A DNA stretch of 64,000 bases from a virus (taxonomy: Duplodnaviria; Heunggongvirae; Uroviricota; Caudoviricetes): positions 130,831 to 194,830 of the IMG/VR virus record IMGVR_UViG_3300042890_002891; one strand, given 5' to 3'. The notes beneath the pieces were generated by a model. That model saw only the letters and a program-made list of their open reading frames with translations. It was not told where the DNA came from and made no database searches. This document shows, in pieces, positions 1 to 64,000 of the stretch; the first letter of the stretch is position 1, and each line of letters starts with the position of its first letter. The translations under genes were made by a program, and so were the position numbers.

Positions 1-24
1 TCATTGCGACACAGTCAGATCAAA

Positions 25-714
25 TTAGGCCGCAGCGGTATCAGACGGTGCCAAAGCCACTGCGTTGGCCACACGACGGTCAGTATGCAGTCCAGCACTG
101 CGTTCATAGAATTTGTCCATTATTTCAGCAGCAGCGGCTGCTGATTGTGCAGCTTTTAATTTATTGCCCGCTGCTTTTTCTGTGTTGTTGAATTCCCACT
201 GTATGAATTCCAATTGATCTTGAAGACTGGATCCTTTTATAGGCCTGCCCATTTGTGCTTGAAAATCTTTCTGCCGTGGTGGGTGCCATTGAGCAATACC
301 GTATGCTTGGCCGCCATCGCCCACGGCTGCTGGATTGATATTTTTGCCTGACTCGGCCTGCAGATTGCCAACAATGCCCGCGGCCTGTGCTGCTGACCAA
401 CCCTGTTGTGTAAAGAACTTCAGGGCCGTGGCTGCATTGGCCGATGATCCGGCTGCTGTGGCAGGTGCAGTTGTTTGTCCGCGAGCAAATTCTCCCAGAT
501 TGGGCAATTTTATTTTGCTGCCCACAGTTATCTGCCCAGTGGCAGGAATGTCCGGATTCATGTAAAGCAGGCCGGACACAGTGGTGTCAGAGGCCTTGGC
601 CAATTTTTCCAGAGTGTCTCCTGCTTGCACAGAATACATTTTGCCCGGCACACTAGGATCCACAGCCTCGGCTAGAACTCTACTGCTGCGAGGCAAAAAA
701 TCACAAGATTTCAT
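25..714 (-). CDS. LysM domain + phage tail-lysozyme-like peptidoglycan hydrolase
   Basis: LysM pattern YSVQAGDTLEKLA...LLYMNP...ITVGSKIKLP; C-terminal AAGIVGNLQAESG...AYGIAQW...FYER typical of Phage_lysozyme2. Confidence 0.85.
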   Translation of the reverse strand: MKSCDFLPRSSRVLAEAVDPSVPGKMYSVQAGDTLEKLAKASDTTVSGLLYMNPDIPATGQITVGSKIKLPNLGEFARGQTTAPATAAGSSANAATALKFFTQQGWSAAQAAGIVGNLQAESGKNINPAAVGDGGQAYGIAQWHPPRQKDFQAQMGRPIKGSSLQDQLEFIQWEFNNTEKAAGNKLKAAQSAAAAAEIMDKFYERSAGLHTDRRVANAVALAPSDTAAA

Positions 715-715
715 G

Positions 716-1747
716 TTATCCTTTTAGCAAGGTGCTCAGGCGACGCATGCGGCTCACACTCTCTTCAAAATTTGATTCACGCACTGGGTTTGCCGGTGCT
801 GCGGCATTCTGGCGATCCCATGCAGCCTGTGCAGCGTAACCAGTACTTGGTCTCGGAGTAGCTGGTTTTGGTGCACCGCTGGTGCTGTGTGTTTTACCAT
901 ACTGTTGATCCCATGCCATCTGTGCAGTATAACCAGTGCTTGGTCTTGCTGGCGCATACATGGGGTTGCGAGGCATTGTATTAGTAGGGCCTAGTTTTTC
1001 GTTTGCCGGTGGTGTGGCATTCTGTGCCATTTGTGTAGCTGTAGGACCACCGGCACCACCACGACCGCTGCCTGCATCACCAGGTTTTGCAGCAGACAGA
1101 ATAGCACCGGAAGTGTTGGGTCCAATTTTACCGTCAGCAGGGAGGCCATTCTTTTGTTGAAAGGCCTTGATAGCTGCTGTGTCAGGTTGGCCATTCTTGT
1201 AAAGTCCCATACTGCTGGCATATCCCAGGATGGCTGGGCTGATTGTGGAACGGGCAGGTGCTTTGGCAGGAGGTGTAGTGGTTTGCACAGTATTTGCAGT
1301 ATTTGCAGCATTTGCTGCCACGGCTGCATCCACACCAGTCACATTGTCAGGCTCACCACTGGCTGCCACAGCATCAGCAACCGGAGTTGCTGCTGGTGCC
1401 GCTGCTGGTGCTGCTGCTGGTGCTGCTGCGGGTGCTGCTGCGGGTGCTGCCGCAACTGTTTCACCAGGTAATGGTGCAGGCAGTCTTGCCATGATATATT
1501 TGTCCATGGGATCCGCACCACCCAACCACTTTAGTTGGCTTGGTGTGAGACTGGCTCTTGCTGTGGCTGCATCAGGATACGGTGTTGCTGCCTGGGCTCC
1601 ACCACCAAGTGCGCTGGCAATTTTTCTACCAAAGCCCTTGATGGAATCCAGGTTTTTTGCACCTTGTGCTTGTTGTGCTGCAAATTCAGCATCTGTCATT
1701 GGTGTGCCATCGCGCCCGGCTTCGTTTAAAAATTCACTTGATCTCAT
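716..1747 (-). CDS. Ala/Pro-rich protein with peptidoglycan-binding domain and CTS-like N-terminus
   Basis: Start re-assigned to MRSSEFLNE (ATG 1747, TAAATA at 1783-1788); PG_binding_1 pattern AIKAFQQKNGLPADGKIGPNT. Confidence 0.75.
   Translation of the reverse strand: MRSSEFLNEAGRDGTPMTDAEFAAQQAQGAKNLDSIKGFGRKIASALGGGAQAATPYPDAATARASLTPSQLKWLGGADPMDKYIMARLPAPLPGETVAAAPAAAPAAAPAAAPAAAPAATPVADAVAASGEPDNVTGVDAAVAANAANTANTVQTTTPPAKAPARSTISPAILGYASSMGLYKNGQPDTAAIKAFQQKNGLPADGKIGPNTSGAILSAAKPGDAGSGRGGAGGPTATQMAQNATPPANEKLGPTNTMPRNPMYAPARPSTGYTAQMAWDQQYGKTHSTSGAPKPATPRPSTGYAAQAAWDRQNAAAPANPVRESNFEESVSRMRRLSTLLKG
1389..1448. repeat. 12-nt tandem repeat x5 encoding AAPA linker
   Basis: gctgc(t/g)ggtgc(c/t) five times in a row. 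Confidence 0.9.
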
Positions 1748-1790
1748 AGTTTTTCCTTTTTCGGATAGTCCGATTTGTTGTTTATTTATT

Positions 1791-2228
1791 CTATTTGCCC
1801 TGTGCTGCCAATCTTGCACCATTGTTAAAGCTGTTGCTGTAGCTCAGGGCACTGCGGTTACCTCGGGCCTTGGACCAGGCATAACCGGCTCTGTGACCCG
1901 AACAATCCTTGGTACAAGGTGAGCCCAGGAAACTGAGTTCATCCAATGGTGTAATCATTGGTTCCCAAGATTCCCCAGCGTCCCCGGCCTTTTGCTGGAC
2001 TGCTTGAATAGTTGCCATGGGATATTGTTTTTCAATTTTTTCCATGGCTTGATTATACATCTGAACTTGACTAACAACATCTGCTGCAGCCAGTGCGGTG
2101 TTTAGTCCGGGTATGAAGTAAAGCAATGTGGACAACAGTGGAAATTTATCCTTGAGTTCTGTGTAGGCATTTCCCTTGACTTCTTGCCCAGCAAATTTTG
2201 TTTCATGAATGAATTCACTGGCTCTCAT
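1791..2228 (-). CDS. Hypothetical protein with CTS-like N-terminus and C-terminal CTKDCSGHRAGY module
   Basis: ORF starts MRASEFIHE; ATGA overlap with upstream gene. Confidence 0.7.
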   Translation of the reverse strand: MRASEFIHETKFAGQEVKGNAYTELKDKFPLLSTLLYFIPGLNTALAAADVVSQVQMYNQAMEKIEKQYPMATIQAVQQKAGDAGESWEPMITPLDELSFLGSPCTKDCSGHRAGYAWSKARGNRSALSYSNSFNNGARLAAQGK

Positions 2229-5200
2229 TTGGCTGCTCCAAATACAGGACCGCTCACATACTGTCCCTGTTGATTCAGCACGCCAGATCTTAGTTGATCT
2301 ACCATGGCATCAGTGATGTGTCTGCGACGCATGTGTGGGACAATGATGTGTACTTCCACAGGATCGTTGCCTTCTTGCTCCAGAATACTGTGCATTCTGT
2401 GGCGGCCGTCATGATTACTCACATGTGCCATCTGGCTAAAATCTTCTGATTCCCAGGCTTCAGGAATCACCACTGTGAGCCAGGGTGCGCCCACGCCTTT
2501 TTCGTCCAGATTCTTTTTGATGTATTCAATGGTCTCACGCTCGTCTGCAGATTTGACATCTAGAGGCAACGCCAATTCCAAAAACATACTGGGACGCATG
2601 ACCACTTGCAGGCCTTGATATCCAATTTGTTGATTGTTGGGCACTGCTCCAATGCCCGAGGCATTGTTGATTTTTAGTTCATTTACAATCTGTTCGTTGG
2701 TATCTGAGCCATCGCTCTGAACCGGATACACCTCAGTTGGCACACTGATGCTGTTGGTTCTAACCCATTCACCTGCAATTCTATTGGCATCCACTTGACT
2801 GTTGCCTATGCCGCCAAATCTATACAATTCTTCTCCGGTGTTGCCATCTACAATTTTCCATTGGCCGTTCCAGAAGCCTCTGGGTTGTGCTATGGGGATA
2901 TCTATGTCAATGTCTTGCACTCCAGGAATTGGAGTGGGTGCTGCGGCTGCCTGGCGTTGGCGTTGTAGATCCAGGGTGCTGCCCGGGATCGGTGCACCAG
3001 GCTCTGTTACTGTTGTTCCATCCTCGCGTTCCAGTCGGTACCCGCCTTCACTTGGGTGACTGTAATTGTATATTTCCCATCGATCCAGGGCTTCCTCATC
3101 ACTACCAGCACGGAACGCCATGCGAGCCACGCTGCTTTGTGCATCGCTGATATAATAGTTTTGTGTCTGAAGAACGGGTCCTGCTAACTCAACACTGAAC
3201 TCATTGGTATTGATTCCAGGATTTTGTTGTTGCAAGTAACGATTAGCCAGGATCCGTGCTGTGTCGGCATCTGATGCTGCCACTGTGGTCACTGGCGTGC
3301 CTGCTGCATTTTTGACCACATAGCGTTGTCTTGATCCTGAGGTTGCTGCTGGCTCCTTGGTTGCTGCCGGCTCCGGAGCAGGATTCTTTTTCAGGCCACG
3401 TTCCAGCTGTGCCTGTTTCACAAAACTGCGCAGAGCAGCCTTGGGTATTTTGCCAGCCACATAGTCCACAAAGTAACGGATTGTGCTGTCGTCCTTGCTG
3501 TCAGCAGTCAGCAACTTGTACAATTTCTTCTGATACTCTTGACGATACTTTTCAGGATCAACCGCAGCATCCAGAGCCACAACAAATCTCAACAGGGTAG
3601 GTTCAATCAGGTCAAAGTTGTCACCCAACCAGTCGCCGCCGGGACTGCGGAATTCCACATAGCCGTCTTTGGTATTGATACTGGTGTACTTGGCAGTGGT
3701 GCCCGAGTGAATGGCCTTGGTAGCAAGACTATCCATGTTGGCTTTCATCTTGGTCAACAGTGCAGCCGCAGGGCCAGGATTTGATCTTATGTTGTCCTTG
3801 ACAATCTTCATGGCACTCTTGGCATAGGTATTGCCTGCACGACCAAAATTTTCCAGCACTCGCTCGTCACCCAGCAGCACAGCCAGTTTCACAAAGTCCA
3901 GTTTTTCTTGGCTAAAGCCCGGCACACTCACGTTGATGTGCAGACCAGTTGAGTCATTGGTATAACAGCCTGTGCGATTTGCCCAGGCACGGACCTTGTT
4001 CAGATCACTCAGCATTTCATCTATGGGCAAGGGCGGACTCACAAACTCCAGGCCTTGGTCGTCATCACTGTCAGGATCAAGACTGCCATCGGGTTCAACC
4101 ACATAGCGTCCGGCCTCGCGGCGCCCACCATGATATCGATCACTGGCATTGACCGGACGGCCAATTGCGTCACTGAAGTCGTCGCCTACCTGATTGATGT
4201 CAACATTGGATTCGGGGTCAGTGTAGTAGGGCCATGAAATGGTGTATTCACGCAACACATCACTCATTTGGTCAATACCAATATCATTCAACCAGGTGGA
4301 TTCTGTCCAGTCACCTTGCATGTCGGATTCGTATACTTCTCGGGCAGATTCATAGATCGAGCTGTCGTCTTGCGCCAACCATTGTTCTTCAACAAATTCT
4401 TCCAGCATTGCACCTGTGCGCTTTTCAATCATTTGATCACGTTCTGCTTCGGGCAGCTCTCGATAGAACAAATCTTGTTCCAGTTCTTCACGGGCAGTGG
4501 CTTCGGCTTCGCCGCCATCAAACTCGCTGTTGTTCACAACATAGTCACGCAAGAAATCGCGGCCTTCTTCATACCAGCCTTCACTGATCTTTTCAAATTG
4601 CCACTGGCGGAAGTCTTCGTACAACTTGTCGTTGAGTCTGCGAATGTCGCCCCTGCTGTTGTAGTCGCCGTCGTCAAAAAAACGAACAATGTCGTCAATG
4701 TCATTGGCAGACTCGTCACGATCCATGTCCTCTTCAGCGTCACCGCCGCCTTCTCCGGGCACAATCATTTCAAATTCCATACCTGCCAGGGCACCTGTCT
4801 TGGCAGCTTCTCGTCGTAGATTCTTGCTGCCCATGTTGATTTCAAACAGGTCCTGTTCTTCAAATAATTCTAGCTCACGTGCCAGACTTTCTGCCAAGGT
4901 GTTGGTGGGTTTCATCAACAGTGCAGGATGTCCCTGTGCGTCTGTTTGCAATCCAAGTTTGTTGGCTTCTTTGCCCACAGCACCTGGACGCACGTCTCGG
5001 GTCAGGGCCATGACAAAGCGAGGATCGCGGGCTTGTTTCTTTGTAGGGATGTAGCCTGATGCTTCTTCTAGTGTGACACCATCAAACATCTCAGGTTGCT
5101 CATCGGCCCAGTCTCGCATGATACGACCTGCCATGGCATTGGCTTGATCTTCATACGGGCTACCTGTTGCACCAGCATCCAAGGGCAACGGCTCGCGCTC

Positions 5201-6262
5201 GTCCTGTTGACGATGTGTCATTTCATGTGCCATGGTGCGAAGTATGTCCAGCACATGGCGACCCGATGTGGCCAAGATCAAGGTGTTTGAGTCTGGATCA
5301 TACTGTCCAAAGCTGCCATTTTCTTGACTCCATTCAGGAGTGGTTTCCAGTCTCAGCTCGGGTGGATTTTCCAGTTGCAGTTTGTTCACACAGCTGGAAT
5401 AGAAGCGATTCAAGATTTTTCGAAGTTGATCAGGATCTGTGCTTTCGTCCACCTGTTCGGCTTCGGTGCCAGCAGGATGATCTTGGCCAGCATAGGCCGT
5501 GCCCGGATACCAGTAATCACGCATGCCATAGTTGACTGTTTTTCGTTCACGAGGTCGTGTGTTGAGACTGAGTTCTTGATCTCTAGCTGCTGTCTTGGCA
5601 GCCAGCAGGTCGGCAATGCAGCCTTTATTGCGTAGCAGTTTGAACGCAATGTTTTCGCAGCCAAACTCGCCGTTTTTCTCCAGACCTGTCTGGCGCATGG
5701 TCTTGATCTTGTTCCAGAGCGAGTCTATGGCTTCGAGATTTTTTGTTTTTATGGCAGCATGAATTCTGGCGTCAAGGTCAGCTGTTTTGCTTTGCACACA
5801 GTTGTCATCAATCTTGGCTCGTCGGCGTTGTGGCACCTGCAGCCAGTCAGAGTTTTTTACACTGTAGATGCCCTGTGAGTGATGTGCTTGATCAGCAGGT
5901 TGCACATAGAGTTCTACATCTGCGCCGCCAATGCGAATGTTGTGCGTGTCGTTGTATTGATATTTCTTGGCATCAAACAGTTCTTGATACACAGGATCAT
6001 CGGGCATTTCTACCACCAGATGCAGGTCAATGTCTGAATTTGCAGTGTAGGAATAAGCAGCGTTGGAGCCGCTGAGTGTGATGTCTACCAGCTTGAGATC
6101 ATCCACACCCAGAAACTCTCGGAAGTCATCGGCCACTGCCAGCAGTTTTTGTTGAACCTCAGGCAGCAGGTGCTCGTCTGTGCCCCACAATGCAGGGTTC
6201 AGACGGCGATGGAATTTTACAGCATCTGCAAGATTAAAGGAGTTCAGTTCGTTGATGTTCAT
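2225..6262 (-). CDS. 1345-aa multidomain protein: Pol-beta-type nucleotidyltransferase + HExxH metallopeptidase-like + amidoligase + ParB-like domain
   Basis: LSGSNAAYSYTANSDIDL (GS/DxD), AHEMTH, DGSL...GLEFVSPP...STGLHINVS...VEFRSPGG (Amidoligase_2 motifs), NHDGRHRM; TAAATA at 6271-6276. Confidence 0.75.
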   Translation of the reverse strand: MNINELNSFNLADAVKFHRRLNPALWGTDEHLLPEVQQKLLAVADDFREFLGVDDLKLVDITLSGSNAAYSYTANSDIDLHLVVEMPDDPVYQELFDAKKYQYNDTHNIRIGGADVELYVQPADQAHHSQGIYSVKNSDWLQVPQRRRAKIDDNCVQSKTADLDARIHAAIKTKNLEAIDSLWNKIKTMRQTGLEKNGEFGCENIAFKLLRNKGCIADLLAAKTAARDQELSLNTRPRERKTVNYGMRDYWYPGTAYAGQDHPAGTEAEQVDESTDPDQLRKILNRFYSSCVNKLQLENPPELRLETTPEWSQENGSFGQYDPDSNTLILATSGRHVLDILRTMAHEMTHRQQDEREPLPLDAGATGSPYEDQANAMAGRIMRDWADEQPEMFDGVTLEEASGYIPTKKQARDPRFVMALTRDVRPGAVGKEANKLGLQTDAQGHPALLMKPTNTLAESLARELELFEEQDLFEINMGSKNLRREAAKTGALAGMEFEMIVPGEGGGDAEEDMDRDESANDIDDIVRFFDDGDYNSRGDIRRLNDKLYEDFRQWQFEKISEGWYEEGRDFLRDYVVNNSEFDGGEAEATAREELEQDLFYRELPEAERDQMIEKRTGAMLEEFVEEQWLAQDDSSIYESAREVYESDMQGDWTESTWLNDIGIDQMSDVLREYTISWPYYTDPESNVDINQVGDDFSDAIGRPVNASDRYHGGRREAGRYVVEPDGSLDPDSDDDQGLEFVSPPLPIDEMLSDLNKVRAWANRTGCYTNDSTGLHINVSVPGFSQEKLDFVKLAVLLGDERVLENFGRAGNTYAKSAMKIVKDNIRSNPGPAAALLTKMKANMDSLATKAIHSGTTAKYTSINTKDGYVEFRSPGGDWLGDNFDLIEPTLLRFVVALDAAVDPEKYRQEYQKKLYKLLTADSKDDSTIRYFVDYVAGKIPKAALRSFVKQAQLERGLKKNPAPEPAATKEPAATSGSRQRYVVKNAAGTPVTTVAASDADTARILANRYLQQQNPGINTNEFSVELAGPVLQTQNYYISDAQSSVARMAFRAGSDEEALDRWEIYNYSHPSEGGYRLEREDGTTVTEPGAPIPGSTLDLQRQRQAAAAPTPIPGVQDIDIDIPIAQPRGFWNGQWKIVDGNTGEELYRFGGIGNSQVDANRIAGEWVRTNSISVPTEVYPVQSDGSDTNEQIVNELKINNASGIGAVPNNQQIGYQGLQVVMRPSMFLELALPLDVKSADERETIEYIKKNLDEKGVGAPWLTVVIPEAWESEDFSQMAHVSNHDGRHRMHSILEQEGNDPVEVHIIVPHMRRRHITDAMVDQLRSGVLNQQGQYVSGPVFGAAK

Positions 6263-6270
6263 ACGAACTG

Positions 6271-6276
6271 TATTTA
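6271..6276 (-). promoter_or_regulatory. T4-like late promoter core TAAATA (representative copy)
   Basis: The same hexamer lies about 5-40 nt upstream of minus-strand starts at 1783, 6271, 8893, 9887, 14615, 15992, 19307, 26202, 29320, 30726, 31842, 33065, 39452, 41821, 47643, 48596, 49259 and 55109; further upstream at 18720; on the plus strand at 33177. Confidence 0.75.
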
Positions 6277-6279
6277 CCG

Positions 6280-7203
6280 TTACTCAACAGTAGCAGTTTC
6301 TTGCTTGATTTTCTTTCGGCTGCTGGCAATGACCGTGGCTTCCACAGCCACTTCTGGCGCAGCCACTGGTGTTGCACTGGTGTCCACGATTTGCGGCTGT
6401 GCTGCTGCCTGATTGCTCAGAGCCATTTGATGCAGATCTTGATAGAGCTTGTCCTGTGTTTGATAGTCAAACACATAGGTGCCTGTGTGTTTGAGCAACA
6501 CACGCTTGTCAACCCAGACTTGTCCACCAATATCACGCCAGTTTTCACAGAATGTCCAGTCTTCTGAGTAATAGCGATTTTCACGCACTGCTGTGTCAAA
6601 GTAGGTTTTCATGTAGATATTCAACACAGGATCAAGTCCAATGTCATTGGTAAAGGATTTTACCGCAGGGTGAGCATTGAGTTTGTCAAATACATCACGT
6701 TTGATCAGCAAAAAGCCTGTGCCAGTTTTGGTAACTTCGATCAGGCCCGACGGATCGTTTTGATCAGCATCAGGAATACCGTTCACACACCACTTGATTG
6801 GCAGGCTCTTCATGGGGTACAGGCCGCCGATCACGTCTTTTTGTGCATTCAACATCACCAACAGGTGCCAGGGTTCCCAGCCAATGTCAGCGTCGATAAA
6901 CATCAGGTGTGTGCTTTCTTTGGTGTGCAGGAACTTGGCAGTGAGAGTGTTTCTGGCACGGCTGATCAGACTTTCATTGGTCATTGTTTCCACTGTCCAG
7001 TCAATGCCAAGTTGTCTTGCAACATTGGCCCACTTGATAAAGCTCATGAATGTGCTTTCAGTCAACTGGCCACCATAGCAGGGCATGCATATGTGGACTC
7101 GGGTGGTTTTCAAGTAGTCAATGTTGACTTGAATACTTTGTTGACCACCATTTTGGTCCACAGGTGATGCGTTCTGATAAGGTAATTGTTGTTCGTCTGC
7201 CAT
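6280..7203 (-). CDS. Glycosyltransferase-like protein (GT-A fold)
   Basis: HICMPCYGG...ESLISRARN...HLMFIDADIGW...GTGFLLIKR...SEDWTFC. Confidence 0.75.
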   Translation of the reverse strand: MADEQQLPYQNASPVDQNGGQQSIQVNIDYLKTTRVHICMPCYGGQLTESTFMSFIKWANVARQLGIDWTVETMTNESLISRARNTLTAKFLHTKESTHLMFIDADIGWEPWHLLVMLNAQKDVIGGLYPMKSLPIKWCVNGIPDADQNDPSGLIEVTKTGTGFLLIKRDVFDKLNAHPAVKSFTNDIGLDPVLNIYMKTYFDTAVRENRYYSEDWTFCENWRDIGGQVWVDKRVLLKHTGTYVFDYQTQDKLYQDLHQMALSNQAAAQPQIVDTSATPVAAPEVAVEATVIASSRKKIKQETATVE

Positions 7204-7263
7204 TTGTTACTCCGTAAAATAGTATTTCTATTTACAGAGTATAACAGGCCACCAGATTTTTTT

Positions 7264-8886
7264 CTACCTGGATTCGTCCAGATAATCTGCAGAATCGTCA
7301 GCCTGTTGTTTCAGCGACTGAATCTTTGTTTTCAAGCTGGCAATCTCTGCGGCCATGCGTCGAATCTTTTGATCCATCTCATGATCATCCACATTGCTGT
7401 GCATGAGACTGCGTTGCACCCACTTGTCAAACGCTGATTCAGGGTCTGCTGCCAGGTTGGGATAGTGGCGTTTGGCATAGTTCTTGATGGCATTTAGTTC
7501 AGAGTCATTGGTTTGATTGCTGGCTTCGTTGACACCTTGTGCAATTGCTTCTCTGGCCTGGCGTTCATTTTCTGCTTTGAATTTTTGTATAGCTTGACTG
7601 TCAGTGAGTTGTCCACGATCCAATGCTTGCCAAATTGATAAATCAAATGTAAGAAGTTTTTTTTGTACGGCTTGTGCAAAACTAAGTTCATTGGTGCCGC
7701 GGCCCTGCCAATCAGGCTTCTGGCCCCATACAACTGATATAGACCTATCGTCGGGCAGTGTAATCCTCATACGCTCGCCGTAAAATACATATTTACTACC
7801 TTGCCAGGTAAAAGCAAGATCGCCATTCACTGTTCGTCCCATGCTCCAGCCATGCTTTTTAATCAAAGCATCAACTGCGGCTTGATCTGCATTTTCAGCC
7901 ACATGTGTGTTAGAGACTTCCGCCACACCTTGCTCTTTTATATTAAATATTTTCTTTGCTTTATCATTGAGATTGCTGGGTCTAATAAGTTTAGCAGGTA
8001 TTGTTTTTGCTTGGGACTGTATTGCCTTATGTAGTCTATGGTTGCCATCGAGTATCCAGGCTATTTGATCTTGCTCATCTACCATTATTAAAATAGGAAA
8101 TTGTTTAGACACTGTTACTTGATTAACTCTTTCCATTTCTTCTGGGTTACCGTCCCAATGAAGTAGTTTACTCTTTAGATTATCGTTTATCGGTAAATTT
8201 ATTTGTTTAATGTGTTTGGTTAATTCTAAAATATCCTGTAGTGTAATTTTATCTGTGCCTTTGGACCAACTTGAGTCGGCACCGCCTTCCGCCATATCTT
8301 GTGCTTCTGCACCCATGGCAGTGTCCAGCATGTCAACCACATTGGCCGCCAACTTGGGATTGCTTTGTGTCTCAGGATACAGGCTCATCACCAGGGCTGT
8401 CTTGCGTTTGGGGTTGAGAGTGGGCCATGCCGATCGTATTTCTGTGGCTGATGTCATACCGGGCCCAAACTCCACTGTGGGCAGGTAAGCCATGTAGGCA
8501 TGCTGAGTCATTGGAGCCATGTCATCACTGATGGGTTGCAGATATGCAGGCGTGCCATCTTTCTTGGTAGCACCTGCCACAGGAGGCTTGTCAGCGTCTT
8601 TTTCACTGCGAACAAAGATCAACTGTGTGTCTGCAGGATTGTAACTCTTGGTAATCTCATCCGCACGGAATGGGCTTTTGACTTGATAGAACTTTCCAGG
8701 AGGAACACCGGCCAGTTGTGCTAGTTTTTCTTTGAGTTTGAACGGAAATGGTCGAGCAGAAGTGTCGTTGGTGGCCGCTACCTTGACATCAGCGCCAGGA
8801 AAAGCCTGCTCAGCAGATTGATACAGTGCTAGGTGGCCTGCGTGAAAAGGGTGAAATCCACCAGGCATGATGACTAATTGTTTCAT
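7264..8886 (-). CDS. Modular protein: HIGH-motif nucleotidyltransferase + ParB-like module + unknown modules joined by QxxAE-type linkers
   Basis: PGGFHPFHAGH; ILDGNHRL; linkers QDMAEG, QGVAEV, QGVNEA. Confidence 0.7.
   Translation of the reverse strand: MKQLVIMPGGFHPFHAGHLALYQSAEQAFPGADVKVAATNDTSARPFPFKLKEKLAQLAGVPPGKFYQVKSPFRADEITKSYNPADTQLIFVRSEKDADKPPVAGATKKDGTPAYLQPISDDMAPMTQHAYMAYLPTVEFGPGMTSATEIRSAWPTLNPKRKTALVMSLYPETQSNPKLAANVVDMLDTAMGAEAQDMAEGGADSSWSKGTDKITLQDILELTKHIKQINLPINDNLKSKLLHWDGNPEEMERVNQVTVSKQFPILIMVDEQDQIAWILDGNHRLHKAIQSQAKTIPAKLIRPSNLNDKAKKIFNIKEQGVAEVSNTHVAENADQAAVDALIKKHGWSMGRTVNGDLAFTWQGSKYVFYGERMRITLPDDRSISVVWGQKPDWQGRGTNELSFAQAVQKKLLTFDLSIWQALDRGQLTDSQAIQKFKAENERQAREAIAQGVNEASNQTNDSELNAIKNYAKRHYPNLAADPESAFDKWVQRSLMHSNVDDHEMDQKIRRMAAEIASLKTKIQSLKQQADDSADYLDESR
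7523..8301 (-). repeat. Three copies of the ~17-nt linker repeat (consensus CAAGGTGTGGCGGAAGG)
   Basis: Copies at 7523-7539, 7917-7932, 8285-8301, all in frame. Confidence 0.8.
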
Positions 8887-8901
8887 ACCCAGTATTTAGC
8901 T

Positions 8902-9336
8902 CTACATGTTTTCTAGCATCCAGATATAGATCGGGGTAGTAAACTTCAGAGTCACAGTGCCGTTGCAGCCCAGTTCGCCATAGAACTTGTGAACCGATAG
9001 TTCTCCTGAGCCGTTGAAATTGTGTTGATATTCAGCGAGATCTGGCACCAGTTGATTCAGTGCAATGCCATCAAATTCAATGTCGCTCACAGAAATTCTA
9101 GCGTCGCTGATAATCGTGTTGTTGGCATCCACCTGGGTGTGTTCACTCAGTTTGTTTTTTAACACCAAGCGCAATTCGTGCTCACCGTCATTGTCTGAAA
9201 TATCTGCACTGAATTTGTGACTTTCTTGAACATGTGCCTGATCAAACAGTTTCTGATTGTCTATCCAAATTTCCATGCCCAAGGGCACAGCAGCCGTGGT
9301 AGGTGTAATAGTGCAACTAAAACTAACAGTGGTCAT
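8902..9336 (-). CDS. Hypothetical protein
   Basis: Contiguous ORF; start re-assigned to MTTVSF next to the upstream stop. Confidence 0.6.
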   Translation of the reverse strand: MTTVSFSCTITPTTAAVPLGMEIWIDNQKLFDQAHVQESHKFSADISDNDGEHELRLVLKNKLSEHTQVDANNTIISDARISVSDIEFDGIALNQLVPDLAEYQHNFNGSGELSVHKFYGELGCNGTVTLKFTTPIYIWMLENM

Positions 9337-9337
9337 G

Positions 9338-9712
9338 CTAGTAGGTGGCCTGTACAGTTTCAATAATGCCGTCAGTGAAATTTGTTACCACGGCCCGTAG
9401 CCATGTGAAATTTCCCGTGACTGTTTGATAGTAGGTATCAGTTATTGTGGTAGAGTCAGCAGTGGATCCATCGCCGTATGCAGCAACATCAAACCAGCGT
9501 GAATCTGCAGGATCAGGATCCAGCGTGGCCTGCACAGTTACTTCGCCTTGAACGCCGCGAAATACCCAACGCAGAGTTTGTACGCCGCCACGTCCGCGAT
9601 AGTAATTGGCTGCTTTTTGTGGCGTGCCAATAAAATCTTCAGAGCTGCCATCGTAGTTGCCTGATGGCACACCGTATTCGGTATAAGACAGCAGGGCAAC
9701 AGTAGTAGTCAT
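9338..9712 (-). CDS. Hypothetical beta-rich protein, possibly virion-associated
   Basis: ORF coupled to the upstream stop; GNFTWLRA ending. Confidence 0.6.
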   Translation of the reverse strand: MTTTVALLSYTEYGVPSGNYDGSSEDFIGTPQKAANYYRGRGGVQTLRWVFRGVQGEVTVQATLDPDPADSRWFDVAAYGDGSTADSTTITDTYYQTVTGNFTWLRAVVTNFTDGIIETVQATY

Positions 9713-9879
9713 TATGCAGGTACAATTTCTACAATGGTACCGTCACCAGCTAGAGCTTCTACCACTGAAGCAATTTCAGCGAGATTTTCCGGGGTCAGGG
9801 GTAGTGCAGAGGATTGGTCCGTGTTGGGCACCAATTTGCTCACAGTAATCACAAGGGTTTGTTCAATAAGTTTTGCCAT
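9712..9879 (-). CDS. Small hypothetical protein (55 aa, MAKLIEQTLVITVSKL...)
   Basis: Hand-translated; TAAATA at 9887-9892; stop overlaps next ATG. Confidence 0.6.
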   Translation of the reverse strand: MAKLIEQTLVITVSKLVPNTDQSSALPLTPENLAEIASVVEALAGDGTIVEIVPA

Positions 9880-9885
9880 AGTCTT

Positions 9886-10560
9886 TTATTTAGCCTGTAT
9901 AGGTAGGGTTTTGTTGATAATTCCCGGACACACCAGACTCAACATCAACAAGAGATCTGGGTCGTCGTGATCTACAAAATGATGGTCGCGTGTGGCCAAT
10001 CTGCCGGGACGTTCAAGTTTTTCGCAAAATGCTCTGGGAATTCTAAACAAATCTTGTCGCCCCAGCAGGAACTTTTTGACTCGAGCACTGGTGTCCGGAT
10101 CCCACCATCGACTCTTCAAAAACGTGCGGTACTGATTCACAGGGTTCACCAGCATCACAGTGTCTTTGGGGTACACTACCACCGCTTGACCAATCAACCA
10201 CCGATCAATATATTCAACTTGACTCATGTACTCTAGGGTGGTCAGTTCGTTGGTGTACAAAAACACATGATCATACTGAATCATTATTTTGCATGACTTG
10301 GGCAAGCCTCGCAGCAGATCGCACATGTTGTGCAAATCACCACGCTGCTGAGTATCTGCCAGAGACGGAGCATTTGTGCCAATCCCAATGACATCACCAC
10401 GGTAGCGACCATAGTAATTTTCCAAGCGGCGGTCAAGATCCGCATGATCAAAACTGCGCATGCACCAGGCAAACCTCAGGTAAAACTGCATGCGATACTG
10501 ATACTGATCAAAAAACAGTCGATCGCGTGGTTCCTGACGGATATCTTTAATCTTGCTCAC
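9886..10560 (-). CDS. Hypothetical protein
   Basis: Long ORF; probable GTG start at 10560 overlapping the end of clpA. Confidence 0.6.
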   Translation of the reverse strand: MSKIKDIRQEPRDRLFFDQYQYRMQFYLRFAWCMRSFDHADLDRRLENYYGRYRGDVIGIGTNAPSLADTQQRGDLHNMCDLLRGLPKSCKIMIQYDHVFLYTNELTTLEYMSQVEYIDRWLIGQAVVVYPKDTVMLVNPVNQYRTFLKSRWWDPDTSARVKKFLLGRQDLFRIPRAFCEKLERPGRLATRDHHFVDHDDPDLLLMLSLVCPGIINKTLPIQAK

Positions 10561-12844
10561 TGACTGGATCCAGTAATCTAACAATGTTGTCTGCTGTCAC
10601 CACAGGAATCACATCAAACTGCACCACATCATCTGTTACACCTACTGTGATGTCGCAGTCACTGAGACGATCAAACAAGATTCTCTTGCTCAAGGGCACA
10701 CGAATCAGTTCATCAATCTTGCGACTCAGAGGCCTTGCACCCATTTTGCTGTCGTAACCCTTGATGGCCAGTAGTTCAATCACAGGCTCTGAGAAAAACA
10801 ACCGAATGTTCTTGGATGCCACTGATGTCTTGAGTTCGTCCAGGAACTTGACCACAATCTTCTTGATGGCCAAGGTATCCAGTTTGACAAACTTGCAGAT
10901 CTTGTCAATACGATTACGCAGTTCAGGTTTGAAGAACTCTTTCAATGCACGATCTTCTTCACCAGATTTTTCCAACTCACTGGAGAATCCAATGTTGTTG
11001 TTTTCATTGTCTCTGGCACCCAAGTTTGAGGTCATGATAATGATGGTATTTTTGCAATCTACCCGTTTGCCATTGGCACCTGTGAGATGCCCTTCGTCCA
11101 GCATCTGCAACAAGATATTGGTAACGTCAGCATGTGCCTTTTCAATTTCGTCAAACAGGATCACAGCAAATGGATGTTTGCTCAGATCCGAGATCAGTTT
11201 GCCACCACCCACATTGCCATCTTCAAAGCCCACATAGCCCGGAGGTGCACCAATCAAGCTGCTGACTGAATGCTTTTCCTGAAACTCACTCATGTCGTAT
11301 CTCAACAGATGCATGTCTAGATTTTCACTCAACAGCTTGGCCAATTCAGTTTTGCCTGTGCCAGTTGGGCCCAGAAACAAAAAGCTGGCCATGGGCTTGT
11401 GTGTGCTGCCAATGCCCGAGAAGTTGATGTACACTCGCTCCAGCACAGCATCCACAGCACCTTCTTGACCATAGAGTTTTTGTTTGATGTTGCTTTCAAG
11501 TTCCACAATCTTGGTTGAACGCTCGTTTTGCAATCTATCAGTGGGCACACCGGTGACCCGGGCCACCTGCTGTTCAATCATGCTCTTGTTCACTGTGACC
11601 ATGCCTGCATCCTTCACACGCTCTCTAGCACAGGCAGCATCCAACAGGTCAATTGATTTGTCTGGATTCTTTTTGTCATGAATGTATCGGCCCGCCAGTT
11701 CAACTGCTGCGGTCATGGCCTCTGTGTCGATCATCACATTGTGGAATGCTTCCAGTCTGGGGCTGAGTCCGATCAGAATCTTTTCTGTAGTTTCGGTGTC
11801 TGGTTCATCTATGGTGAGCCTGTAGAATCGTCTCATGAGTGCGCGATCCTTTTCAAAGCTCTCGTAGTATTCTTCCCAGGTGGTGCTGGCAATAACCTTT
11901 AGATTGCCCTTGGTGATTGCGGGCTTCAGCATGTTGGCAAAGTCCAGGCTACCTGAACTGCCGGCACCTGCACCCTTCATGGTATGCGCTTCGTCTACAA
12001 ACAAGATACATTTCTTCTTGGATTCCAGTGCAGCAATCACAGCCTTGAACTTTTCTTCAAAGTCTCCGCGATACTTTGATCCTGCTACCAGAGCACCGAT
12101 TTCCAGGCTCCAGACTTCGTAGTCCTTCAAGAACGCAGGCACACGTCCGGCCACAATCTCCTGTGCCAGACCTTCAATGATGGCAGTCTTGCCCACACCA
12201 GGATCGCCCACCATGAGCACGTTGGCCTTGAAGCGGCGGGCCAGCACAGCAATCATTTCTTCCAGTTCTGTTGTGCGCCCAATTAGCGGTTCCAAAGTAT
12301 CCGACTTGGCCAGGGCTGACAAACTGGTGCAGTATTCTTCCAGGATCTCAGTGGCCTGCTGATCATTGAGACCAGCCACAGGATCCATCTTGTAGTTCTT
12401 TCTCCAGAAGTCCACAAACTCGGCTTTTTGCACGCCAAACTTCAGCAAGAAGTAGTGTGCATGGCTGTTGGTTTCGCCCATGATGGCCAGATACAGGTCA
12501 ATGGTCACAATTTGTCTGCGTCCACTAAACAACACCTGTGTTATTGCACGATTGAATACTCGTTCCAGGCCGGATGTTTTTCTAGGAGTAAAATCTGGAA
12601 TGTCGCTGATTATGCCTATCAGGCTGTCCAGGTAGCCGCAGAGTTCGTTTTCCAGCATGGCCACATCGCAACCGTACTTGGTCAAGGTGTTTCTAAAAGG
12701 CACATGTCTGATCAGGCTCAGCAACAGATGTTCTGTCATCACGTATTCGTGTTTCCAGGTCTGCGCAATTTTTATAGAGCCATCAATGATGGCTTCAATT
12801 TCGGGGTTGTCTTGCATAGCGTTTTGTCCGTGTGGTGTGCTCAT
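10547..12844 (-). CDS. clpA: ATP-dependent Clp protease ATP-binding subunit (ClpA-like, two AAA+ domains)
   Basis: Clp N domain TEHLLLSL; Walker A GDPGVGKT and GPTGTGKT; LIGAPPGYVG; FDEIEKAH; MGARPL. Confidence 0.93.
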   Translation of the reverse strand: MSTPHGQNAMQDNPEIEAIIDGSIKIAQTWKHEYVMTEHLLLSLIRHVPFRNTLTKYGCDVAMLENELCGYLDSLIGIISDIPDFTPRKTSGLERVFNRAITQVLFSGRRQIVTIDLYLAIMGETNSHAHYFLLKFGVQKAEFVDFWRKNYKMDPVAGLNDQQATEILEEYCTSLSALAKSDTLEPLIGRTTELEEMIAVLARRFKANVLMVGDPGVGKTAIIEGLAQEIVAGRVPAFLKDYEVWSLEIGALVAGSKYRGDFEEKFKAVIAALESKKKCILFVDEAHTMKGAGAGSSGSLDFANMLKPAITKGNLKVIASTTWEEYYESFEKDRALMRRFYRLTIDEPDTETTEKILIGLSPRLEAFHNVMIDTEAMTAAVELAGRYIHDKKNPDKSIDLLDAACARERVKDAGMVTVNKSMIEQQVARVTGVPTDRLQNERSTKIVELESNIKQKLYGQEGAVDAVLERVYINFSGIGSTHKPMASFLFLGPTGTGKTELAKLLSENLDMHLLRYDMSEFQEKHSVSSLIGAPPGYVGFEDGNVGGGKLISDLSKHPFAVILFDEIEKAHADVTNILLQMLDEGHLTGANGKRVDCKNTIIIMTSNLGARDNENNNIGFSSELEKSGEEDRALKEFFKPELRNRIDKICKFVKLDTLAIKKIVVKFLDELKTSVASKNIRLFFSEPVIELLAIKGYDSKMGARPLSRKIDELIRVPLSKRILFDRLSDCDITVGVTDDVVQFDVIPVVTADNIVRLLDPVSEQD

Positions 12845-12849
12845 AGTTT

Positions 12850-12878
12850 AGTATACAATAAATTAAGGATTAGATCAA
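12850..12878 (-). promoter_or_regulatory. Sigma70-like promoter for clpA
   Basis: TTGATC-17 nt-TATACT on minus strand. Confidence 0.55.
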
Positions 12879-12890
12879 CCTATTAGGTAC

Positions 12891-13673
12891 TTATTCGGCA
12901 GATTCTTGTTGAATAGCAGCCATTAATTCTGGGGAAATTTTACCTGGGATTCTAGCAGCCACACGAATCAGCATGTCTCCGGGTTGTCCTGAACGATCCG
13001 GTAATCCACGCCCTTTTGCTCGCAGCATGCTGCCAGGTTGTGTGCCCGGAGGCACAGTGATTTCAATCTTGTTGCCCCGTATGTCCAGCATGGTAATGGT
13101 GCCACCCGCAATCAGTTTCCAGACCACTGTGGTGGCTTCGGTCACCACACTACTGCCATTTCGTTGCCAGGCTCGATCCGGATGCACACGAAAGGTCACC
13201 ACTAGATCCAGGCCATCAGGACCAATGCCACTGAACTGCACATTGTCGCCATCTTCGATGCCTGTGGGTATGTTGATCTCAACATTGTGTGTGCCAGTTG
13301 GTGTGCCAATGCTGACCACTCTGGGTCCAGGTGTGGCCACGTCCTGGATGCGTATCCACAGTGTCATCCTGGAGTGAGAACTGCGTTGTGGCTGCTGGAA
13401 CTTGGCTCCAAACATGTTGAATATTTCATTGAAATCAAACTGCCCACCGGGGCCCTGTCCAGGATGCCCGCCAAACTGTGGTCGTGGGTGGTCGTAGTCT
13501 GCTCGCTTTTGTGCATCTCCCAGCACAGCATATGCTGACTGGATCTCTTGAAATTTCTTTGTGTCACCGCCCTTGTCCGGGTGATGGGTACTGGCCAATT
13601 TTCTAAAAGCCTGTTTGATTTGGTCTGCGGTGGCTGTTCGGGCTACACCTAGCGCGGCATAATGATCGGTCAT
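12891..13673 (-). CDS. dnaJ: DnaJ-class co-chaperone (J domain + C-terminal domain, no Zn finger; CbpA-like)
   Basis: YAALGV...HHPDKGG J-domain HPD motif; GRGLP...GDMLI C-domain. Confidence 0.9.
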
Positions 13674-13674
13674 G

Positions 13675-13705
13675 AAAAAGTCCTGTACAGTAATTATACA
13701 GGACT
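13675..13705 (-). terminator. Hairpin plus U-tract overlapping a -10 box
   Basis: Minus strand AGTCCTGTA-TAATTACTG-TACAGGACT-TTTT. Confidence 0.55.
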
Positions 13706-13721
13706 AGGTGCATGAAGTCGA

Positions 13722-13928
13722 TTACTTCTTGCCCGGAACCACAGTGCCTTCCAGCTTCTTGTGCTGTTTGACCTGTTTGCAGTTTTGTTTGATTTTGCCT
13801 GTTTTGGGATCGGTAACTGCTTTGCCGGCTTTGTCTTTGACGTCAACACAGACCTTTCGGGTCTCTGTGTCTGCGGCTGTGGCTGTGAGTGCGAATAATG
13901 CTGTGGCTAAAACGATTGCGTATTTCAT
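13722..13928 (-). CDS. Small exported protein (signal peptide, two Cys)
   Basis: MKYAIVLATALFALTATA/A signal peptide. Confidence 0.7.
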   Translation of the reverse strand: MKYAIVLATALFALTATAADTETRKVCVDVKDKAGKAVTDPKTGKIKQNCKQVKQHKKLEGTVVPGKK

Positions 13929-13931
13929 ATG

Positions 13932-14075
13932 TTATCTCCAAAAGAACAAAATTGTTTTCAGTCGATCAATCGACTTTTGCAAATACTTGGTTTGAATCGT
14001 TTTGGCAAACTCGGGCTGTGGAAAGTTCCAGCCGACGAATGCTCCTAGTGCTATCCAAAATAATGTTTCTAACAT
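13932..14075 (-). CDS. Small membrane protein (47 aa, MLETLFWIALGAFVGWNFPQP...)
   Basis: Hand-translated; AAGGAG RBS upstream. Confidence 0.65.
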   Translation of the reverse strand: MLETLFWIALGAFVGWNFPQPEFAKTIQTKYLQKSIDRLKTILFFWR

Positions 14076-14084
14076 GATATCTCC

Positions 14085-14588
14085 TTATCTTTCTGGGAAT
14101 GGTGGAATCACAGGAGCAGCCTTGCCGCCGAATCCTGACACAACTTGTGATGGATCTACTGCTGGTGCAGAGTTCCAACTGGGTGCAGGTGTGTATGTTG
14201 TTGCTGGTGCACTGCCAAACATGCCACTGCCAAAGCTGGGTGTGGCTGGTGTATTAGGCACTGGGAATCCACCGGGTGTGGAAGCTCCTGCTCCGCCATT
14301 GTTGGCTCCTGCTATTTTTTCTTGGGTACGCCCCATTGCTGCAATACCCAACACTGCACCCATGGCAATGTGGAACAGGCCTGCACCTTGTAGCGTGAGT
14401 GGTTGCCATTGTGCCATGGTACCCACTTTCATCACTGCCTGCAACAGGCTCCAGAGCACAGGAAACAGCATGAAGTCACAGGCACATACTGCCATGTACA
14501 TCCAGCCCATCATGGGGCGCCATTTGGAATTCATCCAGTCTTCTTTTTTCTTTTCTGATTCACTTGGTTGTTTTTGTTCTTCTGCCAT
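14085..14588 (-). CDS. Holin of 3TMs-like membrane protein
   Basis: KWRPMMGWMYMAVCACDF pattern and hydrophobic segments. Confidence 0.65.
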   Translation of the reverse strand: MAEEQKQPSESEKKKEDWMNSKWRPMMGWMYMAVCACDFMLFPVLWSLLQAVMKVGTMAQWQPLTLQGAGLFHIAMGAVLGIAAMGRTQEKIAGANNGGAGASTPGGFPVPNTPATPSFGSGMFGSAPATTYTPAPSWNSAPAVDPSQVVSGFGGKAAPVIPPFPER

Positions 14589-14625
14589 GAGTTTCCTTTG
14601 AATATGTTGTGAGATATTTATGCTG

Positions 14626-15108
14626 TTATCGTGTGACTATGGTCCAGGTTATTGCTATAACAGGCACAATTACTGACACGGCTCCAATTGCCAGCAGTGT
14701 GTTCATTATAGTATTGTACATGGCTTCACGGTCACGCTGTTGTTGGTCTATAACGGCCTGTTCCGCAGCACGCCGTTCTTTGGCCATTCGGGTGCGTTCT
14801 GCCATCATTTCATTCCAGACGTCAGCGTTGCCCGACCAAAACAGTATGTCTTTGAGTTCTTTTTCGTTGTCCCTGAGAGCCTTGCTAGCCATGGCAATTT
14901 CAAGTGCATCCGAACTGATTTGGGCGTCAGTTTTGTTGACAGCAGCAATACGCATCCGAGTGCTGGCCACGTGCACCTGATCTGCTGCATGATAAAACTG
15001 GCTGAATTCTTTGTACAGGCCCGAAACATCTTTGCCCAGTTGTACCGCTGCTTTGATGCCCTTGACTGCACCTTGAGCCATGGCAAATGCTGTGAATGGG
15101 TCTATCAT
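14626..15108 (-). CDS. Hypothetical coiled-coil protein with C-terminal TM helix
   Basis: MIDPFTAFAMAQGAVKGIK...; hydrophobic C-terminus. Confidence 0.65.
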   Translation of the reverse strand: MIDPFTAFAMAQGAVKGIKAAVQLGKDVSGLYKEFSQFYHAADQVHVASTRMRIAAVNKTDAQISSDALEIAMASKALRDNEKELKDILFWSGNADVWNEMMAERTRMAKERRAAEQAVIDQQQRDREAMYNTIMNTLLAIGAVSVIVPVIAITWTIVTR

Positions 15109-15359
15109 TTTTCAGCTCGTCGTTCAGCTGCTCTAGCAGCGTCCCAGGCTGCACGGTCTACAGGCCAATATGGCACCATGACCCAGCGACAAATCTGTCC
15201 ATTTTCCAGGAATTCATTTGTGCCATAGGTTTTTCTACCTACATCACACACTTTGTCTAGGCGTTGCCAGTGACGATAATTTTGAGGCGGCAACACATAC
15301 TGGTCAGCGGATGCTGATAGTACTGTTGTTAGAATAATTATTGACCATCGTGCATGCAC
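15105..15359 (-). CDS. Small exported hypothetical protein
   Basis: Signal-peptide-like N-terminus; ATGA overlap with next gene. Confidence 0.5.
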   Translation of the reverse strand: MHARWSIIILTTVLSASADQYVLPPQNYRHWQRLDKVCDVGRKTYGTNEFLENGQICRWVMVPYWPVDRAAWDAARAAERRAEK

Positions 15360-15426
15360 TGTTATACTCCGGGCAAAAGTTGCCCAGTGTATTTACAGAT
15401 TCTTTGCGTTAGAGCAAATTGGGTGG

Positions 15427-15975
15427 TTAGATCATCCAGGTGGCCCAGAGCCAAATGCCCTGGCTCATCAGCACTGCACCTACTAGACCCACACCAATGC
15501 TGGCCCAGAACATGCCCATGCTCACGGCCAATATAGACGCACTTAATAGCACAATGCTCAACTGGAATGCACTGCCAGCAAATGTCAGCCATGGGCTGTG
15601 CAGTTTTGCCTGGTCTCTATCTGCTTCTAGACCTCTAGCACGAGCCATGAGTTCTTGTTTGCCTTCGCCGGTCTTGGGGTCGCTTTCGTAGCGATCAATC
15701 TTGGCAGTCAGTGCCGCAACTTTCTGACTATCTCGACGAGCCACTGCTTCGTCACGAGCATTTTCAGCAATGGTTTGTTTGATACTCTTGGCCTGATAAA
15801 AGTTCCAGGTGTCGTTGGCACGGATTGTGTTGGTCAGCACACTGCTGCTGATACCGTTGGCAATGTAGGTGTTCACTGCCAACAAGGCTGCCACCACTGT
15901 GATTACCCAGCCGGCTCGGTCCTTGATATGTGCTTCACGTTCTGATCTTGATTGAATTGGTTTTTGGTCGGCCAT
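15427..15975 (-). CDS. DUF4337-like membrane protein
   Basis: TM segment, then ANDTWNFYQAKSIKQ, then two TM segments. Confidence 0.7.
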   Translation of the reverse strand: MADQKPIQSRSEREAHIKDRAGWVITVVAALLAVNTYIANGISSSVLTNTIRANDTWNFYQAKSIKQTIAENARDEAVARRDSQKVAALTAKIDRYESDPKTGEGKQELMARARGLEADRDQAKLHSPWLTFAGSAFQLSIVLLSASILAVSMGMFWASIGVGLVGAVLMSQGIWLWATWMI

Positions 15976-15990
15976 GTTGTTTCCTTTGAA

Positions 15991-16578
15991 TTATTTACCA
16001 GCCAGGGGATTGTCAATGGCCTTCTGAATCTTGACATCAACTTCGCGTTTGAGTGCATCTACTTCACGACCAATTTCTCTACGGGCATCTGCCATTTCCT
16101 TGCGGATGGCATTTACTTCGCTGCGAGCTTTTTCTAGATCTTCTTGAACACCTTTACGAGCTGCTCGCATTTCTGCCTCGGTCTCTCTTTGTGCTTGTTT
16201 TACACTGCGTTCAACTGCTTCTGTTACTGACTCGTTGCGGCGAATATCGTTCTTTAGATCATTCTTGATGTCACGAGTGTAGTCGCTGGTCTTGCCTGAA
16301 TTTTCTTCAATCACTGCCAGTCGTTTGTCAAAGCCCGATAAGTCTGGTGCAGAGTATTCAGCAATCTTTTTCTTCATGCCCTGATAGTCCTTGTACACTT
16401 CAAATGCACCGTACAGTCCGCCCAGCAATGAACTGGCCAGTGTGACTGCTACCATGAGTTTGGCCGGTGTAAATTCATATCCGCCAATTGAGATCACGGT
16501 ATCCTTGCTGGCATACTTCTTGACCGCTGCTTCAGCTTGATCAATTGTGGCATTAACATCTTTGATTTGTTCTGTCAT
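15991..16578 (-). CDS. Membrane-anchored coiled-coil protein
   Basis: Single TM (LMVAVTLASSLLGGLYGA) followed by a long charged helix. Confidence 0.65.
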   Translation of the reverse strand: MTEQIKDVNATIDQAEAAVKKYASKDTVISIGGYEFTPAKLMVAVTLASSLLGGLYGAFEVYKDYQGMKKKIAEYSAPDLSGFDKRLAVIEENSGKTSDYTRDIKNDLKNDIRRNESVTEAVERSVKQAQRETEAEMRAARKGVQEDLEKARSEVNAIRKEMADARREIGREVDALKREVDVKIQKAIDNPLAGK

Positions 16579-16579
16579 T

Positions 16580-18193
16580 TTATTGTTCCTTGTTGTATTG
16601 ACTGTCAACTATTTGTTTCCAACGAGTTTCATTGGCTCCGCTGAGTTGACGCTGTGCGGATCTGTTGTCTACTGTGGCCTTGTAGTATTGTTTTGCTACT
16701 GTGGCGCCCAGAGCATCAGGCACTGTACTGTTTTGATATGCACTAAAGCCCGGCACATATCCTATCAAGCCCACCAGCAGGCCTTGTGTGGCTGTTTGTG
16801 CTTCCATGGTTGCTGCTCGGCCAATATCTTTGGCCAGTTCCTTGGCTTTTTCTGTGGCTGCTGCTCTAGCTGCTGTGGCATTGCCGCCGGCTTTCTTTTC
16901 CACACTGGCCACAGCACCTTCTGTTTTTTTGGCATCAGCCTTTTGTTCTGCTGCTGCACCAGGAGGCGGTGGTGGGGGTGGTGCAGACGCTGAGTTCATT
17001 GTGCTGGCACTGGGCGGTGCATTGATCACTGATACAGGAGAAGTTGCTGATGTTGCAGCCGGTGTGGCCACAACTGAATCCACAGTGGCATCGCCTGTGG
17101 CCGAAACCACATTGGCAGGATCATTGCGTTGAACTTCCGCTGTGGTGGTCAGGGACGAATTAACAGCAGTGGTCACAGCAGGGTCCAGGTTCACAAGATA
17201 CTTGATAGCATAAGCAGTCTTGTATCCTGTACATTTGTTGCTGAACAAGCTGTCCAACAAACACTGTTGGTTCAAGTATGCTTCTGCATAGCCCGGGCAG
17301 TCAGTAGCATACAATGGACTCAATGAACACTGTTGTGTTTTATATGCTGCTGCATATCCTGCACAGTCACTCATGTAAAGTGGACTGATACTACATTGTT
17401 GGTCGTGATAGGCCGCAGCATAGCCAGGACAATCTGTTGCGTAAAATGGGTTGGCATCACACTGCTGTGTTTTGTAGGCAGCAGCATATCCAGGACAAGT
17501 GGTTGCATACAGGGGATTTGCTGCACACTGTTGGTCATAGTAGGCCTGTTGATACCCGGGACAAGCCGAATTATACAAAGGATTAGAACTGCATTGCTGT
17601 GAAAAATATGCTTGAGCATAACCAGGACAAGCACTGTCCGACAAGGGGTTAGAATTGCATTGTTGAGCAAACACAGCCGCCGCATAACCTGAGCAAGTGG
17701 TAGAACTCAATGGATCGGCAGCACACGGATCAACAGTGTATACTGCGTTGCTATACATATTATAAATGCTGGCATTGCCACTTACTGATGGCGTCATTTT
17801 AAATGTGCCCAGGGTTGTTATATCTCGTGTGTTGTTAAATCTATATTGGTAACTTTGATTACTAGATTGCCATACGCCCTGATGAGACCAGGTTTGATTA
17901 AGGATACTGATGTTTTCACTGTCCCTGATGTTTACGTTGACACTGGCATAGTTTGCCATCCACCAGGAGCAACTACCGTCCTGATTGGTTGCTGTGCATT
18001 GAGTATCGCCAAATGAATATCTGTATCCATAATTAAAACCGTGTATTTGTACACCCGCCCCCACTGAACTCAGTGCCTGATTAATAGCATAGATTTGAGT
18101 TCCTGTTGTTCCGGACAGCAGATTGCCGCTGACAGTTTGTGCTGTTGTGCAGCCAATCCAGAGCATTAGCAGTAATGCTGCCAGTTGCTTCAT
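16580..18193 (-). CDS. Exported protein with eight 22-aa Cys-pair repeats
   Basis: Signal peptide; QQCxxNPLYxxxCPGYxxAY repeats. Confidence 0.75.
   Translation of the reverse strand: MKQLAALLLMLWIGCTTAQTVSGNLLSGTTGTQIYAINQALSSVGAGVQIHGFNYGYRYSFGDTQCTATNQDGSCSWWMANYASVNVNIRDSENISILNQTWSHQGVWQSSNQSYQYRFNNTRDITTLGTFKMTPSVSGNASIYNMYSNAVYTVDPCAADPLSSTTCSGYAAAVFAQQCNSNPLSDSACPGYAQAYFSQQCSSNPLYNSACPGYQQAYYDQQCAANPLYATTCPGYAAAYKTQQCDANPFYATDCPGYAAAYHDQQCSISPLYMSDCAGYAAAYKTQQCSLSPLYATDCPGYAEAYLNQQCLLDSLFSNKCTGYKTAYAIKYLVNLDPAVTTAVNSSLTTTAEVQRNDPANVVSATGDATVDSVVATPAATSATSPVSVINAPPSASTMNSASAPPPPPPPGAAAEQKADAKKTEGAVASVEKKAGGNATAARAAATEKAKELAKDIGRAATMEAQTATQGLLVGLIGYVPGFSAYQNSTVPDALGATVAKQYYKATVDNRSAQRQLSGANETRWKQIVDSQYNKEQ
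17215..17740 (-). repeat. 66-nt-period coding repeat (8 degenerate copies)
   Basis: Read from protein repeat QQCxxxPLYxxxCPGYxxAYx; ends approximate. Confidence 0.75.
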
Positions 18194-18666
18194 TTTTCAC
18201 GTACACTGGCAGGAATACGACTAGGGTCAGCGTCCCAGACGGCCTTGGCTTCTGCACCAATTTTGCCGTCGACCGGGCAGGGTGTTCCGGCATTCATCAT
18301 GGCGTCAAACACTCTACGGTCCTGACACATGGCAGCAACAGCAGCCACTTTCATGCCCATGTCATACAGAGTCTTGCTTATCTTTAAGCGTTCGCAGTTG
18401 TAGTCCACTTGTGTGTTGCCAAAGCTGAGGCCAAAGATTTGTGTTTGAGCTGCTCCACTAACGCCTGTGACACAGATGTCTGAGTTGATGCTGGTGATGC
18501 TGGGTGCAATAGCACTGGGAGGAGGGCTGACCACAGTGGTCTTGCTGTCGCTGATGCTGCTGGTCTTGCTGTCACTGGTGGATTGAGTCACAATTGGGTC
18601 TGACTGTGCTTGGGCCATCACACAGATGCTGATGCCCAGTGCCGTCACTAGTTGTTTTAGATTCAT
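18190..18666 (-). CDS. Exported Cys-containing hypothetical protein
   Basis: Signal peptide; CVTGVSG...CERLK...MCQD...CPVDG; overlaps the repeat-protein start. Confidence 0.7.
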   Translation of the reverse strand: MNLKQLVTALGISICVMAQAQSDPIVTQSTSDSKTSSISDSKTTVVSPPPSAIAPSITSINSDICVTGVSGAAQTQIFGLSFGNTQVDYNCERLKISKTLYDMGMKVAAVAAMCQDRRVFDAMMNAGTPCPVDGKIGAEAKAVWDADPSRIPASVREK

Positions 18667-18799
18667 TGTTGATCCTTGTTATTATAATAGTCTTGCACAG
18701 TATCATGTGCAAGCTACTATATTTAATCTGGATCAATCAATCATTAACCTGGTAGAAAAGTTACATGCCCATCACATGTTCTGACACGCTGGGCGTTTG

Positions 18800-19300
18800 T
18801 TATTTTCTCACTTCCTTGGTCACATCCGGCCACCATTCTGGATCGGGATTTAGCTTGTTCTTGTACAGTTGTTTGATGCGTGTTTCGTATTCCGCTTTGC
18901 TGCCTTGTATTCGACCAGAAACCACATCCAGCACATAGTTCAGTGTGACTGCGTTGGCACTGAGTGTGGCACATCTGGCACTTACTTCGTTCTTCAGTAG
19001 GTCCAACAAGATGCTTTCGGATGATTCTGCCAGCACTCTCACAAACTTCTTGGGCACATGCAGATCTATAGTGCTGTAGACAAAATCATAGTGTGGTTCT
19101 GGGCAGCAGTGAAGCACATACTCGTCCAGCACTTCAATGCGTTTGAAGCCATCTTTGTCGTACCATACAGCACGATTTTCTGTGAGTTCGTCAGGCTGAC
19201 CCAGTTTCTTGGTCAGGCTTTTGACAAATGCCACAGGTTCGCTATTGCGCCACTGTGCAAGTGAATTTTTGGATTCTGTTAGTATTTCATGTACACGCAT
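18800..19300 (-). CDS. Hypothetical protein with CTS-like N-terminus
   Basis: MRVHEILTE/S; TAAATA at 19307-19312. Confidence 0.7.
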   Translation of the reverse strand: MRVHEILTESKNSLAQWRNSEPVAFVKSLTKKLGQPDELTENRAVWYDKDGFKRIEVLDEYVLHCCPEPHYDFVYSTIDLHVPKKFVRVLAESSESILLDLLKNEVSARCATLSANAVTLNYVLDVVSGRIQGSKAEYETRIKQLYKNKLNPDPEWWPDVTKEVRK

Positions 19301-19305
19301 AGCTG

Positions 19306-19950
19306 TTATTTATTCTCTACCCAAAAGCCCAGTCTATCTCCGCCAATGCTGGGATACCAGATCGAGCCTGGTGGCTGCGGTCCGGGATCGTCTTTCCATA
19401 CCGGATATATCACATCACCTGTGTGATTGGCAAAATCGTCATTCCATCTCAGATGTACTTCTATTATCTTGCCATCCACATATTCCACGTTGACCCAGGG
19501 CATCAGTTGCCACAGATCTTCTAGCACCTGTGGAAATTTGTGCTGATCTGAAATTCGCTCCCAGCGACAGAATCTATCTAGTCTATCGCTGCTGCGAAAT
19601 CCTTCCACCGCTAATTGCTGTATGCCATGATGAAAATCCACACTGGTGTGACGACCATCAAACCATTCGGTCCAGAAATATCCATCTGGTACTGAATCAG
19701 TGTCCGCGGGTGTGAGCCATTGCTTTGTGGCGCCACGACTCATCATGCGTATGTTGGTTATGGGTCGCACAATGTACCAGCCTGGCCTGGGAACCGGAAT
19801 GCCGGCTGGGCCAGCTGAGTATCCGTTTTTACGTGCCAGTATCAATTTGTCATAGATCCAGAGATAATCTACAGGACAAGTTGCCCATACATCTTTGTCA
19901 TCTATATAGACCATTGCACCAGCAGCAGTGGGTGGTTGGCCAATGTTCAT
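19306..19950 (-). CDS. Hypothetical protein, possibly ATP-grasp-like
   Basis: YIVRPITN...WTEWFDGRHTSVDF...IIEVHLR resembles ATP-grasp motifs; start uncertain (19914 possible). Confidence 0.5.
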   Translation of the reverse strand: MNIGQPPTAAGAMVYIDDKDVWATCPVDYLWIYDKLILARKNGYSAGPAGIPVPRPGWYIVRPITNIRMMSRGATKQWLTPADTDSVPDGYFWTEWFDGRHTSVDFHHGIQQLAVEGFRSSDRLDRFCRWERISDQHKFPQVLEDLWQLMPWVNVEYVDGKIIEVHLRWNDDFANHTGDVIYPVWKDDPGPQPPGSIWYPSIGGDRLGFWVENK

Positions 19951-19957
19951 TGCTGTG

Positions 19958-20575
19958 TTATACTCCCATCACGTGCAGAGCATGTTCATAGTGACTGATA
20001 CGATCTTCCAGGCCAATGTAGCCACCATTGATGGCTCGGGTCAGTCCCTTGATATCGCCGGCATCGGCATAGCGATTCAGATTGTTGGTTTCCCAAAACC
20101 AACAGGCGCTTTGTGCAGCACCTTCAAATGTGGCCAGATATTCTGCTGCTTCTTCCACAGGGATATCCATGCTGCCTGCAAAGAATGTGTAGTTGTCTCG
20201 GCCGGTGAGCTGAATAAGTCCACGTCCGCAGTAGCGCCAGCCATCTCCAGACGCTTCGTCACCGTTGCCCATTCTGTTGGCATACACTCGATTGGCAATG
20301 CGCTCAGGCTTGTTGGCATACTGTGCTGCAATGTCTGCTGTGGGGAAATACTTGGCAAAGGTTTTCATTAAACTAGCGGCCTTGTAGTTGAGATTTTCCT
20401 TGATAAAAACAAAGTTACCTGACTCATGGGCGCACTGTGCCACAAATGCTGCCACACGTTGTGGAGTGTTGATTTCGTAGTCATCCAGCAACTGTTCCAG
20501 GGCTGCATACCAGTGGTCAATGTGGGGATTCTTGACCATTTGTTTTAGTTGTTCTTTGGTTAGTATTGTGCTCAT
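19958..20575 (-). CDS. Endolysin, glycoside hydrolase family 19
   Basis: FVAQCAHESG...ENLNY...YCGRGLIQLTG...INGGYIGLEDR. Confidence 0.9.
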   Translation of the reverse strand: MSTILTKEQLKQMVKNPHIDHWYAALEQLLDDYEINTPQRVAAFVAQCAHESGNFVFIKENLNYKAASLMKTFAKYFPTADIAAQYANKPERIANRVYANRMGNGDEASGDGWRYCGRGLIQLTGRDNYTFFAGSMDIPVEEAAEYLATFEGAAQSACWFWETNNLNRYADAGDIKGLTRAINGGYIGLEDRISHYEHALHVMGV

Positions 20576-20769
20576 TTTGTTTTCTTTCTTATCAAGTCAA
20601 ATGCTCGCCACACTGCCCAAGCGGCCAGCACAGCAAATATCACAGTCACAGCAATGTCTGTTGTGGTCCATTCCGCTGGTGGCAGCTCTTGTGCTGTGTA
20701 TTGTTTGAGTTCTACCGCGTTAGCAGCAGGATGCTGAGCATTGTATTGCTCTTGTGCATGATTGTTCAT
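20572..20769 (-). CDS. Small membrane protein
   Basis: One C-terminal TM helix; overlaps both neighbours. Confidence 0.55.
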   Translation of the reverse strand: MNNHAQEQYNAQHPAANAVELKQYTAQELPPAEWTTTDIAVTVIFAVLAAWAVWRAFDLIRKKTK

Positions 20770-21035
20770 TTGCCCACGCCTTCAAAGATGCGGCGTTGTA
20801 TTTCATACCATTCAATCCAGGCATCTGTTTTCACAGCACACTCATAGTAGGTGCTGTAGTTGATGGTGATGGTTCTGCTGACGTCACTGAGTAGGGCATC
20901 GTCTTTTAGTTTCTGCAGGTTGGGACAGGTAACCATGGCCTGCTTTCCCGGTGCTTCGGGGAATGTCATTGACACAGGTACCAAGGTGCTGCATGCTGAT
21001 AATAAGAGTGCTAGTGCTAATACAAAGATTTTCAT
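20766..21035 (-). CDS. Outer-membrane lipoprotein, o-spanin (Rz1)-like
   Basis: Lipobox LSAC after a hydrophobic stretch; Pro/Cys-rich; next to endolysin. Confidence 0.65.
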   Translation of the reverse strand: MKIFVLALALLLSACSTLVPVSMTFPEAPGKQAMVTCPNLQKLKDDALLSDVSRTITINYSTYYECAVKTDAWIEWYEIQRRIFEGVGK

Positions 21036-23341
21036 TTTTTCTTGGCCCTTCCTGATTTCATATTTGCTAACCAATGGGCTAGTTGTCCTTTGCGTCCACC
21101 CTGCTTGGCAGTTTTGCGTAGACTGCTTACACTGGCTTTGGTGTTGATACCGTGACGTTTGGCATCGCCTTTGTCTTGAGGATTGCGACCGTCGGCAAAG
21201 TTTTCATCGACTTCTTTATCCATTCGTTGAGCTTGTTTAAATGCGGTATCATACCTTTTGCTATCTTGTGTTGCTGGATTGCGTATAGCATCATCACCGC
21301 CAATACGGCCTTTTTGTATATTAGTAGCCAAGGTGTTGGCCAAGGTGTTAGTTCCAACAAATTTACTGCGTAGTTTTGCCTGTTTCATGCCTTGGATAGC
21401 TTGTTTTGTTTCTGGTCCAGTGTAGGCATTTACTTGGAATACAGGAGTTTGTTTATTGGCTCTAGGAATATCTTGCACTCCGGTTTCGCAACGAACTGCA
21501 AGAGGCTCGCTTGGTATGTCTAGGCGTTTAAAATAAAAACTACTATTAGTCTTGATATCTTGTATCCAAAAAGCTCCACCCTTTGGCACCTTATCTTCTA
21601 AATCAGGAATCATATCTACCATGGTTACAAGATTACTCATCATTCTGGGACCTATGTTTCTAGTCATAGCACGGATTACACTGTGATTATCAAGATATAC
21701 TATCCAGTCACCTACACGATGTTTAATAATTTCGGTATGCTGATGATTCGAGCCTTCCGCCACAGCTTGCTGACCTCCGGTCCATGTTGCCATGAGCAAA
21801 TTGTCTGAATCGTAACCGTATAACTTGCTCAATTTATTTTTAACAGCAGGGGTGAGTTGGCCATTTCCAGGCACAACATCAAATGCCCAATAGGTACGGT
21901 TGTTGTTTTTGGCCACAAACTGTCCACCCAACTGCATCAATTGATCTATAGTGTTGTCAACTTGTCTGGACTTGTCAAGCTGGAAGTCGGCTAGATCCAA
22001 CAGTCCTTTGATCTCAACCCCAGGAATAGAGGCCAGGCTCAGCCAGTTTCTACGACCGCCGGGAGTTTGACTATCGCCAGAAATCAAGGTCTTTTTCATT
22101 ATGGTCAACACAATGCCATACAAGGCTCGGGCCAGGCCGCGTCCGCGATAGTTTTCGTCAACAGTGATAGAACCAACTTGAACACTGTCAGGAATCACAC
22201 CTTTTCCCAAGTACAAACCTGCCACAATAGACGGTTTTGTTGTTCCGGGAATTCCAGGATCAAGAATATGCACATAAGAATCGTATGTGATTGAATACAT
22301 CAAGCCACTGCCGCCCGGCAGGGCACGAAGGTGTTTTTTTCCTGGAGTACTGAAACGGTCTAGTGTATCTTTACCGCCACGAAAATGAGATTGCTTCATG
22401 TTCTCAATTTCTGTCAAGGAGCCTTCTGTCACATCCTGCTGCTGGTAATAGAAACTGTGAACATCGGTTTCTGGATCGTATTTTACCACAAGGTCGTCCA
22501 ACACAAACTCATCACCATATTCTTCCACAGCTTGAGCAAAGCCAGTGGCATCGCCAAAAACATGCTCTATAACGTCATCATCTGTGCAGTTGCCAATATA
22601 GCTTAGATTGTTCTGGCCTTCTGCTAGGCCCCGCTGACCCTCGTGTTCTCCACGCATGGCACGGTCAACATAGTCGTCTGACACTGCTTGTTCTAGGTCC
22701 ACTTTGACACCCAGTTGTTTTGCCAGTGATAATATTTTGTCACGACTCATGGAGTCTTGATATATTGCACTTAGACTTGCTTGGCCTTCACTGTAATCAC
22801 CCCATTCTTGCCATAATGGAACAACTCCGTCAATTTGTTTTAGTCCGCGATACATCTTTTTCTGCAATGCAGGATCAGTGGCATCTGGGAATTGTGGATT
22901 AACACATACAAATTCTATTTCTTTGTATCCAGCCGGTGCTTCTGAAACATCTTGCTTGCCTGCCTGTGTGGCTATCTGCATGGCATTGGCCAAGTCTTGT
23001 TTAGTGAACCGTTTCAATTCACCACGCAGCATCGCCTGCTTGATCTCTTCGGGCCCAAAGTTCACATACTGTGTGTCAACACCACCTGTTGTGTCTGGTC
23101 CCACCAACTGTTGTTCATTGTCGAATCTACCACGGCAGTCATATGCCGTGCCATCTGGCGCCACTGTGTACACATGATCCACACGATACTCAGTGTCATC
23201 AGCAGCATCATCGTCATAGCCTACATGGGCACGTATTTGCCAATCAGGGTGCAACTGCTTCAATGCCATGGCCATCACATGACAGTGTCCTGCCATAAAA
23301 TCGTGACCCTTGACTTCTGAAACAAATTCACTTGCTCTCAT
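21032..23341 (-). CDS. Modular polyprotein A (CTS-like leader; about 6 modules including a GNAT domain)
   Basis: MRASEFVSE; linkers QDVSEA, RGLAEG, QDVTEG, QAVAEG; GNAT motif A VDENYRGRGLARALY. Confidence 0.75.
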   Translation of the reverse strand: MRASEFVSEVKGHDFMAGHCHVMAMALKQLHPDWQIRAHVGYDDDAADDTEYRVDHVYTVAPDGTAYDCRGRFDNEQQLVGPDTTGGVDTQYVNFGPEEIKQAMLRGELKRFTKQDLANAMQIATQAGKQDVSEAPAGYKEIEFVCVNPQFPDATDPALQKKMYRGLKQIDGVVPLWQEWGDYSEGQASLSAIYQDSMSRDKILSLAKQLGVKVDLEQAVSDDYVDRAMRGEHEGQRGLAEGQNNLSYIGNCTDDDVIEHVFGDATGFAQAVEEYGDEFVLDDLVVKYDPETDVHSFYYQQQDVTEGSLTEIENMKQSHFRGGKDTLDRFSTPGKKHLRALPGGSGLMYSITYDSYVHILDPGIPGTTKPSIVAGLYLGKGVIPDSVQVGSITVDENYRGRGLARALYGIVLTIMKKTLISGDSQTPGGRRNWLSLASIPGVEIKGLLDLADFQLDKSRQVDNTIDQLMQLGGQFVAKNNNRTYWAFDVVPGNGQLTPAVKNKLSKLYGYDSDNLLMATWTGGQQAVAEGSNHQHTEIIKHRVGDWIVYLDNHSVIRAMTRNIGPRMMSNLVTMVDMIPDLEDKVPKGGAFWIQDIKTNSSFYFKRLDIPSEPLAVRCETGVQDIPRANKQTPVFQVNAYTGPETKQAIQGMKQAKLRSKFVGTNTLANTLATNIQKGRIGGDDAIRNPATQDSKRYDTAFKQAQRMDKEVDENFADGRNPQDKGDAKRHGINTKASVSSLRKTAKQGGRKGQLAHWLANMKSGRAKKK

Positions 23342-25111
23342 TTAGCAGTTCCATTTACGCAGGGCCAGAGCCTTGCGGGTAGGTTTACCATTGGGCTTTT
23401 TCATTGGGCCTTTTACGCCGCCCATTCTGGCACAGAATGATTTGCGGCGTTTGGCTGCTTTGGAGCCAGGCTTGAGTTTTGACGGCTTGGTTGTGACTGC
23501 TGTTTGCAGTTTTGATCCGGGATTCTCTCTGCGATAACTGGCCACACCCTTGGCGTTGAGCCCGCCCCGGGCGCTCTTGCCTTCTTTTCTGCGCCAGGCT
23601 GCTGTTTCGTACAGTTCGTGATCATCCACTGACTCAAAGTCTTCCCAGATCACATCTGAATCCACACCATGTGATTCGGCCAGTTGTTCTACCATGTCTT
23701 CGATCATGTCAAACTGCTGATCTGTTGTGAGTTCTTCTGTGACAGGCACACAGTTGGGCACCTGGCGGCCACTTTTGTTTTTCATGCCCTGTTGCTGATA
23801 GCCGTCCCAGCATTTTTCATCCAGTTGCTGTTCTGCCATGCCTGGCTTTTGTTTATAAATTGTAACTTGTGTTGAACTGTTGAACTGGCCGCCATTTTGT
23901 TCAATAAAGTCAAGTAGTTGATCATATGCGGCTTGAGCAGTTTGACCACCTTCAAAACGCCGAGATACAATCTCAATACCTATTCCATTTCCTTCTATAG
24001 AATTATCTCTTTCTACCTGATATGCTCTGCCAATTTTGTTTTGGATCATGCTAACAACAGATTGATCTGGACACAACACTTCAATTGCAAATGCTACTGG
24101 ATATTTGCCACCAAGCAGTTGCGTTGCTTTGTAAGGCGAAGTTTTTACCGTGTTGAATTCTTCCGAGCCTTCTGCCACACCTTGCTTTTTATTGTCTTGC
24201 TGTTTATCGCCTTGACGCCACCAATATGCGTTGTATTCTTTGCTGTCGTAGCCAGGTACTTTGGCATCACTACCGTGTTTGGCACGCCACTCACGCTTGA
24301 ATGCGTTGTATTGTGTCATACCTTTGTCTTCCGCTACACCTTGCTGACTATTGATGCTTACATAGGCGACTGGAATAGTTTTCATCTCAGCTAACCAAAA
24401 CGCCACCATTCTATGACGGCCTTCCATAACAAACAAATGTGGATCACCTGCTTCTACATAGATGGGCAATGGCTTTGCTCCACGCTTTAACAACTTCAAA
24501 ATACGATTAGTGCGGTCTTCATCTTCGGGAAATTCATCATATGTCCCATACATTTCACGAATCTGTTTGATGAACTTTTCAATAGATTCTTGCTTGACTT
24601 CAACTGACAATTTATCAGGAGTAGTATTCATCCAATCAGCAACATCGTCTAAATCTTGCTGATTGTGTTTTGAGCCTTCCGCCATGCCTTGCTTCTTGAT
24701 AGGAGTTAGTGTAAAATCTTTATTGACTAAAAATTGCTTTCTTTGTCTGGGACCGATCTTTTGTCCATCGGTATAGTGGAATAATACTTCAACATAAACT
24801 TTGCCGTCGTGCTTATAGTATTGAATGTCAGTATAGGCACCTGCCACTTTTTCAGGATCTAAATATTGGTTTAACGCAGTCCCTATTCGACTTCTGATTT
24901 GTAGTCGAGGAGTGAACTTAGCATCTTCTTCTTCACCTTCCGCCACGCTTTGCTTTTTAGTCTCTGGTGGTTTGGCCACACCGTCTTTGCCTCGGACCAA
25001 CCCAAGTACGGCAGACATATCTCTAGCACCTTTGAGAGCACCCTGGGCTAGTTTCTTTTCTTTTGATCCCATCTTGGGTGCAGAGTCTTTGGAGCCTTCC
25101 GCCATGCTTTC
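21753..25111 (-). repeat. Ten dispersed in-frame copies of the ~17-nt linker repeat (CAAGGTGTGGCGGAAGG-like)
   Basis: 21753-21769, 22422-22438, 22617-22633, 22938-22954, 23830-23845, 24168-24184, 24327-24343, 24675-24691, 24936-24952, 25095-25111. Confidence 0.85.
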
Positions 25112-25318
25112 TGACTTGTTGCCATAGTTGCTGGCACCTTTTTTGCGACACTGTACCAAACGACCAGACGCATAGGCACTGGGCCATACTTTTGCTGAAG
25201 CCTTGACCTTGTAGTAGCAGGCATCTTTCTTTTCTATTAGATCTGAATATTCCATCAAGGGTCCACCACAGTGCGGACATTTTTGTTGTGATTCTGTAAT
25301 GATATCATTTATGTTCAT
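23342..25318 (-). CDS. Modular polyprotein B (CTS-like leader; ParB-like, amidoligase-like and basic modules)
   Basis: MNINDIITE; six xxAE linkers; VMEGRHRM; GIEIVS...FNSST; basic C-terminus AAWRRKEGK...RKWNC. Confidence 0.75.
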   Translation of the reverse strand: MNINDIITESQQKCPHCGGPLMEYSDLIEKKDACYYKVKASAKVWPSAYASGRLVQCRKKGASNYGNKSESMAEGSKDSAPKMGSKEKKLAQGALKGARDMSAVLGLVRGKDGVAKPPETKKQSVAEGEEEDAKFTPRLQIRSRIGTALNQYLDPEKVAGAYTDIQYYKHDGKVYVEVLFHYTDGQKIGPRQRKQFLVNKDFTLTPIKKQGMAEGSKHNQQDLDDVADWMNTTPDKLSVEVKQESIEKFIKQIREMYGTYDEFPEDEDRTNRILKLLKRGAKPLPIYVEAGDPHLFVMEGRHRMVAFWLAEMKTIPVAYVSINSQQGVAEDKGMTQYNAFKREWRAKHGSDAKVPGYDSKEYNAYWWRQGDKQQDNKKQGVAEGSEEFNTVKTSPYKATQLLGGKYPVAFAIEVLCPDQSVVSMIQNKIGRAYQVERDNSIEGNGIGIEIVSRRFEGGQTAQAAYDQLLDFIEQNGGQFNSSTQVTIYKQKPGMAEQQLDEKCWDGYQQQGMKNKSGRQVPNCVPVTEELTTDQQFDMIEDMVEQLAESHGVDSDVIWEDFESVDDHELYETAAWRRKEGKSARGGLNAKGVASYRRENPGSKLQTAVTTKPSKLKPGSKAAKRRKSFCARMGGVKGPMKKPNGKPTRKALALRKWNC

Positions 25319-25758
25319 TTTTTCTTTCCTTTTGTGCTGACATTTATTGCTGCTCCTGAACGATTGGCGTCAGGATCTTGTCGTCGTTTTCTGGCCGCTG
25401 CTGATGCACGACCTTTCTTGCCCAGTGCATTGGCCTTGGCTCGTGGCAAACACTTGGGCTTGCCTTCTGATTTGGAACCTCGAGCACAGTCACCGCGTAT
25501 TTTGCCGTCTGGTCCAAAGCGTACCCATTTGTCCTTGAACCAGTCTCGAAGATTTTCATTCACGTCTGAGTCAGCATGTGCCTCACACATGCCACAGTCT
25601 TCGCACACCATTTCCATCACAGTGTCATCAACAGATTCGTTGTGTTTGCGTTTGCCTGCACAATGGGCCTTTTGTGAGAAGCCTTTTGGGTGAGCACAAT
25701 TGATGCTCTTTTTGTATTTTGGGCTCCACTTTTCAGTGACAAATTCTGTGGCTCTCAT
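25315..25758 (-). CDS. Small basic Cys-containing protein with CTS-like N-terminus
   Basis: MRATEFVTE/KWSPKYKKSINC; second module after VNE/NLRDWF. Confidence 0.7.
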   Translation of the reverse strand: MRATEFVTEKWSPKYKKSINCAHPKGFSQKAHCAGKRKHNESVDDTVMEMVCEDCGMCEAHADSDVNENLRDWFKDKWVRFGPDGKIRGDCARGSKSEGKPKCLPRAKANALGKKGRASAAARKRRQDPDANRSGAAINVSTKGKKK

Positions 25759-26195
25759 TTGACTGGCTCCGCTGCACGATTGTGTGCCTGAACAAATGGT
25801 GCAGGTATCACACAGGTGTTGTCGTATTTGACAACTTCGCGATCCACAAACTGCACAATGTCTTGACCACGACGTGTGATATATTCAGTTTTCTTTATGA
25901 CTCTGGTTTCTATTTTGACATTGGCGTCCTTGGAGGCAGCTTGGGCCACCACAATCTGTGCTTCAAGTTTGGCCACTCGCTCACGCCAGGTCTGTTCCAC
26001 AGCAAGTCCACCACGGAAATACACACCCAGAACCAGCAGTGCGATACCCAGGACTTGTGCAGGTATTCGATACTGATTGACCAAGGGCAGTGTTTTGATG
26101 AAAAAGGCCACAACGGTCAACACAATGCCCGCTATCAGCAGGCCATTGCAGAACCACAAGATTACGCTGTCCGGGAGATATTGCAAGATAAACAT
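25755..26195 (-). CDS. Membrane protein with coiled coil, i-spanin (Rz)-like
   Basis: Two TM helices, coiled coil, ending CVIPAPFVQAHNRAA; TAAATA at 26202. Confidence 0.55.
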   Translation of the reverse strand: MFILQYLPDSVILWFCNGLLIAGIVLTVVAFFIKTLPLVNQYRIPAQVLGIALLVLGVYFRGGLAVEQTWRERVAKLEAQIVVAQAASKDANVKIETRVIKKTEYITRRGQDIVQFVDREVVKYDNTCVIPAPFVQAHNRAAEPVK

Positions 26196-26231
26196 ATATG
26201 ATATTTATCCGTCCGGAACCGTGTTGTGTGT

Positions 26232-27086
26232 TTAGGTCAGACCCATGCTTTTTCTAATGGCTGTGCCTGATATGCTGGTGACGGATTCATCAAAGGTTTC
26301 TTCTGCATGTGTGTAGCCCACACCGCGACCCCAGCCAATATGCACAATGTTGGGCACAATTTGTATTTCATACTGTCCCTGGTATAGCGGATCTAGATCT
26401 CGCTTGATGGCTGCTCGAACCTGATCAATTGCAAAAGGATTTGATCCTTGCCAGCCCTGTACATCGCGCACTTGAATAACCACTTGCCCTGTGCGGGCTA
26501 TGAGTCTTTCAAACAAGGCTCTATGCCCTGCATGCCAAGGTTGCCAGCGTCCCATCATCTGCACAGTTTCCCGCTTCCAGTCAAACACAGGTCTGCGACG
26601 ATTTTCAAGAATATGGTTTCCAATAAATTCAGCCCATTTGTCTGCGTCTTGTTCTGTCACACGGAAATCATATACTTCAGGTTCAACAAAGGCCCGGTTG
26701 GTATCTTCAAATCGGCCAGCGTCAATGGTGTCTACCCAAATTGTCCAGTCTGCTTTGAAGTTGTTGCGCATCTCAACCAAGGGTGCCACAAAATCACAGA
26801 TCACATAGTCACTGGTGCAGCTGAGTGCAAAATCAGCCATTCTTATGCTCTGGCGTATGCGTCCTTCACGGCTGAAGTCCCAGTCATTGAATCTTTTGCG
26901 AACATCGTCAGCATTGAACCAGTCCACTGTGCATGAATATGCAGACGGAGCCATTTCCTGATTGATCATTCTGCTGACAGGCATGTGTCGAATAGTGCTG
27001 TTGGTTTCCAGGAACTTTTTCAAGGCTGTGGCCAAGAATGTTTTACCTGCTCCGGGCAGGCCCATTATGAGAATTCGTTGTGGCAT
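26232..27086 (-). CDS. Adenylylsulfate-kinase-like P-loop domain fused to HIGH-motif nucleotidyltransferase
   Basis: GLPGAGKT...FNADDVR...DWDFSREGRIRQ...DFVAP (CysC-like); GRWQPWHAGH. Confidence 0.75.
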   Translation of the reverse strand: MPQRILIMGLPGAGKTFLATALKKFLETNSTIRHMPVSRMINQEMAPSAYSCTVDWFNADDVRKRFNDWDFSREGRIRQSIRMADFALSCTSDYVICDFVAPLVEMRNNFKADWTIWVDTIDAGRFEDTNRAFVEPEVYDFRVTEQDADKWAEFIGNHILENRRRPVFDWKRETVQMMGRWQPWHAGHRALFERLIARTGQVVIQVRDVQGWQGSNPFAIDQVRAAIKRDLDPLYQGQYEIQIVPNIVHIGWGRGVGYTHAEETFDESVTSISGTAIRKSMGLT

Positions 27087-27706
27087 TATGTGTGTTTCCT
27101 TGAAGCATGTTGTGCAAGTTGATCTGTTGGTTGAGCACCAACAGCGCCAAAGTATTTGGCATTGGTATCATCTGCTAGTATGGCTGTGATTCTGGGATCC
27201 GTAGTTGCAATGGGGAAATTTAATTGTCGCCCAATGGATTCCAGATACTTGTGCCCATAAAGATGCAGTAGTTCATAGCTCAAGAACACAGGTGCTGCTA
27301 GATTGTCAAATTCTTTGAGTGACTGGTCCAGGGTCACTGCACCGCGCACTCGAGTCTGCTGCATACGCACAATGTTTTGATCGCGACCTAGTACGCCAAA
27401 AATCACTCTGTGACCCAGGTTCTGCACACCACGCACAAAGCCCTTGAAGTCGGGTACTGTGGCTGTGCCATTATTCATGTAAGGCACACTCATTGATGTC
27501 ACAAACCAGTCTGCTTGTCGCCAGCTCATTTCATTCAGTCTAGAAGGATCTGCCCAGGCCTGTGCAAATGGCTCTTGATCGTGACCAATCCAGTGTGTGT
27601 CCAGAAGCGCACGCCATCCCAGTACCTGCGGATGTAGAGCAAATATCTTGCTCCATAAGTGGTTGCCTGCGCCTTGCGGGCCTGTTAGTATTAGTAGTGT
27701 TTTCAT
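27086..27706 (-). CDS. Sulfotransferase-like protein
   Basis: ILTGPQGAGNHLWSKIFALHPQV resembles the 5'-PSB loop plus HPxV; VLGRD resembles the 3'-PB motif. Confidence 0.5.
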   Translation of the reverse strand: MKTLLILTGPQGAGNHLWSKIFALHPQVLGWRALLDTHWIGHDQEPFAQAWADPSRLNEMSWRQADWFVTSMSVPYMNNGTATVPDFKGFVRGVQNLGHRVIFGVLGRDQNIVRMQQTRVRGAVTLDQSLKEFDNLAAPVFLSYELLHLYGHKYLESIGRQLNFPIATTDPRITAILADDTNAKYFGAVGAQPTDQLAQHASRKHT

Positions 27707-27727
27707 GTTGATTTTACCTTTGTTCGA

Positions 27728-28252
27728 TTACTGCTTTTTCCACCACCACACTGTTCTGACAAGACCAGTTATGTTTTTGTTTCTGTCAGATACTGGACCT
27801 TTCACAATGTCCAATCCAAATTCTTCGGACATTTCGTCGATCCAGGGTTTGCTCCAGCGGTAGGGCCACCCACTCTTGACCGATTCGGATTCAGACACTA
27901 GTGGTTGAACTCGCATCACAATGTATCCGCCTGATTTAACCCATTTTACCACTGTGGCCAATTCTTTGTAGGTTGCAGCTCTGTCCCGGTATTGCAATGA
28001 TCCCAGTGCCAGCACTGCATCTACGGAATTATCTGCCACGGTCATGTCATTTATATCGCAGCAATAGTCCAGGTCATCATGGGGGTGTTTGTCAAATCCA
28101 ATTAAATTTTTTATTTTTCCTTTAAAAAAATTAGACCCGCACCCCACATCAATTACCAAAGAAGGACACAATGCGTTTACTTCATCAATTAGATTTGATC
28201 CTGAATATTCAAAACCATTTAATTTTATCTCAGTGCTGTCCTGGTTTGTCAT
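27728..28252 (-). CDS. Class I SAM-dependent methyltransferase
   Basis: VIDVGCG...IGFD...DAVLALGSL. Confidence 0.8.
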   Translation of the reverse strand: MTNQDSTEIKLNGFEYSGSNLIDEVNALCPSLVIDVGCGSNFFKGKIKNLIGFDKHPHDDLDYCCDINDMTVADNSVDAVLALGSLQYRDRAATYKELATVVKWVKSGGYIVMRVQPLVSESESVKSGWPYRWSKPWIDEMSEEFGLDIVKGPVSDRNKNITGLVRTVWWWKKQ

Positions 28253-28304
28253 ATTACTGTTACCTTTATATCTGCTGCATTTTGGTTCCGGGATCTGATA
28301 TATT

Positions 28305-29282
28305 TCATTCTTTACTTAAATCAATTCGACTCAGCACCGGAATAAAGGCGGCACGTAATTCGTCCATTTGTTTGCGCAATCCTGCAGGAGTCAACTCAGA
28401 TTCTTCATAAAATACCACCTGACCGTCAGCCCATTCTTTGTACTCTGCAGAACGCACAGCAGCACTGAACTCACGCTGATACCAGTTCACCACAGCAGAG
28501 TCTGCTCCTGGAGGCAATTGAATACTCCAGGCCGCATACACATTGATGCCAGGTGCCACAGTATTCAACAACGGCACAGCAGGAAACTGTGGCATGCGTC
28601 TTGTGCCTGTGAATCCAATGGGTTTTACCTTGCCTGCGTCAATCAGAGCCTTGGCCACTGCAATAGGCAAGATACCAAATTCAGTACCTTGTGTGCCGTC
28701 GTAGCTGGCCACGCTGGTCACAGCAGGCGTGGGCCCATTGAACTTGATTGGCCGAACTAGATCTCGATTGCCCCGGCCCCGGTCCATCAAGTATTCAAAT
28801 GCAGTTCTATGAGCACCGCCGCCCACAGCCACGCTGATGGGTGCTGTGGTGGTACGAATCAATCGCACAAATTGTTCAGGTGTGTTGATGTCACTGCGCA
28901 CACTGGCCACCAAGACCAGTGGTGATTTGCCCATGGTCAGCACATCCACAAAGCTGTCGTACTTGTATTTCTTTATGGATTTTTCCCAGATGTCATTGGT
29001 AACATAGCTGCTCATGTGGCTGGGCAGGTTGATGGTGTAGCCGTCGGGCACAGCTTCCAGCACCTTGTTGTTGGCAATCACGCTGTCTGCTCCGGGAATA
29101 TTCTGCACCACAAATACCACTGTGGGATTGGTTTTCTGCACAATTGCTGCTAGTTTGCGAAAGGCAATTTCGTTGCCTGCACCTGGGGTGTTGCCCACAA
29201 TCACAGTAACAGGCTTAGTTGGCTCCCAGGCCATGGCTATTGCAGGTGCCAGTAGCAGGGCTAATAATAATTTTTTGATCAC
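28305..29282 (-). CDS. Bug/TctC-family periplasmic substrate-binding protein
   Basis: GTG start with AAGGAG RBS; signal peptide; WEPTKPVTVIVGNTPGAG...QNIPGA...PDGYT...FPAVP. Confidence 0.85.
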   Translation of the reverse strand: MIKKLLLALLLAPAIAMAWEPTKPVTVIVGNTPGAGNEIAFRKLAAIVQKTNPTVVFVVQNIPGADSVIANNKVLEAVPDGYTINLPSHMSSYVTNDIWEKSIKKYKYDSFVDVLTMGKSPLVLVASVRSDINTPEQFVRLIRTTTAPISVAVGGGAHRTAFEYLMDRGRGNRDLVRPIKFNGPTPAVTSVASYDGTQGTEFGILPIAVAKALIDAGKVKPIGFTGTRRMPQFPAVPLLNTVAPGINVYAAWSIQLPPGADSAVVNWYQREFSAAVRSAEYKEWADGQVVFYEESELTPAGLRKQMDELRAAFIPVLSRIDLSKE

Positions 29283-29294
29283 TTGTAGTCTCCT

Positions 29295-29353
29295 TAAATA
29301 AAGTATCAACACAACAAAATATTTAATTCTGTTGTAAAATTCTACTTTATTTA
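29295..29353. repeat. Imperfect palindrome between divergent genes
   Basis: taaataaagta (29295-29305) / tactttattta (29343-29353), with inner acaaca/tgttgt. Confidence 0.7.
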
Positions 29354-29364
29354 TAAAAATTTCT

Positions 29365-30099
29365 ATGAATACCAAAATTTTCTCCCTTCTTGTAAAAAAT
29401 CTAAACCTGGCTTTTCCTCTGGGCAAGCATGATCAGATCCGAGCCAGCATTGGTGCTGACACTGTGATAGACGCCTTGCCCTGGACGCCCGCACGTTATC
29501 GCAAGTTTCGAGACGCTGTGGAAGCTGAGCTGAGCCTGCCCTGTGAATACTGCGGAACACTACAGGAGATTTGTGATGATCTCAGTGAACGCTACACACA
29601 CAGATTTTTTGCTGAAATCTGGAAGCCACGCACAGGCGACTATGAACACACAGGATGGGAACTGGCAGATGAAGTTAACCGCTTGAATCCTGTGAGTGTG
29701 CTGGATGTGGGCTGCGGATATCATCCTTTCAAAGGGCGCATACAGAATCTTGTGGGGATAGATCCCTACAATAACTGCGCAGATTATGAAGTGGATATTC
29801 TAGACTACCGGGTCAAGCCTGCTAGCCACGACGTGATCATTGCTCTGGGTGCAATAAACTTCAATTCACGTGCGGACATTGAATCACGTTTTGCGCATTG
29901 TGTGAGCCTGCTAAAGACTCAGGGTAAATTCTTTTTACGAGCTAATCCGGGTATAACACACAAGACAGGACCTTATGTGGAAATCTTTCCGTGGACGTTT
30001 GAAGTGGTAAATGAATTTGCAGAAAAGTACAATCTGCATCTGGACACCTTCAAAAAGGATGCCAATGATAGACTGTACTTTGTCTATACCAAACAGTGA
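29365..30099 (+). CDS. Class I SAM-dependent methyltransferase with N-terminal helical extension
   Basis: VLDVGCG...VGID...DVIIALGAI; paralogous to 27728-28252. Confidence 0.8.
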   Translation: MNTKIFSLLVKNLNLAFPLGKHDQIRASIGADTVIDALPWTPARYRKFRDAVEAELSLPCEYCGTLQEICDDLSERYTHRFFAEIWKPRTGDYEHTGWELADEVNRLNPVSVLDVGCGYHPFKGRIQNLVGIDPYNNCADYEVDILDYRVKPASHDVIIALGAINFNSRADIESRFAHCVSLLKTQGKFFLRANPGITHKTGPYVEIFPWTFEVVNEFAEKYNLHLDTFKKDANDRLYFVYTKQ

Positions 30100-30719
30100 C
30101 CTAACAGATACAAGGCGGCCTTTTCGTGTGCTGCCTCTAATGGGTGCCCGCCTGGCCCAATTGCAAAATTATTTTGTTTGCTCCAATCCACAAAATTTAA
30201 TTTATCGAATTGCTGTAAATGTGGTTGTATCTGTTGTTGCAGTACCAGCATACCTGGGCTAGCATGCCATCGGTCCTCAAACAACAGATCATCCATGTAG
30301 GTCATGCAAAATTTTTTGCCCGCAGCAGTTAATGCCTGAACAGCAGTATTGATCCAGATTAGATTGTGTAATTTATCTGCGTAGTCTGCGTGAATATTTT
30401 GATAGTAGTATTGAGCCCGTGGATGGTCATGGTTGGGATTCAAACTGTGCCATTGATCGTTGCCTGCAAAAATATAATCCCAGCGCATGGTCCAGGTCCA
30501 ATTGACAATGTAAAGATCAGTTTGATCTTTTGCTAGTTCGTCGAGTATATTGTTGAGTATGGACAAGTTCCCGCAACCGCTGCGGGCTAAACAATTATAG
30601 TCGTGTCCTAATCTCTGTGCTATCACCGCAGGCCACGTTGTACGGCTGTGTTTCTTTGGGTGAGAATCTGCGTGTTCTGCTCCGTGTATAAACGAGCATC
30701 CGAACCCGGTTACAGTCAT
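30084..30719 (-). CDS. SGNH-hydrolase-like protein
   Basis: GCSFIHG...WP...ARSGCGN...GGHPLEAAH. Confidence 0.6.
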   Translation of the reverse strand: MTVTGFGCSFIHGAEHADSHPKKHSRTTWPAVIAQRLGHDYNCLARSGCGNLSILNNILDELAKDQTDLYIVNWTWTMRWDYIFAGNDQWHSLNPNHDHPRAQYYYQNIHADYADKLHNLIWINTAVQALTAAGKKFCMTYMDDLLFEDRWHASPGMLVLQQQIQPHLQQFDKLNFVDWSKQNNFAIGPGGHPLEAAHEKAALYLLGHCLV

Positions 30720-30728
30720 TGATACTAT

Positions 30729-31304
30729 TTAAAGGATACCAGCAGCGGCTTGTATGGCCCGCATGCCCGCATCACGTTGATAGATGTTTTTTGTGGTAAT
30801 TCCTGCTGCCACACGCATTTCGTTTAGGTCACCTTCTGTGCGTTCACGATACTCGTTGGGAGTTAGTGGCACCAGTTCGGCAAATGTTTCTGGACTCCAC
30901 TCATGGCGCTGCTTTTTGTACACCATGACCCAGTCTTCGGGCTCATACTCTGTGAGTGTGCCTAGGTCGCCTAGGATTTCTTCAATTTGTTTGGGTGCAG
31001 CATTGCGTCTGCGCATTTCAAGATACACTAGATAACGATTGGGTTTGATTTCACCGGGGCTGGTGTCTGCATCCAGCACAAAATCATAGCCCTTTTCAAA
31101 CCAGCTGGTTAGATCCTTGGCAGCTTGGCGATCACGCACAAAAAAGCTCACCACAATTACATCAGAATCTTCGCCCATTTTGCTACTGAATTCGTCAATA
31201 TGAATCGTGGGCTTCATTATGCCCTCTAGGTCTTTGTAGCCTAACCCTTCGTTAAGCTGCTGGGGGGACTGCTGTGGGTTGCTGAAGTTGTTGTTGTGCT
31301 GCAT
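30729..31304 (-). CDS. Conserved-looking phage hypothetical protein
   Basis: LNEGLGYKDL...IDEFSSKMG...EKGYDFVLDAD; start uncertain. Confidence 0.6.
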   Translation of the reverse strand: MQHNNNFSNPQQSPQQLNEGLGYKDLEGIMKPTIHIDEFSSKMGEDSDVIVVSFFVRDRQAAKDLTSWFEKGYDFVLDADTSPGEIKPNRYLVYLEMRRRNAAPKQIEEILGDLGTLTEYEPEDWVMVYKKQRHEWSPETFAELVPLTPNEYRERTEGDLNEMRVAAGITTKNIYQRDAGMRAIQAAAGIL

Positions 31305-31836
31305 TTGCTTTCTCATCATCTTTGTATTGATCTTGGTCCAGGTCTTGTGCATAAGCATCATCCAGATCCTGCAGATCAATTTCTTCATCTTCTAGATCAA
31401 TGGATCCGGTGCGTATGTCAGAAATCAAGTTTTTGGGTATCACAATCTCCACCAGCCAGACCTTTTTGGTTATTAATCGAGCAATGTGTGTGCCGCCCAG
31501 GTAGTCGCTGGGTTCTGTGACCTTGATAGGAATCTTCATGTTGACTTTTTTGAAGTTTACATCACAGTCAAATGGCAAAAGTCTGCGTCCGCCACGTGGG
31601 TCGGGCATGAGATTTTCGGGCCACATAAAGATGCAGGTCACCTTGTATTTGCCAATATCGGGACCTTGCACCAGTTCACCGCGATCCCAGTTGCGAAATG
31701 CATACACATCCATTTCGTCCAGCACACGTTCAAAGTCCAGCAGGGTCAACAAACTGCCCTCACTCAGGTAAATGTCGCGAATATTGTCCGCAACATTCCA
31801 GTAGTCTGTGTGATCTTTAAAGATATTTTCGTCCAT
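31252..31836 (-). CDS. Phage hypothetical protein
   Basis: Long ORF after TAAATA at 31842. Confidence 0.65.
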   Translation of the reverse strand: MDENIFKDHTDYWNVADNIRDIYLSEGSLLTLLDFERVLDEMDVYAFRNWDRGELVQGPDIGKYKVTCIFMWPENLMPDPRGGRRLLPFDCDVNFKKVNMKIPIKVTEPSDYLGGTHIARLITKKVWLVEIVIPKNLISDIRTGSIDLEDEEIDLQDLDDAYAQDLDQDQYKDDEKANAAQQQLQQPTAVPPAA

Positions 31837-31914
31837 GCAGATATTTATGGCAAGTGAATAGAACCTGTAGGCTTTGAATTCCGGTATTAATGGCTAAATC
31901 TTGTGGCCACAGTG

Positions 31915-33024
31915 TTAACTTATTTTGACCCAACCGTATTCCACAGTGACAGTGTTGCCGGATGCGTTGTTGATGCCAAAAGAGAATACATTGGTATTGG
32001 CCACCACAGGAGCAGCATTGCTTATAGCACCGGCTGTGCCAATGATCTGAGCAGGTATGCTGGTAAACAAAATAAGATTTCCGCCACCTTCGTAGTTCCA
32101 GGCAAACTGTTGACCTATCACTGGCACATTGATATTGGTTACAGTTGCTAGAGCATTCCACGCAATGATACCATTGGGTATGTTGCCTTCTACCCACATC
32201 TGATAGGTGTTGTTGCCATCCACTGTGAAACTCTGTGTGCTGTTGCCTGTGGGCACTGTCCAAGCGCCGTAAGATTTAGTGACCACATTGCCCGAGGTGC
32301 CTGTTACGTTTAAGTTGCCAGTGACTGTGGCGTTGCCTGCGACACTGATGTTGCCACCGGTGATATTGCCCGAAAGATCAATATCTCCCACTACATTGAG
32401 GCCATCCTCAACAGTGACAAAAGTTGAATCATCACTGGAGATGTTGTTGATCACTAGATTGCTACCAGTAATATTGCCCAAGACAGCAACCGCTCCCACA
32501 ACGTTGAGTCCGTCTTCTATGGTGACAAAAGTTGAATCATCACTGGAGATGCTGTTGATCACTAGATTGATTGCATCCAGGTTGCCAGCAATGATGTTGC
32601 CAGCAGTGATGTTGCCAGTGGTACTCACAGGATTTGATCCCAGTGCAGCCAAGTTGGCCACAACATTGGCGTTGCCGTAGCTTGATACAATCCCAGTCAG
32701 CTGTGATCCGTTGCCCACAAAGTAATTGCCGCTGATGTTGCCAGTTGCACTAACAACACCTGTGACATATGCACCGGTTGTGGCAAACACTGCCACGTTG
32801 GATACACCGCCAACAGTGACATTGGCATTGCCATTTATGGTCTGTATGTCTATGCTGGTTGTGCCATTTTGAATTCTGTCGCCCAGAATGTTGCCGCTGA
32901 GTGTGGCGTTGCCGCTCACGCTCAAATTGCCAGTGATTGCTACATTGCCTGTAATCGACAGCGTATTTGCTCCAGAATTTAAATTTATCAAATAATCGCT
33001 ATTGGTTACAAGAGATGACGACAT
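31915..33024 (-). CDS. Gly/Asn-rich fiber-like structural protein
   Basis: GNITGGN-type repeats; TAAATA at 33065. Confidence 0.65.
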   Translation of the reverse strand: MSSSLVTNSDYLINLNSGANTLSITGNVAITGNLSVSGNATLSGNILGDRIQNGTTSIDIQTINGNANVTVGGVSNVAVFATTGAYVTGVVSATGNISGNYFVGNGSQLTGIVSSYGNANVVANLAALGSNPVSTTGNITAGNIIAGNLDAINLVINSISSDDSTFVTIEDGLNVVGAVAVLGNITGSNLVINNISSDDSTFVTVEDGLNVVGDIDLSGNITGGNISVAGNATVTGNLNVTGTSGNVVTKSYGAWTVPTGNSTQSFTVDGNNTYQMWVEGNIPNGIIAWNALATVTNINVPVIGQQFAWNYEGGGNLILFTSIPAQIIGTAGAISNAAPVVANTNVFSFGINNASGNTVTVEYGWVKIS

Positions 33025-33112
33025 TGTGTTGGCCTTTAAAATAAGTAGATTTTATCTAACCAGTTATTTATTCAGTAAGATATAGAACTGCGTGGTTTTG
33101 TTGTCAACGCCA

Positions 33113-33190
33113 CAGCCTAATACTTAGTCCAGTATTCTCTGAAATCTCGGTGCATAGATCTTCAGTTGCAAACACCTAAATATTAGGCTG
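33113..33190. promoter_or_regulatory. 15-bp inverted repeat forming back-to-back late-promoter-like boxes
   Basis: Minus CTAAGTATTAGGCTG (33113-33127) and plus CTAAATATTAGGCTG (33176-33190). Confidence 0.55.
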
Positions 33191-33222
33191 GACGCAACCA
33201 GCACAATACAGGAGAACCGCAC

Positions 33223-33966
33223 TTGAGTAGACAAAGAGGGGCCAAAGCCCAAACACAAAAAAGAGTAGCAGCACAAATGGTAGAAAACACAATTCCGTTT
33301 AATTCAGAATCCAAACAGAGACAACGCCGCATAGACTTGATCCCTCGAACACGAAATCAAGAAACCCTGGTGATGGCTCTGCAAGATCCTGCCACGCATA
33401 TTGTGGTCACAGTGGGACCAGCTGGCACAGGTAAAACATACCTGGCCATGGTGGCCGCTGTTAGAGCACTCAAACAAGGAGAATGTGAACGTATTGTGAT
33501 GACTCGCCCTGCAGTGGGAGTCGAAGGAGAACAACATGGTTTCTTGCCGGGCAATCTTGTTGCCAAGATGGAACCATGGACCCGTCCGTTACTGGATGTC
33601 ATGCGAGAATTTTATCGCCCTCAGGACATTGTAACCATGATCGAAGACCAAGTAGTGGAGATAGCGCCTCTGGCATTCATGCGCGGCCGTACTTTTAAAA
33701 ACAGTTGGATAATAGCAGACGAAATGCAAAACGCAACTCCTGCCCAGGCCAAGATGTTAATGACTCGTATCGGACAAAACAGCAAAATCGTTATAACAGG
33801 AGATGTCGAGCAGGCAGACCGTAGCAACGGCGACAATGGCTTGATGGACCTGTGTAATCGATTACGTGCTCATCCAGTAGCAGGCATGGAAGTATGTGCT
33901 CTAGAAGCTAGAGACGTGCAGCGCCATAAAATTATTGGTGACGTGTTGAAACTGTATTCTCGCTAG
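33223..33966 (+). CDS. phoH: PhoH-family ATPase
   Basis: GPAGTGKT...GFLPG...PLAFMRGRT...DEMQN...ITGD; TTG start with AGGAG. Confidence 0.92.
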   Translation: MSRQRGAKAQTQKRVAAQMVENTIPFNSESKQRQRRIDLIPRTRNQETLVMALQDPATHIVVTVGPAGTGKTYLAMVAAVRALKQGECERIVMTRPAVGVEGEQHGFLPGNLVAKMEPWTRPLLDVMREFYRPQDIVTMIEDQVVEIAPLAFMRGRTFKNSWIIADEMQNATPAQAKMLMTRIGQNSKIVITGDVEQADRSNGDNGLMDLCNRLRAHPVAGMEVCALEARDVQRHKIIGDVLKLYSR

Positions 33967-34543
33967 GAGCAATTATAGAATAAATTTCTCGCCAATTTTT
34001 AACAACCGGATACGGGCACACATGATGCATGTTGTGCCCGTGTTCTACCAGTATGCTTTTCAGGCCCATGGCATGGCCAACATCGGCATTTTCGGGCTTG
34101 TCCTCACACCACCACATGCCACTGTCACGATAGAACTCTAGTGCAGAGTCTTTGTCTGCGCCGGTGTCCAGGCAAATCACACTTTCAATTGCATTGCCAA
34201 ACAGTTTGTGCAGATTCATTTCTCTCAGCTTGGCAGCATTTCGATCCAGGCTCAGACTGGTGATCACTCGAAACTGATAGCCATGTTCTTCATACAGGCG
34301 TTTGACATAGTAGGTGGCATCACGTAGAGCAGGCAAGAAGCCCACAGCAGCCGATTCGTTGAAGGTCTTTACAACCTTTTTGGCGTCTTTTTCTTCCAGT
34401 TCACGATAGTGATGATGTAGGAAATAACTTTTCTTGTTGTCTGCTGTGAGTGTGTATCCGCGCTCCTGCATCCAGACTGAGAATGCCCATTCCCAGTCAA
34501 GTAAGACGCCATCAGCGTCAGTTAGTATCAGTCGATTCTTCAT
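33932..34543 (-). CDS. HAD-family phosphatase (5'(3')-deoxyribonucleotidase-like)
   Basis: DADGVLLDW...ITSL...WCEDK. Confidence 0.75.
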   Translation of the reverse strand: MKNRLILTDADGVLLDWEWAFSVWMQERGYTLTADNKKSYFLHHHYRELEEKDAKKVVKTFNESAAVGFLPALRDATYYVKRLYEEHGYQFRVITSLSLDRNAAKLREMNLHKLFGNAIESVICLDTGADKDSALEFYRDSGMWWCEDKPENADVGHAMGLKSILVEHGHNMHHVCPYPVVKNWREIYSIIAPSENTVSTRHQ

Positions 34544-35442
34544 TGGGTTCCTTTAGGACAGTTATATTGACATGCTGGAATAGAATCCAGCGTTTGATAA
34601 AAATCAACCACAGCTGGTTGCTCTAGTATGCTGGTCAAGCTGGTGGTATTGATATTGTATGCTTTTTTGTTTTTGCCAAATTCTGTTTTATAATAGAATC
34701 GGTGATCAGCAACATAACAACAAGGACTATAGTAGCCGTCGGCTGTGACGAAGTGATGATCTCCGGGGGCGCACCTGGCATCAACTCTGCCTGATCTATT
34801 GTGATTTTTCCAGTCCTGTTGATCATTGTATCTTGAGCCCAGTAAATCAGTTGTGGGTATTAGATGTTCAGTTTGTTCGTCAAATCTATCACTTGGCGAA
34901 ATCTCAAAGTGATCTATGCCTAGTGATTGACTCAGAGCGTGAGCTTGATCAATACAGGTCTGATTAAATGCAAATGGTATAAATTTCCAGGTGGTTACAC
35001 ACTGTGCCCGAGCACAAATTGTCATTGCTGATTGTATCGACGTCCAGTCTGCATTTGTTCTATACTGAGTGAAATTTTCTGGTATGCCATCAACTGAAAA
35101 TGTAACTGAGTCATTTTTGTCTAGACACGATGTTAATTCTTGCCACCACTCGGATTTTTTATGGCTACCATTAGTGATTATTGTGACTGCTGCGCCACGC
35201 TGTTTGAACTGTTGTATCATGCTTATAAAATCAGGATGATAGATTGGGTCGCCGTAGTTGCCGCAAAATGTCACAGGCATATTGGTCAAATCAATATCCA
35301 AAAACTGCATCAACACCTCTACGTCCAGACTATGATTGCGCCAGTGCTGCGGCCATTGCTGTATAAATCTGGTTCTAGCACAACCTGCACATTTCAATGT
35401 GCAGATGTTTGTGGGTTCAATGTGCAGTGCTTGTATCCGCAT
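34540..35442 (-). CDS. Radical SAM protein with SPASM-like C-terminus
   Basis: CTLKCAGC; GNYGDP; ITNGS; C-terminal Cys cluster. Confidence 0.85.
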   Translation of the reverse strand: MRIQALHIEPTNICTLKCAGCARTRFIQQWPQHWRNHSLDVEVLMQFLDIDLTNMPVTFCGNYGDPIYHPDFISMIQQFKQRGAAVTIITNGSHKKSEWWQELTSCLDKNDSVTFSVDGIPENFTQYRTNADWTSIQSAMTICARAQCVTTWKFIPFAFNQTCIDQAHALSQSLGIDHFEISPSDRFDEQTEHLIPTTDLLGSRYNDQQDWKNHNRSGRVDARCAPGDHHFVTADGYYSPCCYVADHRFYYKTEFGKNKKAYNINTTSLTSILEQPAVVDFYQTLDSIPACQYNCPKGTQ

Positions 35443-35725
35443 CTTGTGACACTGTAGTTTCTGGTTTGACAATTTCGTAGCCGTTTTCATTGAACAGTCG
35501 TTCAATGGTTGAAGCATAGTGTTGATGATAGTAGGTCACAATTCTGTCCCAGTCCCTGGGAACCTGCACGCCGTTCATGCTGCACTTGACCACCTGGAGT
35601 TTTTTAAAGTCCAGGATCACGCTGGCAGTTTGCAAATCTCTTGCTCTGATGTTTTTGCTCACAGCCATTGCTTCGTCAATTTTGCCATCGGCCTTGGTGT
35701 AGTAGGTAAGTGTGAGATATCTCAT
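35417..35725 (-). CDS. Hypothetical protein
   Basis: Coupled ORF between the two radical SAM genes. Confidence 0.6.
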   Translation of the reverse strand: MRYLTLTYYTKADGKIDEAMAVSKNIRARDLQTASVILDFKKLQVVKCSMNGVQVPRDWDRIVTYYHQHYASTIERLFNENGYEIVKPETTVSQDADTSTAH

Positions 35726-36852
35726 GATGTCAATTGATATTTTTTCATAATTTCATTATATTTTTCTAGTGTGTTTGCTTTTGGCGCACACAACCCGCAC
35801 AAGCACTGGTATTTTTTACATTGTATAATTGGTAAAGAATCAGTGTCAAGTTGACCGCGCAAAGTAGATAATATATTGTCAGTGTCATTGAGATTGCCAA
35901 TAGGACCCACTTCACCTTTAAAATTCATCTTGCAATCTTTGTTTACATAAACTTCTCCATTGACTTGTTTTACATAAAGAAAGAAATGATTTACACTACA
36001 ATACCAGTCTGGAAATTTATTTTCAACATAAAAATGTCGTTGCTTGTAATTTTGATCAGTACAAGTTTGTCGTCCACCACAACATGCTCTGCCAACATCA
36101 GTTAAATGCACTCCCTTATCGGTATTTTCAAAGGGAGAATATTCACCAAAAGTAGACGATTTATACAACTTATCAAACCATTGCACTTGTTGCTGATTAT
36201 ATATTCTTTTGTTGTCGACTGTTCCACTATCTCCGTCAAGCTGTCTAGGCAAACTTTTAATATTGTTTTGATCCAACCAACTTAGCATGTTCTGCGCATC
36301 AGAAAAAAGATCCGCTTCTTGGTGCATGAGCACTATGCATTTTTGTCGGCAGCCCGAGTCTCTAATGGTCAGCAGGTTGTCACAAAATTGTTGTTTTTGT
36401 TTTTTAGTACTTTCTGTATGATAACTTACAGTAAATTCATCAATGAACGGAATAATTTGTACCAGGCGTTTTTTGCTAATAATAGCATTGGTAGTGGTAG
36501 TTACTGTTAAATGCCAACGAGCAGAATATTTCTGATGTTCTTCTTTAACCTGACTCAATATTTTGACAATTTCTGGATGATGCAAACTTTCACCTCCATA
36601 CACGTTTAAGATCACATATTTAATTCCTTTGGATTTTGTATTCATGTACAAATCCACATATTCGAACATAAATCTCAGTGACTTCAAACACTCAGCCAAT
36701 GGCGGATGCGTGGTTGAGTTATCGTGGCCGCCGTGAATACCGGTAGGACAATATGTGCAATCTAAATTGCATTTTAAAGTTAGTTCCCAGTCCAACAGGA
36801 ATGTTATTCTGTTGTTGGGATCTATAGCAGGTTCTAGAGTGTTAAAATTCAT
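35722..36852 (-). CDS. Radical SAM protein
   Basis: CNLDCTYC; YGGES; C-terminal CKKYQCLCGLC. Confidence 0.85.
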   Translation of the reverse strand: MNFNTLEPAIDPNNRITFLLDWELTLKCNLDCTYCPTGIHGGHDNSTTHPPLAECLKSLRFMFEYVDLYMNTKSKGIKYVILNVYGGESLHHPEIVKILSQVKEEHQKYSARWHLTVTTTTNAIISKKRLVQIIPFIDEFTVSYHTESTKKQKQQFCDNLLTIRDSGCRQKCIVLMHQEADLFSDAQNMLSWLDQNNIKSLPRQLDGDSGTVDNKRIYNQQQVQWFDKLYKSSTFGEYSPFENTDKGVHLTDVGRACCGGRQTCTDQNYKQRHFYVENKFPDWYCSVNHFFLYVKQVNGEVYVNKDCKMNFKGEVGPIGNLNDTDNILSTLRGQLDTDSLPIIQCKKYQCLCGLCAPKANTLEKYNEIMKKYQLTS

Positions 36853-36858
36853 TTAAGA

Positions 36859-37782
36859 TCAACTAATCTGACTAAGTTCAATTAGTGTAGCACTCAGATT
36901 GATTTCAACGTCGGCCACAGCATTGTGACTGACCAGGCCGTTGCGGATGATCACAATGGCTTGATCTTGACGTTCAGGAGTTGACCCCCAGAGATCAAGA
37001 TTGTCGTACATCCAGCGGAATATTTCTTCTGCTTCTTCTGGTCCCGAACTCTGGCACAGCAGAGTTCTTGCCTCACGTGTTTTGCCACGTTTGAACATGT
37101 CCACACAGTCCAACTTCCAGTCTCGTGCGCTGCGGTCACTAGCACCGGGAGGATTCAGAGCACCTGATTGCGAGTTCAACTGCACCAGATTCAAACACTT
37201 GCGCAGATCCGGATATGTGGCCTTGACATAGCTGTCCAGTACGTCTAGATCAAAGGTCACGTTTTCTGTGACCAACACAGTGGCCACCCTGGCTGTGAAT
37301 TCTGTATGATCAGTCTTGACAATGTGGAATCCCTGGCAACGACTGTGCAAGGGCGCAATGATCTTGTTGGGAAAATTACAGGTAAGAATAAATCGCACAC
37401 TGCCCGAATAGTCTTCCATCAAGTTGCGCAGAGCAGGCTGTACACTATTGGGATTCATGTAGTCAGCTTCGTCAATTAGCACTATCTTGAATTTGCCAAA
37501 TGGCATGGTCTGACAAAAGCTGATCAGTTTGTCCACCCATTCGACCTTTCTAGCTTCTTTGGATCCGTTTGCGTACAACACATCATATTCGTCAATGCCT
37601 AGCTCGTTGATCAAGAGTTTGGCCAGAGTTGTTTTGCCTGTGCCGGCTGAGCCACTCAGTAACAAATGCGGAATTGATCCTTCACGAATCCAGGTTTCTA
37701 CTTGTTCTCGTTGAGCATCGTCAACGAATACATAGCCATCAATTGTGCTGGGGCGGTACTGTTCTACCCAAAGTTGTTTCAT
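36859..37782 (-). CDS. Sliding-clamp loader small subunit (RFC / T4 gp44-like)
   Basis: LWVEQYRP; GSAGTGKT; DEAD; SRC motif. Confidence 0.9.
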   Translation of the reverse strand: MKQLWVEQYRPSTIDGYVFVDDAQREQVETWIREGSIPHLLLSGSAGTGKTTLAKLLINELGIDEYDVLYANGSKEARKVEWVDKLISFCQTMPFGKFKIVLIDEADYMNPNSVQPALRNLMEDYSGSVRFILTCNFPNKIIAPLHSRCQGFHIVKTDHTEFTARVATVLVTENVTFDLDVLDSYVKATYPDLRKCLNLVQLNSQSGALNPPGASDRSARDWKLDCVDMFKRGKTREARTLLCQSSGPEEAEEIFRWMYDNLDLWGSTPERQDQAIVIIRNGLVSHNAVADVEINLSATLIELSQIS

Positions 37783-37912
37783 CTTGTGCTTTCTGTTGTG
37801 GTTCAGGGACGGGTTGTGTATTTTCTAGATCTCTACCAAAGATGGCATCCCATCTGTTATCGTATTCTTGCTGGGCCACACTGTATGGTCGTGGTCTTGA
37901 ACCTTTGCTCAC
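37739..37912 (-). CDS. Small hypothetical protein (MSKGSRPRP...WDAIFG)
   Basis: Hand-translated 57-aa ORF; GTG start overlaps upstream stop. Confidence 0.5.
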   Translation of the reverse strand: MSKGSRPRPYSVAQQEYDNRWDAIFGRDLENTQPVPEPQQKAQDETTLGRTVPPQHN

Positions 37913-38076
37913 ACCAGTTCCTCTACTACCCCAAGCACCTCGGCTGCAATAATAAATGCACCGCCGAGCATGATTGCTCCTTGGATAAAAGCAATGCCGG
38001 CAACTACTCGTAGTGCGCTCTTGGCCAGGCTTACATAAAAGTGACCGCGGCTGGGGTCTTTGGGTTGTATTTCCAT
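37909..38076 (-). CDS. Small membrane protein
   Basis: Two hydrophobic helices; GGAG RBS. Confidence 0.6.
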   Translation of the reverse strand: MEIQPKDPSRGHFYVSLAKSALRVVAGIAFIQGAIMLGGAFIIAAEVLGVVEELV

Positions 38077-38100
38077 CTGTATTCTCCGTTGATATAGCGT

Positions 38101-38129
38101 ATTATAATGCAACACTGAGGAATTGTCAA
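38101..38129 (-). promoter_or_regulatory. Consensus sigma70 promoter
   Basis: TTGACA-17 nt-TATAAT. Confidence 0.8.
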
Positions 38130-38151
38130 CAGGCCAACTTGCCAAACTGTT

Positions 38152-38631
38152 CTATTTCTGTGACAGTACTTTATGACTTTCGGCAGCAACCACACGTCGT
38201 CGTAGGCTTGAACTGGAGAAGCTGTGATCGCGTCCGTTGAATACCAGTTCGATTCCTCGCAGGGCGCCTGCTTCGCGACCAGTAAAATCTTTGTCACAAT
38301 ATTCCACACCCAGAATACGCACATCCACAGGCAAGATCAACAACAGATCCACAAGGTCTTGTTCAGTTTGATACACCACAACTTCATCCACATAGCGACA
38401 CGCTGCCAATTGAATCTGACGCTCTACTATGCTTTGAATAGGAGCATTTTTTGTGTCTGGTCTATCTATTGTGGGATCAGTTTGCAAGCCGCATATGAGA
38501 TAGTCACAGTGGTTCTTGGCTTCACTCAGCATGGCAATATGGCCGGCATGTGGTCCCATGTCAAATGTTGAGAAGGTGATGCCAATTCGTTTGCCATCTG
38601 CCTTGAGTTGTTTGATGTGATTGAAGATCAA
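38152..38631 (-). CDS. Cytidylyltransferase (TagD/glycerol-3-phosphate cytidylyltransferase-like)
   Basis: FSTFDMGPHAGH...GLQTD...RDHSFSSS. Confidence 0.8.
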   Translation of the reverse strand: MIFNHIKQLKADGKRIGITFSTFDMGPHAGHIAMLSEAKNHCDYLICGLQTDPTIDRPDTKNAPIQSIVERQIQLAACRYVDEVVVYQTEQDLVDLLLILPVDVRILGVEYCDKDFTGREAGALRGIELVFNGRDHSFSSSSLRRRVVAAESHKVLSQK

Positions 38632-39029
38632 TTGTGTTGCATCCAGCTGGGTTTGGCTTCTATGTGAATGGCACCTGAGAATGTAAGATCGTCGGGTTTC
38701 TCATCCGCAGTCATCATGACGTCTTTGGGATCAACTCGACGCAGAGTAATTTTTCCTGTTTCGTCTTCAATGTCCAGACCACGAGTCCAACGCCCGTGTT
38801 CCACACAGATCCAGTCGCCGACTCGAATATCCTGCTGATCTGGACCCACTGCATACACTCGACCCCAGCGTGGTCTGATACCTGTGCTTTTGCCATTGTC
38901 GGTCATGATAATGATACCGCCTGTGCTGAGACGTTCTTCAAAGTTCATGTCACTCACAATAACTGACTCCCCCAGCGGAACCAGTTGTTCTCGGTCAATT
39001 CGGTGTGCTGCGTATGCTGCTTTGATCAT
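38628..39029 (-). CDS. groES: GroES-like co-chaperonin
   Basis: PLGESVIV...TGGIII...GRVYAVG...VGDWI. Confidence 0.8.
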   Translation of the reverse strand: MIKAAYAAHRIDREQLVPLGESVIVSDMNFEERLSTGGIIIMTDNGKSTGIRPRWGRVYAVGPDQQDIRVGDWICVEHGRWTRGLDIEDETGKITLRRVDPKDVMMTADEKPDDLTFSGAIHIEAKPSWMQHN

Positions 39030-39433
39030 TATTCTTGGTCCTTTTGTTGTGCTGCTCTCGCCATGGCTGCTGCCAATCCTGCTGCTGGCGGTGTTGCTTC
39101 AGGCAGAGCAACGCCTGCTTCTCGACGTGCTTGACGTTGTGCGCGAGCCTGTTCTAATTTTTCTTTTGCTGCGGATTGATCAACAGCAGTTTCAGTTTCT
39201 CTTTGCGCCCTGGAACTGGCAGCTATTGGGCCAGCTGCGGTATTGGTCTGTCGATTAAGAGCACGATTTACCTGTTGTGATCTAGTAGCAATAATGTTGC
39301 CGTCAGCATCCAGCCTGTCACCGCGGGCATTCACGTTCATGTTGCCAACTGCTCGCACAGTTTCGTTTTGTACTTGTAATGCACCAAGGTCCACAATTTT
39401 TCCTTGTGCAGTTTTGTAAATCTTCTTTGACAT
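39029..39433 (-). CDS. Hypothetical protein
   Basis: AAGGAG RBS and TAAATA at 39452. Confidence 0.65.
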   Translation of the reverse strand: MSKKIYKTAQGKIVDLGALQVQNETVRAVGNMNVNARGDRLDADGNIIATRSQQVNRALNRQTNTAAGPIAASSRAQRETETAVDQSAAKEKLEQARAQRQARREAGVALPEATPPAAGLAAAMARAAQQKDQE

Positions 39434-39454
39434 AGTTTCTCCTTGAATTGATAT

Positions 39455-39976
39455 TTAACGCAGAAATTCTGCGATATCTAAATTGTAGTGCAAGCTGTCT
39501 ATGCGGTGTACTTTCAATAGATACAACACATAACTGGCAACTGCGCTGCCTCGACCCACACCCCAAATCACACGATTCTGGTGCATGGTGTCCACTAAAA
39601 ATTTAAGATAACGCAACAGATCAAACAGACCACGTGCTTGATAAAGCAAGAGTTCTTCGCCTACTCGTTGTAGTGCTGCATCACTGGAACACAATCCCAA
39701 CACATGTTCTGCAATGTCGAGATTCTTGTATTCTTCGGGCATGAACCAGTTGAGTTGGTTTGCTGAGTCAAATTGTTCTTGTGTGGTTGCTTGTGCAGTC
39801 AATTCATCATATCTAATGATACTGGGTACCTGTTCCAATATCGCAGCAACACTGCTCAAATCCACCGCAGCATCCATCAGCAGATTGTTTATGATTGTCG
39901 CAGGTTGACCCTGCATGAGCAAGTTCACGCCATCATCTTCTGAATAGATAATTTGACCCAGGTGATCAGTTTTCAT
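39455..39976 (-). CDS. Stand-alone fragment of DNA polymerase III alpha (DnaE-like GRGS region)
   Basis: IWGVGRGSAVASYVLYLL...IDSLHYNLDIAEFLR. Confidence 0.75.
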   Translation of the reverse strand: MKTDHLGQIIYSEDDGVNLLMQGQPATIINNLLMDAAVDLSSVAAILEQVPSIIRYDELTAQATTQEQFDSANQLNWFMPEEYKNLDIAEHVLGLCSSDAALQRVGEELLLYQARGLFDLLRYLKFLVDTMHQNRVIWGVGRGSAVASYVLYLLKVHRIDSLHYNLDIAEFLR

Positions 39977-40574
39977 CAAGGGGAAACTTGGCAAATACCA
40001 CAGTGTTTGATTCGATTGTGGGTCGTTGTGCATCACTCCAGTCAAGGTCTAGCTCTCGCCAGCTGGGGGTTCGATTGAGTTTGACCACTTGTTTTTTACT
40101 GTTGCCAGTTTGTTTAAAATTGTTATGGGCAGGATTTGAATCCTGCCACCAGCCGGGTTGATCCATCAGGGTTGCGCCTTCATGTTCGCTGTGTAGATAT
40201 CTAATGTTATCACCCAGCTCACTTTGTATGGCCACGGCCGTCACATGCATTCGATCTTCCACAATAGCATTCAGCTTGCAGTATAACACAAGACCCACTA
40301 TCTGGTCAATCGGTTGTTCGGGTAGCGGAGTAAAATTGATACCTGCTGCTGCCAGCAATTGCATTTGTTCTCGATCTTCCTGGTGCACAAACACTGTGTT
40401 AACAAGTTCATGATAGACAAAATGATTGATTCTGTCCATACAAGTTGTGTGATCTTCGGACACTGCGGTATTGGTAATCATGGATATGGTGGCTGTGTAA
40501 TCGTTGAGTTGCAGGCGATTTTCAAACCATATGGCTGCACGCCAGGTCATGTCGTATTCAAGTCGCACGTTCAT
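39966..40574 (-). CDS. Hypothetical protein
   Basis: Coupled long ORF. Confidence 0.6.
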   Translation of the reverse strand: MNVRLEYDMTWRAAIWFENRLQLNDYTATISMITNTAVSEDHTTCMDRINHFVYHELVNTVFVHQEDREQMQLLAAAGINFTPLPEQPIDQIVGLVLYCKLNAIVEDRMHVTAVAIQSELGDNIRYLHSEHEGATLMDQPGWWQDSNPAHNNFKQTGNSKKQVVKLNRTPSWRELDLDWSDAQRPTIESNTVVFAKFPLDEN

Positions 40575-40810
40575 GATATATCAATCTTGGATTTAAAAGC
40601 GTCGTCGTCCCCATCTCGGGGTTTGTTGAGTTCGGCTATTTTTTGTTGGTGTTTGGTTGTGTAGCTTTCGATAGCCATACGCAATTGATCACACAGATAA
40701 CCATTGCCAGTTCTATATGCAATGCCTAATTTTTTGTGCAGTTCGGATATCTTTGACCCCAGTTGTTCCGGGGTCAAGCTATCTAGGTTGTTAATAAAGG
40801 GATGTTCCAT
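40571..40810 (-). CDS. Hypothetical protein
   Basis: AGGAG RBS before MEHPFIN. Confidence 0.6.
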   Translation of the reverse strand: MEHPFINNLDSLTPEQLGSKISELHKKLGIAYRTGNGYLCDQLRMAIESYTTKHQQKIAELNKPRDGDDDAFKSKIDIS

Positions 40811-40867
40811 TCGACTCCTTGCTGAAACTAGTTTACAGCAAATGCCGATAGATGTCAACTAGTTTGA

Positions 40868-41797
40868 TTAACTTATTACAGCGTTGATTACCACAAAGTT
40901 CAGCACAACAGCTTCACTCTGACTGCTTGCGGAATAGTTGCCAACGGTGATTCTAGCAGATCCAGCAGCCACAGCATCAATGGTTGCAGTGTATGTGGCC
41001 GCAGTTGCGCCAGATGCCACATTCACAATCAACACATCGGTAGCTGTAATAAAACTATTGGTCAGTGTAAAACTAACTTCTGCGGCAGCTGCCAAGGCAG
41101 CGGCATTCATGGTGATTTGGCCGCAAAGTGTGTTGAGAGTAACTCCAGTTGATTTATCAGTAGCCTGGGTGACTGCGCCGCCAGCACCTGTGGCATATCC
41201 GATTTGTGCTTGATTGCTGCCCAGTAATGGTCTGTTGAGATCAAAAATAGTAACGCTTGCGCCGCCATCGTTGGTGACAAATTCAAATTCGTAAGTACCA
41301 GTTGCCTGGAAGGTGATTACATTGCTGCTGTAACCTTGAATACCTGTGGTCCCCACGCTGACAGCAACAGGAAGAGTAACAGTGTGAGACACATCAGACA
41401 CAGTGATCTGCACACGCACCAGACCGGCTGCACCAGCAGCAGGAAAGTTGGCAAAGGCCAGGCTGATTGCACCACTAGTGGTCACTGTTTGATAGTGACC
41501 AGTTGCATAGTTGATTGTGACTGTGCCGGACGTGGTTCCTAGCGCAACCCTGTTGGCACTGAAGTTGGCAATGTCAGCACTGGTCAGTGGACTGCCAGCC
41601 ATGTCATTGTCCAGAGTGGTACCTGTGAGTGCAGCCTTGAGCACCGATTTGTTTTGTAAATCAGTTATTTCAGCGGATGCATACTGAAAATTGGTTTTGG
41701 TATTGGTAAAATTGTCACGAAAGCCCTGGCTGTCGTTGTCTTGCCCGGCAACTGGGTAGGTGCCGTCGATGTCGTTTGGGTTGATGCTACTTGTCAT
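40868..41797 (-). CDS. Virion structural protein (baseplate/fiber-associated)
   Basis: YPVAGQDNDSQGFRDNF N-terminus; Thr/Ala/Gly-rich; TAAATA at 41821. Confidence 0.6.
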   Translation of the reverse strand: MTSSINPNDIDGTYPVAGQDNDSQGFRDNFTNTKTNFQYASAEITDLQNKSVLKAALTGTTLDNDMAGSPLTSADIANFSANRVALGTTSGTVTINYATGHYQTVTTSGAISLAFANFPAAGAAGLVRVQITVSDVSHTVTLPVAVSVGTTGIQGYSSNVITFQATGTYEFEFVTNDGGASVTIFDLNRPLLGSNQAQIGYATGAGGAVTQATDKSTGVTLNTLCGQITMNAAALAAAAEVSFTLTNSFITATDVLIVNVASGATAATYTATIDAVAAGSARITVGNYSASSQSEAVVLNFVVINAVIS

Positions 41798-41849
41798 AAT
41801 CTATCCTGGGTTATTAGATGTATTTATTGTACTTTTGAATGTACCATAA

Positions 41850-43067
41850 TTATCCTGTTCTGTACCAACTTGTATTGCTAACTCGGTAAACATATCTATA
41901 GCCTGTGCCAACCACGGTACTACCAGCAAATGTTGGTAATACAGTACCAGTTCCAACTGCTAAAGTTACTGTGTTTCCACTTATGGCAAAATTACAAATT
42001 TGTCCATCTCTTGGGCCTGTGGGCATATTTAAGGTTGCTGTGTATCCAACATTGTTGGCTATTAAAATATTGATGCTGTTAGTTGTACTTAGACTGTAGG
42101 TATTGGTCGCTGTGATGTTTGCATACGCCGGAACGTTGACATCTATATAACGGCTACTTACACCGGTAGTAATAATATTGCCGCCAGTGATGTTGCCTGT
42201 TACACTTGATAGCCCACCTGTTAGGATATTGCCAGCAGTGATGTTGCCTGTTACACTTGATAGCCCACCTGTTAGGATATTGTCAGCAGTGATGTTGCCT
42301 ACGGCACTAATAGCACCAGGAGCAGTTAAATTGCCAGTTGTGCCCAGGATCCAGGTGTTAACACCTGCTGTCAATGACATACTTTCAGGAGCAGATATAA
42401 AACCGGAAGTAACATTGAGGCCATCCTCAATGGTGACAAAAGTAGAATCATCACTGGTGATGCTGTTGATCACTAGATTGCTGCCAGTAATGTTGCCGGT
42501 TACAGAGACAACTGATCCAAGATGACTTGAACCAGTTACGTTACCAGTTGCACTATAACTTGCAGCAGTAGATGCTCCAGTGACTGCAATGGTGTCACCG
42601 GTGATTGTTCCAGTGGCACTTATTAGCCCACCTGTTAGAATATTGCCACCAGTGATAGTTGACGTGGCACTTACTAGGCCATTATTTAAGATATTGCCAC
42701 CAGTGATGTTGCCGGTTACAGAAACAACTGATCCAAGATGACTTGAACCAGTGATTGTTCCAGCAGCACTTATTAGTCCACCTGTTAGGATATTGCCAGC
42801 AGTAATGTTGCCATTATTCACAATATTGCCACCGGTAATTGTTCCAGTAGCACTTATTGACCCACTGGTAGCAATGTTACCGCCTGTGATGTTACCACTT
42901 GCACTAACTGATATCAATGTTCCTACTGAAGTAATATTGGCCTGATTGGACCCAGTCACATATCCTGCTGTGTTGGCAAACGCTTTGACGTTGGCAAAGT
43001 TAGCATCTAATTGACTTAATGGTATATTGCCAGTGTCGCCGGCAAAAATATATGGGACTGTAGACAT
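41850..43067 (-). CDS. Fiber-like structural protein with GNITxGN repeats
   Basis: QLDANF N-terminal motif; many GNITGGNI repeats. Confidence 0.65.
   Translation of the reverse strand: MSTVPYIFAGDTGNIPLSQLDANFANVKAFANTAGYVTGSNQANITSVGTLISVSASGNITGGNIATSGSISATGTITGGNIVNNGNITAGNILTGGLISAAGTITGSSHLGSVVSVTGNITGGNILNNGLVSATSTITGGNILTGGLISATGTITGDTIAVTGASTAASYSATGNVTGSSHLGSVVSVTGNITGSNLVINSITSDDSTFVTIEDGLNVTSGFISAPESMSLTAGVNTWILGTTGNLTAPGAISAVGNITADNILTGGLSSVTGNITAGNILTGGLSSVTGNITGGNIITTGVSSRYIDVNVPAYANITATNTYSLSTTNSINILIANNVGYTATLNMPTGPRDGQICNFAISGNTVTLAVGTGTVLPTFAGSTVVGTGYRYVYRVSNTSWYRTG
42185..42300. repeat. 51-nt tandem duplication within fiber gene
   Basis: cagtgatgttgcctgttacacttgatagcccacctgttaggatattg at 42185 and 42236. 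Confidence 0.85.
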
Positions 43068-43073
43068 TAATTG

Positions 43074-45536
43074 TTATCCTAAAATGGTCTTTCGGGGAAA
43101 TACAAGATATTTATCATATGCATCGGTGTCTGAATACATGTCAACTGGTGCTTCAAATCTCATACTGGTAGCATCAAAAGTAGTAGTCTTTCCGTTGTAA
43201 TTGTTAGACCAGGATACTATTTCAGCACTATCATTTATCCATTGTACCAATTGCCCACTGTTGTTTTTCCATCCAGGAGTGGTTGTTGTGCTACCATCGG
43301 CGTCGAATGTGGTTTCGGCTGGGGTAGGAACCCAGGCACCGGTCGAACTGTCAGCAACAGGATCCCAGCTATAACTGAGCAGTCGATCCAGTTCGTATCG
43401 GTCAACTTCAAAATCTACTCGGTTGAGTTGTGTTCCGTATTTTGATTGTATGTTGTAGGCAATCTGTCCTGAAGTTCCGGGCTTGCAATAGGTTATTACC
43501 CAGGCAGGTGTAAACCCCAGTACTTGCCCATTGGTTTGTTTGCTCAACATCCACAATGGCAATATGTTTGAAATTTGGCCAACCACATCAATCACCTGGT
43601 CTCGCATGTTGGGCAAACTGTTGGGATACACTGTGGTAATTTCTGAAGAGTCACCGGGACTGATTGGATACGGCAAGGTAACTTGTTTGCTCACACTGAT
43701 TCCTTGACTGTTCACAAGGTTATCTTGTACTGCACTGTATACCACTTCGTAGATTATGTTGCCGGCTGCATCCAGGGCTTGTGCTGTTTTGATTTCGCCT
43801 AACACCAAATTCTTCCAGTAGTGATTTTTGTAAAGACTGCTCATGTACAGCTCATAGGTACTGCTGGTCAACCCAAAGCAGTGATCGTAAATTACTGATG
43901 TTGATATTCCAAAATTTGGATCTGCTGGTCTAAATATCAAGTCTGGTGGAAAGATATCTGTGTTCTGTATCAACTGGTTGACCAAGGCTCGGTCAGCAAA
44001 TGGTGGCATGGCCTTGATATAGAGATTTTCATAAGGTTCGTTGTAGGCTCGTACCACCATGACTGTGAAAGTTTTATACACTGATACCAGACCATCCACG
44101 CTGAAAGCATTCACAGTAAATGTACAGCTCATGTCAAACGTGGTTTCGTCCGCACTCAATCTTGTTCTGAGATTTTTATCAAACGTGGTGGTTCCAAGAT
44201 CCAGAGCAAATGTATTGAAACTCACACGCCCTGCAATGTCTCCCGATGGCAGCAGTTGTGTTCCCTGAGGTAAACGATTGAATACCCCTATGTTGGGAGA
44301 CGGATAACTGCCGGGTTTAAGTTTGTATTGCAGACTTCTACCACCGGTGTTCACAGCTTCTACCTTTAGCAGGCTGGTGGCACCGTTGTCAATTGTGCCC
44401 AGGTCCGCAGCAGTGAGCCAAACAACGTCAGTGTCCACTTGTCCTACAACGGTCAGAGTAAACACATACGGATCACTGCGTAGATCAGGATTGTTTGTTT
44501 TTCTCAATATCAGAGCAAAAGTATAGGTTTGTTCTGTGGCGCCCATGTCTGGCAGGTATCCATACAACCAACCTGAGAAAGTATCCAGTGTGGTTCCTGG
44601 AGGCAAAGTATACAGAGAGCCATCACGATAATCCACATACTCTATTACGTCTCCATCAAAATCTTGCCCAACAAACTGGTAAGCCCAGAAATTGTCCGAT
44701 CTAACTGTGCCAAGGTCACTGGGCACTGCATTGATCAAGAATGGCACCCGGTTAGGACTAACGTCAGCAGTAACAAACGTATTGTCAGTAGTAAGAAAGG
44801 TAGTGTCAGCAGTCATTGAACTCTTGCCGTACACATAAATTTCGTAGGTTCTTATGTCACTTTCTTTGCCATCGGTAACTTCCAGAGTAAACTGATAGTT
44901 GGTGCTAACACTGTTGCTGGCAAAGTCAAATGGATACTGATCAAATCCTTGTCCGTCTCTACTGAATCCAGCCTCCTTGGTTACTGGCACCAATGGTATA
45001 ATGTATCCCGAAATGAGCCCTGCAGCGGAAATTGTTAGGCCCGGTGGAAGTTCGCCAGCGGCCACAGAAATCACAGTGGTCTCGCCAGGATCGGTATTAC
45101 TGATCTGAATTTGTATAGGTGCAATTGGAGCACCATCATAGAATGTACCTATGTTGCCGGCTGGCGTGACAAATTTTGGAGCGTCTTGCCCAGTAACAGT
45201 AAGAGTAAATGTGCGATCTGCTATTCGATCAACCAAAACTACCCCGTTGACTACTCGTTCAGTATATGCTCTCACAGCAAATTTGCTGGTTACATTTCTT
45301 GCTACTTCGGTGGGCACACCTTGCAAACTGGCAATGGCCTGTGGTATGCCTATGATCAAGCCGGTTCGGGTACACTGGATGCCTGCAGGAAGTTCCCCAG
45401 CAATCATGACATAGTACACCAGATCGGGATTGTTGGGATCTACAGGATCATAGGCCTGTAACGAGATTTGGTAAAATATACCCTCAGGTATTGTGCCAAG
45501 GTTTCCTGCCTGAGTGACCCAAACTGGTTGCGCCAT
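43074..45536 (-). CDS. Baseplate wedge-like protein with Ig-like repeats
   Basis: Repeated GxLPPGLT/ISG He_PIG-like motifs; large ORF within structural cluster. Confidence 0.6.
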   Translation of the reverse strand: MAQPVWVTQAGNLGTIPEGIFYQISLQAYDPVDPNNPDLVYYVMIAGELPAGIQCTRTGLIIGIPQAIASLQGVPTEVARNVTSKFAVRAYTERVVNGVVLVDRIADRTFTLTVTGQDAPKFVTPAGNIGTFYDGAPIAPIQIQISNTDPGETTVISVAAGELPPGLTISAAGLISGYIIPLVPVTKEAGFSRDGQGFDQYPFDFASNSVSTNYQFTLEVTDGKESDIRTYEIYVYGKSSMTADTTFLTTDNTFVTADVSPNRVPFLINAVPSDLGTVRSDNFWAYQFVGQDFDGDVIEYVDYRDGSLYTLPPGTTLDTFSGWLYGYLPDMGATEQTYTFALILRKTNNPDLRSDPYVFTLTVVGQVDTDVVWLTAADLGTIDNGATSLLKVEAVNTGGRSLQYKLKPGSYPSPNIGVFNRLPQGTQLLPSGDIAGRVSFNTFALDLGTTTFDKNLRTRLSADETTFDMSCTFTVNAFSVDGLVSVYKTFTVMVVRAYNEPYENLYIKAMPPFADRALVNQLIQNTDIFPPDLIFRPADPNFGISTSVIYDHCFGLTSSTYELYMSSLYKNHYWKNLVLGEIKTAQALDAAGNIIYEVVYSAVQDNLVNSQGISVSKQVTLPYPISPGDSSEITTVYPNSLPNMRDQVIDVVGQISNILPLWMLSKQTNGQVLGFTPAWVITYCKPGTSGQIAYNIQSKYGTQLNRVDFEVDRYELDRLLSYSWDPVADSSTGAWVPTPAETTFDADGSTTTTPGWKNNSGQLVQWINDSAEIVSWSNNYNGKTTTFDATSMRFEAPVDMYSDTDAYDKYLVFPRKTILG

Positions 45537-45538
45537 TT

Positions 45539-47623
45539 TTACATTCTTCCTACAACAATTTCTATAATTCCACTTGAACCGTTAAAGTCTTGCAGGGCTT
45601 TGCCAATCACAGTGCCCATGGCAGGTGCAGCACAGGCCTGTGCATGACCGTTACCTGCACTTACCATCATGTCACCTTTGGCCACAGTGCCAACCACTAG
45701 AGTAGGCACTCGTCCTGTTAGTGCTACCACAGCGCGATGTTCAGCGGTGAGACCATTGTTCATTAGATAACTGGGCTTGTCAGAAATTACACCAGCCACA
45801 CGAGCGTCATTTACAACCTGGCTCTGAGTAACTTCTTTTGAGCCGCCAAAACTGACCACGGTGCCGGTTGCAAAATCAGCATCACCTTCGTAGACTTCGG
45901 CCAAGTCAGCATACAGTGCTGTGGTTGCCTGGGCAAACACTCTGTTAAAGTAATTGGTTGAATTACCAATGTTGCCCACTGCATTGCCTGCACCATTCAC
46001 AATAGCTGTGGCAAACCCATCTGAGTTGACATAGAGGAATCCGGGCGTCAATATATTACCACCTGTAACATTACCAACAGCACTTATCAAGCCACCTGTG
46101 ACAACATTACCACCTGTGATGTTGCCAGTTGCTGACGCAGTACCGCCAGTAGCCAAATTGCCACCAGTGATAGTTGACGTGGCATTTACTAGGCCACCAG
46201 TTATGACATTACCACCCGTGACATTGCCAACAGCACTTATCAAGCCACCTGTAACATTGCCAACAGCACTGATCAGGCCACCTGTGACTACATTGCCACC
46301 GGTGACGTTGCCTGTAGCTGATATCAATCCTTCTGTGCGCAAATTACCACCTGAGATGTTGCCGCTTGCAATAATCAAGCCGCTTGTGATAAAATTACTG
46401 CCCTGTATATTACCGGTGGCCGACACTGTGCCGCCGAGTAAAATATTGCCACCAAAGATGTCACCAGTTATACTTGCTGTACCGCTTGTGATCAAGTTGC
46501 CACCAGTAATTGTCGCTGTGGCACTTATCAAGCCGCCTGTGACAACATTTCCACCAGTAACGTTGCCGCTTGCACTAACAACCAATCCCAAGTGACTTGA
46601 ACCGGTTACGGTACCAGTTGCACTTATCAGGCCACCTGTGACAACATTTCCACCTATGACGTTGCCACTTAGTGATGCTACTGATCCCAACAAACTTGAA
46701 CCGGTTACAGTGCCAGTTGAACTGATCAAACCACCTGTGACTAAATTGCCACCTGTGATGTTGCCACCAGAACTTATCAAGCCTCCGGTGAATACATTAC
46801 CACCTGTAATATTGGCCGAACTTGTAATTGTTGACGTGGCACTGATCAGGCCACCTGTGAGCACATTGCCACCGGTGATGTTTCCTACCGCACCAAATCC
46901 TGCTTGCGAGAATTCAAATAGGTTGGTTACCCCACCAATATTACCGATTATGTTACCACCCGCTGCAGGAATGCTCAACACTGTTGATCCATTGGTCAGT
47001 TGTGTTGCTGCGCCCACATTGCCGGTTGCAACAATACCAGTCAGACCCGAACCATTGCCCGAAAAGAAACTGGCAGCAACATACGCACTGGTTGTGATAT
47101 TAGCCACAGAATTTATTGTGCTTAAAACATTACCGCTCAGGCTCATGCCCACAGCGTTTAAATTGTTTGCAACCACATTGCCCGTGGCCGAAATTACTGC
47201 ACCTATAATGCTTGATCCAGTTACTGACCCAGTTGTGGTTACGTTGCCACCTTGCACTGTGCCCACCGCAGACACTGCTCCGGCGGTGGTTATGTTGCCG
47301 CCGATTATATTACCCGTGGACGAAATCGTGCCTGCTGTGCGAATGTTGCCGCCCTGCAAAGTACCAGTTATAGTGGCCAGTCCAGTGACTATGGCACCAG
47401 TTTGAGTGATGTTGAGCACATTTGCCACATTGCCCGAGCTGATTACAACATTGCCGTTGGCTACTGGAATATTAACATTTGAAGAACCGTTGGCAATACC
47501 TGAGACACCACCAGTGGCAAATAGTTGGTTAAAATTGTCGTTTGTTTTTATAAATGCCGTGCGAATCGGGTCGCCCTGACCATCATTTGCGCTTGAACCG
47601 ACGTTTATTATTAATTGAGTCAT
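45539..47623 (-). CDS. Tail fiber-like protein with C-terminal intramolecular chaperone (ADLAE) domain
   Basis: GSSANDGQGDPIRTAF N-terminus; GNVTGGN repeats; YADLAEVY...GTVV...VALTGRVP...GD. Confidence 0.75.
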   Translation of the reverse strand: MTQLIINVGSSANDGQGDPIRTAFIKTNDNFNQLFATGGVSGIANGSSNVNIPVANGNVVISSGNVANVLNITQTGAIVTGLATITGTLQGGNIRTAGTISSTGNIIGGNITTAGAVSAVGTVQGGNVTTTGSVTGSSIIGAVISATGNVVANNLNAVGMSLSGNVLSTINSVANITTSAYVAASFFSGNGSGLTGIVATGNVGAATQLTNGSTVLSIPAAGGNIIGNIGGVTNLFEFSQAGFGAVGNITGGNVLTGGLISATSTITSSANITGGNVFTGGLISSGGNITGGNLVTGGLISSTGTVTGSSLLGSVASLSGNVIGGNVVTGGLISATGTVTGSSHLGLVVSASGNVTGGNVVTGGLISATATITGGNLITSGTASITGDIFGGNILLGGTVSATGNIQGSNFITSGLIIASGNISGGNLRTEGLISATGNVTGGNVVTGGLISAVGNVTGGLISAVGNVTGGNVITGGLVNATSTITGGNLATGGTASATGNITGGNVVTGGLISAVGNVTGGNILTPGFLYVNSDGFATAIVNGAGNAVGNIGNSTNYFNRVFAQATTALYADLAEVYEGDADFATGTVVSFGGSKEVTQSQVVNDARVAGVISDKPSYLMNNGLTAEHRAVVALTGRVPTLVVGTVAKGDMMVSAGNGHAQACAAPAMGTVIGKALQDFNGSSGIIEIVVGRM

Positions 47624-47721
47624 AGATACACATCCTCTAAGGTATTTATGGCCTAAATTGGAAAGCTCAAATGATGAACTATGGGCATTGCACCCATATC
47701 AACCCCAGTTAACTGAGTGTA

Positions 47722-48042
47722 TTAAACTGAGAAACTAGATCCGCAACCGCAGGTGCTGGCAGCTTGCGGGTTAGCAATCACAAAACTGGCACCCATGATA
47801 TCTTCGCGATAGTCAATGTCCGCGCCATTGAGATACTGCATGCTCATGGCATCTACCACAATTTTTACTTCTTCGTACACAAAGTCAAAATCATCTTCGG
47901 CCTGTGTTTCTTCAAACGTAAAGCCATAGCTGAACCCTGAGCATCCGCCGCCCTGCACAAACACTCGCAGCATGATGCCAGGCTTGTTTTCTTCAGCAAA
48001 TAGTTCTCGCAGTTTGGTCACTGCACCAGGTTTGATATTCAT
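47722..48042 (-). CDS. erpA: Fe-S cluster A-type carrier (ErpA/IscA)
   Basis: [11 protein letters not shown]...CGCGSSF. Confidence 0.9.
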
Positions 48043-48590
48043 TAAAGTCTTTCGTTGCAAACGTCCCAGTCAATGATCTTCCAGATATTGTCAAGATAAC
48101 GTTCTTTGTCCCACTGGTAATCTGTGGCCCAAACGTGTTCCCACCAGTCTACCAGCACACAGATGTCTGTGCGCACAGCATGATTAGCAATTGTTTTGAT
48201 AGCACCTGTAGTACTTAGATAAATCCAGCCCGAGCCCTGAATCTTCATGGCAGTTTGTTTGAACTCTTCGCGAAAATCTTCATAGGTTTTGAAGTGTTCT
48301 TCTATCAGGGCAAGTACTGCACCACGTGGACGGTTGGCACCCTTGGGAGCCCGAAGTTGGGGGAAAAACTTATTGTGTAGAAAACTACCAGCACGATTAA
48401 AATCTGCATTGCCTTCTCCTGCATTGTAGCGGCGGGCATAGCCCTTGGCTAGATGCCCGTAGTGATAGTTGATGCTGTCTGCACTCAGTACCGGCATCAG
48501 ATCTTTTTCACCATAGGGCAAAGGAGTGGTTTCCAGCTTGGCTGGTCGTGTGCTGGCTTCAACAAGATCAATTGTATTTCTGATGTCCAT
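48042..48590 (-). CDS. sod: Fe/Mn superoxide dismutase with N-terminal extension
   Basis: LPY...YHYGH...LHNKFF...GSGW...DWWEH; the four metal ligands appear retained. Confidence 0.85.
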
Positions 48591-48598
48591 AATGATAT

Positions 48599-48814
48599 TT
48601 ATTTCCTTCTGGTGATTCGGCCACGGGCAAGATCATAAGGGGTGAATTCCATTTCTACCCGATCTCCCAGCAAGACCTTGATGTTGTTTTTTCTCATGCG
48701 GCCCGACAAGTGTGCCAGCACCACAGTGTTTAGGTTGTCTATTTTTACACGGAACATGGCAGAGGGCAACACTTCCTCCACATACCCTTCCATGTTTATG
48801 GTGTCTTCTTTCAA
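48599..48814 (-). CDS. infA: Translation initiation factor IF-1
   Basis: EGYVEEVLP...[20 protein letters not shown]...PYDL.RGRI; TTG start. Confidence 0.92.
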
Positions 48815-48840
48815 CAGTATCTTTCGTTTTTCATAGACAA

Positions 48841-49245
48841 TTACTTAGCAGCAAAATCCAACTCAGCTGTGATTTTTTGCAGGCGATCAAAACGGAAACT
48901 GCGCCATTCGTTCTTTTCTGTGTCAAATACTCGAACACTGTGCGGGTCAGGTTGTTTGCGCGGCTTTCGACTTTCGGTCAAGCCATCTGGGTTGGTGACA
49001 GAGGATTTGAAGATTGCGCCCACAGGTGCCGGTGGAATTCTGCTGCTGTCCAGAGTGCATCGCATGCTGCGTTCTGTGCCGTCAGCTTTGACAAAATCCA
49101 CTGTGATTTCGCTGGTGATCAACAGGCCCCGGACCCAGGCTCGTATTTCAGCTTGTCCTGCTTCGTCTGCTTCTTGATACTGTGTTCCGGGTGCGTTTTT
49201 CAGCAAGCGAAACACTTCTGCTTTTTCCCAATCTAGTGTTGTCAT
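48841..49245 (-). CDS. WYL-like (SH3-fold) phage protein
   Basis: [17 protein letters not shown]...[13 protein letters not shown]. Confidence 0.7.
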
Positions 49246-49277
49246 ATGTTCTCCTAAATATTTATTAATCGGTGTTG

Positions 49278-49451
49278 TCATAATCCCCATCTCAATCGAT
49301 ACCATGCATAGTCAGTGCCCTTGCGAAAGTAGATAACATCATCCCGGTGATACCAACGAGTTTGATCACGATCGCCACCGGGTCCAAACGTGTCTATGAT
49401 CCATATCAGCTGTTTTATGTCTACAGAGTTTGCGGGCAAGGACCATGTCAT
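49278..49451 (-). CDS. FxL(K/R)W-family small protein, copy 6
   Basis: Hand-translated MTWSLP...TFG...RWY...IYFRKGTDYAWYRLRWGL. Confidence 0.65.
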   Translation of the reverse strand: MTWSLPANSVDIKQLIWIIDTFGPGGDRDQTRWYHRDDVIYFRKGTDYAWYRLRWGL

Positions 49452-49768
49452 GACCACTTCAACACAAACCAGTCCCGGTCCCGAGCGTCACGAAACCAGA
49501 ACTTGCCACTGTCCGCATACCAACGGGCATTGGCCTCCCTTAGGTCAGGCGAAGGGCCAAAGGTGTTGTTCATCCAGACCACCATGTCATACCACTTGCC
49601 TTCTGCGTTCCCAGGAGTCACTGTTAGATACTCTTGTCCATACACTCGACCTGTGCTGTGCTCTAGATAAAAATCAAATATCATGCCCATACTCTTCAAA
49701 ACTTGTTTATCGATATCATCGCTCATGGCTTGAGCTGCTTTTTTTAATAGCGTTTGTTCCAGGTTCAT
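49448..49768 (-). CDS. FxL(K/R)W-family small protein, copy 5
   Basis: W...TFG...RWY...FWFRDARDRDWFVLKWS. Confidence 0.7.
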   Translation of the reverse strand: MNLEQTLLKKAAQAMSDDIDKQVLKSMGMIFDFYLEHSTGRVYGQEYLTVTPGNAEGKWYDMVVWMNNTFGPSPDLREANARWYADSGKFWFRDARDRDWFVLKWS

Positions 49769-49998
49769 GACCATTTCAGTGCAAACAGTGCAGCAGTCTT
49801 GCTATCAGTGAACTGCCAAACGGTGCCACCGTCTGCCTGGTGTTCTTCACGCCAGAGATCAGTGTGTATGCTATTGCCAAACGTATTGCAGCACCAGTCA
49901 AACATGTTGATATATCCATTTCGATCTGCTTGATCGTAAGTTAACCTGATTCGATATTTCCACTTTCGTGCATCTTGTCGTCGTTGTTTGGAGTTCAT
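49765..49998 (-). CDS. FxL(K/R)W-family small protein, copy 4
   Basis: WCCNTFG...WQFTDSKTAALFALKWS. Confidence 0.7.
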   Translation of the reverse strand: MNSKQRRQDARKWKYRIRLTYDQADRNGYINMFDWCCNTFGNSIHTDLWREEHQADGGTVWQFTDSKTAALFALKWS

Positions 49999-50198
49999 GA
50001 CCACCTCAGTGTAAACCACATGTGGTATTTTTTGTTGTCAAACCAATAAATGTCCGGTCCCAGTGGGTACATCAGGTCCGCTGCTGGATCTCGACCCAGT
50101 CTGTACCACGCCTGATCAAACTTGCCCAGGTGTTGTTCACACCAAGGCACCACCTGATCCATTGAACTGGTGGTAGTGGCCCGGTACAAAAAATTCAT
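49995..50198 (-). CDS. FxL(K/R)W-family small protein, copy 3
   Basis: WCEQHLG...YWFDNKKYHMWFTLRWS. Confidence 0.7.
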   Translation of the reverse strand: MNFLYRATTTSSMDQVVPWCEQHLGKFDQAWYRLGRDPAADLMYPLGPDIYWFDNKKYHMWFTLRWS

Positions 50199-50479
50199 GC
50201 CCATTTCAACAAGAACAAGGTTCTATCCGATTCTTCACGGAACCAGTATTTTCTATCACTGCCTACCCAGCGCCCTTTGTCTTGGTCTGCCCACACAGTG
50301 TCACCAAATGTTGCTCGCACCCATAACTCGATGTTGTACATTTCTGTTACGTTGTAGTACCGAGGTTGCACCCAGTAGGGCCAATTGGGTTGTAATACTG
50401 CTTGACCAGTGTCAAGCCGTTTCTTATCGGTTACCAATTCGGTCCAGCGAGATTCTGCCATAGCACGTTTCTTTATCAT
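50195..50479 (-). CDS. FxL(K/R)W-family small protein, copy 2
   Basis: WVRATFG...RW...YWFREESDRTLFLLKWA. Confidence 0.7.
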   Translation of the reverse strand: MIKKRAMAESRWTELVTDKKRLDTGQAVLQPNWPYWVQPRYYNVTEMYNIELWVRATFGDTVWADQDKGRWVGSDRKYWFREESDRTLFLLKWA

Positions 50480-50640
50480 GACCACTTGAGTAAAAACATC
50501 AAGGCTTCTTTTTCATTGCCAAAACAGTAATCAATTGTTGCGGTATTGTATGAGAAGTTGGTGATATAACTTGGACAATGCTGCTTGGCCCAGGCCAAAG
50601 GCTTCCAATCAAAAGGATCGTAGGGCAAAGTGACTGTCAT
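50476..50640 (-). CDS. FxL(K/R)W-family small protein, copy 1
   Basis: Hand-translated MTVTLPY...WAKQHC...YCFGNEKEALMFLLKWS. Confidence 0.65.
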   Translation of the reverse strand: MTVTLPYDPFDWKPLAWAKQHCPSYITNFSYNTATIDYCFGNEKEALMFLLKWS

Positions 50641-50645
50641 GCTGC

Positions 50646-51044
50646 TTATCCACGGCGCATGGTTGCGATGTCATGTGCTTCTTGATCGCTGAACACCGGC
50701 ACTGCATTTGATTTGTGCATGGTACCAATGCCAAGAATTTTTGTGCCTGTGTATTGCGGATTAGGTTTGCTGGATACTGCTCCTGAATGTCCGGTGTCAC
50801 GGCTGGGAATGTGCGCGGTGCCTGCACGATCTGTCACACCGGTTAGATTGTACACCAAGGGCTCTGCTGCCAGGGCACGTCGACGCTTCTTTTCTTCTGC
50901 AGCCACGCCTTGACGTTTCAGCAGTTCTTTCCAGCTGGAATCCAGCTCACGAGCCAGTCGTGCTTCCTCGGCATTGCGGTATTTGAACTTGCCCTTCTTT
51001 TTACCATTAAGACTAAGAGCAGGTCCAACTAGATGAAACGTCAT
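50646..51044 (-). CDS. Basic hypothetical protein
   Basis: Lys/Arg-rich; GIGTMHKSNAVPVF ending; follows sigma70 promoter. Confidence 0.65.
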   Translation of the reverse strand: MTFHLVGPALSLNGKKKGKFKYRNAEEARLARELDSSWKELLKRQGVAAEEKKRRRALAAEPLVYNLTGVTDRAGTAHIPSRDTGHSGAVSSKPNPQYTGTKILGIGTMHKSNAVPVFSDQEAHDIATMRRG

Positions 51045-51076
51045 TGAAATATCCTTTGTGGCTCAATCATGTGCTT

Positions 51077-51105
51077 ATTATAGCACAGAGTGAATTAATA
51101 GTCAA
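51077..51105 (-). promoter_or_regulatory. Sigma70 promoter (degenerate member of the early repeat)
   Basis: TTGACT-17 nt-TATAAT with GC before the -10. Confidence 0.75.
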
Positions 51106-51106
51106 G

Positions 51107-51832
51107 TCACAATTGATCCGCGTTGATGATATTGATCTGAGATCGAATTTCTTTTGGAATGCACAACATATTTTGATAGTCTATTTTTAAAAACTCATAA
51201 TCTGGCACCGCGGCCAATGTGTGTTTTATTGCGTCCGCTCCTGTGATAAAAAATTCCACCCAGATATATGGACGATATTTTTGTATGGTCTCAATGCCGC
51301 CTGCCAAGGCAGCACACTCATATCCTTCCACATCTAGTTTGATAAAATCCAATCGATCCAGGGCCAGGCCGTCAATGGTTTTTATTTCGATTGCTGTGCC
51401 CGGGCCAGTCTCTGTAATCTGCACACAACCAAAGTCTTGTGGCATACCGTAATCAATTGGAGGCACCCGGGCTGTGCCAGGGTGTTCACCAAGCCCGGCG
51501 TTGTGCAACTCACAAAAGTCAATGTCATTCAGAGCCAGGCTACCTGACAGCGCACGGTACAACTCGCGTTGTGGTTCAAAACTAATGATTCGTGGTTTCT
51601 TTGCTCGTATGTTGTTGGCCACAGGAATTGTAAAGAAACCTGCATTGGCACCACCGTCAATGATCACAGCCCCCTGTGGAACTGTGCCCAGTATGGCAAA
51701 GATGTTGCGCAGTTCATCTTCGATGTGTGTGGCACCTGTTTTGATCAAGGCTTCTGCTTGAAAACTACAGTGTCGATTTATGATAAACCGACCGTGTATG
51801 CTATCCAGCACCACAAAGTTTGGTACAGTCAT
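51107..51832 (-). CDS. FkbM-family methyltransferase
   Basis: IDGGANAG...SFEPQ...DFIKLDVEGYE. Confidence 0.85.
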   Translation of the reverse strand: MTVPNFVVLDSIHGRFIINRHCSFQAEALIKTGATHIEDELRNIFAILGTVPQGAVIIDGGANAGFFTIPVANNIRAKKPRIISFEPQRELYRALSGSLALNDIDFCELHNAGLGEHPGTARVPPIDYGMPQDFGCVQITETGPGTAIEIKTIDGLALDRLDFIKLDVEGYECAALAGGIETIQKYRPYIWVEFFITGADAIKHTLAAVPDYEFLKIDYQNMLCIPKEIRSQINIINADQL

Positions 51833-52131
51833 TTAAACAACACAAGAGCCATCATCACAGCCTGCACAATAAAGCCCAGACCAATTGTGATAATGTTTAG
51901 ATTGTCCTTGAGTACTATGGCCCGCAAAAACAACAAGACCAAGGCACTCCACATAAACAGCACCAGATCCAGACTGGGTGGGCGATCGCTGAGTCCTGTG
52001 ATCAGAGCCAGCATTGTGGGCACAGTGGCAGCATGCAACAGGATAGCTGCCAACCAGCCCAGAGTATCTGCTGAAATTCGAGCCAGGGAATTTGCCACAA
52101 AATCACGTGCAATGTTGATGTCAAATTTCAT
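51829..52131 (-). CDS. Membrane protein
   Basis: Three hydrophobic helices. Confidence 0.65.
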   Translation of the reverse strand: MKFDINIARDFVANSLARISADTLGWLAAILLHAATVPTMLALITGLSDRPPSLDLVLFMWSALVLLFLRAIVLKDNLNIITIGLGFIVQAVMMALVLFK

Positions 52132-52703
52132 GCTTTGTCTCCGTAAAAAATATGGTTACCAATTTTTTCAATTCGGGGCAGTTTCCAACCTGGGCTCACA
52201 TAGTCCGCATGATAGAACAATGCGTTTTCAAGACTGGGCAATCGGAATTTTTCCAACAGCACCTTCTTGGCCACTTCTTCACTTTCTTTCCAGAGTGCAG
52301 GATGCACTGGTCGAATCTTGTGATTGCTTTCGCAGTACCAGCTGAACTGACACACTACCTTTTGATAGAATGTGTTCTTCTGATATACCACTCCACACAC
52401 GGTGGGGGCAAACTTGCCCGATTCTACTCGGTTCAGTGTGACCTGAGCAACACCTACCTTGCCCTCAAAGGGTTCCGAGGCAGCTTCCCAGTAGATGTTT
52501 CTGGTGAGACAATCCAGTTGTTTGGTGTTTTCAGCAGCACTTACATAGCCGGTGGGCAGGTTGCGATTGTCTTGGCGTAGTTGACTCAGCTTGGAATTGC
52601 AGGCTGCAAACACAGCCGCGAACACCAGCACAAGTCCGATGGCGTTGAGAGCTCTAGAGCTCCATTTGGCCATTTTTAGATTTTGATAGATTTTTGTTTT
52701 CAT
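52128..52703 (-). CDS. Cell wall hydrolase (SleB / Hydrolase_2 family)
   Basis: CLTRNIYWEA...GKVGVAQVTLNRV...VVYQ...QFSW...FYHADYV.P.W...IGNHIFY. Confidence 0.88.
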   Translation of the reverse strand: MKTKIYQNLKMAKWSSRALNAIGLVLVFAAVFAACNSKLSQLRQDNRNLPTGYVSAAENTKQLDCLTRNIYWEAASEPFEGKVGVAQVTLNRVESGKFAPTVCGVVYQKNTFYQKVVCQFSWYCESNHKIRPVHPALWKESEEVAKKVLLEKFRLPSLENALFYHADYVSPGWKLPRIEKIGNHIFYGDKA

Positions 52704-52798
52704 GGTAGTTTTACTTACTCAGTTGGGTTGAAATCCGGACTAGTCCGGGCCAAAATGGTAGCGTTTTGCCATTAACTAGGGAGTTAACCCCATCAACA

Positions 52799-52827
52799 AT
52801 TATAACATCAAGTTCAATTGTTGTCAA
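52799..52827 (-). promoter_or_regulatory. Consensus sigma70 promoter ahead of the sleB-like leader
   Basis: TTGACA-17 nt-TATAAT overlapping the nadE stop. Confidence 0.8.
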
Positions 52828-53608
52828 TCATGCACACCGGAATTGGCAACATCTTGTGCAGATTGGCCTCTCGGATTTTGCGATAGCGTTGAAGATTACG
52901 GGTTTGGTCTTTGCTGAGTTTTTCTGTCCAGACCATGGTGTCCAGGGCCATGGCCAGTTCCAGTTCTGGGTAGGTCATGCCTAACTGATCTTCGTCAGTT
53001 CTGCGATCATTCCAGAGTCCGTCAGTGGGGGCAGCGTCAATGATTTCTTGCAGCAGGCCCATTTCACGTCCCATGTCCCAGACATCAGTTTTGAGGCAAT
53101 CTCCAATGGGGCTGATGTCCACGCCACCGTCGCCGTACTTGGTGTAGAACCCCACACCAAAGTCTTCTACTCGATTGCCAGTGCCCACCACAATGCCACC
53201 GTTGCACTGAGCAATCTGATACAGGCTCATCATTCGCAGTCTTGCACGGCTGTTGGCAAAGGCCAATTGTTCTTGGGAATTGGATTCTTGATCTGTTGAG
53301 CACACAGGGCCAACCTTTTGTTCAAAGGCAGCAAACACCGGAGTAAGATCCAGGTTGATGTGAGTCACAGTGGCGTAGTTGTGTGTAAGCCAGGCCGCAT
53401 GATCTTCACTGAGCTGTTTCTGTGCTGACACCTGATAGATGGGCATGCTAACCACAATTGTTGGGAGTCCGGTCATGGCGCATAGTGTGCTCACAACAGA
53501 ACTGTCAATACCGCCTGACACCCCAACCACCAGAGTTGATATCTTGGACTTGGTGGCATATTGTTTGATCCACTTCACAATATGACTGATTCGTTTTTTT
53601 GGTTTCAT
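52814..53608 (-). CDS. nadE: NH3-dependent NAD+ synthetase
   Basis: GVSGGIDS...NSRARLRM...GTGN...GFYTKYGDG...KTDV...PTDGL...DE. Confidence 0.92.
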   Translation of the reverse strand: MKPKKRISHIVKWIKQYATKSKISTLVVGVSGGIDSSVVSTLCAMTGLPTIVVSMPIYQVSAQKQLSEDHAAWLTHNYATVTHINLDLTPVFAAFEQKVGPVCSTDQESNSQEQLAFANSRARLRMMSLYQIAQCNGGIVVGTGNRVEDFGVGFYTKYGDGGVDISPIGDCLKTDVWDMGREMGLLQEIIDAAPTDGLWNDRRTDEDQLGMTYPELELAMALDTMVWTEKLSKDQTRNLQRYRKIREANLHKMLPIPVCMIDNN

Positions 53609-54090
53609 AGTTGATTCAACTTAGGTAATGTTTTGAGCTTTGCCCACATCTGGGATTTTTCTCGGCATTGTTGCTCTAACTCACGATAACGGTCGCCTAA
53701 CTCACGCAATTGATCCCATTCTGCTTCAAGTTCAGTTGCGGGCTGCATCCAGTTCAGGCGCTCTTGTAGTGCTGCCAGAGTGGCCAGGAGGCTTGTGCCG
53801 TTGATTGTGATGTCTGCTGACTCGCCCTGGAGATCAATTTTGCCACTGGCGTTGACAGTGACCGGGGCCTGGCCAACACCAGTGGTGCCATTTGTCCAGG
53901 TTGGAGTCGCACCATAAGGGCCGGTGTTGCCAAAATAGGTACCGCTGGTGCTGCTGCCAATTGCTGTGATTGGACCAAAAGGCATGCCCACGGTGTTGCC
54001 ATGACTTGTGACGGTATTGCTGCCATTGATGTTCCAAACGCTTTTCAAAGCGTCAGGATCAATAGGATAGGATACTGTGCGGCTTTTCAT
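53605..54090 (-). CDS. Hypothetical protein (Gly/Thr-rich N-terminus, coiled C-terminus)
   Basis: ATGA overlap with upstream ORF. Confidence 0.6.
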   Translation of the reverse strand: MKSRTVSYPIDPDALKSVWNINGSNTVTSHGNTVGMPFGPITAIGSSTSGTYFGNTGPYGATPTWTNGTTGVGQAPVTVNASGKIDLQGESADITINGTSLLATLAALQERLNWMQPATELEAEWDQLRELGDRYRELEQQCREKSQMWAKLKTLPKLNQL

Positions 54091-54263
54091 TCTGGTGCTT
54101 TTTTCAGCTGCCACGAGCCGTCTTTGAGATCGGTCCAGGTCAAGGTGTCGCCCTCGTCCCAGCCCATTTGATCACATAATTCTTGTCCAAGATCCAGAAT
54201 CAACTGTTCTGGATCTTCAGGATCTTCAACTATTTGCCGGACTAGTATGTTTGGTTTTGTCAT
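54087..54263 (-). CDS. AbrB/MazE-like small DNA-binding protein (58 aa)
   Basis: Hand-translated ...LILDLGQELCDQMGWDEGDTLTWTDLKDGSWQLKK. Confidence 0.65.
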   Translation of the reverse strand: MTKPNILVRQIVEDPEDPEQLILDLGQELCDQMGWDEGDTLTWTDLKDGSWQLKKAPE

Positions 54264-54399
54264 GACTTTTTGAGTGTTGATACCACACCGCCAGTCGAGT
54301 CAGTTTCTCTTGAAGCAGCTGATCTCGTTGCAGCGGTGTTAGTGTTGTGGGCCATTCAGTAGAAATCCTAACGGGCAATTGAAGATCCCGATGAATCAT
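54226..54399 (-). CDS. Small hypothetical protein (57 aa)
   Basis: Hand-translated; ATGA overlap with the Hc1-like stop. Confidence 0.35.
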   Translation of the reverse strand: MIHRDLQLPVRISTEWPTTLTPLQRDQLLQEKLTRLAVWYQHSKSHDKTKHTSPANS

Positions 54400-54587
54400 T
54401 TTGCCACAGTAGCCAAGGCTTCTTTTTCCGCTGTGATTTCTTTGCGGCGTTCTTTGATGCCCTTGCTCATTTCTTGCAGAGCTTTTCTAGCACGAGCCGC
54501 GGCTGCTTTCACACCCTTGGCTGTGAACTTTTCATTTTCTGCAATGTATGTGTCGTAGGCTGCTACAATTGATTCGTGTTGTGTCAT
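54396..54587 (-). CDS. Histone H1-like (Hc1-type) nucleoid protein
   Basis: ENEKFTAKGVKAAAARARKALQEMSKGIKERRKEI; AAGGAG RBS. Confidence 0.75.
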   Translation of the reverse strand: MTQHESIVAAYDTYIAENEKFTAKGVKAAAARARKALQEMSKGIKERRKEITAEKEALATVAK

Positions 54588-54826
54588 TTTGATTTCTCCT
54601 TGATGATGACTATATTCATGCCTTGAGCCACAGCCTGTTCCAGTTTGGCACTGTAGCTCTCAGCGTCGAATTCTATGATCTGATACTGTTGTCCTGATAG
54701 CCAGTCTTCCATGCACTGATCCTGAAGAAATATCGGATCATGTTCTGAACTACCTGCTGCCACCAGCGCCTCGTGCCAAGTGTACTGTGTGAGTGTTCGA
54801 CCCGGGGCTACAAAGTTCTGTATCAT
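54584..54826 (-). CDS. Hypothetical protein
   Basis: Directly after the promoter at 54833-54861. Confidence 0.55.
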   Translation of the reverse strand: MIQNFVAPGRTLTQYTWHEALVAAGSSEHDPIFLQDQCMEDWLSGQQYQIIEFDAESYSAKLEQAVAQGMNIVIIKEKSK

Positions 54827-54832
54827 AGTGTA

Positions 54833-54861
54833 ATTATACACTATGCGCGGTCACTTGTCAA
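54833..54861 (-). promoter_or_regulatory. Consensus sigma70 promoter
   Basis: TTGACA-17 nt-TATAAT. Confidence 0.8.
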
Positions 54862-54863
54862 TA

Positions 54864-55079
54864 TTATTGGATGACAATATGACGACGTTGCCAAGAATCC
54901 CATATAACAGTAAGATCCCATTCTTCCACCCAACTCAGTTGAAACAGGCCCAGAGCCTGATAGTCAGGCAGGGTCAATCGATTGTCAACAATACGGGCTC
55001 GGGCGGCAGGATTGTTTTTTATCCAAGATTTGAATTTGGCATCTGACGCATCGCCGCGATATAGGATAATGTATTGCAC
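54864..55079 (-). CDS. Hypothetical protein
   Basis: Probable GTG start after TAAATA at 55109. Confidence 0.5.
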   Translation of the reverse strand: MQYIILYRGDASDAKFKSWIKNNPAARARIVDNRLTLPDYQALGLFQLSWVEEWDLTVIWDSWQRRHIVIQ

Positions 55080-55116
55080 AAGGTTGATGTGGAACAGTAT
55101 CCACAAAATATTTAGC

Positions 55117-55141
55117 CAAAAGAAAAGGCTCCAGGGAGCCT
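55117..55141 (-). terminator. Rho-independent terminator
   Basis: AGGCTC-CCTG-GAGCCT followed by TTTCTTTT on minus strand. Confidence 0.6.
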
Positions 55142-55164
55142 CTGTCTTGCAGGATCTGCTGCTG

Positions 55165-55500
55165 TTAGGCAGGAATGTCTGCTGTGGCTGGAGCCTTGGC
55201 ACTAGCAACACGAGTTGCCTTGACCTTGATCTCGCCCTTCTTGGCCACCTTGGATTTCTCGGCCAGTTTGTTTGCTACTGCAAAGCCAGCATCACCGATG
55301 GTGATACCCAAAGTCTGCAGGTGTTGCAGAGCTTCCAACTTGGTCATTGCCTTGGGCAATTCCATCAAGTTGATGTTGGTGCAGTTGTTCTTGTTAAGAA
55401 TCTTGATACGTGCTACCAAGTCATTTGCAAAACGGACCTTGACGGTGCCATCTGCATTGGTTGCGGTGCCTGCTACGGTAAAAGTTTTTTCTGTTGCCAT
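55165..55500 (-). CDS. Hypothetical basic protein
   Basis: MATEKTFTVAG...KVRFAND. Confidence 0.7.
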   Translation of the reverse strand: MATEKTFTVAGTATNADGTVKVRFANDLVARIKILNKNNCTNINLMELPKAMTKLEALQHLQTLGITIGDAGFAVANKLAEKSKVAKKGEIKVKATRVASAKAPATADIPA

Positions 55501-55551
55501 TATAAAGTTGCCTTTCAAAGTTTAAAAATGCTGTTCTGCACAGCTGACCTA

Positions 55552-55580
55552 ATTGTAACAAAAAGAGTGATCAGTGTCAA
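55552..55580 (-). promoter_or_regulatory. Sigma70 promoter
   Basis: TTGACA-17 nt-TACAAT. Confidence 0.7.
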
Positions 55581-55633
55581 CCTTTTTGTTGCAATAGATT
55601 GGGTTGAGTTTACCGAATTGGTAAACTGTTTGT

Positions 55634-55762
55634 TCATTTTGCCATTTCCTGCGAAGTTTGTTTGATGGTGCTCACACCCTGATCTGCTAAACGAGCCAGA
55701 CCACTGAAGCCAATTGTGCTGACCACAATGCCCAGTACAAATCCAATTATGATTTTGGTCAT
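55634..55762 (-). CDS. Small membrane protein (42 aa)
   Basis: Hand-translated MTKIIIGFVLGIVVSTIGFSG... Confidence 0.55.
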   Translation of the reverse strand: MTKIIIGFVLGIVVSTIGFSGLARLADQGVSTIKQTSQEMAK

Positions 55763-55763
55763 G

Positions 55764-56051
55764 TTATGCGTACTCCCCAACCTTGGTCAACATGTTGGCA
55801 GGCACTTTCCACAAGCCACTGACTGAACGTACTGTGACATACTTGATAGCAATCTTCATGACCACACCGGTCACATTCTTTCCTAGCTTGGTGCTGTCAA
55901 AGTTCACGTTGTCGCCAACTGCAAGACTTCGCTTGGTTGACTGGCCCAGTTGCGCACGAGCAAATTTCACAGCGTCAATCATTGAACTGAGTTCTGTGTT
56001 GGTCCAGGTGCCACTGATGATAGCTGAGTTGATGTCTTGAATAGTCTTCAT
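55764..56051 (-). CDS. Early hypothetical protein (SH3-like C-terminus)
   Basis: Follows promoter repeat A; GGAG RBS. Confidence 0.65.
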   Translation of the reverse strand: MKTIQDINSAIISGTWTNTELSSMIDAVKFARAQLGQSTKRSLAVGDNVNFDSTKLGKNVTGVVMKIAIKYVTVRSVSGLWKVPANMLTKVGEYA

Positions 56052-56060
56052 ATCTTGCTC

Positions 56061-56113
56061 CGGTTTGTTGCTGTATGTGTGTATTATAGCATTTGGGTGA
56101 ATATTGGGCAACC
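56061..56113 (-). promoter_or_regulatory. Early promoter repeat A
   Basis: GGTTGCCC-AATATTCACCCAAATGC-TATAAT-ACACACATACAGCAACAAACCGGA. Confidence 0.85.
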
Positions 56114-56520
56114 TATTTTGTCAACTCATATGGTTGGTTCCAGGCACCCACATTCACGTCAACATACCAGCCTACATCAAAGTAGTCGGATTGGATGTCG
56201 CTGCGGTCATGATTTCCAACGTTCATTGCAGCAAAGATTTCTTTGAAGAAGCTCAGTGCCCGACCGTCAAAGTGTTCCTGGTACCAGTAGGGATTCACAT
56301 CCAGGGACTTCACAGCAGGGTTGCCGTTGCGGAATCCGCCGGGCTGTGCTGCCACGGTGCTGTTGTAGTTGCCAATGAAGTCAATGGCACCACTCTTGAT
56401 ATTCAGCACAAAACTAGAATGATTGCGTACTGCAAGCGAACCCTTGACCTTGTACTTTTTCAGGATGGCCTTGATAGCCGGTGCTAGTTGTGCTTTGCGT
56501 TCTTGATTGAAGTATGCCAT
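56113..56520 (-). CDS. Early hypothetical protein
   Basis: Between promoter repeats B and A; ends DYFDVGWYVDVNVG. Confidence 0.7.
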   Translation of the reverse strand: MAYFNQERKAQLAPAIKAILKKYKVKGSLAVRNHSSFVLNIKSGAIDFIGNYNSTVAAQPGGFRNGNPAVKSLDVNPYWYQEHFDGRALSFFKEIFAAMNVGNHDRSDIQSDYFDVGWYVDVNVGAWNQPYELTK

Positions 56521-56530
56521 TTTGGGTTCC

Positions 56531-56581
56531 TTGTTGCTGTGTATGTGTGTATTATAGCATTTCGGTGAATATTGGTCAACC
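56531..56581 (-). promoter_or_regulatory. Early promoter repeat B
   Basis: GGTTGACC-AATATTCACCGAAATGC-TATAAT-ACACACATACACAGCAACAA. Confidence 0.88.
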
Positions 56582-56583
56582 GA

Positions 56584-56862
56584 TCACATGCTCCAGTAAG
56601 TTTCTGAAGAAGGAGAGCAAAAGTAAGGTGTGTTCACGTCCTCTTGGAACTCTTGACCACTCATCAAGTTCTTGCGAGTGACCTGGCGTGGCTTGTAGGT
56701 CTGAGTGTTTACCACGTCCAGTTCATCAACTGTGTAACCTGCTTTGCGGCAAACACGAGTTCGGGTAGCACAGGCCGATCCAAACGTCTTGTAGGCACGG
56801 GTACGATTTGGGCCATCTGACACAATAAGTCCAGTAGCCTTGGCAATAATGTAGTAACTCAT
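56584..56862 (-). CDS. Early hypothetical protein (ends CSPSSETYWSM)
   Basis: Between promoter repeats C and B. Confidence 0.7.
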   Translation of the reverse strand: MSYYIIAKATGLIVSDGPNRTRAYKTFGSACATRTRVCRKAGYTVDELDVVNTQTYKPRQVTRKNLMSGQEFQEDVNTPYFCSPSSETYWSM

Positions 56863-56874
56863 TTCGTATTCCTT

Positions 56875-56923
56875 TTTGCTGTGTATGTGTGTATTATAGC
56901 ATTTCGGTGAATATTGGTCAACC
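56875..56923 (-). promoter_or_regulatory. Early promoter repeat C
   Basis: Identical to B across the -35 to +15 core. Confidence 0.88.
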
Positions 56924-56937
56924 GAAAAGTTCACAGT

Positions 56938-57201
56938 TTATTCGTGCTTTACGCCCAGTGCCTGCACTGTTTTCACACCGTCTGCTGTGAGATAAAGTAC
57001 ACGATTGCGGGTAGCAGTGACAACAAATATTGCTCCTTCAGTGCCGTCGCCCCATGTGTCAAATCTCACAGCAGGGTCCTTGAGCAAGGTAGTTATGGCC
57101 ATCTTGCGGGCACGTTCGCCTTCGTTGTAGGTGCCGTTGCATCCGCACATGCAGCCTGGTCGGCCTGCGTAGGAACGAATAGTTTGATTGACTGTAAGCA
57201 T
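56938..57201 (-). CDS. Early hypothetical protein (CMCGC motif)
   Basis: Between promoter repeats D and C. Confidence 0.7.
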   Translation of the reverse strand: MLTVNQTIRSYAGRPGCMCGCNGTYNEGERARKMAITTLLKDPAVRFDTWGDGTEGAIFVVTATRNRVLYLTADGVKTVQALGVKHE

Positions 57202-57212
57202 TGTGACTCCTA

Positions 57213-57261
57213 TTTGCTGTGTATGTGTGTATTATAGCAGTTCGGGCATTAATGGTCAACC
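57213..57261 (-). promoter_or_regulatory. Early promoter repeat D
   Basis: GGTTGACC-ATTAATGCCCGAACTGC-TATAAT-ACACACATACACAGCAAA. Confidence 0.88.
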
Positions 57262-57264
57262 AAA

Positions 57265-57687
57265 TTATTCAATGGCTCGCCGCATGAGCATTTCCTGGCG
57301 TGCAAAGGCATCTTGTTCCCAGGGCTGGTCCAGATAGCTTGTTTTTTTGGTGTAACGGCGTCCCATCCAGAGCTTGGCCTCACGGGGCAGATATTTCAAC
57401 TGACCCTTGGCCAACTGACGCACATGCACCATTTCATGAGCCAGAGTTGTGGCCATGTTTATTAGCGAGCTTTTGCTCAGTCTCCGGGGCTGCTTGATTA
57501 ACACCAAGTAGCAGTCCGCCACGTCTATGTACATGGTTGCACCTTCCATGCCGTCTGGAACATCAGGAGTGATTTTTACCAACAAAGCTCGACGGCTACG
57601 ACCCAGGCCCAATTGGCCAATCATGGAAGGCATAAGGCTGCTCAAAAACTCACGAGCTTTTGCAGGGCCTTCGAAAGCATGTTCCAT
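57265..57687 (-). CDS. HExxH Zn-metallopeptidase-like protein
   Basis: TLAHEMVHVRQ...PWEQDA. Confidence 0.7.
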   Translation of the reverse strand: MEHAFEGPAKAREFLSSLMPSMIGQLGLGRSRRALLVKITPDVPDGMEGATMYIDVADCYLVLIKQPRRLSKSSLINMATTLAHEMVHVRQLAKGQLKYLPREAKLWMGRRYTKKTSYLDQPWEQDAFARQEMLMRRAIE

Positions 57688-57697
57688 TCTGTGTCCT

Positions 57698-57744
57698 TTG
57701 TTGCTGTGTGTGTATTATAGCACTTCGGGCATTATTGGTCAACC
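57698..57744 (-). promoter_or_regulatory. Early promoter repeat E
   Basis: GGTTGACC-AATAATGCCCGAAGTGC-TATAAT-ACACACACAGCAACAA. Confidence 0.88.
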
Positions 57745-58157
57745 AGCTCGACCGAATTCCACAACTGTTCAGTTGGCACATGGTGCTGAGCATATCCTTC
57801 CAGCACCATGTTCATGTAACCGGCACTGGGAGGGGAGTCAGATCGCCCGGGCTGCATACTGTAGCAAACGGCTTGAACAATTCTTGATTCTATACTCACT
57901 CTCAAACTATCCCGGCCATAGTAGGTGGGGTAACCTTCCAGTATGTCCAGGCTGTCGAGATCTCGGTCGGTGATTCTCCATAACACTCCATCCACATAAC
58001 TGCCAGCACATGGCACTACATCCGCATGAACAGCAAATCTAAAAGCATGGTCAATCAGTCGAGCATGGCCCAGGGCAAAAGCATCCGGGCATCGAAAGGA
58101 CATTTCAATATGATTGGTATTCATGCCGTAGGCAAAATACAGTTGAGAATTGTTCAT
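57732..58157 (-). CDS. Gamma-glutamylcyclotransferase (AIG2-like)
   Basis: YFAYGMN...GVLW...LDILEGYP..Y. Confidence 0.82.
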   Translation of the reverse strand: MNNSQLYFAYGMNTNHIEMSFRCPDAFALGHARLIDHAFRFAVHADVVPCAGSYVDGVLWRITDRDLDSLDILEGYPTYYGRDSLRVSIESRIVQAVCYSMQPGRSDSPPSAGYMNMVLEGYAQHHVPTEQLWNSVELVDQ

Positions 58158-58381
58158 GCTCGTGATTTCTTTGCTAGGCCAAATTCCTTGGCAAGATAGT
58201 AGTCAATCAGTCTGCGTTGGATCATGGTCAGTAAATCGCCTTCACGGTCATCGGACATGAATCGCACAGGACAATGTCCCCAGGTACGGTCTCGTTGAAA
58301 TTCTGCAAACCACTGACGGTGTAGTTTGTTGTGAGCGTCAAACACTGTCCAAGGACGACCGTTGAATATTAGTGTACTCAT
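58154..58381 (-). CDS. Hypothetical protein
   Basis: ATGA overlap with the GGCT gene. Confidence 0.6.
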   Translation of the reverse strand: MSTLIFNGRPWTVFDAHNKLHRQWFAEFQRDRTWGHCPVRFMSDDREGDLLTMIQRRLIDYYLAKEFGLAKKSRA

Positions 58382-58453
58382 AATTATTTCTCTATGTTGA
58401 TAATTAAATGTTTAAAATAATCAAAATGCTGTGTCAATGGCCAGGTAATTTGG

Positions 58454-59446
58454 TCAAGTAAATTCAAACAGAGACGGATTGCCCATTTGTATTGTTTTGG
58501 ATTTTTTCTTAGTAGGTTCAATTATTTCTGGCACCGATAGTTGTTGGATAAAATCAGCAATTCGATCCTGTGCAAACTGTCGGTATTCTGTGTCGATGTC
58601 AAACCCAATATATTCTAAGCCACATTTAACTGCGGCAACGGCACTAGTTCCGGATCCCATAAACGGATCAACCAACACTCCGCTGCTAATCCCACTAAAT
58701 TTGATACATTGTTCAATTAATGCCACTGGGTAAGTTGCAGGGTGACTTCCTCGATGTTTTTCTCTGTTGGCAATAGTATCATATGGAACAAACCAAGAAT
58801 TACCCCGACATCTACTATCTGCTTTGGGCTTTTGATTTGCAATTTTGTTGGCAATTTCAATATCAAAATTTTCTTTTTGTCCAGTGGTGGCGTTTTTATT
58901 ATAGTCTTTGATATCTTTGAACCCTAACTTTTTAGCCAAGCGGCCTTTGATACGTCCGGTGTTGTCAATATTACAGTCCCACATGTAAGGAACACCCACT
59001 GCTAATTTGTCACAAGGCACTGCTCCTGCCTTAGTAAAATGAAACAGATGTTCCCATGTTGGATTAGCAAAACGATCACTATTGATGGGCTTGAAATGTC
59101 CGGTAGTAACATCGTTGATTGTAATGCTCTTGACCCAGGTAAAGTTATTTTGCAAAACAAAATGTTCCCGGGCAACCTGTGCTACATCCATACCGACCCA
59201 GGGATCAATATTACTGTAACCAACGTTGAGCCAAAAATGTCCATCGTCTTTGAGACAATGCTTTACTGCCTCAAATACTTTGCCCAACCAATCAAGATAT
59301 TCCTGGCGCGGCTTATTGTCTTTGTAGGTTCCGTAAGCAATACCTAAGTTATAAGGTGGCGACGTAGCAACAATGTCTACACTGTGCGGAGGCAATGCCA
59401 ACATGCCCTCCACACAATCTTGTAAGTGAATTATATTTGTTTGCAT
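58454..59446 (-). CDS. Beta-class N4-C/N6-A DNA methyltransferase
   Basis: Motif IV TSPPYN precedes motif I VDPFMGSGT; HPATYP. Confidence 0.9.
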   Translation of the reverse strand: MQTNIIHLQDCVEGMLALPPHSVDIVATSPPYNLGIAYGTYKDNKPRQEYLDWLGKVFEAVKHCLKDDGHFWLNVGYSNIDPWVGMDVAQVAREHFVLQNNFTWVKSITINDVTTGHFKPINSDRFANPTWEHLFHFTKAGAVPCDKLAVGVPYMWDCNIDNTGRIKGRLAKKLGFKDIKDYNKNATTGQKENFDIEIANKIANQKPKADSRCRGNSWFVPYDTIANREKHRGSHPATYPVALIEQCIKFSGISSGVLVDPFMGSGTSAVAAVKCGLEYIGFDIDTEYRQFAQDRIADFIQQLSVPEIIEPTKKKSKTIQMGNPSLFEFT

Positions 59447-59450
59447 AATT

Positions 59451-60026
59451 TTATTTATAGACAGCTTCCATCAATGCTGACACATATGTTGCATCTTTGC
59501 CTGTCTTTGTTTTATTACTTAATTTTCCAATAATTGGAATAAGATTGTCCATGTCTTTGACTTTAAATTTTAATGTACTAAAGTTACTAGTTGTTCCCGG
59601 GGCAGTCCAATTACTTTCGCATTGAGAAAGATCAGTTATCATAGCAAACTGGCTAACAATCTTTCCTTGTTCTGTTAATTCGAAACGCATAAGAAGATGC
59701 CACGGTGTCTTGCTATACCCGTTCCCGGTCCAACTATCTCCGCTACCAAATGTAATCTTACCTTCAAAAGGAATACTACCATATAGATAGTCTTGACCTT
59801 TACCTTCTGAGACAACAAATTCTGGAATGATTGCTTTTACATGTCTAGCAAAAATACTATCTAGTATAGGAGCTACCATTTTAGTTTTTTCTTGTGTTTG
59901 GCGACCTTCAAAATACTTGTTAAAAGTTTGTTCAACAAGTTGTTCAAACAACGGAAGTTTAATATCATTCCATTCTTGGACGACATTAGGGATAACCGTT
60001 TTAATAGCATCAGCGAGCTTGTTCAT
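59451..60026 (-). CDS. Putative type II restriction endonuclease (PD-(D/E)xK)
   Basis: GQDYLYGSIPFEGKIT D...ExK pattern; 4 nt from the MTase; same AT-rich composition. Confidence 0.5.
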   Translation of the reverse strand: MNKLADAIKTVIPNVVQEWNDIKLPLFEQLVEQTFNKYFEGRQTQEKTKMVAPILDSIFARHVKAIIPEFVVSEGKGQDYLYGSIPFEGKITFGSGDSWTGNGYSKTPWHLLMRFELTEQGKIVSQFAMITDLSQCESNWTAPGTTSNFSTLKFKVKDMDNLIPIIGKLSNKTKTGKDATYVSALMEAVYK

Positions 60027-60037
60027 ATTATTATCTT

Positions 60038-60223
60038 TTAATCTATGTAAACACTGAAACGAACGGCATCACGTTTCAAACAATACAAACGCATGGTATC
60101 ACGACGTGGGCCGCGAAAACGAATTCGAAGTTGCTTGCTTTGTAGTTTGGCAAGAGTTCTAAAAATTGGGCGAAGTATTTCGAGTTGTTCAATAGGAAGA
60201 TTGCTTTCAACTGCTTTAATCAT
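60038..60223 (-). CDS. Early hypothetical protein (IRFRGPR motif)
   Basis: Directly after promoter repeat F. Confidence 0.6.
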   Translation of the reverse strand: MIKAVESNLPIEQLEILRPIFRTLAKLQSKQLRIRFRGPRRDTMRLYCLKRDAVRFSVYID

Positions 60224-60230
60224 ATCTTAC

Positions 60231-60285
60231 TCCGGTTTGTTGCGGTATGTGTGCATTATAGCACTCTGGGCAATAATGGTCAACC
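60231..60285 (-). promoter_or_regulatory. Early promoter repeat F
   Basis: GGTTGACC-ATTATTGCCCAGAGTGC-TATAAT-GCACACATACCGCAACAAACCGGA. Confidence 0.85.
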
Positions 60286-60286
60286 A

Positions 60287-60625
60287 CTAGGTGATTGCTA
60301 TGCGACCAGGTCCCTGGCGATCACTGTAGTACTTTTGACCTATACGTCTTATGGTGTCTGCTGCTGTCTGCGGATCAGCGTCAAACATGTCTCGAACATC
60401 ATCTTCTGTAATGCCGGGGGTGGCAGTGATTATGTAGATTTCGTAGTGGCGGTGGCTGTTGAAACGAGCCCGCAATGTCCAGTGCATGAGTTTGGGAAAG
60501 GCTGGCGGCTGGTCGCCTTTGAGCAAGGCAAAGGTAGTGTCTGCAGGGTACGGAACTGCCTGCACTGCTTCTAGACCATTGCAGTCCCACATCACAGCAA
60601 AGATGCCCTTACGGTCGTCGCTCAT
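60287..60625 (-). CDS. Early hypothetical protein
   Basis: Between promoter repeats G and F. Confidence 0.65.
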   Translation of the reverse strand: MSDDRKGIFAVMWDCNGLEAVQAVPYPADTTFALLKGDQPPAFPKLMHWTLRARFNSHRHYEIYIITATPGITEDDVRDMFDADPQTAADTIRRIGQKYYSDRQGPGRIAIT

Positions 60626-60640
60626 TGATCTGCTCCGGTG

Positions 60641-60686
60641 TTTGTCATATGCTCGATTATAGCATACGGGCAAATAAAGGTCAATC
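60641..60686 (-). promoter_or_regulatory. Early promoter repeat G (degenerate)
   Basis: TTGACC-TTTATTTGCCCGTATGC-TATAAT. Confidence 0.75.
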
Positions 60687-60953
60687 AGTTTCTGCGGGTG
60701 GTGTTCCGCGACTCTGGTCCAGGTCCTGGAACAGTCGCTTTTCTTGCTGGGTTAACTCTTTGAAAGTTTTACGGGGGTTGCCACACATCACACACTTTGG
60801 CTTGCCACAATCCATGGCATGACGTTTGGCAAACTTGTGTGGCTCGTCAACTGGTAGACCAAATCCTTTGGCAATTCGGGTCTGCTTTTTTACAGCATTG
60901 TCATCTTTGAGCCTTCTGCGGCTGTGGTCAAATTTGTCTTGTTCTGTGCTCAT
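60681..60953 (-). CDS. Hypothetical protein with CxxxxCxxC motif
   Basis: HAMDCGKPKCVMCGNPRK. Confidence 0.65.
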   Translation of the reverse strand: MSTEQDKFDHSRRRLKDDNAVKKQTRIAKGFGLPVDEPHKFAKRHAMDCGKPKCVMCGNPRKTFKELTQQEKRLFQDLDQSRGTPPAETD

Positions 60954-60954
60954 G

Positions 60955-61191
60955 TTATTGCCATTGTAGAGTGAATGCAAACAGATCGCGTTCGGTGTCA
61001 AAATAGAAAATATAGTGCCACTGATCATCACCTGAACCCACCAGTTCCCATCGCCAGTCGTGTAGTAGTTCAGTTCTGCACCAGTTCAGCATGCGATCCA
61101 GTGTGCCCAGCTTTTTGTTGATCTCACAGGAGTACTCAAAGCTCTTGCGCTCACGACTCTCTGTTACTGGTCCTGTTAGTTCAACTTGCAT
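60955..61191 (-). CDS. FxL(K/R)W-family small protein, copy 7
   Basis: WCRTEL...WRW...FYFDTERDLFAFTLQWQ. Confidence 0.65.
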   Translation of the reverse strand: MQVELTGPVTESRERKSFEYSCEINKKLGTLDRMLNWCRTELLHDWRWELVGSGDDQWHYIFYFDTERDLFAFTLQWQ

Positions 61192-61206
61192 TACAATTAA
61201 TTATGT

Positions 61207-61434
61207 TCATGTCCACTTGAGCTGGTAAAATGTGGCCAACACAGGATTCACAAAATCAAAATACGCCACTCGTACCACAGGATACAAGTCGTTGGGATCC
61301 TGTAATCTCACCCAGGACCATTCAAAATCCTGCCCCGGAATCAGCCCATCTTGCACCAGCTGATACTTGAGCCTGATTGCATCATCAGCTGTGGCATTTT
61401 TTATAGTGACCCTGTTTAGGGACGGCTCAGCCAT
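61207..61434 (-). CDS. FxL(K/R)W-like small protein, copy 8
   Basis: YFDFVNPVLATFYQLKWT. Confidence 0.6.
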   Translation of the reverse strand: MAEPSLNRVTIKNATADDAIRLKYQLVQDGLIPGQDFEWSWVRLQDPNDLYPVVRVAYFDFVNPVLATFYQLKWT

Positions 61435-61658
61435 TCTTTTCGAATCAGTTTGTCACAGCGGGTCCAGTCACGTTCATAGAAAATACGATTGTCAGTGATG
61501 TCAAAGTGATTGCAAAAACTCTGTCCATAACGTATGTTTTGTAGGGCCTCAAATGTGTGATTGCGTTGCCAGTCTAGATAGCTGTCTAGATCAATCGAGT
61601 TGGGTTCTGCACTGGATTCGTGACGTTGTAACAGTTGCTGAGCCATTTGAGTGAACAT
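61416..61658 (-). CDS. Hypothetical protein
   Basis: RYGQSFCNHF motif. Confidence 0.6.
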   Translation of the reverse strand: MFTQMAQQLLQRHESSAEPNSIDLDSYLDWQRNHTFEALQNIRYGQSFCNHFDITDNRIFYERDWTRCDKLIRKEWLSRP

Positions 61659-61697
61659 TGATTCCTTTGAGTTGTTGAACGGTCGGCAGTGTCTGGA

Positions 61698-62405
61698 TCA
61701 GTCCCAGAGTGCCTGATAGTACTTGCCAAATAATCTAAAGCCATTTTGGATGCGCTTTTCTACCACTTGCATACCCTCATAGTCACACTGGTAGGTGTCC
61801 TTGGGGCCTTTGCCCATCTGGTAATACTTGTGTTCGCCCTTGGGCACTTGATTGCCGTCAGCATCTACGGGAATCCATGTTATATCATGATCTCCTGAAC
61901 GGAAAGCCTCTTCCCAGGAGTCATCTACCTTGCACTCAAATGCAAAGATCATTTCGTCCATGACCCAGTCCCACCGAGCAAAGTGATTGCCATCTGTGTC
62001 CCAGTCGTTTTCTTTGGCCGGTGCTGCGGTGCTGCGCAGGTTTTCAGGCACATCCTCATCGTCCACATGTGGACTACCATGCTTGACCGCCTTGAGTTGT
62101 TTGAGCATGGGCAAGATGACAGGGCTTAGAGTCGAATCCATGCTCCAGGTGTCATAGTGATCAATCTTGATGTAGTTGATAGGCGGATGCACACGATCCA
62201 ACACCCACATGATACCTTTACTGACAGGTTCTAGTCGATCACTCCAGCGTTCCACCCAGTCGGGATGCTCAATATATTTTGTGTCAAGTCCAAGAATGCG
62301 TTTGTCCCGACTGCACTTTGACCAGTCAGTCCAAAAAAACGCATAGTCCAAGATTGTGTAAGGTGAGATCCAGTGACTACGATATTTCGAAATATACACT
62401 TTCAT
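61698..62405 (-). CDS. Phage hypothetical protein
   Basis: MKVYISKY...IDHYDTWSMD...LFGKYYQALWD. Confidence 0.7.
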   Translation of the reverse strand: MKVYISKYRSHWISPYTILDYAFFWTDWSKCSRDKRILGLDTKYIEHPDWVERWSDRLEPVSKGIMWVLDRVHPPINYIKIDHYDTWSMDSTLSPVILPMLKQLKAVKHGSPHVDDEDVPENLRSTAAPAKENDWDTDGNHFARWDWVMDEMIFAFECKVDDSWEEAFRSGDHDITWIPVDADGNQVPKGEHKYYQMGKGPKDTYQCDYEGMQVVEKRIQNGFRLFGKYYQALWD

Positions 62406-62581
62406 ATGTCGCTCCAAGCAATGTATCCGCCATTGGTCATGCTCCAAGGACAGTATTTTTCCCACAGTGCAGCAGCTTCTGCACCGGCCGTGGCTCGCAT
62501 GGCCTGATCCAGCGCAGGGCGAGCAACGTATCCTGCATGACCCCAGTCATGTGTTTTCAACAAAGTTTCAAGTTCAGTCAT
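62402..62581 (-). CDS. Small hypothetical protein
   Basis: LLKTHDW; AAGG RBS; ATGA overlap. Confidence 0.55.
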   Translation of the reverse strand: MTELETLLKTHDWGHAGYVARPALDQAMRATAGAEAAALWEKYCPWSMTNGGYIAWSDI

Positions 62582-62588
62582 AAGTTCC

Positions 62589-62783
62589 TTACCAGTTTGA
62601 GACATCAGTAATGTCTGCTTCAAAATCACGTGCCGCTTCAGTCTTGTGTAACGTGGCGCGATGGCTGGTTCCAATGCCGTTGTCGTGACTCTCACGTATG
62701 GTCACACCGTGAATACTCAAGTCCAGAGCAAAAAATGTTGCCAGCTGTTGCACTTGTTCTCGAGTCAGGGACAATTCTGTCAT
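62589..62783 (-). CDS. Small hypothetical protein
   Basis: ATGA overlap with upstream gene. Confidence 0.55.
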   Translation of the reverse strand: MTELSLTREQVQQLATFFALDLSIHGVTIRESHDNGIGTSHRATLHKTEAARDFEADITDVSNW

Positions 62784-63634
62784 ACCTCAACAGTCAGCAA
62801 TCGCCAGTCAGTGGCCTGCTGCTCATAACCGACATAGCCACGTGGGTTACAAACAATCCTGGTGGTACCAACCAGGTAATCAAACTCATGATGAGTGTGT
62901 CCATGTGTCCACAGTCGAATCTGCGGATGATCAAGAATAAACTCACTTAGGTCACTGCTGTATGCACCATTCACCATTTGGTCATCCTCGTACTGTGGCT
63001 TGGTACTGAGCTTGCTGGGACTGTGATGACCCACAACCACGTACTGCCGATCAGGTCGGGCTGTGATAGCAGTGTTCACAAACTCCAGCATGGCCTTGTG
63101 TTCTTCCACAGTGTCTTCAGGACTAAATCTGGACACACGAGTATGAAAGTTGCCATCTGTGTCACGAAAGTGGGTGTCTTTGGCGCTGTTGGTGATGCAA
63201 CGAAAATCGTTCATGTAGCCGCGAATAGCATACAAGGTGTGCGGATCTTCGCGATTCATGTCTGTCCATAACGTGCCAGCCAGAAACGTGATGTCACCGA
63301 TATCAAGCGAATCTTTTTCCATAATGTGCAGGTTAGGCAAATAACTCAACACATCTCTAAGGCGTGGAATAGTTTTTGCAAAGTCATGATTGTAGTGCTC
63401 ATGATTGCCCACAATGTACACCACATGCTCAAACCGTTCTGAACAGCGTTGGAAGAATTTGTGATAGCGACCGCTGCGGCCATCTATGCCCAGCACTTCA
63501 ACGGTGTCATGTGCAACCATGTCTTTGGCCACACAGATATCGCCTGAGAGAATCAGAACCTGTGCTGACTCTGTGTTGGCAAAGTCAAGGTCACCAAACT
63601 CCAGATGGAGGTCACTGCAAACTGAGATTTTCAT
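62780..63634 (-). CDS. Calcineurin-like metallophosphoesterase
   Basis: SDLHLE...LSGD...GNHE...GHH...HGHTH. Confidence 0.9.
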   Translation of the reverse strand: MKISVCSDLHLEFGDLDFANTESAQVLILSGDICVAKDMVAHDTVEVLGIDGRSGRYHKFFQRCSERFEHVVYIVGNHEHYNHDFAKTIPRLRDVLSYLPNLHIMEKDSLDIGDITFLAGTLWTDMNREDPHTLYAIRGYMNDFRCITNSAKDTHFRDTDGNFHTRVSRFSPEDTVEEHKAMLEFVNTAITARPDRQYVVVGHHSPSKLSTKPQYEDDQMVNGAYSSDLSEFILDHPQIRLWTHGHTHHEFDYLVGTTRIVCNPRGYVGYEQQATDWRLLTVEV

Positions 63635-64000
63635 GTTGTGCTCTAGATTGTTGTTGTAGTGTTTCCACTGCTGTGTCATCACCATTGAATATTGTCAATG
63701 ACTTGTCCGGAAATCTGGCTCTGAAACGTTGAACTATTTCGGTTACATCAACGCCTTGACACACAAATTCCTGAGTCAGTGCATTATAGCACAGATACTG
63801 ATTGTGGTCAACTTCTACCGTGAGCAAGATTAGTTGGCCAGCAACAGCACGTTCCATCACGTCCAGGACTGGTTGCAGTTCAGTCTGATACTGTTTTATT
63901 TTTATCAGGAGATATGTTTTTAGCACCAGTTGTGCTAGCCAAGTGACCAAGATAATAGCACCGGCGATCCAGAGCACCCATTGGGCGAAATCAACAATAG
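63612..64000 (-). CDS. Membrane-anchored hypothetical protein, 5'-truncated by window edge
   Basis: Frame is open to position 64000. Confidence 0.55.
   Translation of the reverse strand, partial: IVDFAQWVLWIAGAIILVTWLAQLVLKTYLLIKIKQYQTELQPVLDVMERAVAGQLILLTVEVDHNQYLCYNALTQEFVCQGVDVTEIVQRFRARFPDKSLTIFNGDDTAVETLQQQSRAQHENLSLQ

Follow-up and report, generated by a model that had tools for sequence, protein, structure and literature searches.

The internal proteins IPI-III and Alt of phage T4 carry a capsid-targeting sequence, a short leader of about 10 residues ending in hydrophobic-x-Glu on diverse small effectors, and are processed by the protease gp21 (Peptidase_S77) (PMC3012670, PMC9026906), and leaders of this kind were also found in the phage genes described here. 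The cleavage rule of gp21 is L/I-x-E, with only three residues needed (PMC9026906), and the 'after Glu' rule would be common to both systems, cleavage in the present case being predicted. In both, the set of cargo proteins varies widely and changes fast, and conservation is limited to the targeting signal. Polyvalent proteins (Iyer et al. 2017, PMC5512222), proposed to enter the host with the DNA at an early stage of infection, may resemble the present proteins in that one polypeptide combines a number of small domains of unrelated kinds, including ParB/Srx-like and nucleotidyltransferase-type ones. The same paper describes no recurrent linker, the word 'linker' being absent from it, and proposes processing by built-in zincin-like peptidases (MPTase) as a common theme, although not an obligatory one.

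Other described systems can be compared with the present locus in how segments are exchanged. In PeSL shuffling, as here, a repeated short DNA motif, found there in hyperplastic regions, edges indels and replacements between close relatives; a PeSL consists of an intergenic early promoter and a stem-loop terminator, and such elements move whole genes and form mini-circles. In integrons, which have attC sites with imperfect inverted repeats and the recombinase IntI, the cassettes are arrayed like the modules of our locus, as units that can be exchanged and that have a recurring site at their borders. Short conserved coding stretches are known to bound recombining cassettes in the Borrelia vls system (17-bp repeats), the Neisseria pilS minicassettes and CdiA (VENN border). 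The glycine-rich motifs of the gp38 adhesin (PMC3157838) are, like the sequence studied here, in-frame motifs at or near which variable segments recombine, and the His boxes of T-even tail fibres are given there as in-frame recombination motifs (Tetart et al. 1998, as cited in PMC3157838).

Here we analysed a 64,000-nt stretch (hereafter the window, meaning the whole stretch) of a 261-kb IMG/VR jumbo-phage record, in which a short sequence, referred to as the joint, recurs within several polyprotein genes.

Polyprotein genes and joints

The genes concerned and the module discussed most below were as follows.

23342..25318, minus strand: P0003 polyprotein gene, 658 aa, seven modules and six joints
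21032..23341, minus strand: P0002 polyprotein gene, 769 aa, five modules and four joints; abuts P0003 directly
7264..8886, minus strand: P0001 gene, 540 aa; aa 1-195 form a resident cytidylyltransferase-like domain, and three joints with cassette modules come after it
7918..8283, minus strand: mobile ParB/Srx-like module, P0001 aa 201-323, GC 0.35

The preliminary description of this DNA had reported 13 in-frame copies of the joint. All 13 were present in the window, and every one lay on the minus strand, in the sense direction and in frame within these three ORFs.

25094..25111, minus strand: joint ESMAEG, degenerate, in P0003; left edge of the stretch that is replaced in the close relative L160
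24935..24952, minus strand: joint QSVAEG, GCG, in P0003; a 91% identical module of L184 ends here
24674..24691, minus strand: joint QGMAEG, GCG, in P0003; 17-mer match and L184 comparison
24326..24343, minus strand: joint QGVAED, GCG, in P0003; a 136-nt match to L224 with 97.8% identity has one end here
24167..24184, minus strand: joint QGVAEG, GCA, in P0003; 17-mer match and partner breakpoint
23828..23845, minus strand: joint PGMAEQ, degenerate, in P0003; right edge of the stretch that is replaced in L160
22937..22954, minus strand: joint QDVSEA, degenerate, in P0002; partner breakpoint
22616..22633, minus strand: joint RGLAEG, degenerate, in P0002; partner breakpoint
22421..22438, minus strand: joint QDVTEG, degenerate, in P0002; the sole joint of the window with no partner breakpoint found
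21752..21769, minus strand: joint QAVAEG, GCG, in P0002; 17-mer match and partner breakpoint
8284..8301, minus strand: joint QDMAEG, GCG, in P0001; 5' edge of the mobile ParB-like module
7915..7932, minus strand: joint QGVAEV, GCG, in P0001; 3' edge of the mobile module
7522..7539, minus strand: joint QGVNEA, degenerate, in P0001; partner breakpoint

The consensus of the joint was CAA GGT GTG GCG GAA GGC, encoding the peptide Q-G-V-A-E-G, and the conserved stretch extended to about 18-20 bases (AG CAA GGT GTG GCG GAA GGC). Seven copies in the window were within three mismatches of the 17-mer when compared to 0.2 expected, and none of 100 shuffles reached seven; the remaining six were the degenerate copies of the list. 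A fourth gene of the record, located beyond the window, contained six further joints. Close copies in the 261-kb genome were confined to these four genes, with none in antisense and none out of frame. As all of the copies shared one codon phase, exchange between any two joints preserves the reading frame.

The codon choice at the joints was also as described earlier. Glu was encoded by GAA in all 13 copies, and the count of GCG at seven of the ten Ala-Glu copies was exact, with GCA at the other three. The impression that GCG is uncommon elsewhere was borne out by the Ala codon usage of the genome, in which GCG accounted for 7% (binomial P = 8e-7 for the excess at the joints of the window). When the fourth gene was included, GCG was found at 11 of 14 Ala joints (P = 6e-11).

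The genes contained 4-8 joint-bounded modules each, with module sizes of 50-300 residues, and a Pfam search of the modules was nearly all blank. In P0003, an N-terminal leader and a Cys-rich module with CPHCGG were found together with a ParB/Srx-like module, called by eye from its EGRHR motif, and a basic C-terminal DUF6321 domain (E = 4e-21); the homolog depth over the middle modules was only 0-2 sequences. P0002 carried a GNAT-like module, with a score below the threshold, and a basic C-terminal tail. The cytidylyltransferase-like match of P0001 was weak (20.3 bits against a cut-off of 21), and the ParB-like leads for its mobile module were a likewise weak match to phrog_1033 (E = 4.5e-5) and an Atlas score of 0.91. 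A neighbouring protein of 1345 aa gave only a weak match to DUF6782 (19.4 bits against a cut-off of 27). No peptidase family was matched in P0001-P0003 or in the fourth gene.

The exact joint pattern was detected in more than 120 IMG/VR contigs, a number that is a lower bound. In cultured phages, the joint gave chance matches only, and no near match to the polyprotein genes was found. The exact 18-mer matched 56 times in 596 Gb of prokaryote genomes, mostly as single copies in high-GC actinomycetes, and these actinomycete matches look like chance or unrelated occurrences; a few small lake-MAG contigs with the 18-mer look phage-like. The joint-bearing polyproteins belong to uncultured phages, most of them large, that form a widespread group.

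Constraint on the joint at the nucleotide level

Codon usage at the joint was investigated with 77 unique G[VM]AE sites in phage-contig loci that had been fetched by non-joint peptides. In this set, Gln was encoded by CAA at 45 of 45 positions, GGT was used at 79% against a background of 43%, GTG accounted for 92% of Val (background 28%), GCG was used at 70% (background 7%), and the following Gly was encoded by GGC at 76% (background 34%). Across the copies, GCG at the joints amounted to 70-87%, compared with the background of 7%. The codon two places upstream was mostly NAG (AAG, GAG or CAG), irrespective of whether the residue was K, E or Q. Among 113 copies with 215 codon departures from the consensus, 31% of the departures were synonymous, when 26% would be expected for random single-base changes. 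The leader, which is a peptide signal of the same genes, varied freely at synonymous sites. The joint is conserved as nucleotides, beyond its peptide and beyond codon usage, and ordinary protein selection leaves this constraint unexplained.

Several ordinary causes were considered and rejected. Local gene conversion did not agree with the data, as copies within a locus were no more alike than copies from different loci (17.30 and 17.35 identical bases of 18, respectively; P = 0.69). A Chi-like hotspot was excluded because neither strand showed an excess of the joint's 7- and 8-base words away from the joints. A rare-codon or tRNA explanation failed since the phage tRNAs fit the joint codons by standard wobble rules and common codons were also fixed, and no known RNA family was involved, with zero Rfam matches at the joints.

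Module exchange at the joints

Comparison with related phages located the breakpoints. The close relative L160 was 92.6-95.2% identical to the window in the flanks, but window positions 25093-23839, comprising five modules, were replaced there by 646 nt with two other modules, and both edges of the replacement lay inside joints. At the left junction the joints of the two phages differ at three of the first six bases, which leaves the crossover point approximate. The module at 7918-8283 was found, from joint to joint and with 93-94% DNA identity, in L123, L124 and L130, which came from different metagenomes; its flanks were unrelated, in L124 as well as in L123 and L130, the flanks of the last two matching each other. 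L184, an ortholog of the fourth gene, showed joint-bounded replacements, one of which was 91% identical to a module of P0003, so that the same module resided in a different gene in another phage. P0001 had a syntenic ortholog without any joints in L097, and the homology stopped at the joint at 8284.

The same tendency was seen in a count of match ends. For matches of at least 90% identity in the polyprotein ORFs, 63% of 198 distinct ends were within 15 nt of a joint, compared with 6.5% for random positions. The identity tracts at the joints were 18-26 bases long. The same arrangements recurred in independent samples, namely L123 and L130, L191-L195, and L206-L213. These results demonstrated that the joint is the boundary of module replacement, insertion, loss and movement among close relatives, between different genes and among distant phages.

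The preliminary description had proposed that foreign, AT-rich cassettes are swapped in frame at the repeat, like an integron inside an ORF. The swapping itself stood, because the strain-level and between-phage breakpoints fell on the joint, which makes it the edge at which cassettes are exchanged in frame; the compositional argument and the integron analogy did not. The named modules indeed had a GC content of 0.35-0.42 when compared to the genome mean of 0.455, but the spread was no wider than chance: for 24 modules, the standard deviations of GC (0.042) and GC3 (0.079) were those of random pieces of the same length from other genes (P = 0.57 and 0.55, respectively). The one deviation was a somewhat reduced mean GC3 of the modules (0.385, compared with 0.435; P about 0.001). 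The AT-richness of the modules was within the normal scatter of the genome, and a foreign origin argued from composition therefore failed this control. The integron analogy was abandoned, as the units are in-frame domains, the joint has no dyad symmetry obvious by eye, and a search of the 261 kb with PF00589 (IntI-type tyrosine recombinase) was negative, although the same search was positive in each of 14 control genomes.

Leaders and head genes

Leader sequences resembling the capsid-targeting sequence of T4 were found at the following positions.

25292..25318, minus strand: leader MNINDIITE of P0003, ending in hydrophobic-x-Glu
23315..23341, minus strand: T4-like capsid-targeting leader MRASEFVSE of P0002, ending in hydrophobic-x-Glu
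25315..25758, minus strand: single-module gene with the similar leader MRATEFVTE, directly upstream of P0003
1791-2228, 18800-19300 and 716-1822 (at an internal Met): other leader-bearing genes from the leader search

In total, eight genes of the genome had leaders (P0002, P0003 and six more); the general pattern of the leader is M-R-A-x-E-F-x-x-E. Joint-bearing ORFs were enriched for the leader, with 57% against 23% for a loose pattern and 22% against 10% for a strict pattern (P = 0.002). Glu was nearly invariant among the joint copies, and the joint peptide, with cleavage in (V/M/L)-(A/S/T)-E|G predicted between Glu and Gly, fits a gp21-type site. The S77 protease, the gp23-type capsid protein and the T4-type portal gave no match in the 261 kb of the record, which is about 75% complete. 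S77 protease and gp23-type capsid genes were present in three of five large joint-bearing contigs, including the relative G001, which has a ClpA-like protein with 74% identity to that of the window. Capsid cleavage is doubtful for P0001, which has joints but no N-terminal leader and has the syntenic ortholog without joints.

Origin and function of the joint

We consider it probable that the joint is a standard in-frame recombination joint of cargo-type polyproteins, and that it probably serves also as a T4-type head-protease site. Exchange would depend on homology and take place during mixed infection, by crossover or annealing over identical stretches of 18-26 bp, so that the DNA identity of the joint would itself be what recombination acts on (microhomology). 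Modules with consensus joints at both ends would spread best, and the spelling would thereby stay uniform. The joint and the leader are probably both recognised by a head protease cutting after Glu, and the chain would be packed in the capsid, cut to single effectors and ejected with the DNA. Some observations weigh against this explanation: homologous recombination has little to work on in 18-26 bp, exchangeability is selected for only indirectly, the joints showed no local homogenisation, the two joints at the left junction with L160 are mismatched at three positions, and most modules have no assigned function. Against its protease side stands the lack of the head genes named above among the matches in the 261 kb. 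In a version that we hold to be possible rather than likely, the joint is a signal dedicated to recombination in frame, the phage counterpart of exon shuffling, with its spelling kept by selfish cassettes needing perfect joints or by a nuclease or recombinase recognising a 20-base site; one sequence would then be selected as both a DNA exchange site and a protease site.

The evidence could also be read at the protein level, the joint being a peptide signal (a head-protease site or a flexible linker), with recombinants inside domains purged and the DNA identity irrelevant to recombination. The motif with its nearly invariant Glu, the T4-like leaders and the S77 protease encoded by related contigs agree with such a signal, and viable recombinants are expected at domain boundaries anyway. 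The constraint at synonymous sites is not accounted for, however, whether in the excess of GCG, in the NAG upstream or in synonymous departures at chance level; the leader, a true peptide signal, is free of such constraint, three residues would suffice for a gp21-type site (PMC9026906), and P0001 has joints without a leader. We therefore judge a peptide signal alone to be rather unlikely. An action of the conserved bases in RNA or translation, as an inter-domain ribosome pause, an RNase site or a regulator binding site, with recombination as a by-product, would suit a constraint on nucleotides that is always on the sense strand and in one frame, and GCG and GTG are uncommon codons. The common codons GGT, CAA and GAA were equally fixed, with which rare-codon pausing does not fit. 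Moreover, Rfam gave nothing at the joints, the sequences had no start codon at a regular distance 3' of them, and the flanks shared no sequence able to form a structure; an RNA-level role is improbable.

Slightly less probable again is a dedicated enzyme, an integron-like site-specific recombinase or a nuclease breaking DNA there, that recognises the 20-base joint and drives the cassettes. The constraint on nucleotides would be accounted for if some 20 bases were a recognition site, the module that spread most recently has the ParB/Srx-like fold, which has known nuclease members (PMC5512222), and a GIY-YIG gene adjoins the locus in the close relative. The sole GIY-YIG gene of the present genome is 30 kb off, though, and no gene is known whose presence goes along with the joints; the lack of a tyrosine recombinase match in the 261 kb, the lack of obvious dyad symmetry and the lack of enrichment of joint words elsewhere in the genome, which sets the joint apart from Chi-like sites, also count against an enzyme. 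It is very improbable that the mosaics are assembly chimeras formed at a short repeat. The contigs are indeed metagenome assemblies, and the arrangement of the window itself was seen in one assembly only. Nevertheless, identical arrangements were found in independent samples and the reading frame was kept in every case. The identity tracts of 18-26 bases are at or below the size of the smallest k-mer commonly used by assemblers.

If the recombination joint that we favour is real, many uncultured phages build an injected or early-acting arsenal from a common pool of small modules that recombine in frame at a single universal joint, and a quick change of this arsenal in the arms race with host defences would be explained. 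It would also be a natural case of domain shuffling inside genes guided by a DNA signal. The joint offers a handle to find and excise hundreds of unknown effector modules with boundaries marked in the sequence, and it points to a rule by which phage cargo might be designed in engineering work.

Comparison with known systems

The present proteins differ from the T4 internal proteins in that the effectors are strung in one polypeptide with the six-residue joint occurring up to six times, in that the joint is conserved as DNA, and in that the record has no match to the protease gene. Unlike in polyvalent proteins, the boundaries consist of one standard, DNA-conserved joint, and no built-in peptidase was matched. 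With respect to integrons, the joint has no attC-like hairpin and the units are not promoterless genes. While PeSLs lie between genes, the joint is located inside ORFs, is translated, lacks a stem-loop and moves domains in frame. The gp38 and His-box motifs make up the structural core of a single domain in a single protein family, whereas the joint links unrelated autonomous folds over several genes and many phages, with its synonymous sites constrained. The vls, pilS and CdiA systems vary one protein within one organism, whereas here unrelated modules are pooled over a phage metapopulation.

Source record and joint-bearing genes

The source is a single linear IMG/VR virus record of 261,673 bp (45% G+C; approximately 75% complete by CheckV), in which the window spans bases 130831-194830. 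It contained tail and baseplate genes, replication genes, a ClpA-like ATPase and 29 tRNAs, and was therefore, with the estimated completeness, regarded as a jumbo phage fragment. The tRNA genes, covering most amino acids, were clustered on the minus strand at genome 75279-90582 (L005 and L006), and the tail/baseplate region included one ORF of 4669 aa (genome 20008-34017, L002:2008-16017). Five adjacent ORFs of 404-571 aa at genome 41893-52247 (L003:5893-16247), each matching radical-SAM families, were followed by a Nol-like carbamoyltransferase gene (genome 53372-54853), and these may form a modification or biosynthesis cluster.

The joint, a six-residue linker with the consensus QGVAEG (CAA GGT GTG GCG GAA GGC), separates protein modules in the following genes.

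7264-8886, minus strand: P0001, in-frame joints by translation
21032-23341, minus strand: P0002, in-frame joints by translation
23342-25318, minus strand: P0003, in-frame joints by translation
genome 125748-129251, outside the window: fourth joint gene, 1167 aa, five clear copies and one decayed

Translation confirmed that all 13 repeat copies listed in the preliminary description exist in frame in the three window ORFs, with the peptide pattern [QKE]-[GDSA]-[VML]-[ATSN]-E-[GAVDQ]. The 17-mer had seven matches in the window at up to three mismatches, all on the minus strand, against 0.2 expected. Throughout the genome, all close copies were sense, in frame and confined to the four genes.

Near these genes, a ClpA-like AAA+ ATPase (10547-12844, minus strand; about 39-41% identity to counterparts in other jumbo phages) adjoined a DnaJ-type co-chaperone with a J domain and a C-terminal domain (12891-13673, minus strand), an arrangement suggestive of a chaperone or unfoldase pair neighbouring the polyprotein genes. 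A joint-free 1345-aa protein (2225-6262, minus strand) carried an Amidoligase_2 domain (E 7e-7) and matched the metallopeptidase-like DUF6782 weakly, below the cut-off; its start, MNINEL..., was similar to that of P0003.

Module exchange at joints

The preliminary description had proposed that domain cassettes are swapped in frame through the repeat, and in comparisons with other contigs the breakpoints fell on it. The close relative IMGVR_UViG_3300032092_000964 (L156/L160) was 92.6% identical to the window over 26241-25094 and 95.2% over 23838-22740, while between these stretches the 1255 nt of the window (five modules) were replaced by 646 nt (two other modules), with both edges within joints, at 25094 and 23828. 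Three contigs, each from a different metagenome, contained modules with 93-94% identity to the one at 7918-8283. The identity extended from the first base of one joint through the final base of the following joint, and the flanks were unrelated in L124 and in L123/L130. L184, an ortholog of the fourth gene, had joint-bounded blocks replaced, and one of its modules had 91% identity with P0003 module 3, which in this genome is part of another gene 28 kb off. When all matches of at least 90% identity inside polyprotein ORFs were collected all-against-all, 63% of 198 distinct ends, not all of them independent, lay within 15 nt of a joint, compared with 6.5% of random positions. At least one partner had a match ending at 12 of the 13 window joints. 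The near-identity of the joints precludes mapping the crossover to a position within them.

The syntenic 262-kb relative L097 had a nucleotidyltransferase gene without any joint, 59% identical in amino acids to P0001, with the homology stopping at joint 8284. This indicated that cassettes were added to a resident leaderless gene in this lineage. Directly upstream of the L160 polyprotein locus, an extra ORF with GIY-YIG-like motifs recognized by eye (L160:1432-2067, plus strand) was absent from the window (about 26241-26364), which looks like an indel of a free-standing homing endonuclease.

Nucleotide-level constraint

Of all Ala codons in the genome, 7% were GCG, and the share in the four genes, joints excluded, was 8%. 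The earlier count of GCG in seven of ten Ala-Glu copies was exact (P 8e-7), and 11 of 14 copies in the genome had this codon (P 6e-11). The 18-base joint pattern occurred in at least 120 IMG/VR contigs; those listed had mostly 36-50% G+C and usually several copies within long ORFs, and when the Ala wobble base was freed, the majority of those listed were the same G-bearing contigs. Copies not used to find their contigs had GGT in 93% (background 43%), GTG in 85% of Val (22%) and GCG in 87% (7%). In the cleanest set, 77 unique sites at loci fetched with P0002 and P0003 peptides excluding the joint, CAA encoded 45 of 45 Gln, with GGT in 79%, GTG in 92% of Val, GCG in 70% and GGC for the following Gly in 76%. 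The codon two places upstream was mostly AAG, GAG or CAG regardless of whether K, E or Q was encoded, indicating a nucleotide pattern rather than a residue pattern.

The 113 near-consensus copies contained 215 codon departures, 31% of them synonymous, compared with 26% expected from random single-base changes, and synonymous sites were thus about as constrained as replacement sites. Most variants lay a single step from the consensus (ATG, GAT, TCG, GAA). Two protein-level preferences remained, with Glu near-invariant and preceded by V/M/L and then A/S/T. The synonymous sites of the N-terminal leader of the polyprotein genes varied freely, illustrating the behaviour of a purely peptide-level signal in these genes.

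Other readings of the joint

The modules had been described as AT-rich, but their G+C spread equalled that of random, length-matched segments from other genes (P 0.57), a somewhat low mean GC3 being the sole compositional departure. The suggested likeness to an integron was not supported, as no integrase was found in the 261 kb of the record. Joint sub-words lacked the enrichment expected of a Chi-like signal, no joint matched an RNA family, and copies were no more alike within than between loci, giving no sign of homogenisation within a locus. Apart from the joints, a sub-threshold GP20-b RNA motif match (25.6 bits, gathering score 36.2; E 0.08) at 23392-23432, minus strand, in the DUF6321-coding 3' end of P0003 may be chance.

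Leader and capsid context

Eight genes in this genome, including six within the window, began with the leader M-R-A-x-E-F-x-x-E or a close variant, and leader-like starts were enriched on joint-bearing ORFs elsewhere. The leader resembles the 10-residue capsid-targeting sequence of T4 internal proteins, and the cleavage rule of T4 gp21 is L/I-x-E, with the cut following Glu (PMC9026906, PMC3012670). The approximately 75% complete record yielded no T4-type portal, S77 protease or gp23-type capsid gene. Protease and capsid genes were present in three of five large joint-bearing contigs, including G001, which shared with this phage a ClpA-like protein (74% identical) and a baseplate hub protein (55%); the capsid proteins of the protease-bearing contigs start with L-L-E-G. 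We infer that the polyproteins would be cleaved and packaged, which is doubtful for the leaderless P0001.

Occurrence and comparison with known systems

None of the cultured phages carried the joint, and a full-text literature search for its peptide gave nothing relevant. The exact 18-mer had 56 matches in 596 Gb of prokaryote genomes, mostly single ones in high-GC actinomycetes. It occurred once per genome in many Nonomuraea (L240, L244, L245, L252 and about ten more records), presumably in a single conserved gene of high G+C that has no relation to the phage joint. CAILDT010000116.1 (L285; 8.9 kb), assigned to the MAG of an uncultured lake Bacteroidetes, had three exact joints and probably represents phage sequence placed in a bacterial bin.

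Multi-domain injected phage proteins as a general concept are covered by the polyvalent proteins (PMC5512222), although a recurrent linker, as present in the joint genes, is not described there. T4-type precedents for short conserved motifs guiding modular exchange are the PeSL cassettes (PMC2839356, PMC4122927) and the glycine-rich motifs of gp38 (PMC3157838). PeSLs sit between genes, whereas the joint is translated, and gp38 motifs sit inside one domain family. What is new relative to these precedents is a translated joint with constrained synonymous sites, common to unrelated modules across many phages.

Follow-up and report, generated by a model that had tools for sequence, protein, structure and literature searches.

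Predicted capsid-cargo polyproteins built from exchangeable modules in an uncultured giant T4-like phage of lakes

In phage T4, the head protease gp21 cleaves after the motif L/I-x-E, and loading of the internal protein IPIII into the head needs no more than its first 10 residues (PMC9026906). [quoted passage not shown] Polyvalent proteins, in turn, hold 2-15 disparate effector domains in one polypeptide, which is predicted to accompany the DNA (Iyer et al. 2017, PMC5512222); the word 'linker' is absent from that paper, which describes no repeated joint. Here we analyse a locus of an uncultured giant T4-like phage of lakes, in which unrelated modules are strung together in single reading frames by a recurring linker with the consensus Q-G-V-A-E/G, where the slash follows the Glu of a putative cleavage site. 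An earlier note on this DNA had claimed that such an arrangement was undescribed, and our searches of the literature on this linker, on DUF6321, on jumbo-phage polyproteins and on CTS in metagenomes likewise returned no account of it.

The window analysed is a stretch of 64,000 nucleotides (IMGVR_UViG_3300042890_002891:130831-194830). Two adjacent ORFs are found on its minus strand as the note had described them, namely ORF1 (21032-23341, 769 aa, a leader and 6 modules) and ORF2 (23342-25318, 658 aa, a leader and 8 modules), each opening with a leader that resembles the T4 capsid-targeting sequence (CTS). A third polyprotein ORF of 1167 aa, ORF3, is situated 1.6 kb beyond the window (genome positions 125748-129251). 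ORF3 goes beyond the earlier note, as do the linker's fixed 18-nt DNA form and its use as a crossover point for module exchange. The leader of ORF1, MRASEFVSE (23315-23341, minus strand), and that of a 147-aa protein, MRATEFVTE/K (25315-25758, minus strand; small basic modules; phrog_727 and phrog_23735), represent a 9-residue type, M-R-A-x-E-F-x-x-E, which resembles the T4 CTS MKTYQEFIAE and occurs in relatives in forms that include MRAHEFIAE. The ORF2 leader, MNINDIITE (25292-25318, minus strand), ends in I-T-E. All three are about ten residues long with a hydrophobic-x-Glu end, and CTS-like leaders were counted in 6 of 328 genes, compared to 0.8% of internal Met positions. The 147-aa protein shares homology with cyanophage T4-GC119 proteins over their N-terminal part. 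A neighbouring 540-aa ORF has the linker without a leader.

ORF2 and ORF1 close a run of four genes, in the order 146 aa, 147 aa, ORF2, ORF1. The sequence ATAAATA, which is similar to a T4 late promoter, was read 6 nt 5' of the first start codon of this run (26202-26208, minus strand). Within the genome, 22 of the 39 copies of ATAAATA have a start codon no more than 60 nt downstream, and the genes preceded by it include tail-fibre-like genes and another leader-bearing gene; we infer that the box may act as a promoter. The positional pattern is seen only for this 7-mer; with 2 matches in the window vs 0.95 expected, the exact T4 late promoter TATAAATA shows no enrichment. Metatranscriptome contigs span most of the stretch, although as contigs rather than reads, with DNA carry-over possible, they do not prove transcription.

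Ten clear linkers of the Q-G-[VM]-A-E-G type divide ORF1 and ORF2, the same ten that the earlier note had listed, and a further 8 are present in ORF3. In ORF1, on the minus strand, these are QDVSE/A (aa 130-135, 22937-22954; contig joint at 22931), RGLAE/G (aa 237-242, 22616-22633), where 8 homologues that are 93-97% identical diverge, QDVTE/G at the left edge of the GNAT cassette (aa 302-307, 22421-22438; pLDDT <50 over residues 300-320), and QAVAE/G (aa 525-530, 21752-21769; contig joint at 21772). A degenerate eleventh joint, KEVDE/N (aa 711-716, 21194-21211, minus strand; contig joint at 21184), was recognised via homologues, in which the same C-terminal module is preceded by QGVAE/N. The ORF2 linkers, also on the minus strand, are ESMAE/G (aa 70-75, 25094-25111; contig joint at 25086), QSVAE/G (aa 123-128, 24935-24952; pLDDT <50), where the relative P0141 breaks, QGMAE/G (aa 210-215, 24674-24691; contig joint at 24672), QGVAE/D (aa 326-331, 24326-24343), where P0124 and P0125 break, QGVAE/G (aa 379-384, 24167-24184), with four contig joints at 24162-24187, and PGMAE/Q (aa 492-497, 23828-23845). 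A strict 6-residue motif gives 19 sites in ORF1-3, or 7.3 per 1000 aa, compared to 0.36 per 1000 aa across the remaining 325 genes, so that the linker motif is around 20 times denser here than elsewhere in the proteome. Shuffling ORF1-3 2000 times gave 0.77 ± 0.88 sites, with a maximum of 5. The linker fits the hydrophobic-x-Glu form, with mostly Val or Met at P3 where Leu or Ile is canonical in T4.

The modules between the linkers are indeed unrelated, as had been claimed: when the 22 modules of ORF1-3 (6-9 per ORF) were compared, no mutual similarity was seen. They are 52-240 aa long, with the exception of the 468-aa first module of ORF3, and many are small and basic (pI 9-11.5). When 20 modules were scanned singly against Pfam, hardly anything was matched besides GNAT and DUF6321, and no peptidase family was found in the modules of ORF1-3 at E<=1; a weak DUF6782 match is confined to a separate 1345-aa neighbour. 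Of the module types proposed in the earlier note, the GNAT is upheld and the ParB-like one tentatively supported. Module m4 of ORF1 (aa 307-529, 21755-22423, minus strand) is predicted from its AlphaFold2 model (pLDDT 72-89 for residues 321-522) to adopt a GNAT fold with an acetyl-CoA-binding motif region, and its top Foldseek matches are all GNATs; nearly all of the PDB matches listed are GNAT-superfamily acetyl- or acyl-transferases, with probabilities up to 1.00. The module itself scores 17-19 bits against PF00583, under the cut-off of 20.7 bits, and its homologues bear PF00583 and PF13508. Module m4 of ORF2 (aa 215-330, 24329-24676, minus strand; pLDDT 81-93), which carries a GRHR motif, appears ParB/sulfiredoxin-like: its best Foldseek matches, all weak (E 0.04), are ParB-N 5k5d (probability 0.95), sulfiredoxin and Osa, and it matches the Pfam ParB_N-bearing modules of relatives P0026 and P0037 by BLAST (E 1e-5), with no match of its own in the Pfam scan. 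The amidoligase-like module that had also been proposed did not hold up, as no module of ORF1 or ORF2 matches PF12224. In relatives P0178 and P0062, the segments that bear PF12224 are not those with homology to ORF1 or ORF2, and the amidoligase of this locus is in the separate 1345-aa ORF.

At the C-terminal ends, ORF2 carries DUF6321 (PF19846; aa 580-656, 23351-23581, minus strand; E 4e-21, 75.9 bits vs a cut-off of 28.5), and ORF1 carries a basic helical module of 54 aa beginning NFADG (21035-21196, minus strand; pI 11.5, pLDDT ~79), which closes the chains of this family more often than any other module (depth ~100). Both of these basic modules are near-universal in the family. In the AlphaFold models the linkers sit between folded units and not inside them: gaps of pLDDT<50 between confident blocks hold the two linkers on either side of the ORF1 GNAT module and all five that ORF2 has within residues 120-505. 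Module 6 of ORF2 is modelled with modest quality only. Apart from the GNAT module and the C-terminal helix, full-length ORF1 is poorly modelled (mean pLDDT 46.5), and its model is therefore uninformative on linkers 1 and 2.

Comparison with relatives shows that the chains are assembled from cassettes, as the earlier note had supposed, and that the linker is where related phages gain, lose and swap single modules. More than 340 metagenomic proteins have single modules in common with the ORFs, placed next to other neighbours. The same modules are often 95-99% identical but differently ordered, and the order changes at the linker Glu; 37% of homology breakpoints are within 3 aa of a linker Glu, vs 3% for random positions. 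Relatives P0008, P0009 and P0011 correspond to ORF1 from which precisely the GNAT cassette is missing, with 99% identity either side, and in P0124 an ORF2 module is fused to an ORF3 module. Of the 16 ends of alternative joints seen in contigs from lake metagenomes and metatranscriptomes, 14 are no more than 5.5 aa from a linker or leader Glu. Because the mosaic homologues come from many independent samples and studies, they are unlikely to be assembly chimeras. We also see single-gene modules placed directly after a leader, as in L104 (MIITE/V), L022 (MRANEFE/G) and many cases of MRAxEFxxE/, which supports the view that linker and leader end are interchangeable as module boundaries. Behind the same leaders and linkers, relatives carry an Alt-like ADP-ribosyltransferase (ART) and ART-PolyVal (PF18760), and their other enzyme modules include ParB_N, NTase, deaminase, NUDIX and Amidoligase_2. 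Among 50,697 cultured-phage records, ORF1 found no match by megablast or tblastn. The matches of ORF2 were confined to small proteins of cyanophages and pelagiphages, via its modules 1, 7 and 8.

The linker is constrained both as DNA and as protein. Its DNA is an 18-nt in-frame microhomology, CAAGGTGTGGCGGAAGGC, to which conservation is limited; the 18-mer was found in at least 120 IMG/VR stretches. The Ala codon of the linker is GCG in 64% of cases, compared to 7% in the same ORFs, where it is rare, the Val codon is GTG in 82% compared to 30%, and the Gly codons are GGT at P4 and GGC at P1'. This silent-site conservation, like the conserved Q-G, exceeds what a protease site needs, and recombination alone could explain both. 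Protein-level constraint was assessed in 123 orthologous linkers defined by alignment. This set superseded a noisy table of what precedes homologous modules (P1 Glu 56%), and a full-length MAFFT alignment of ORF2 from module fragments was discarded since 82 of its 118 rows were off target. P1 is Glu in 95 of the 114 non-gap cases (83%). P3 is V, M, I or L in 93% with an identity of only 50%, and such class conservation indicates that selection acts on the protein. The Glu is replaced by K in 5 and by D in 7 of the 123 linkers, suggesting that cutting is not always required.

Neither PF03420 nor PF07068 was found in the window's own contig, which is 75% complete, because the head module belongs to the segment that is lacking; the protease was thus inferred from relatives. 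The gp21-type protease invoked in the earlier note was found there, together with a gp23 capsid protein. The complete relative G002 is syntenic, with 198 of 328 genes in common at a median identity of 61%, and has both Peptidase_S77 (gp21) and Gp23 in the segment missing from this contig. Peptidase_S77 is matched at E ~1e-24 in the syntenic relatives G002, G003 and G004; G001 (343 kb, 99% complete) gave no match to PF03420 or PF07068. Between the protease and capsid genes of G002 is a protein in which [VMLI][AST]E occurs 7 times (19 per 1000 aa), making it the top outlier of its proteome for this motif. Judged by position only it is a putative scaffold, for which such richness in the motif would be expected if it is degraded, and no function is named for its PHROG. 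The relatives' capsid protein offers only generic candidates, I-L-E/N and L-K-E/N, where its maturation cut is expected, and not the linker consensus. The one experimental link to the virion, an indirect one, comes from cyanophage S-SM1, whose protein SSM1_115 (T4-GC119) shares homology with modules 1, 7 and 8 of ORF2, the DUF6321 module included. SSM1_115 was detected in purified S-SM1 virions with 13 peptide counts and classed as 'structural protein' (PMC3037559 Table S8); this detection bears on 3 of the 8 ORF2 modules and is silent on cleavage.

The explanation that we prefer, and consider probable, is that ORF1-3 are capsid-cargo polyproteins in which the linker is both a protease site and a recombination microhomology. 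Each chain would comprise a leader and independently folding, unrelated modules (GNAT, ParB/Srx-like, DUF6321, basic peptides and many unknowns). On this reading, the leader would carry the chain into the prohead core, a gp21-type protease would cut after the leader and after every linker Glu, and the freed modules would remain in the head and then enter the host with the DNA. As a tentative extension, the 18-nt joint is possibly a dedicated, selected site for in-frame cassette exchange, an 'integron for capsid cargo'. One sequence would then mark the points of protease release and give homology for in-frame swaps between co-infecting phages, such that effectors may be gained, dropped and swapped one module at a time.

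The same locus could instead encode uncut multidomain 'polyvalent' proteins that act at full length, whether packaged or not, with the linker as a flexible spacer kept as DNA microhomology. The conserved silent sites of the linker, with a codon that is rare elsewhere, the module exchange that demonstrably occurs there, and the retention of genes in which some linkers have lost Glu are all in keeping with uncut chains, and N4 vRNAP, a known polyvalent protein, is packaged unprocessed (PMC5512222). However, a pure DNA joint does not predict a class-conservative P3 or a near-invariant Glu. Equally, it gives no reason to expect that a CTS-like leader end of different DNA sequence can stand in for the joint at the same module boundary, or that a relative's putative scaffold should be the protein of its proteome richest in the same tripeptide. 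We regard uncut chains as unlikely.

It is improbable that the fragments are structural or scaffold-like head components, whose main role would be to fill the head, organise it or bind DNA, in the manner of T4 gp22, gp67 and gp68 or of the phiKZ inner body, and not to act on the host. The many small basic modules, the near-universal C-terminal ones and the 'structural protein' label of the cyanophage homologue would suit such a role, but the enzyme modules (GNAT and ParB/Srx here; ART, deaminase, NUDIX and NTase in relatives) and the rapid turnover of modules better fit conflict effectors than architecture. We judge it very improbable that these are cytoplasmic polyproteins, cut at the linkers by another phage protease (ClpP/Lon-like) or a host protease and acting in the producing cell, for example late and near the lysis genes. 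The operon does lie between lysis-type genes, outside the head module, and the window has a gene for a 765-aa ATP-dependent protease (10547-12844; phrog_4871, E 5e-232), but Clp and Lon are processive degraders rather than site-specific endoproteases. The leader's closeness to the T4 capsid-targeting sequence also speaks against cytoplasmic action, as do the presence in virions of a homologue of three ORF2 modules and the Alt-like ART and ART-PolyVal, typical injected effectors, in the same frames of relatives.

Provided that loading and cutting take place as proposed, a single leader and a single protease would be enough to deliver a dozen different small proteins with the phage DNA, and the conserved joint would allow the arsenal to be reshuffled module by module with the reading frame intact. 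This would constitute a general mechanism for the fast evolution of injected counter-defence proteins, and every joint-bounded module would become a candidate injected effector, in a catalogue of hundreds. It would also explain the strong variation in length and content of the virion-detected T4-GC119-type genes of T4-like cyanophages, and leader, module and joint would form a natural design rule for loading foreign proteins into T4-type capsids. Were the 'integron' proposal true as well, a single grammar, common to a large freshwater T4-like clade and in variant form to a marine one, would tie together how the anti-host arsenal is loaded and processed and how readily it evolves.

The T4 internal proteins IPI, IPII, IPIII and Alt, which combine a CTS with gp21 processing (Mullaney & Black 1996; reviewed in PMC9026906), resemble the present system in their short leader with a hydrophobic-x-Glu end (MKTYQEFIAE, compared to MRAxEF[IV]xE here), in the S77 protease and gp23, here seen in relatives, and in unrelated, fast-evolving small cargo that includes an Alt-like ART. 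In T4 each cargo has its own gene and its own CTS, whereas here up to nine modules follow one leader in one frame and would be loaded and cut as a chain. T4 also lacks the internal, repeated cleavage-type joint, conserved as 18 nt of DNA, that this phage has. Repoila and colleagues reportedly proposed in 1994 that the CTS-coding DNA of T-even phages is a recombination point for the shuffling of IP genes.

With several disparate effector domains in one polypeptide, ORF1-3 also qualify as polyvalent proteins, and the domain repertoires overlap (GNAT and ParB-like here; ART-PolyVal, NTase, deaminase, NUDIX and Amidoligase_2 in relatives). Processing of polyvalent proteins has been proposed to occur via an embedded zincin-like metallopeptidase (PMC5512222), whereas ORF1-3 have none and instead carry a repeated site of trans-protease type and a CTS-like leader. 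The head proteins of T4 and giant phages share the short cleavage motif, with several sites in some substrates, as proposed here, but the cuts made there remove propeptides or destroy scaffolds; the release of unrelated folded modules is not described for them, and the conserved DNA joint present here is not known from them. [quoted passage not shown] They differ in realm, in protease type and in purpose, which is replication and expression rather than capsid cargo, and, unlike in those polyproteins, the order of modules here is fluid between close relatives.

Both ORFs that the earlier note placed at window positions 21032-25318 are present, with sizes and strand as described: ORF1 (21032-23341, minus strand, 769 aa) and ORF2 (23342-25318, minus strand, 658 aa). 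All ten linkers it listed, hexapeptides of the type Q-G-V-A-E|G, could be located between modules. An eleventh, degenerate joint was found in ORF1 (KEVDE|N, residues 711-716), recognised as such because homologues have QGVAE|N before the same C-terminal module. A third polyprotein of 1167 aa (genome 125748-129251, minus strand; L009:10748-14251) lies 1.6 kb past the left edge of the window. It begins with the leader MILDEFF..., has an acidic first module of 468 aa and eight QGVAEG-type joints, and its modules are found again, reordered, in IMG/VR relatives. A strict six-residue pattern has 19 matches in the three ORFs, a density of 7.3 per 1000 aa compared to 0.36 per 1000 aa in the other 325 genes, whereas shuffling the three ORFs 2000 times gave 0.77 ± 0.88 matches (maximum 5). 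The narrower pattern G[VM]AE[GAND] is seen six times in these ORFs and nowhere else in the genome's genes. As had been claimed, the modules are unrelated, all 22 being mutually without similarity.

A 54-aa basic helical module, NFADG...KKK (window 21035-21196; ORF1 residues 716-769; pI 11.5), is terminal in dozens of otherwise different polyproteins, is nearly always preceded by QGVAE|N, and may have a function of its own, for instance in DNA binding or core anchoring. Elsewhere in the window, a 540-aa ORF (7264-8886, minus strand) combines a nucleotidyltransferase-like N-terminus (HxGH) with a ParB-like part (phrog_1033). It has a single QDMAEG joint at residues 196-201 and no leader resembling the T4 capsid-targeting sequence (CTS), so the joint can occur independently of the leader.

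The source contig (261,673 bp, ~75% complete, IMG/VR), of which the window covers bases 130831-194830, derives from an uncultured jumbo phage, and the stretch is present in at least 14 lake or freshwater metagenome runs from 2016-2024. The polyprotein genes sit in a run of overlapping genes on one strand, which opens with a 146-aa membrane protein (25755-26195, minus strand; two-TM with coiled coil, i-spanin-like) and continues with a 147-aa leader-bearing protein directly before ORF2 (25315-25758, minus strand), ORF2, ORF1, a 102-aa lipoprotein (LSAC lipobox, o-spanin-like), a 65-aa membrane protein and an endolysin (phrog_181, E 3e-78). The last three lie within 19958-21074 (minus strand), and lysis-type genes flank the polyprotein genes on both sides. 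An ATAAATA box (26202-26208) stands 6 nt 5' of the first start codon of the run, where it suggests late expression; the same box is seen 5' of tail-fibre-like genes and of another leader-bearing gene. Across the genome, about ten such boxes are found just 4-6 nt 5' of a start codon (e.g. 26202-26208 and 19307-19313); should they act as late promoters, transcription from them would yield RNAs with little or no leader.

In AlphaFold2 predictions covering ORF2 residues 120-505 and ORF1 linkers 3 and 4, the linkers fall between predicted folded units and not inside domains. For the ORF2 segment (mean pLDDT 65), confident blocks are seen for module 3 (67-77), module 4 (81-93) and module 5 (60-87), with module 6 weaker, and the five linker Glu residues (127, 214, 330, 383 and 496) all sit in dips below pLDDT 50. 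In ORF1, confidence is limited to the GNAT (321-522, pLDDT 72-89) and a basic helix at the C-terminus, and linkers 3 and 4 are within the low-confidence flanks 300-320 and 523-582. A fold search with ORF1 module 4 returned GNATs, which bears out the proposed GNAT at the level of predicted fold. A ParB-like identity for ORF2 module 4 is tentative: BLAST connects it to Pfam-positive ParB_N modules, and the fold matches are weak and include sulfiredoxin and Osa as well as ParB-N. No amidoligase-like module was found in ORF1 or ORF2, and that assignment is not supported.

Sequence comparison essentially demonstrates that the linker is a crossover point and that the modules are exchangeable cassettes. 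A scan of IMG/VR found 298 relatives of ORF2, 4 of ORF1 and 13 of the third ORF, and protein searches gave more than 340 metagenomic proteins that have single modules in common at high identity, with differing neighbours. These neighbours include ART-PolyVal, Alt-like ADP-ribosyltransferase, ParB_N, nucleotidyltransferase, dCMP deaminase, NUDIX, GH19, Amidoligase_2 and GP88. Module order differs between relatives and breaks at linkers, in line with the cassette build that had been proposed: when the proteins were compared all against all, 37% of the interior ends of homology were no more than 3 residues from a linker Glu, versus 3% for random positions. Three homologues (P0008, P0009 and P0011) equal ORF1 without exactly the 223-aa GNAT cassette, both flanks being 99% identical and the junction reading ...QQDVTE|GS-NHQH.... 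P0124 fuses ORF2 module 4 with the fourth module of the third ORF; P0141 passes from ORF2 modules 1-2 directly to module 5; and eight proteins, 93-97% identical to ORF1 residues 1-241, part from it at linker 2. Contigs of two lake metagenomes and two metatranscriptomes contain eight alternative joints within polyprotein genes, and of the 16 ends of these joints, 14 are at most 5.5 residues from the Glu of a linker or leader, compared to ~11% by chance. In the lake metagenome run X4, summed contig depth is 158-416 for DUF6321, module 1 and the 147-aa ORF (window 23410-23603 and 24962-25543) versus ~14-22 for private modules, as expected if co-occurring phages have modules in common; many such phages appear to carry the high-depth modules.

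The leader family (MRAxEF[IV]xE, MNINDIITE, MIIDDLFE...) is close to the T4 CTS MKTYQEFIAE and is present on 6 of the genome's 328 genes versus 0.8% of internal Met positions, which upholds the description of the leaders as CTS-like. Judging from where the same modules recur, the leader end and the linker are interchangeable module boundaries. ORF1 module 2 is found as a single gene in a 110-aa ORF starting MIITE|V (L104), and the GNAT module in a 264-aa ORF starting MRANEFE|G (L022). ORF2 module 7 occurs elsewhere directly behind MRYKEILE|, and ORF1 module 1, here behind the leader, is internal in P0042 and P0030.

Constraint on the joint was assessed in 123 orthologous linkers, chosen solely because both of their flanks aligned. 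At P1, 95 have Glu, 7 Asp, 5 Lys and 9 a gap; P3 is V/M/I/L in 93% of non-gap linkers with an identity of just 50%; P2 is mainly A/S/T and P1' is G/A/D. The class-conservative P3 and near-fixed Glu indicate that the peptide is under constraint. Codon choice is also biased, with GCG at 64% of Ala codons in joints versus 7% in the same ORFs, GTG at 82% of Val codons versus 30%, and Gly encoded by GGT at P4 (76%) and GGC at P1' (78%). Nucleotide conservation is limited to 18 nt, CAAGGTGTGGCGGAAGGC. With two degenerate positions, this 18-mer is found in at least 120 IMG/VR stretches against a rough chance expectation below 10, often several times per locus and on one strand. Peptide constraint, codon bias and the conserved 18 nt together make the joint a peptide motif and a DNA element at once. 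In two relatives of the third ORF, orthologous joints have lost the Glu (QGMTK|G in L108, QGMPK|G in L115); if cutting needs Glu, the modules flanking them would stay fused.

Head genes were not found on the ~75% complete contig. Its gene order follows that of the complete 364-kb relative G002 (198 of 328 genes in common, median identity 61%), and the segment it lacks corresponds to 188-277 kb of G002, where genes for a Peptidase_S77 protease of the T4 gp21 kind and for a Gp23 capsid protein are located. The gp21 homologue of G002 is at L095:1363-2001 on the minus strand. G002 itself has three linker-jointed polyproteins. In T4, gp21 cuts after L/I-x-E, converting the scaffold to peptides and removing the CTS (PMC9026906). 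In G002, a gene in the scaffold position, between those for protease and capsid, encodes a protein with seven [VMLI][AST]E sites. At 19 per 1000 aa, this protein ranks first in site density of 264 proteins of at least 150 aa (median 0, 95th percentile 6.3). For a near-complete relative, G001 (IMGVR_UViG_3300032268_000986; L033; 343 kb, 99% complete), in which both the 18-nt joint and a relative of ORF2 are present, no match to Peptidase_S77 or Gp23 profiles was obtained; the genome either has highly diverged head genes or is a counter-example to the protease link.

Cyanophage T4-GC119 proteins (P-SSM2 gene 123; S-SM1 gene 115), encoded between gp15/gp16 and gp17, share homology with the 147-aa ORF and with ORF2 modules 1 (72%), 7 and 8 (36%). 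For the S-SM1 member, 13 peptide counts were recorded from purified virions (PMC3037559 Table S8), which is the sole, and indirect, experimental link to packaging. In Synechococcus phage ACG-2014f (L118), P-SSM2 (L119) and S-SM1 (L259), gp15/16-gp17 proteins are built from the same small modules with another recurring joint, S-x-W-R-D-[DE]-[LF]-[DE]-[LF]-x-E-G, and marine IMG/VR relatives use E-S-A-V-[TN]-E-S. It appears that each lineage has its own dialect of the joint.

On balance we favour a dual-purpose joint, a predicted head-protease site that is also a DNA crossover site for module exchange. The shuffling half of this reading is essentially demonstrated. The case for the putative packaging and cutting of the chains is weakened by the conserved Q-G and silent sites, which exceed the needs of a protease site, and by the loss of Glu in some joints. 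Uncut polyvalent proteins, with a joint that serves recombination alone, are conceivable but rather unlikely, and have to be weighed against the constraint seen on the peptide. The head-protease case is itself weakened by a P3 of Val/Met here versus the canonical Leu/Ile of T4, and by assignment of the G002 scaffold by position alone. Structural core proteins and cytoplasmic processing by another protease are both improbable accounts.

The dual-purpose joint has no published counterpart in our full-text literature searches, in agreement with the earlier note, which knew of no description of a linker-delimited build. For none of the nearest known systems is a chain of cargo cassettes described in which a repeated joint of trans-protease type is at once a conserved DNA crossover. 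The systems compared are T4 internal proteins with their CTS; the polyvalent proteins (Iyer et al. 2017), for which embedded metallopeptidases were proposed and a repeated joint is not mentioned; and the multi-site cleavage of head proteins in T4 and phiKZ-like phages.
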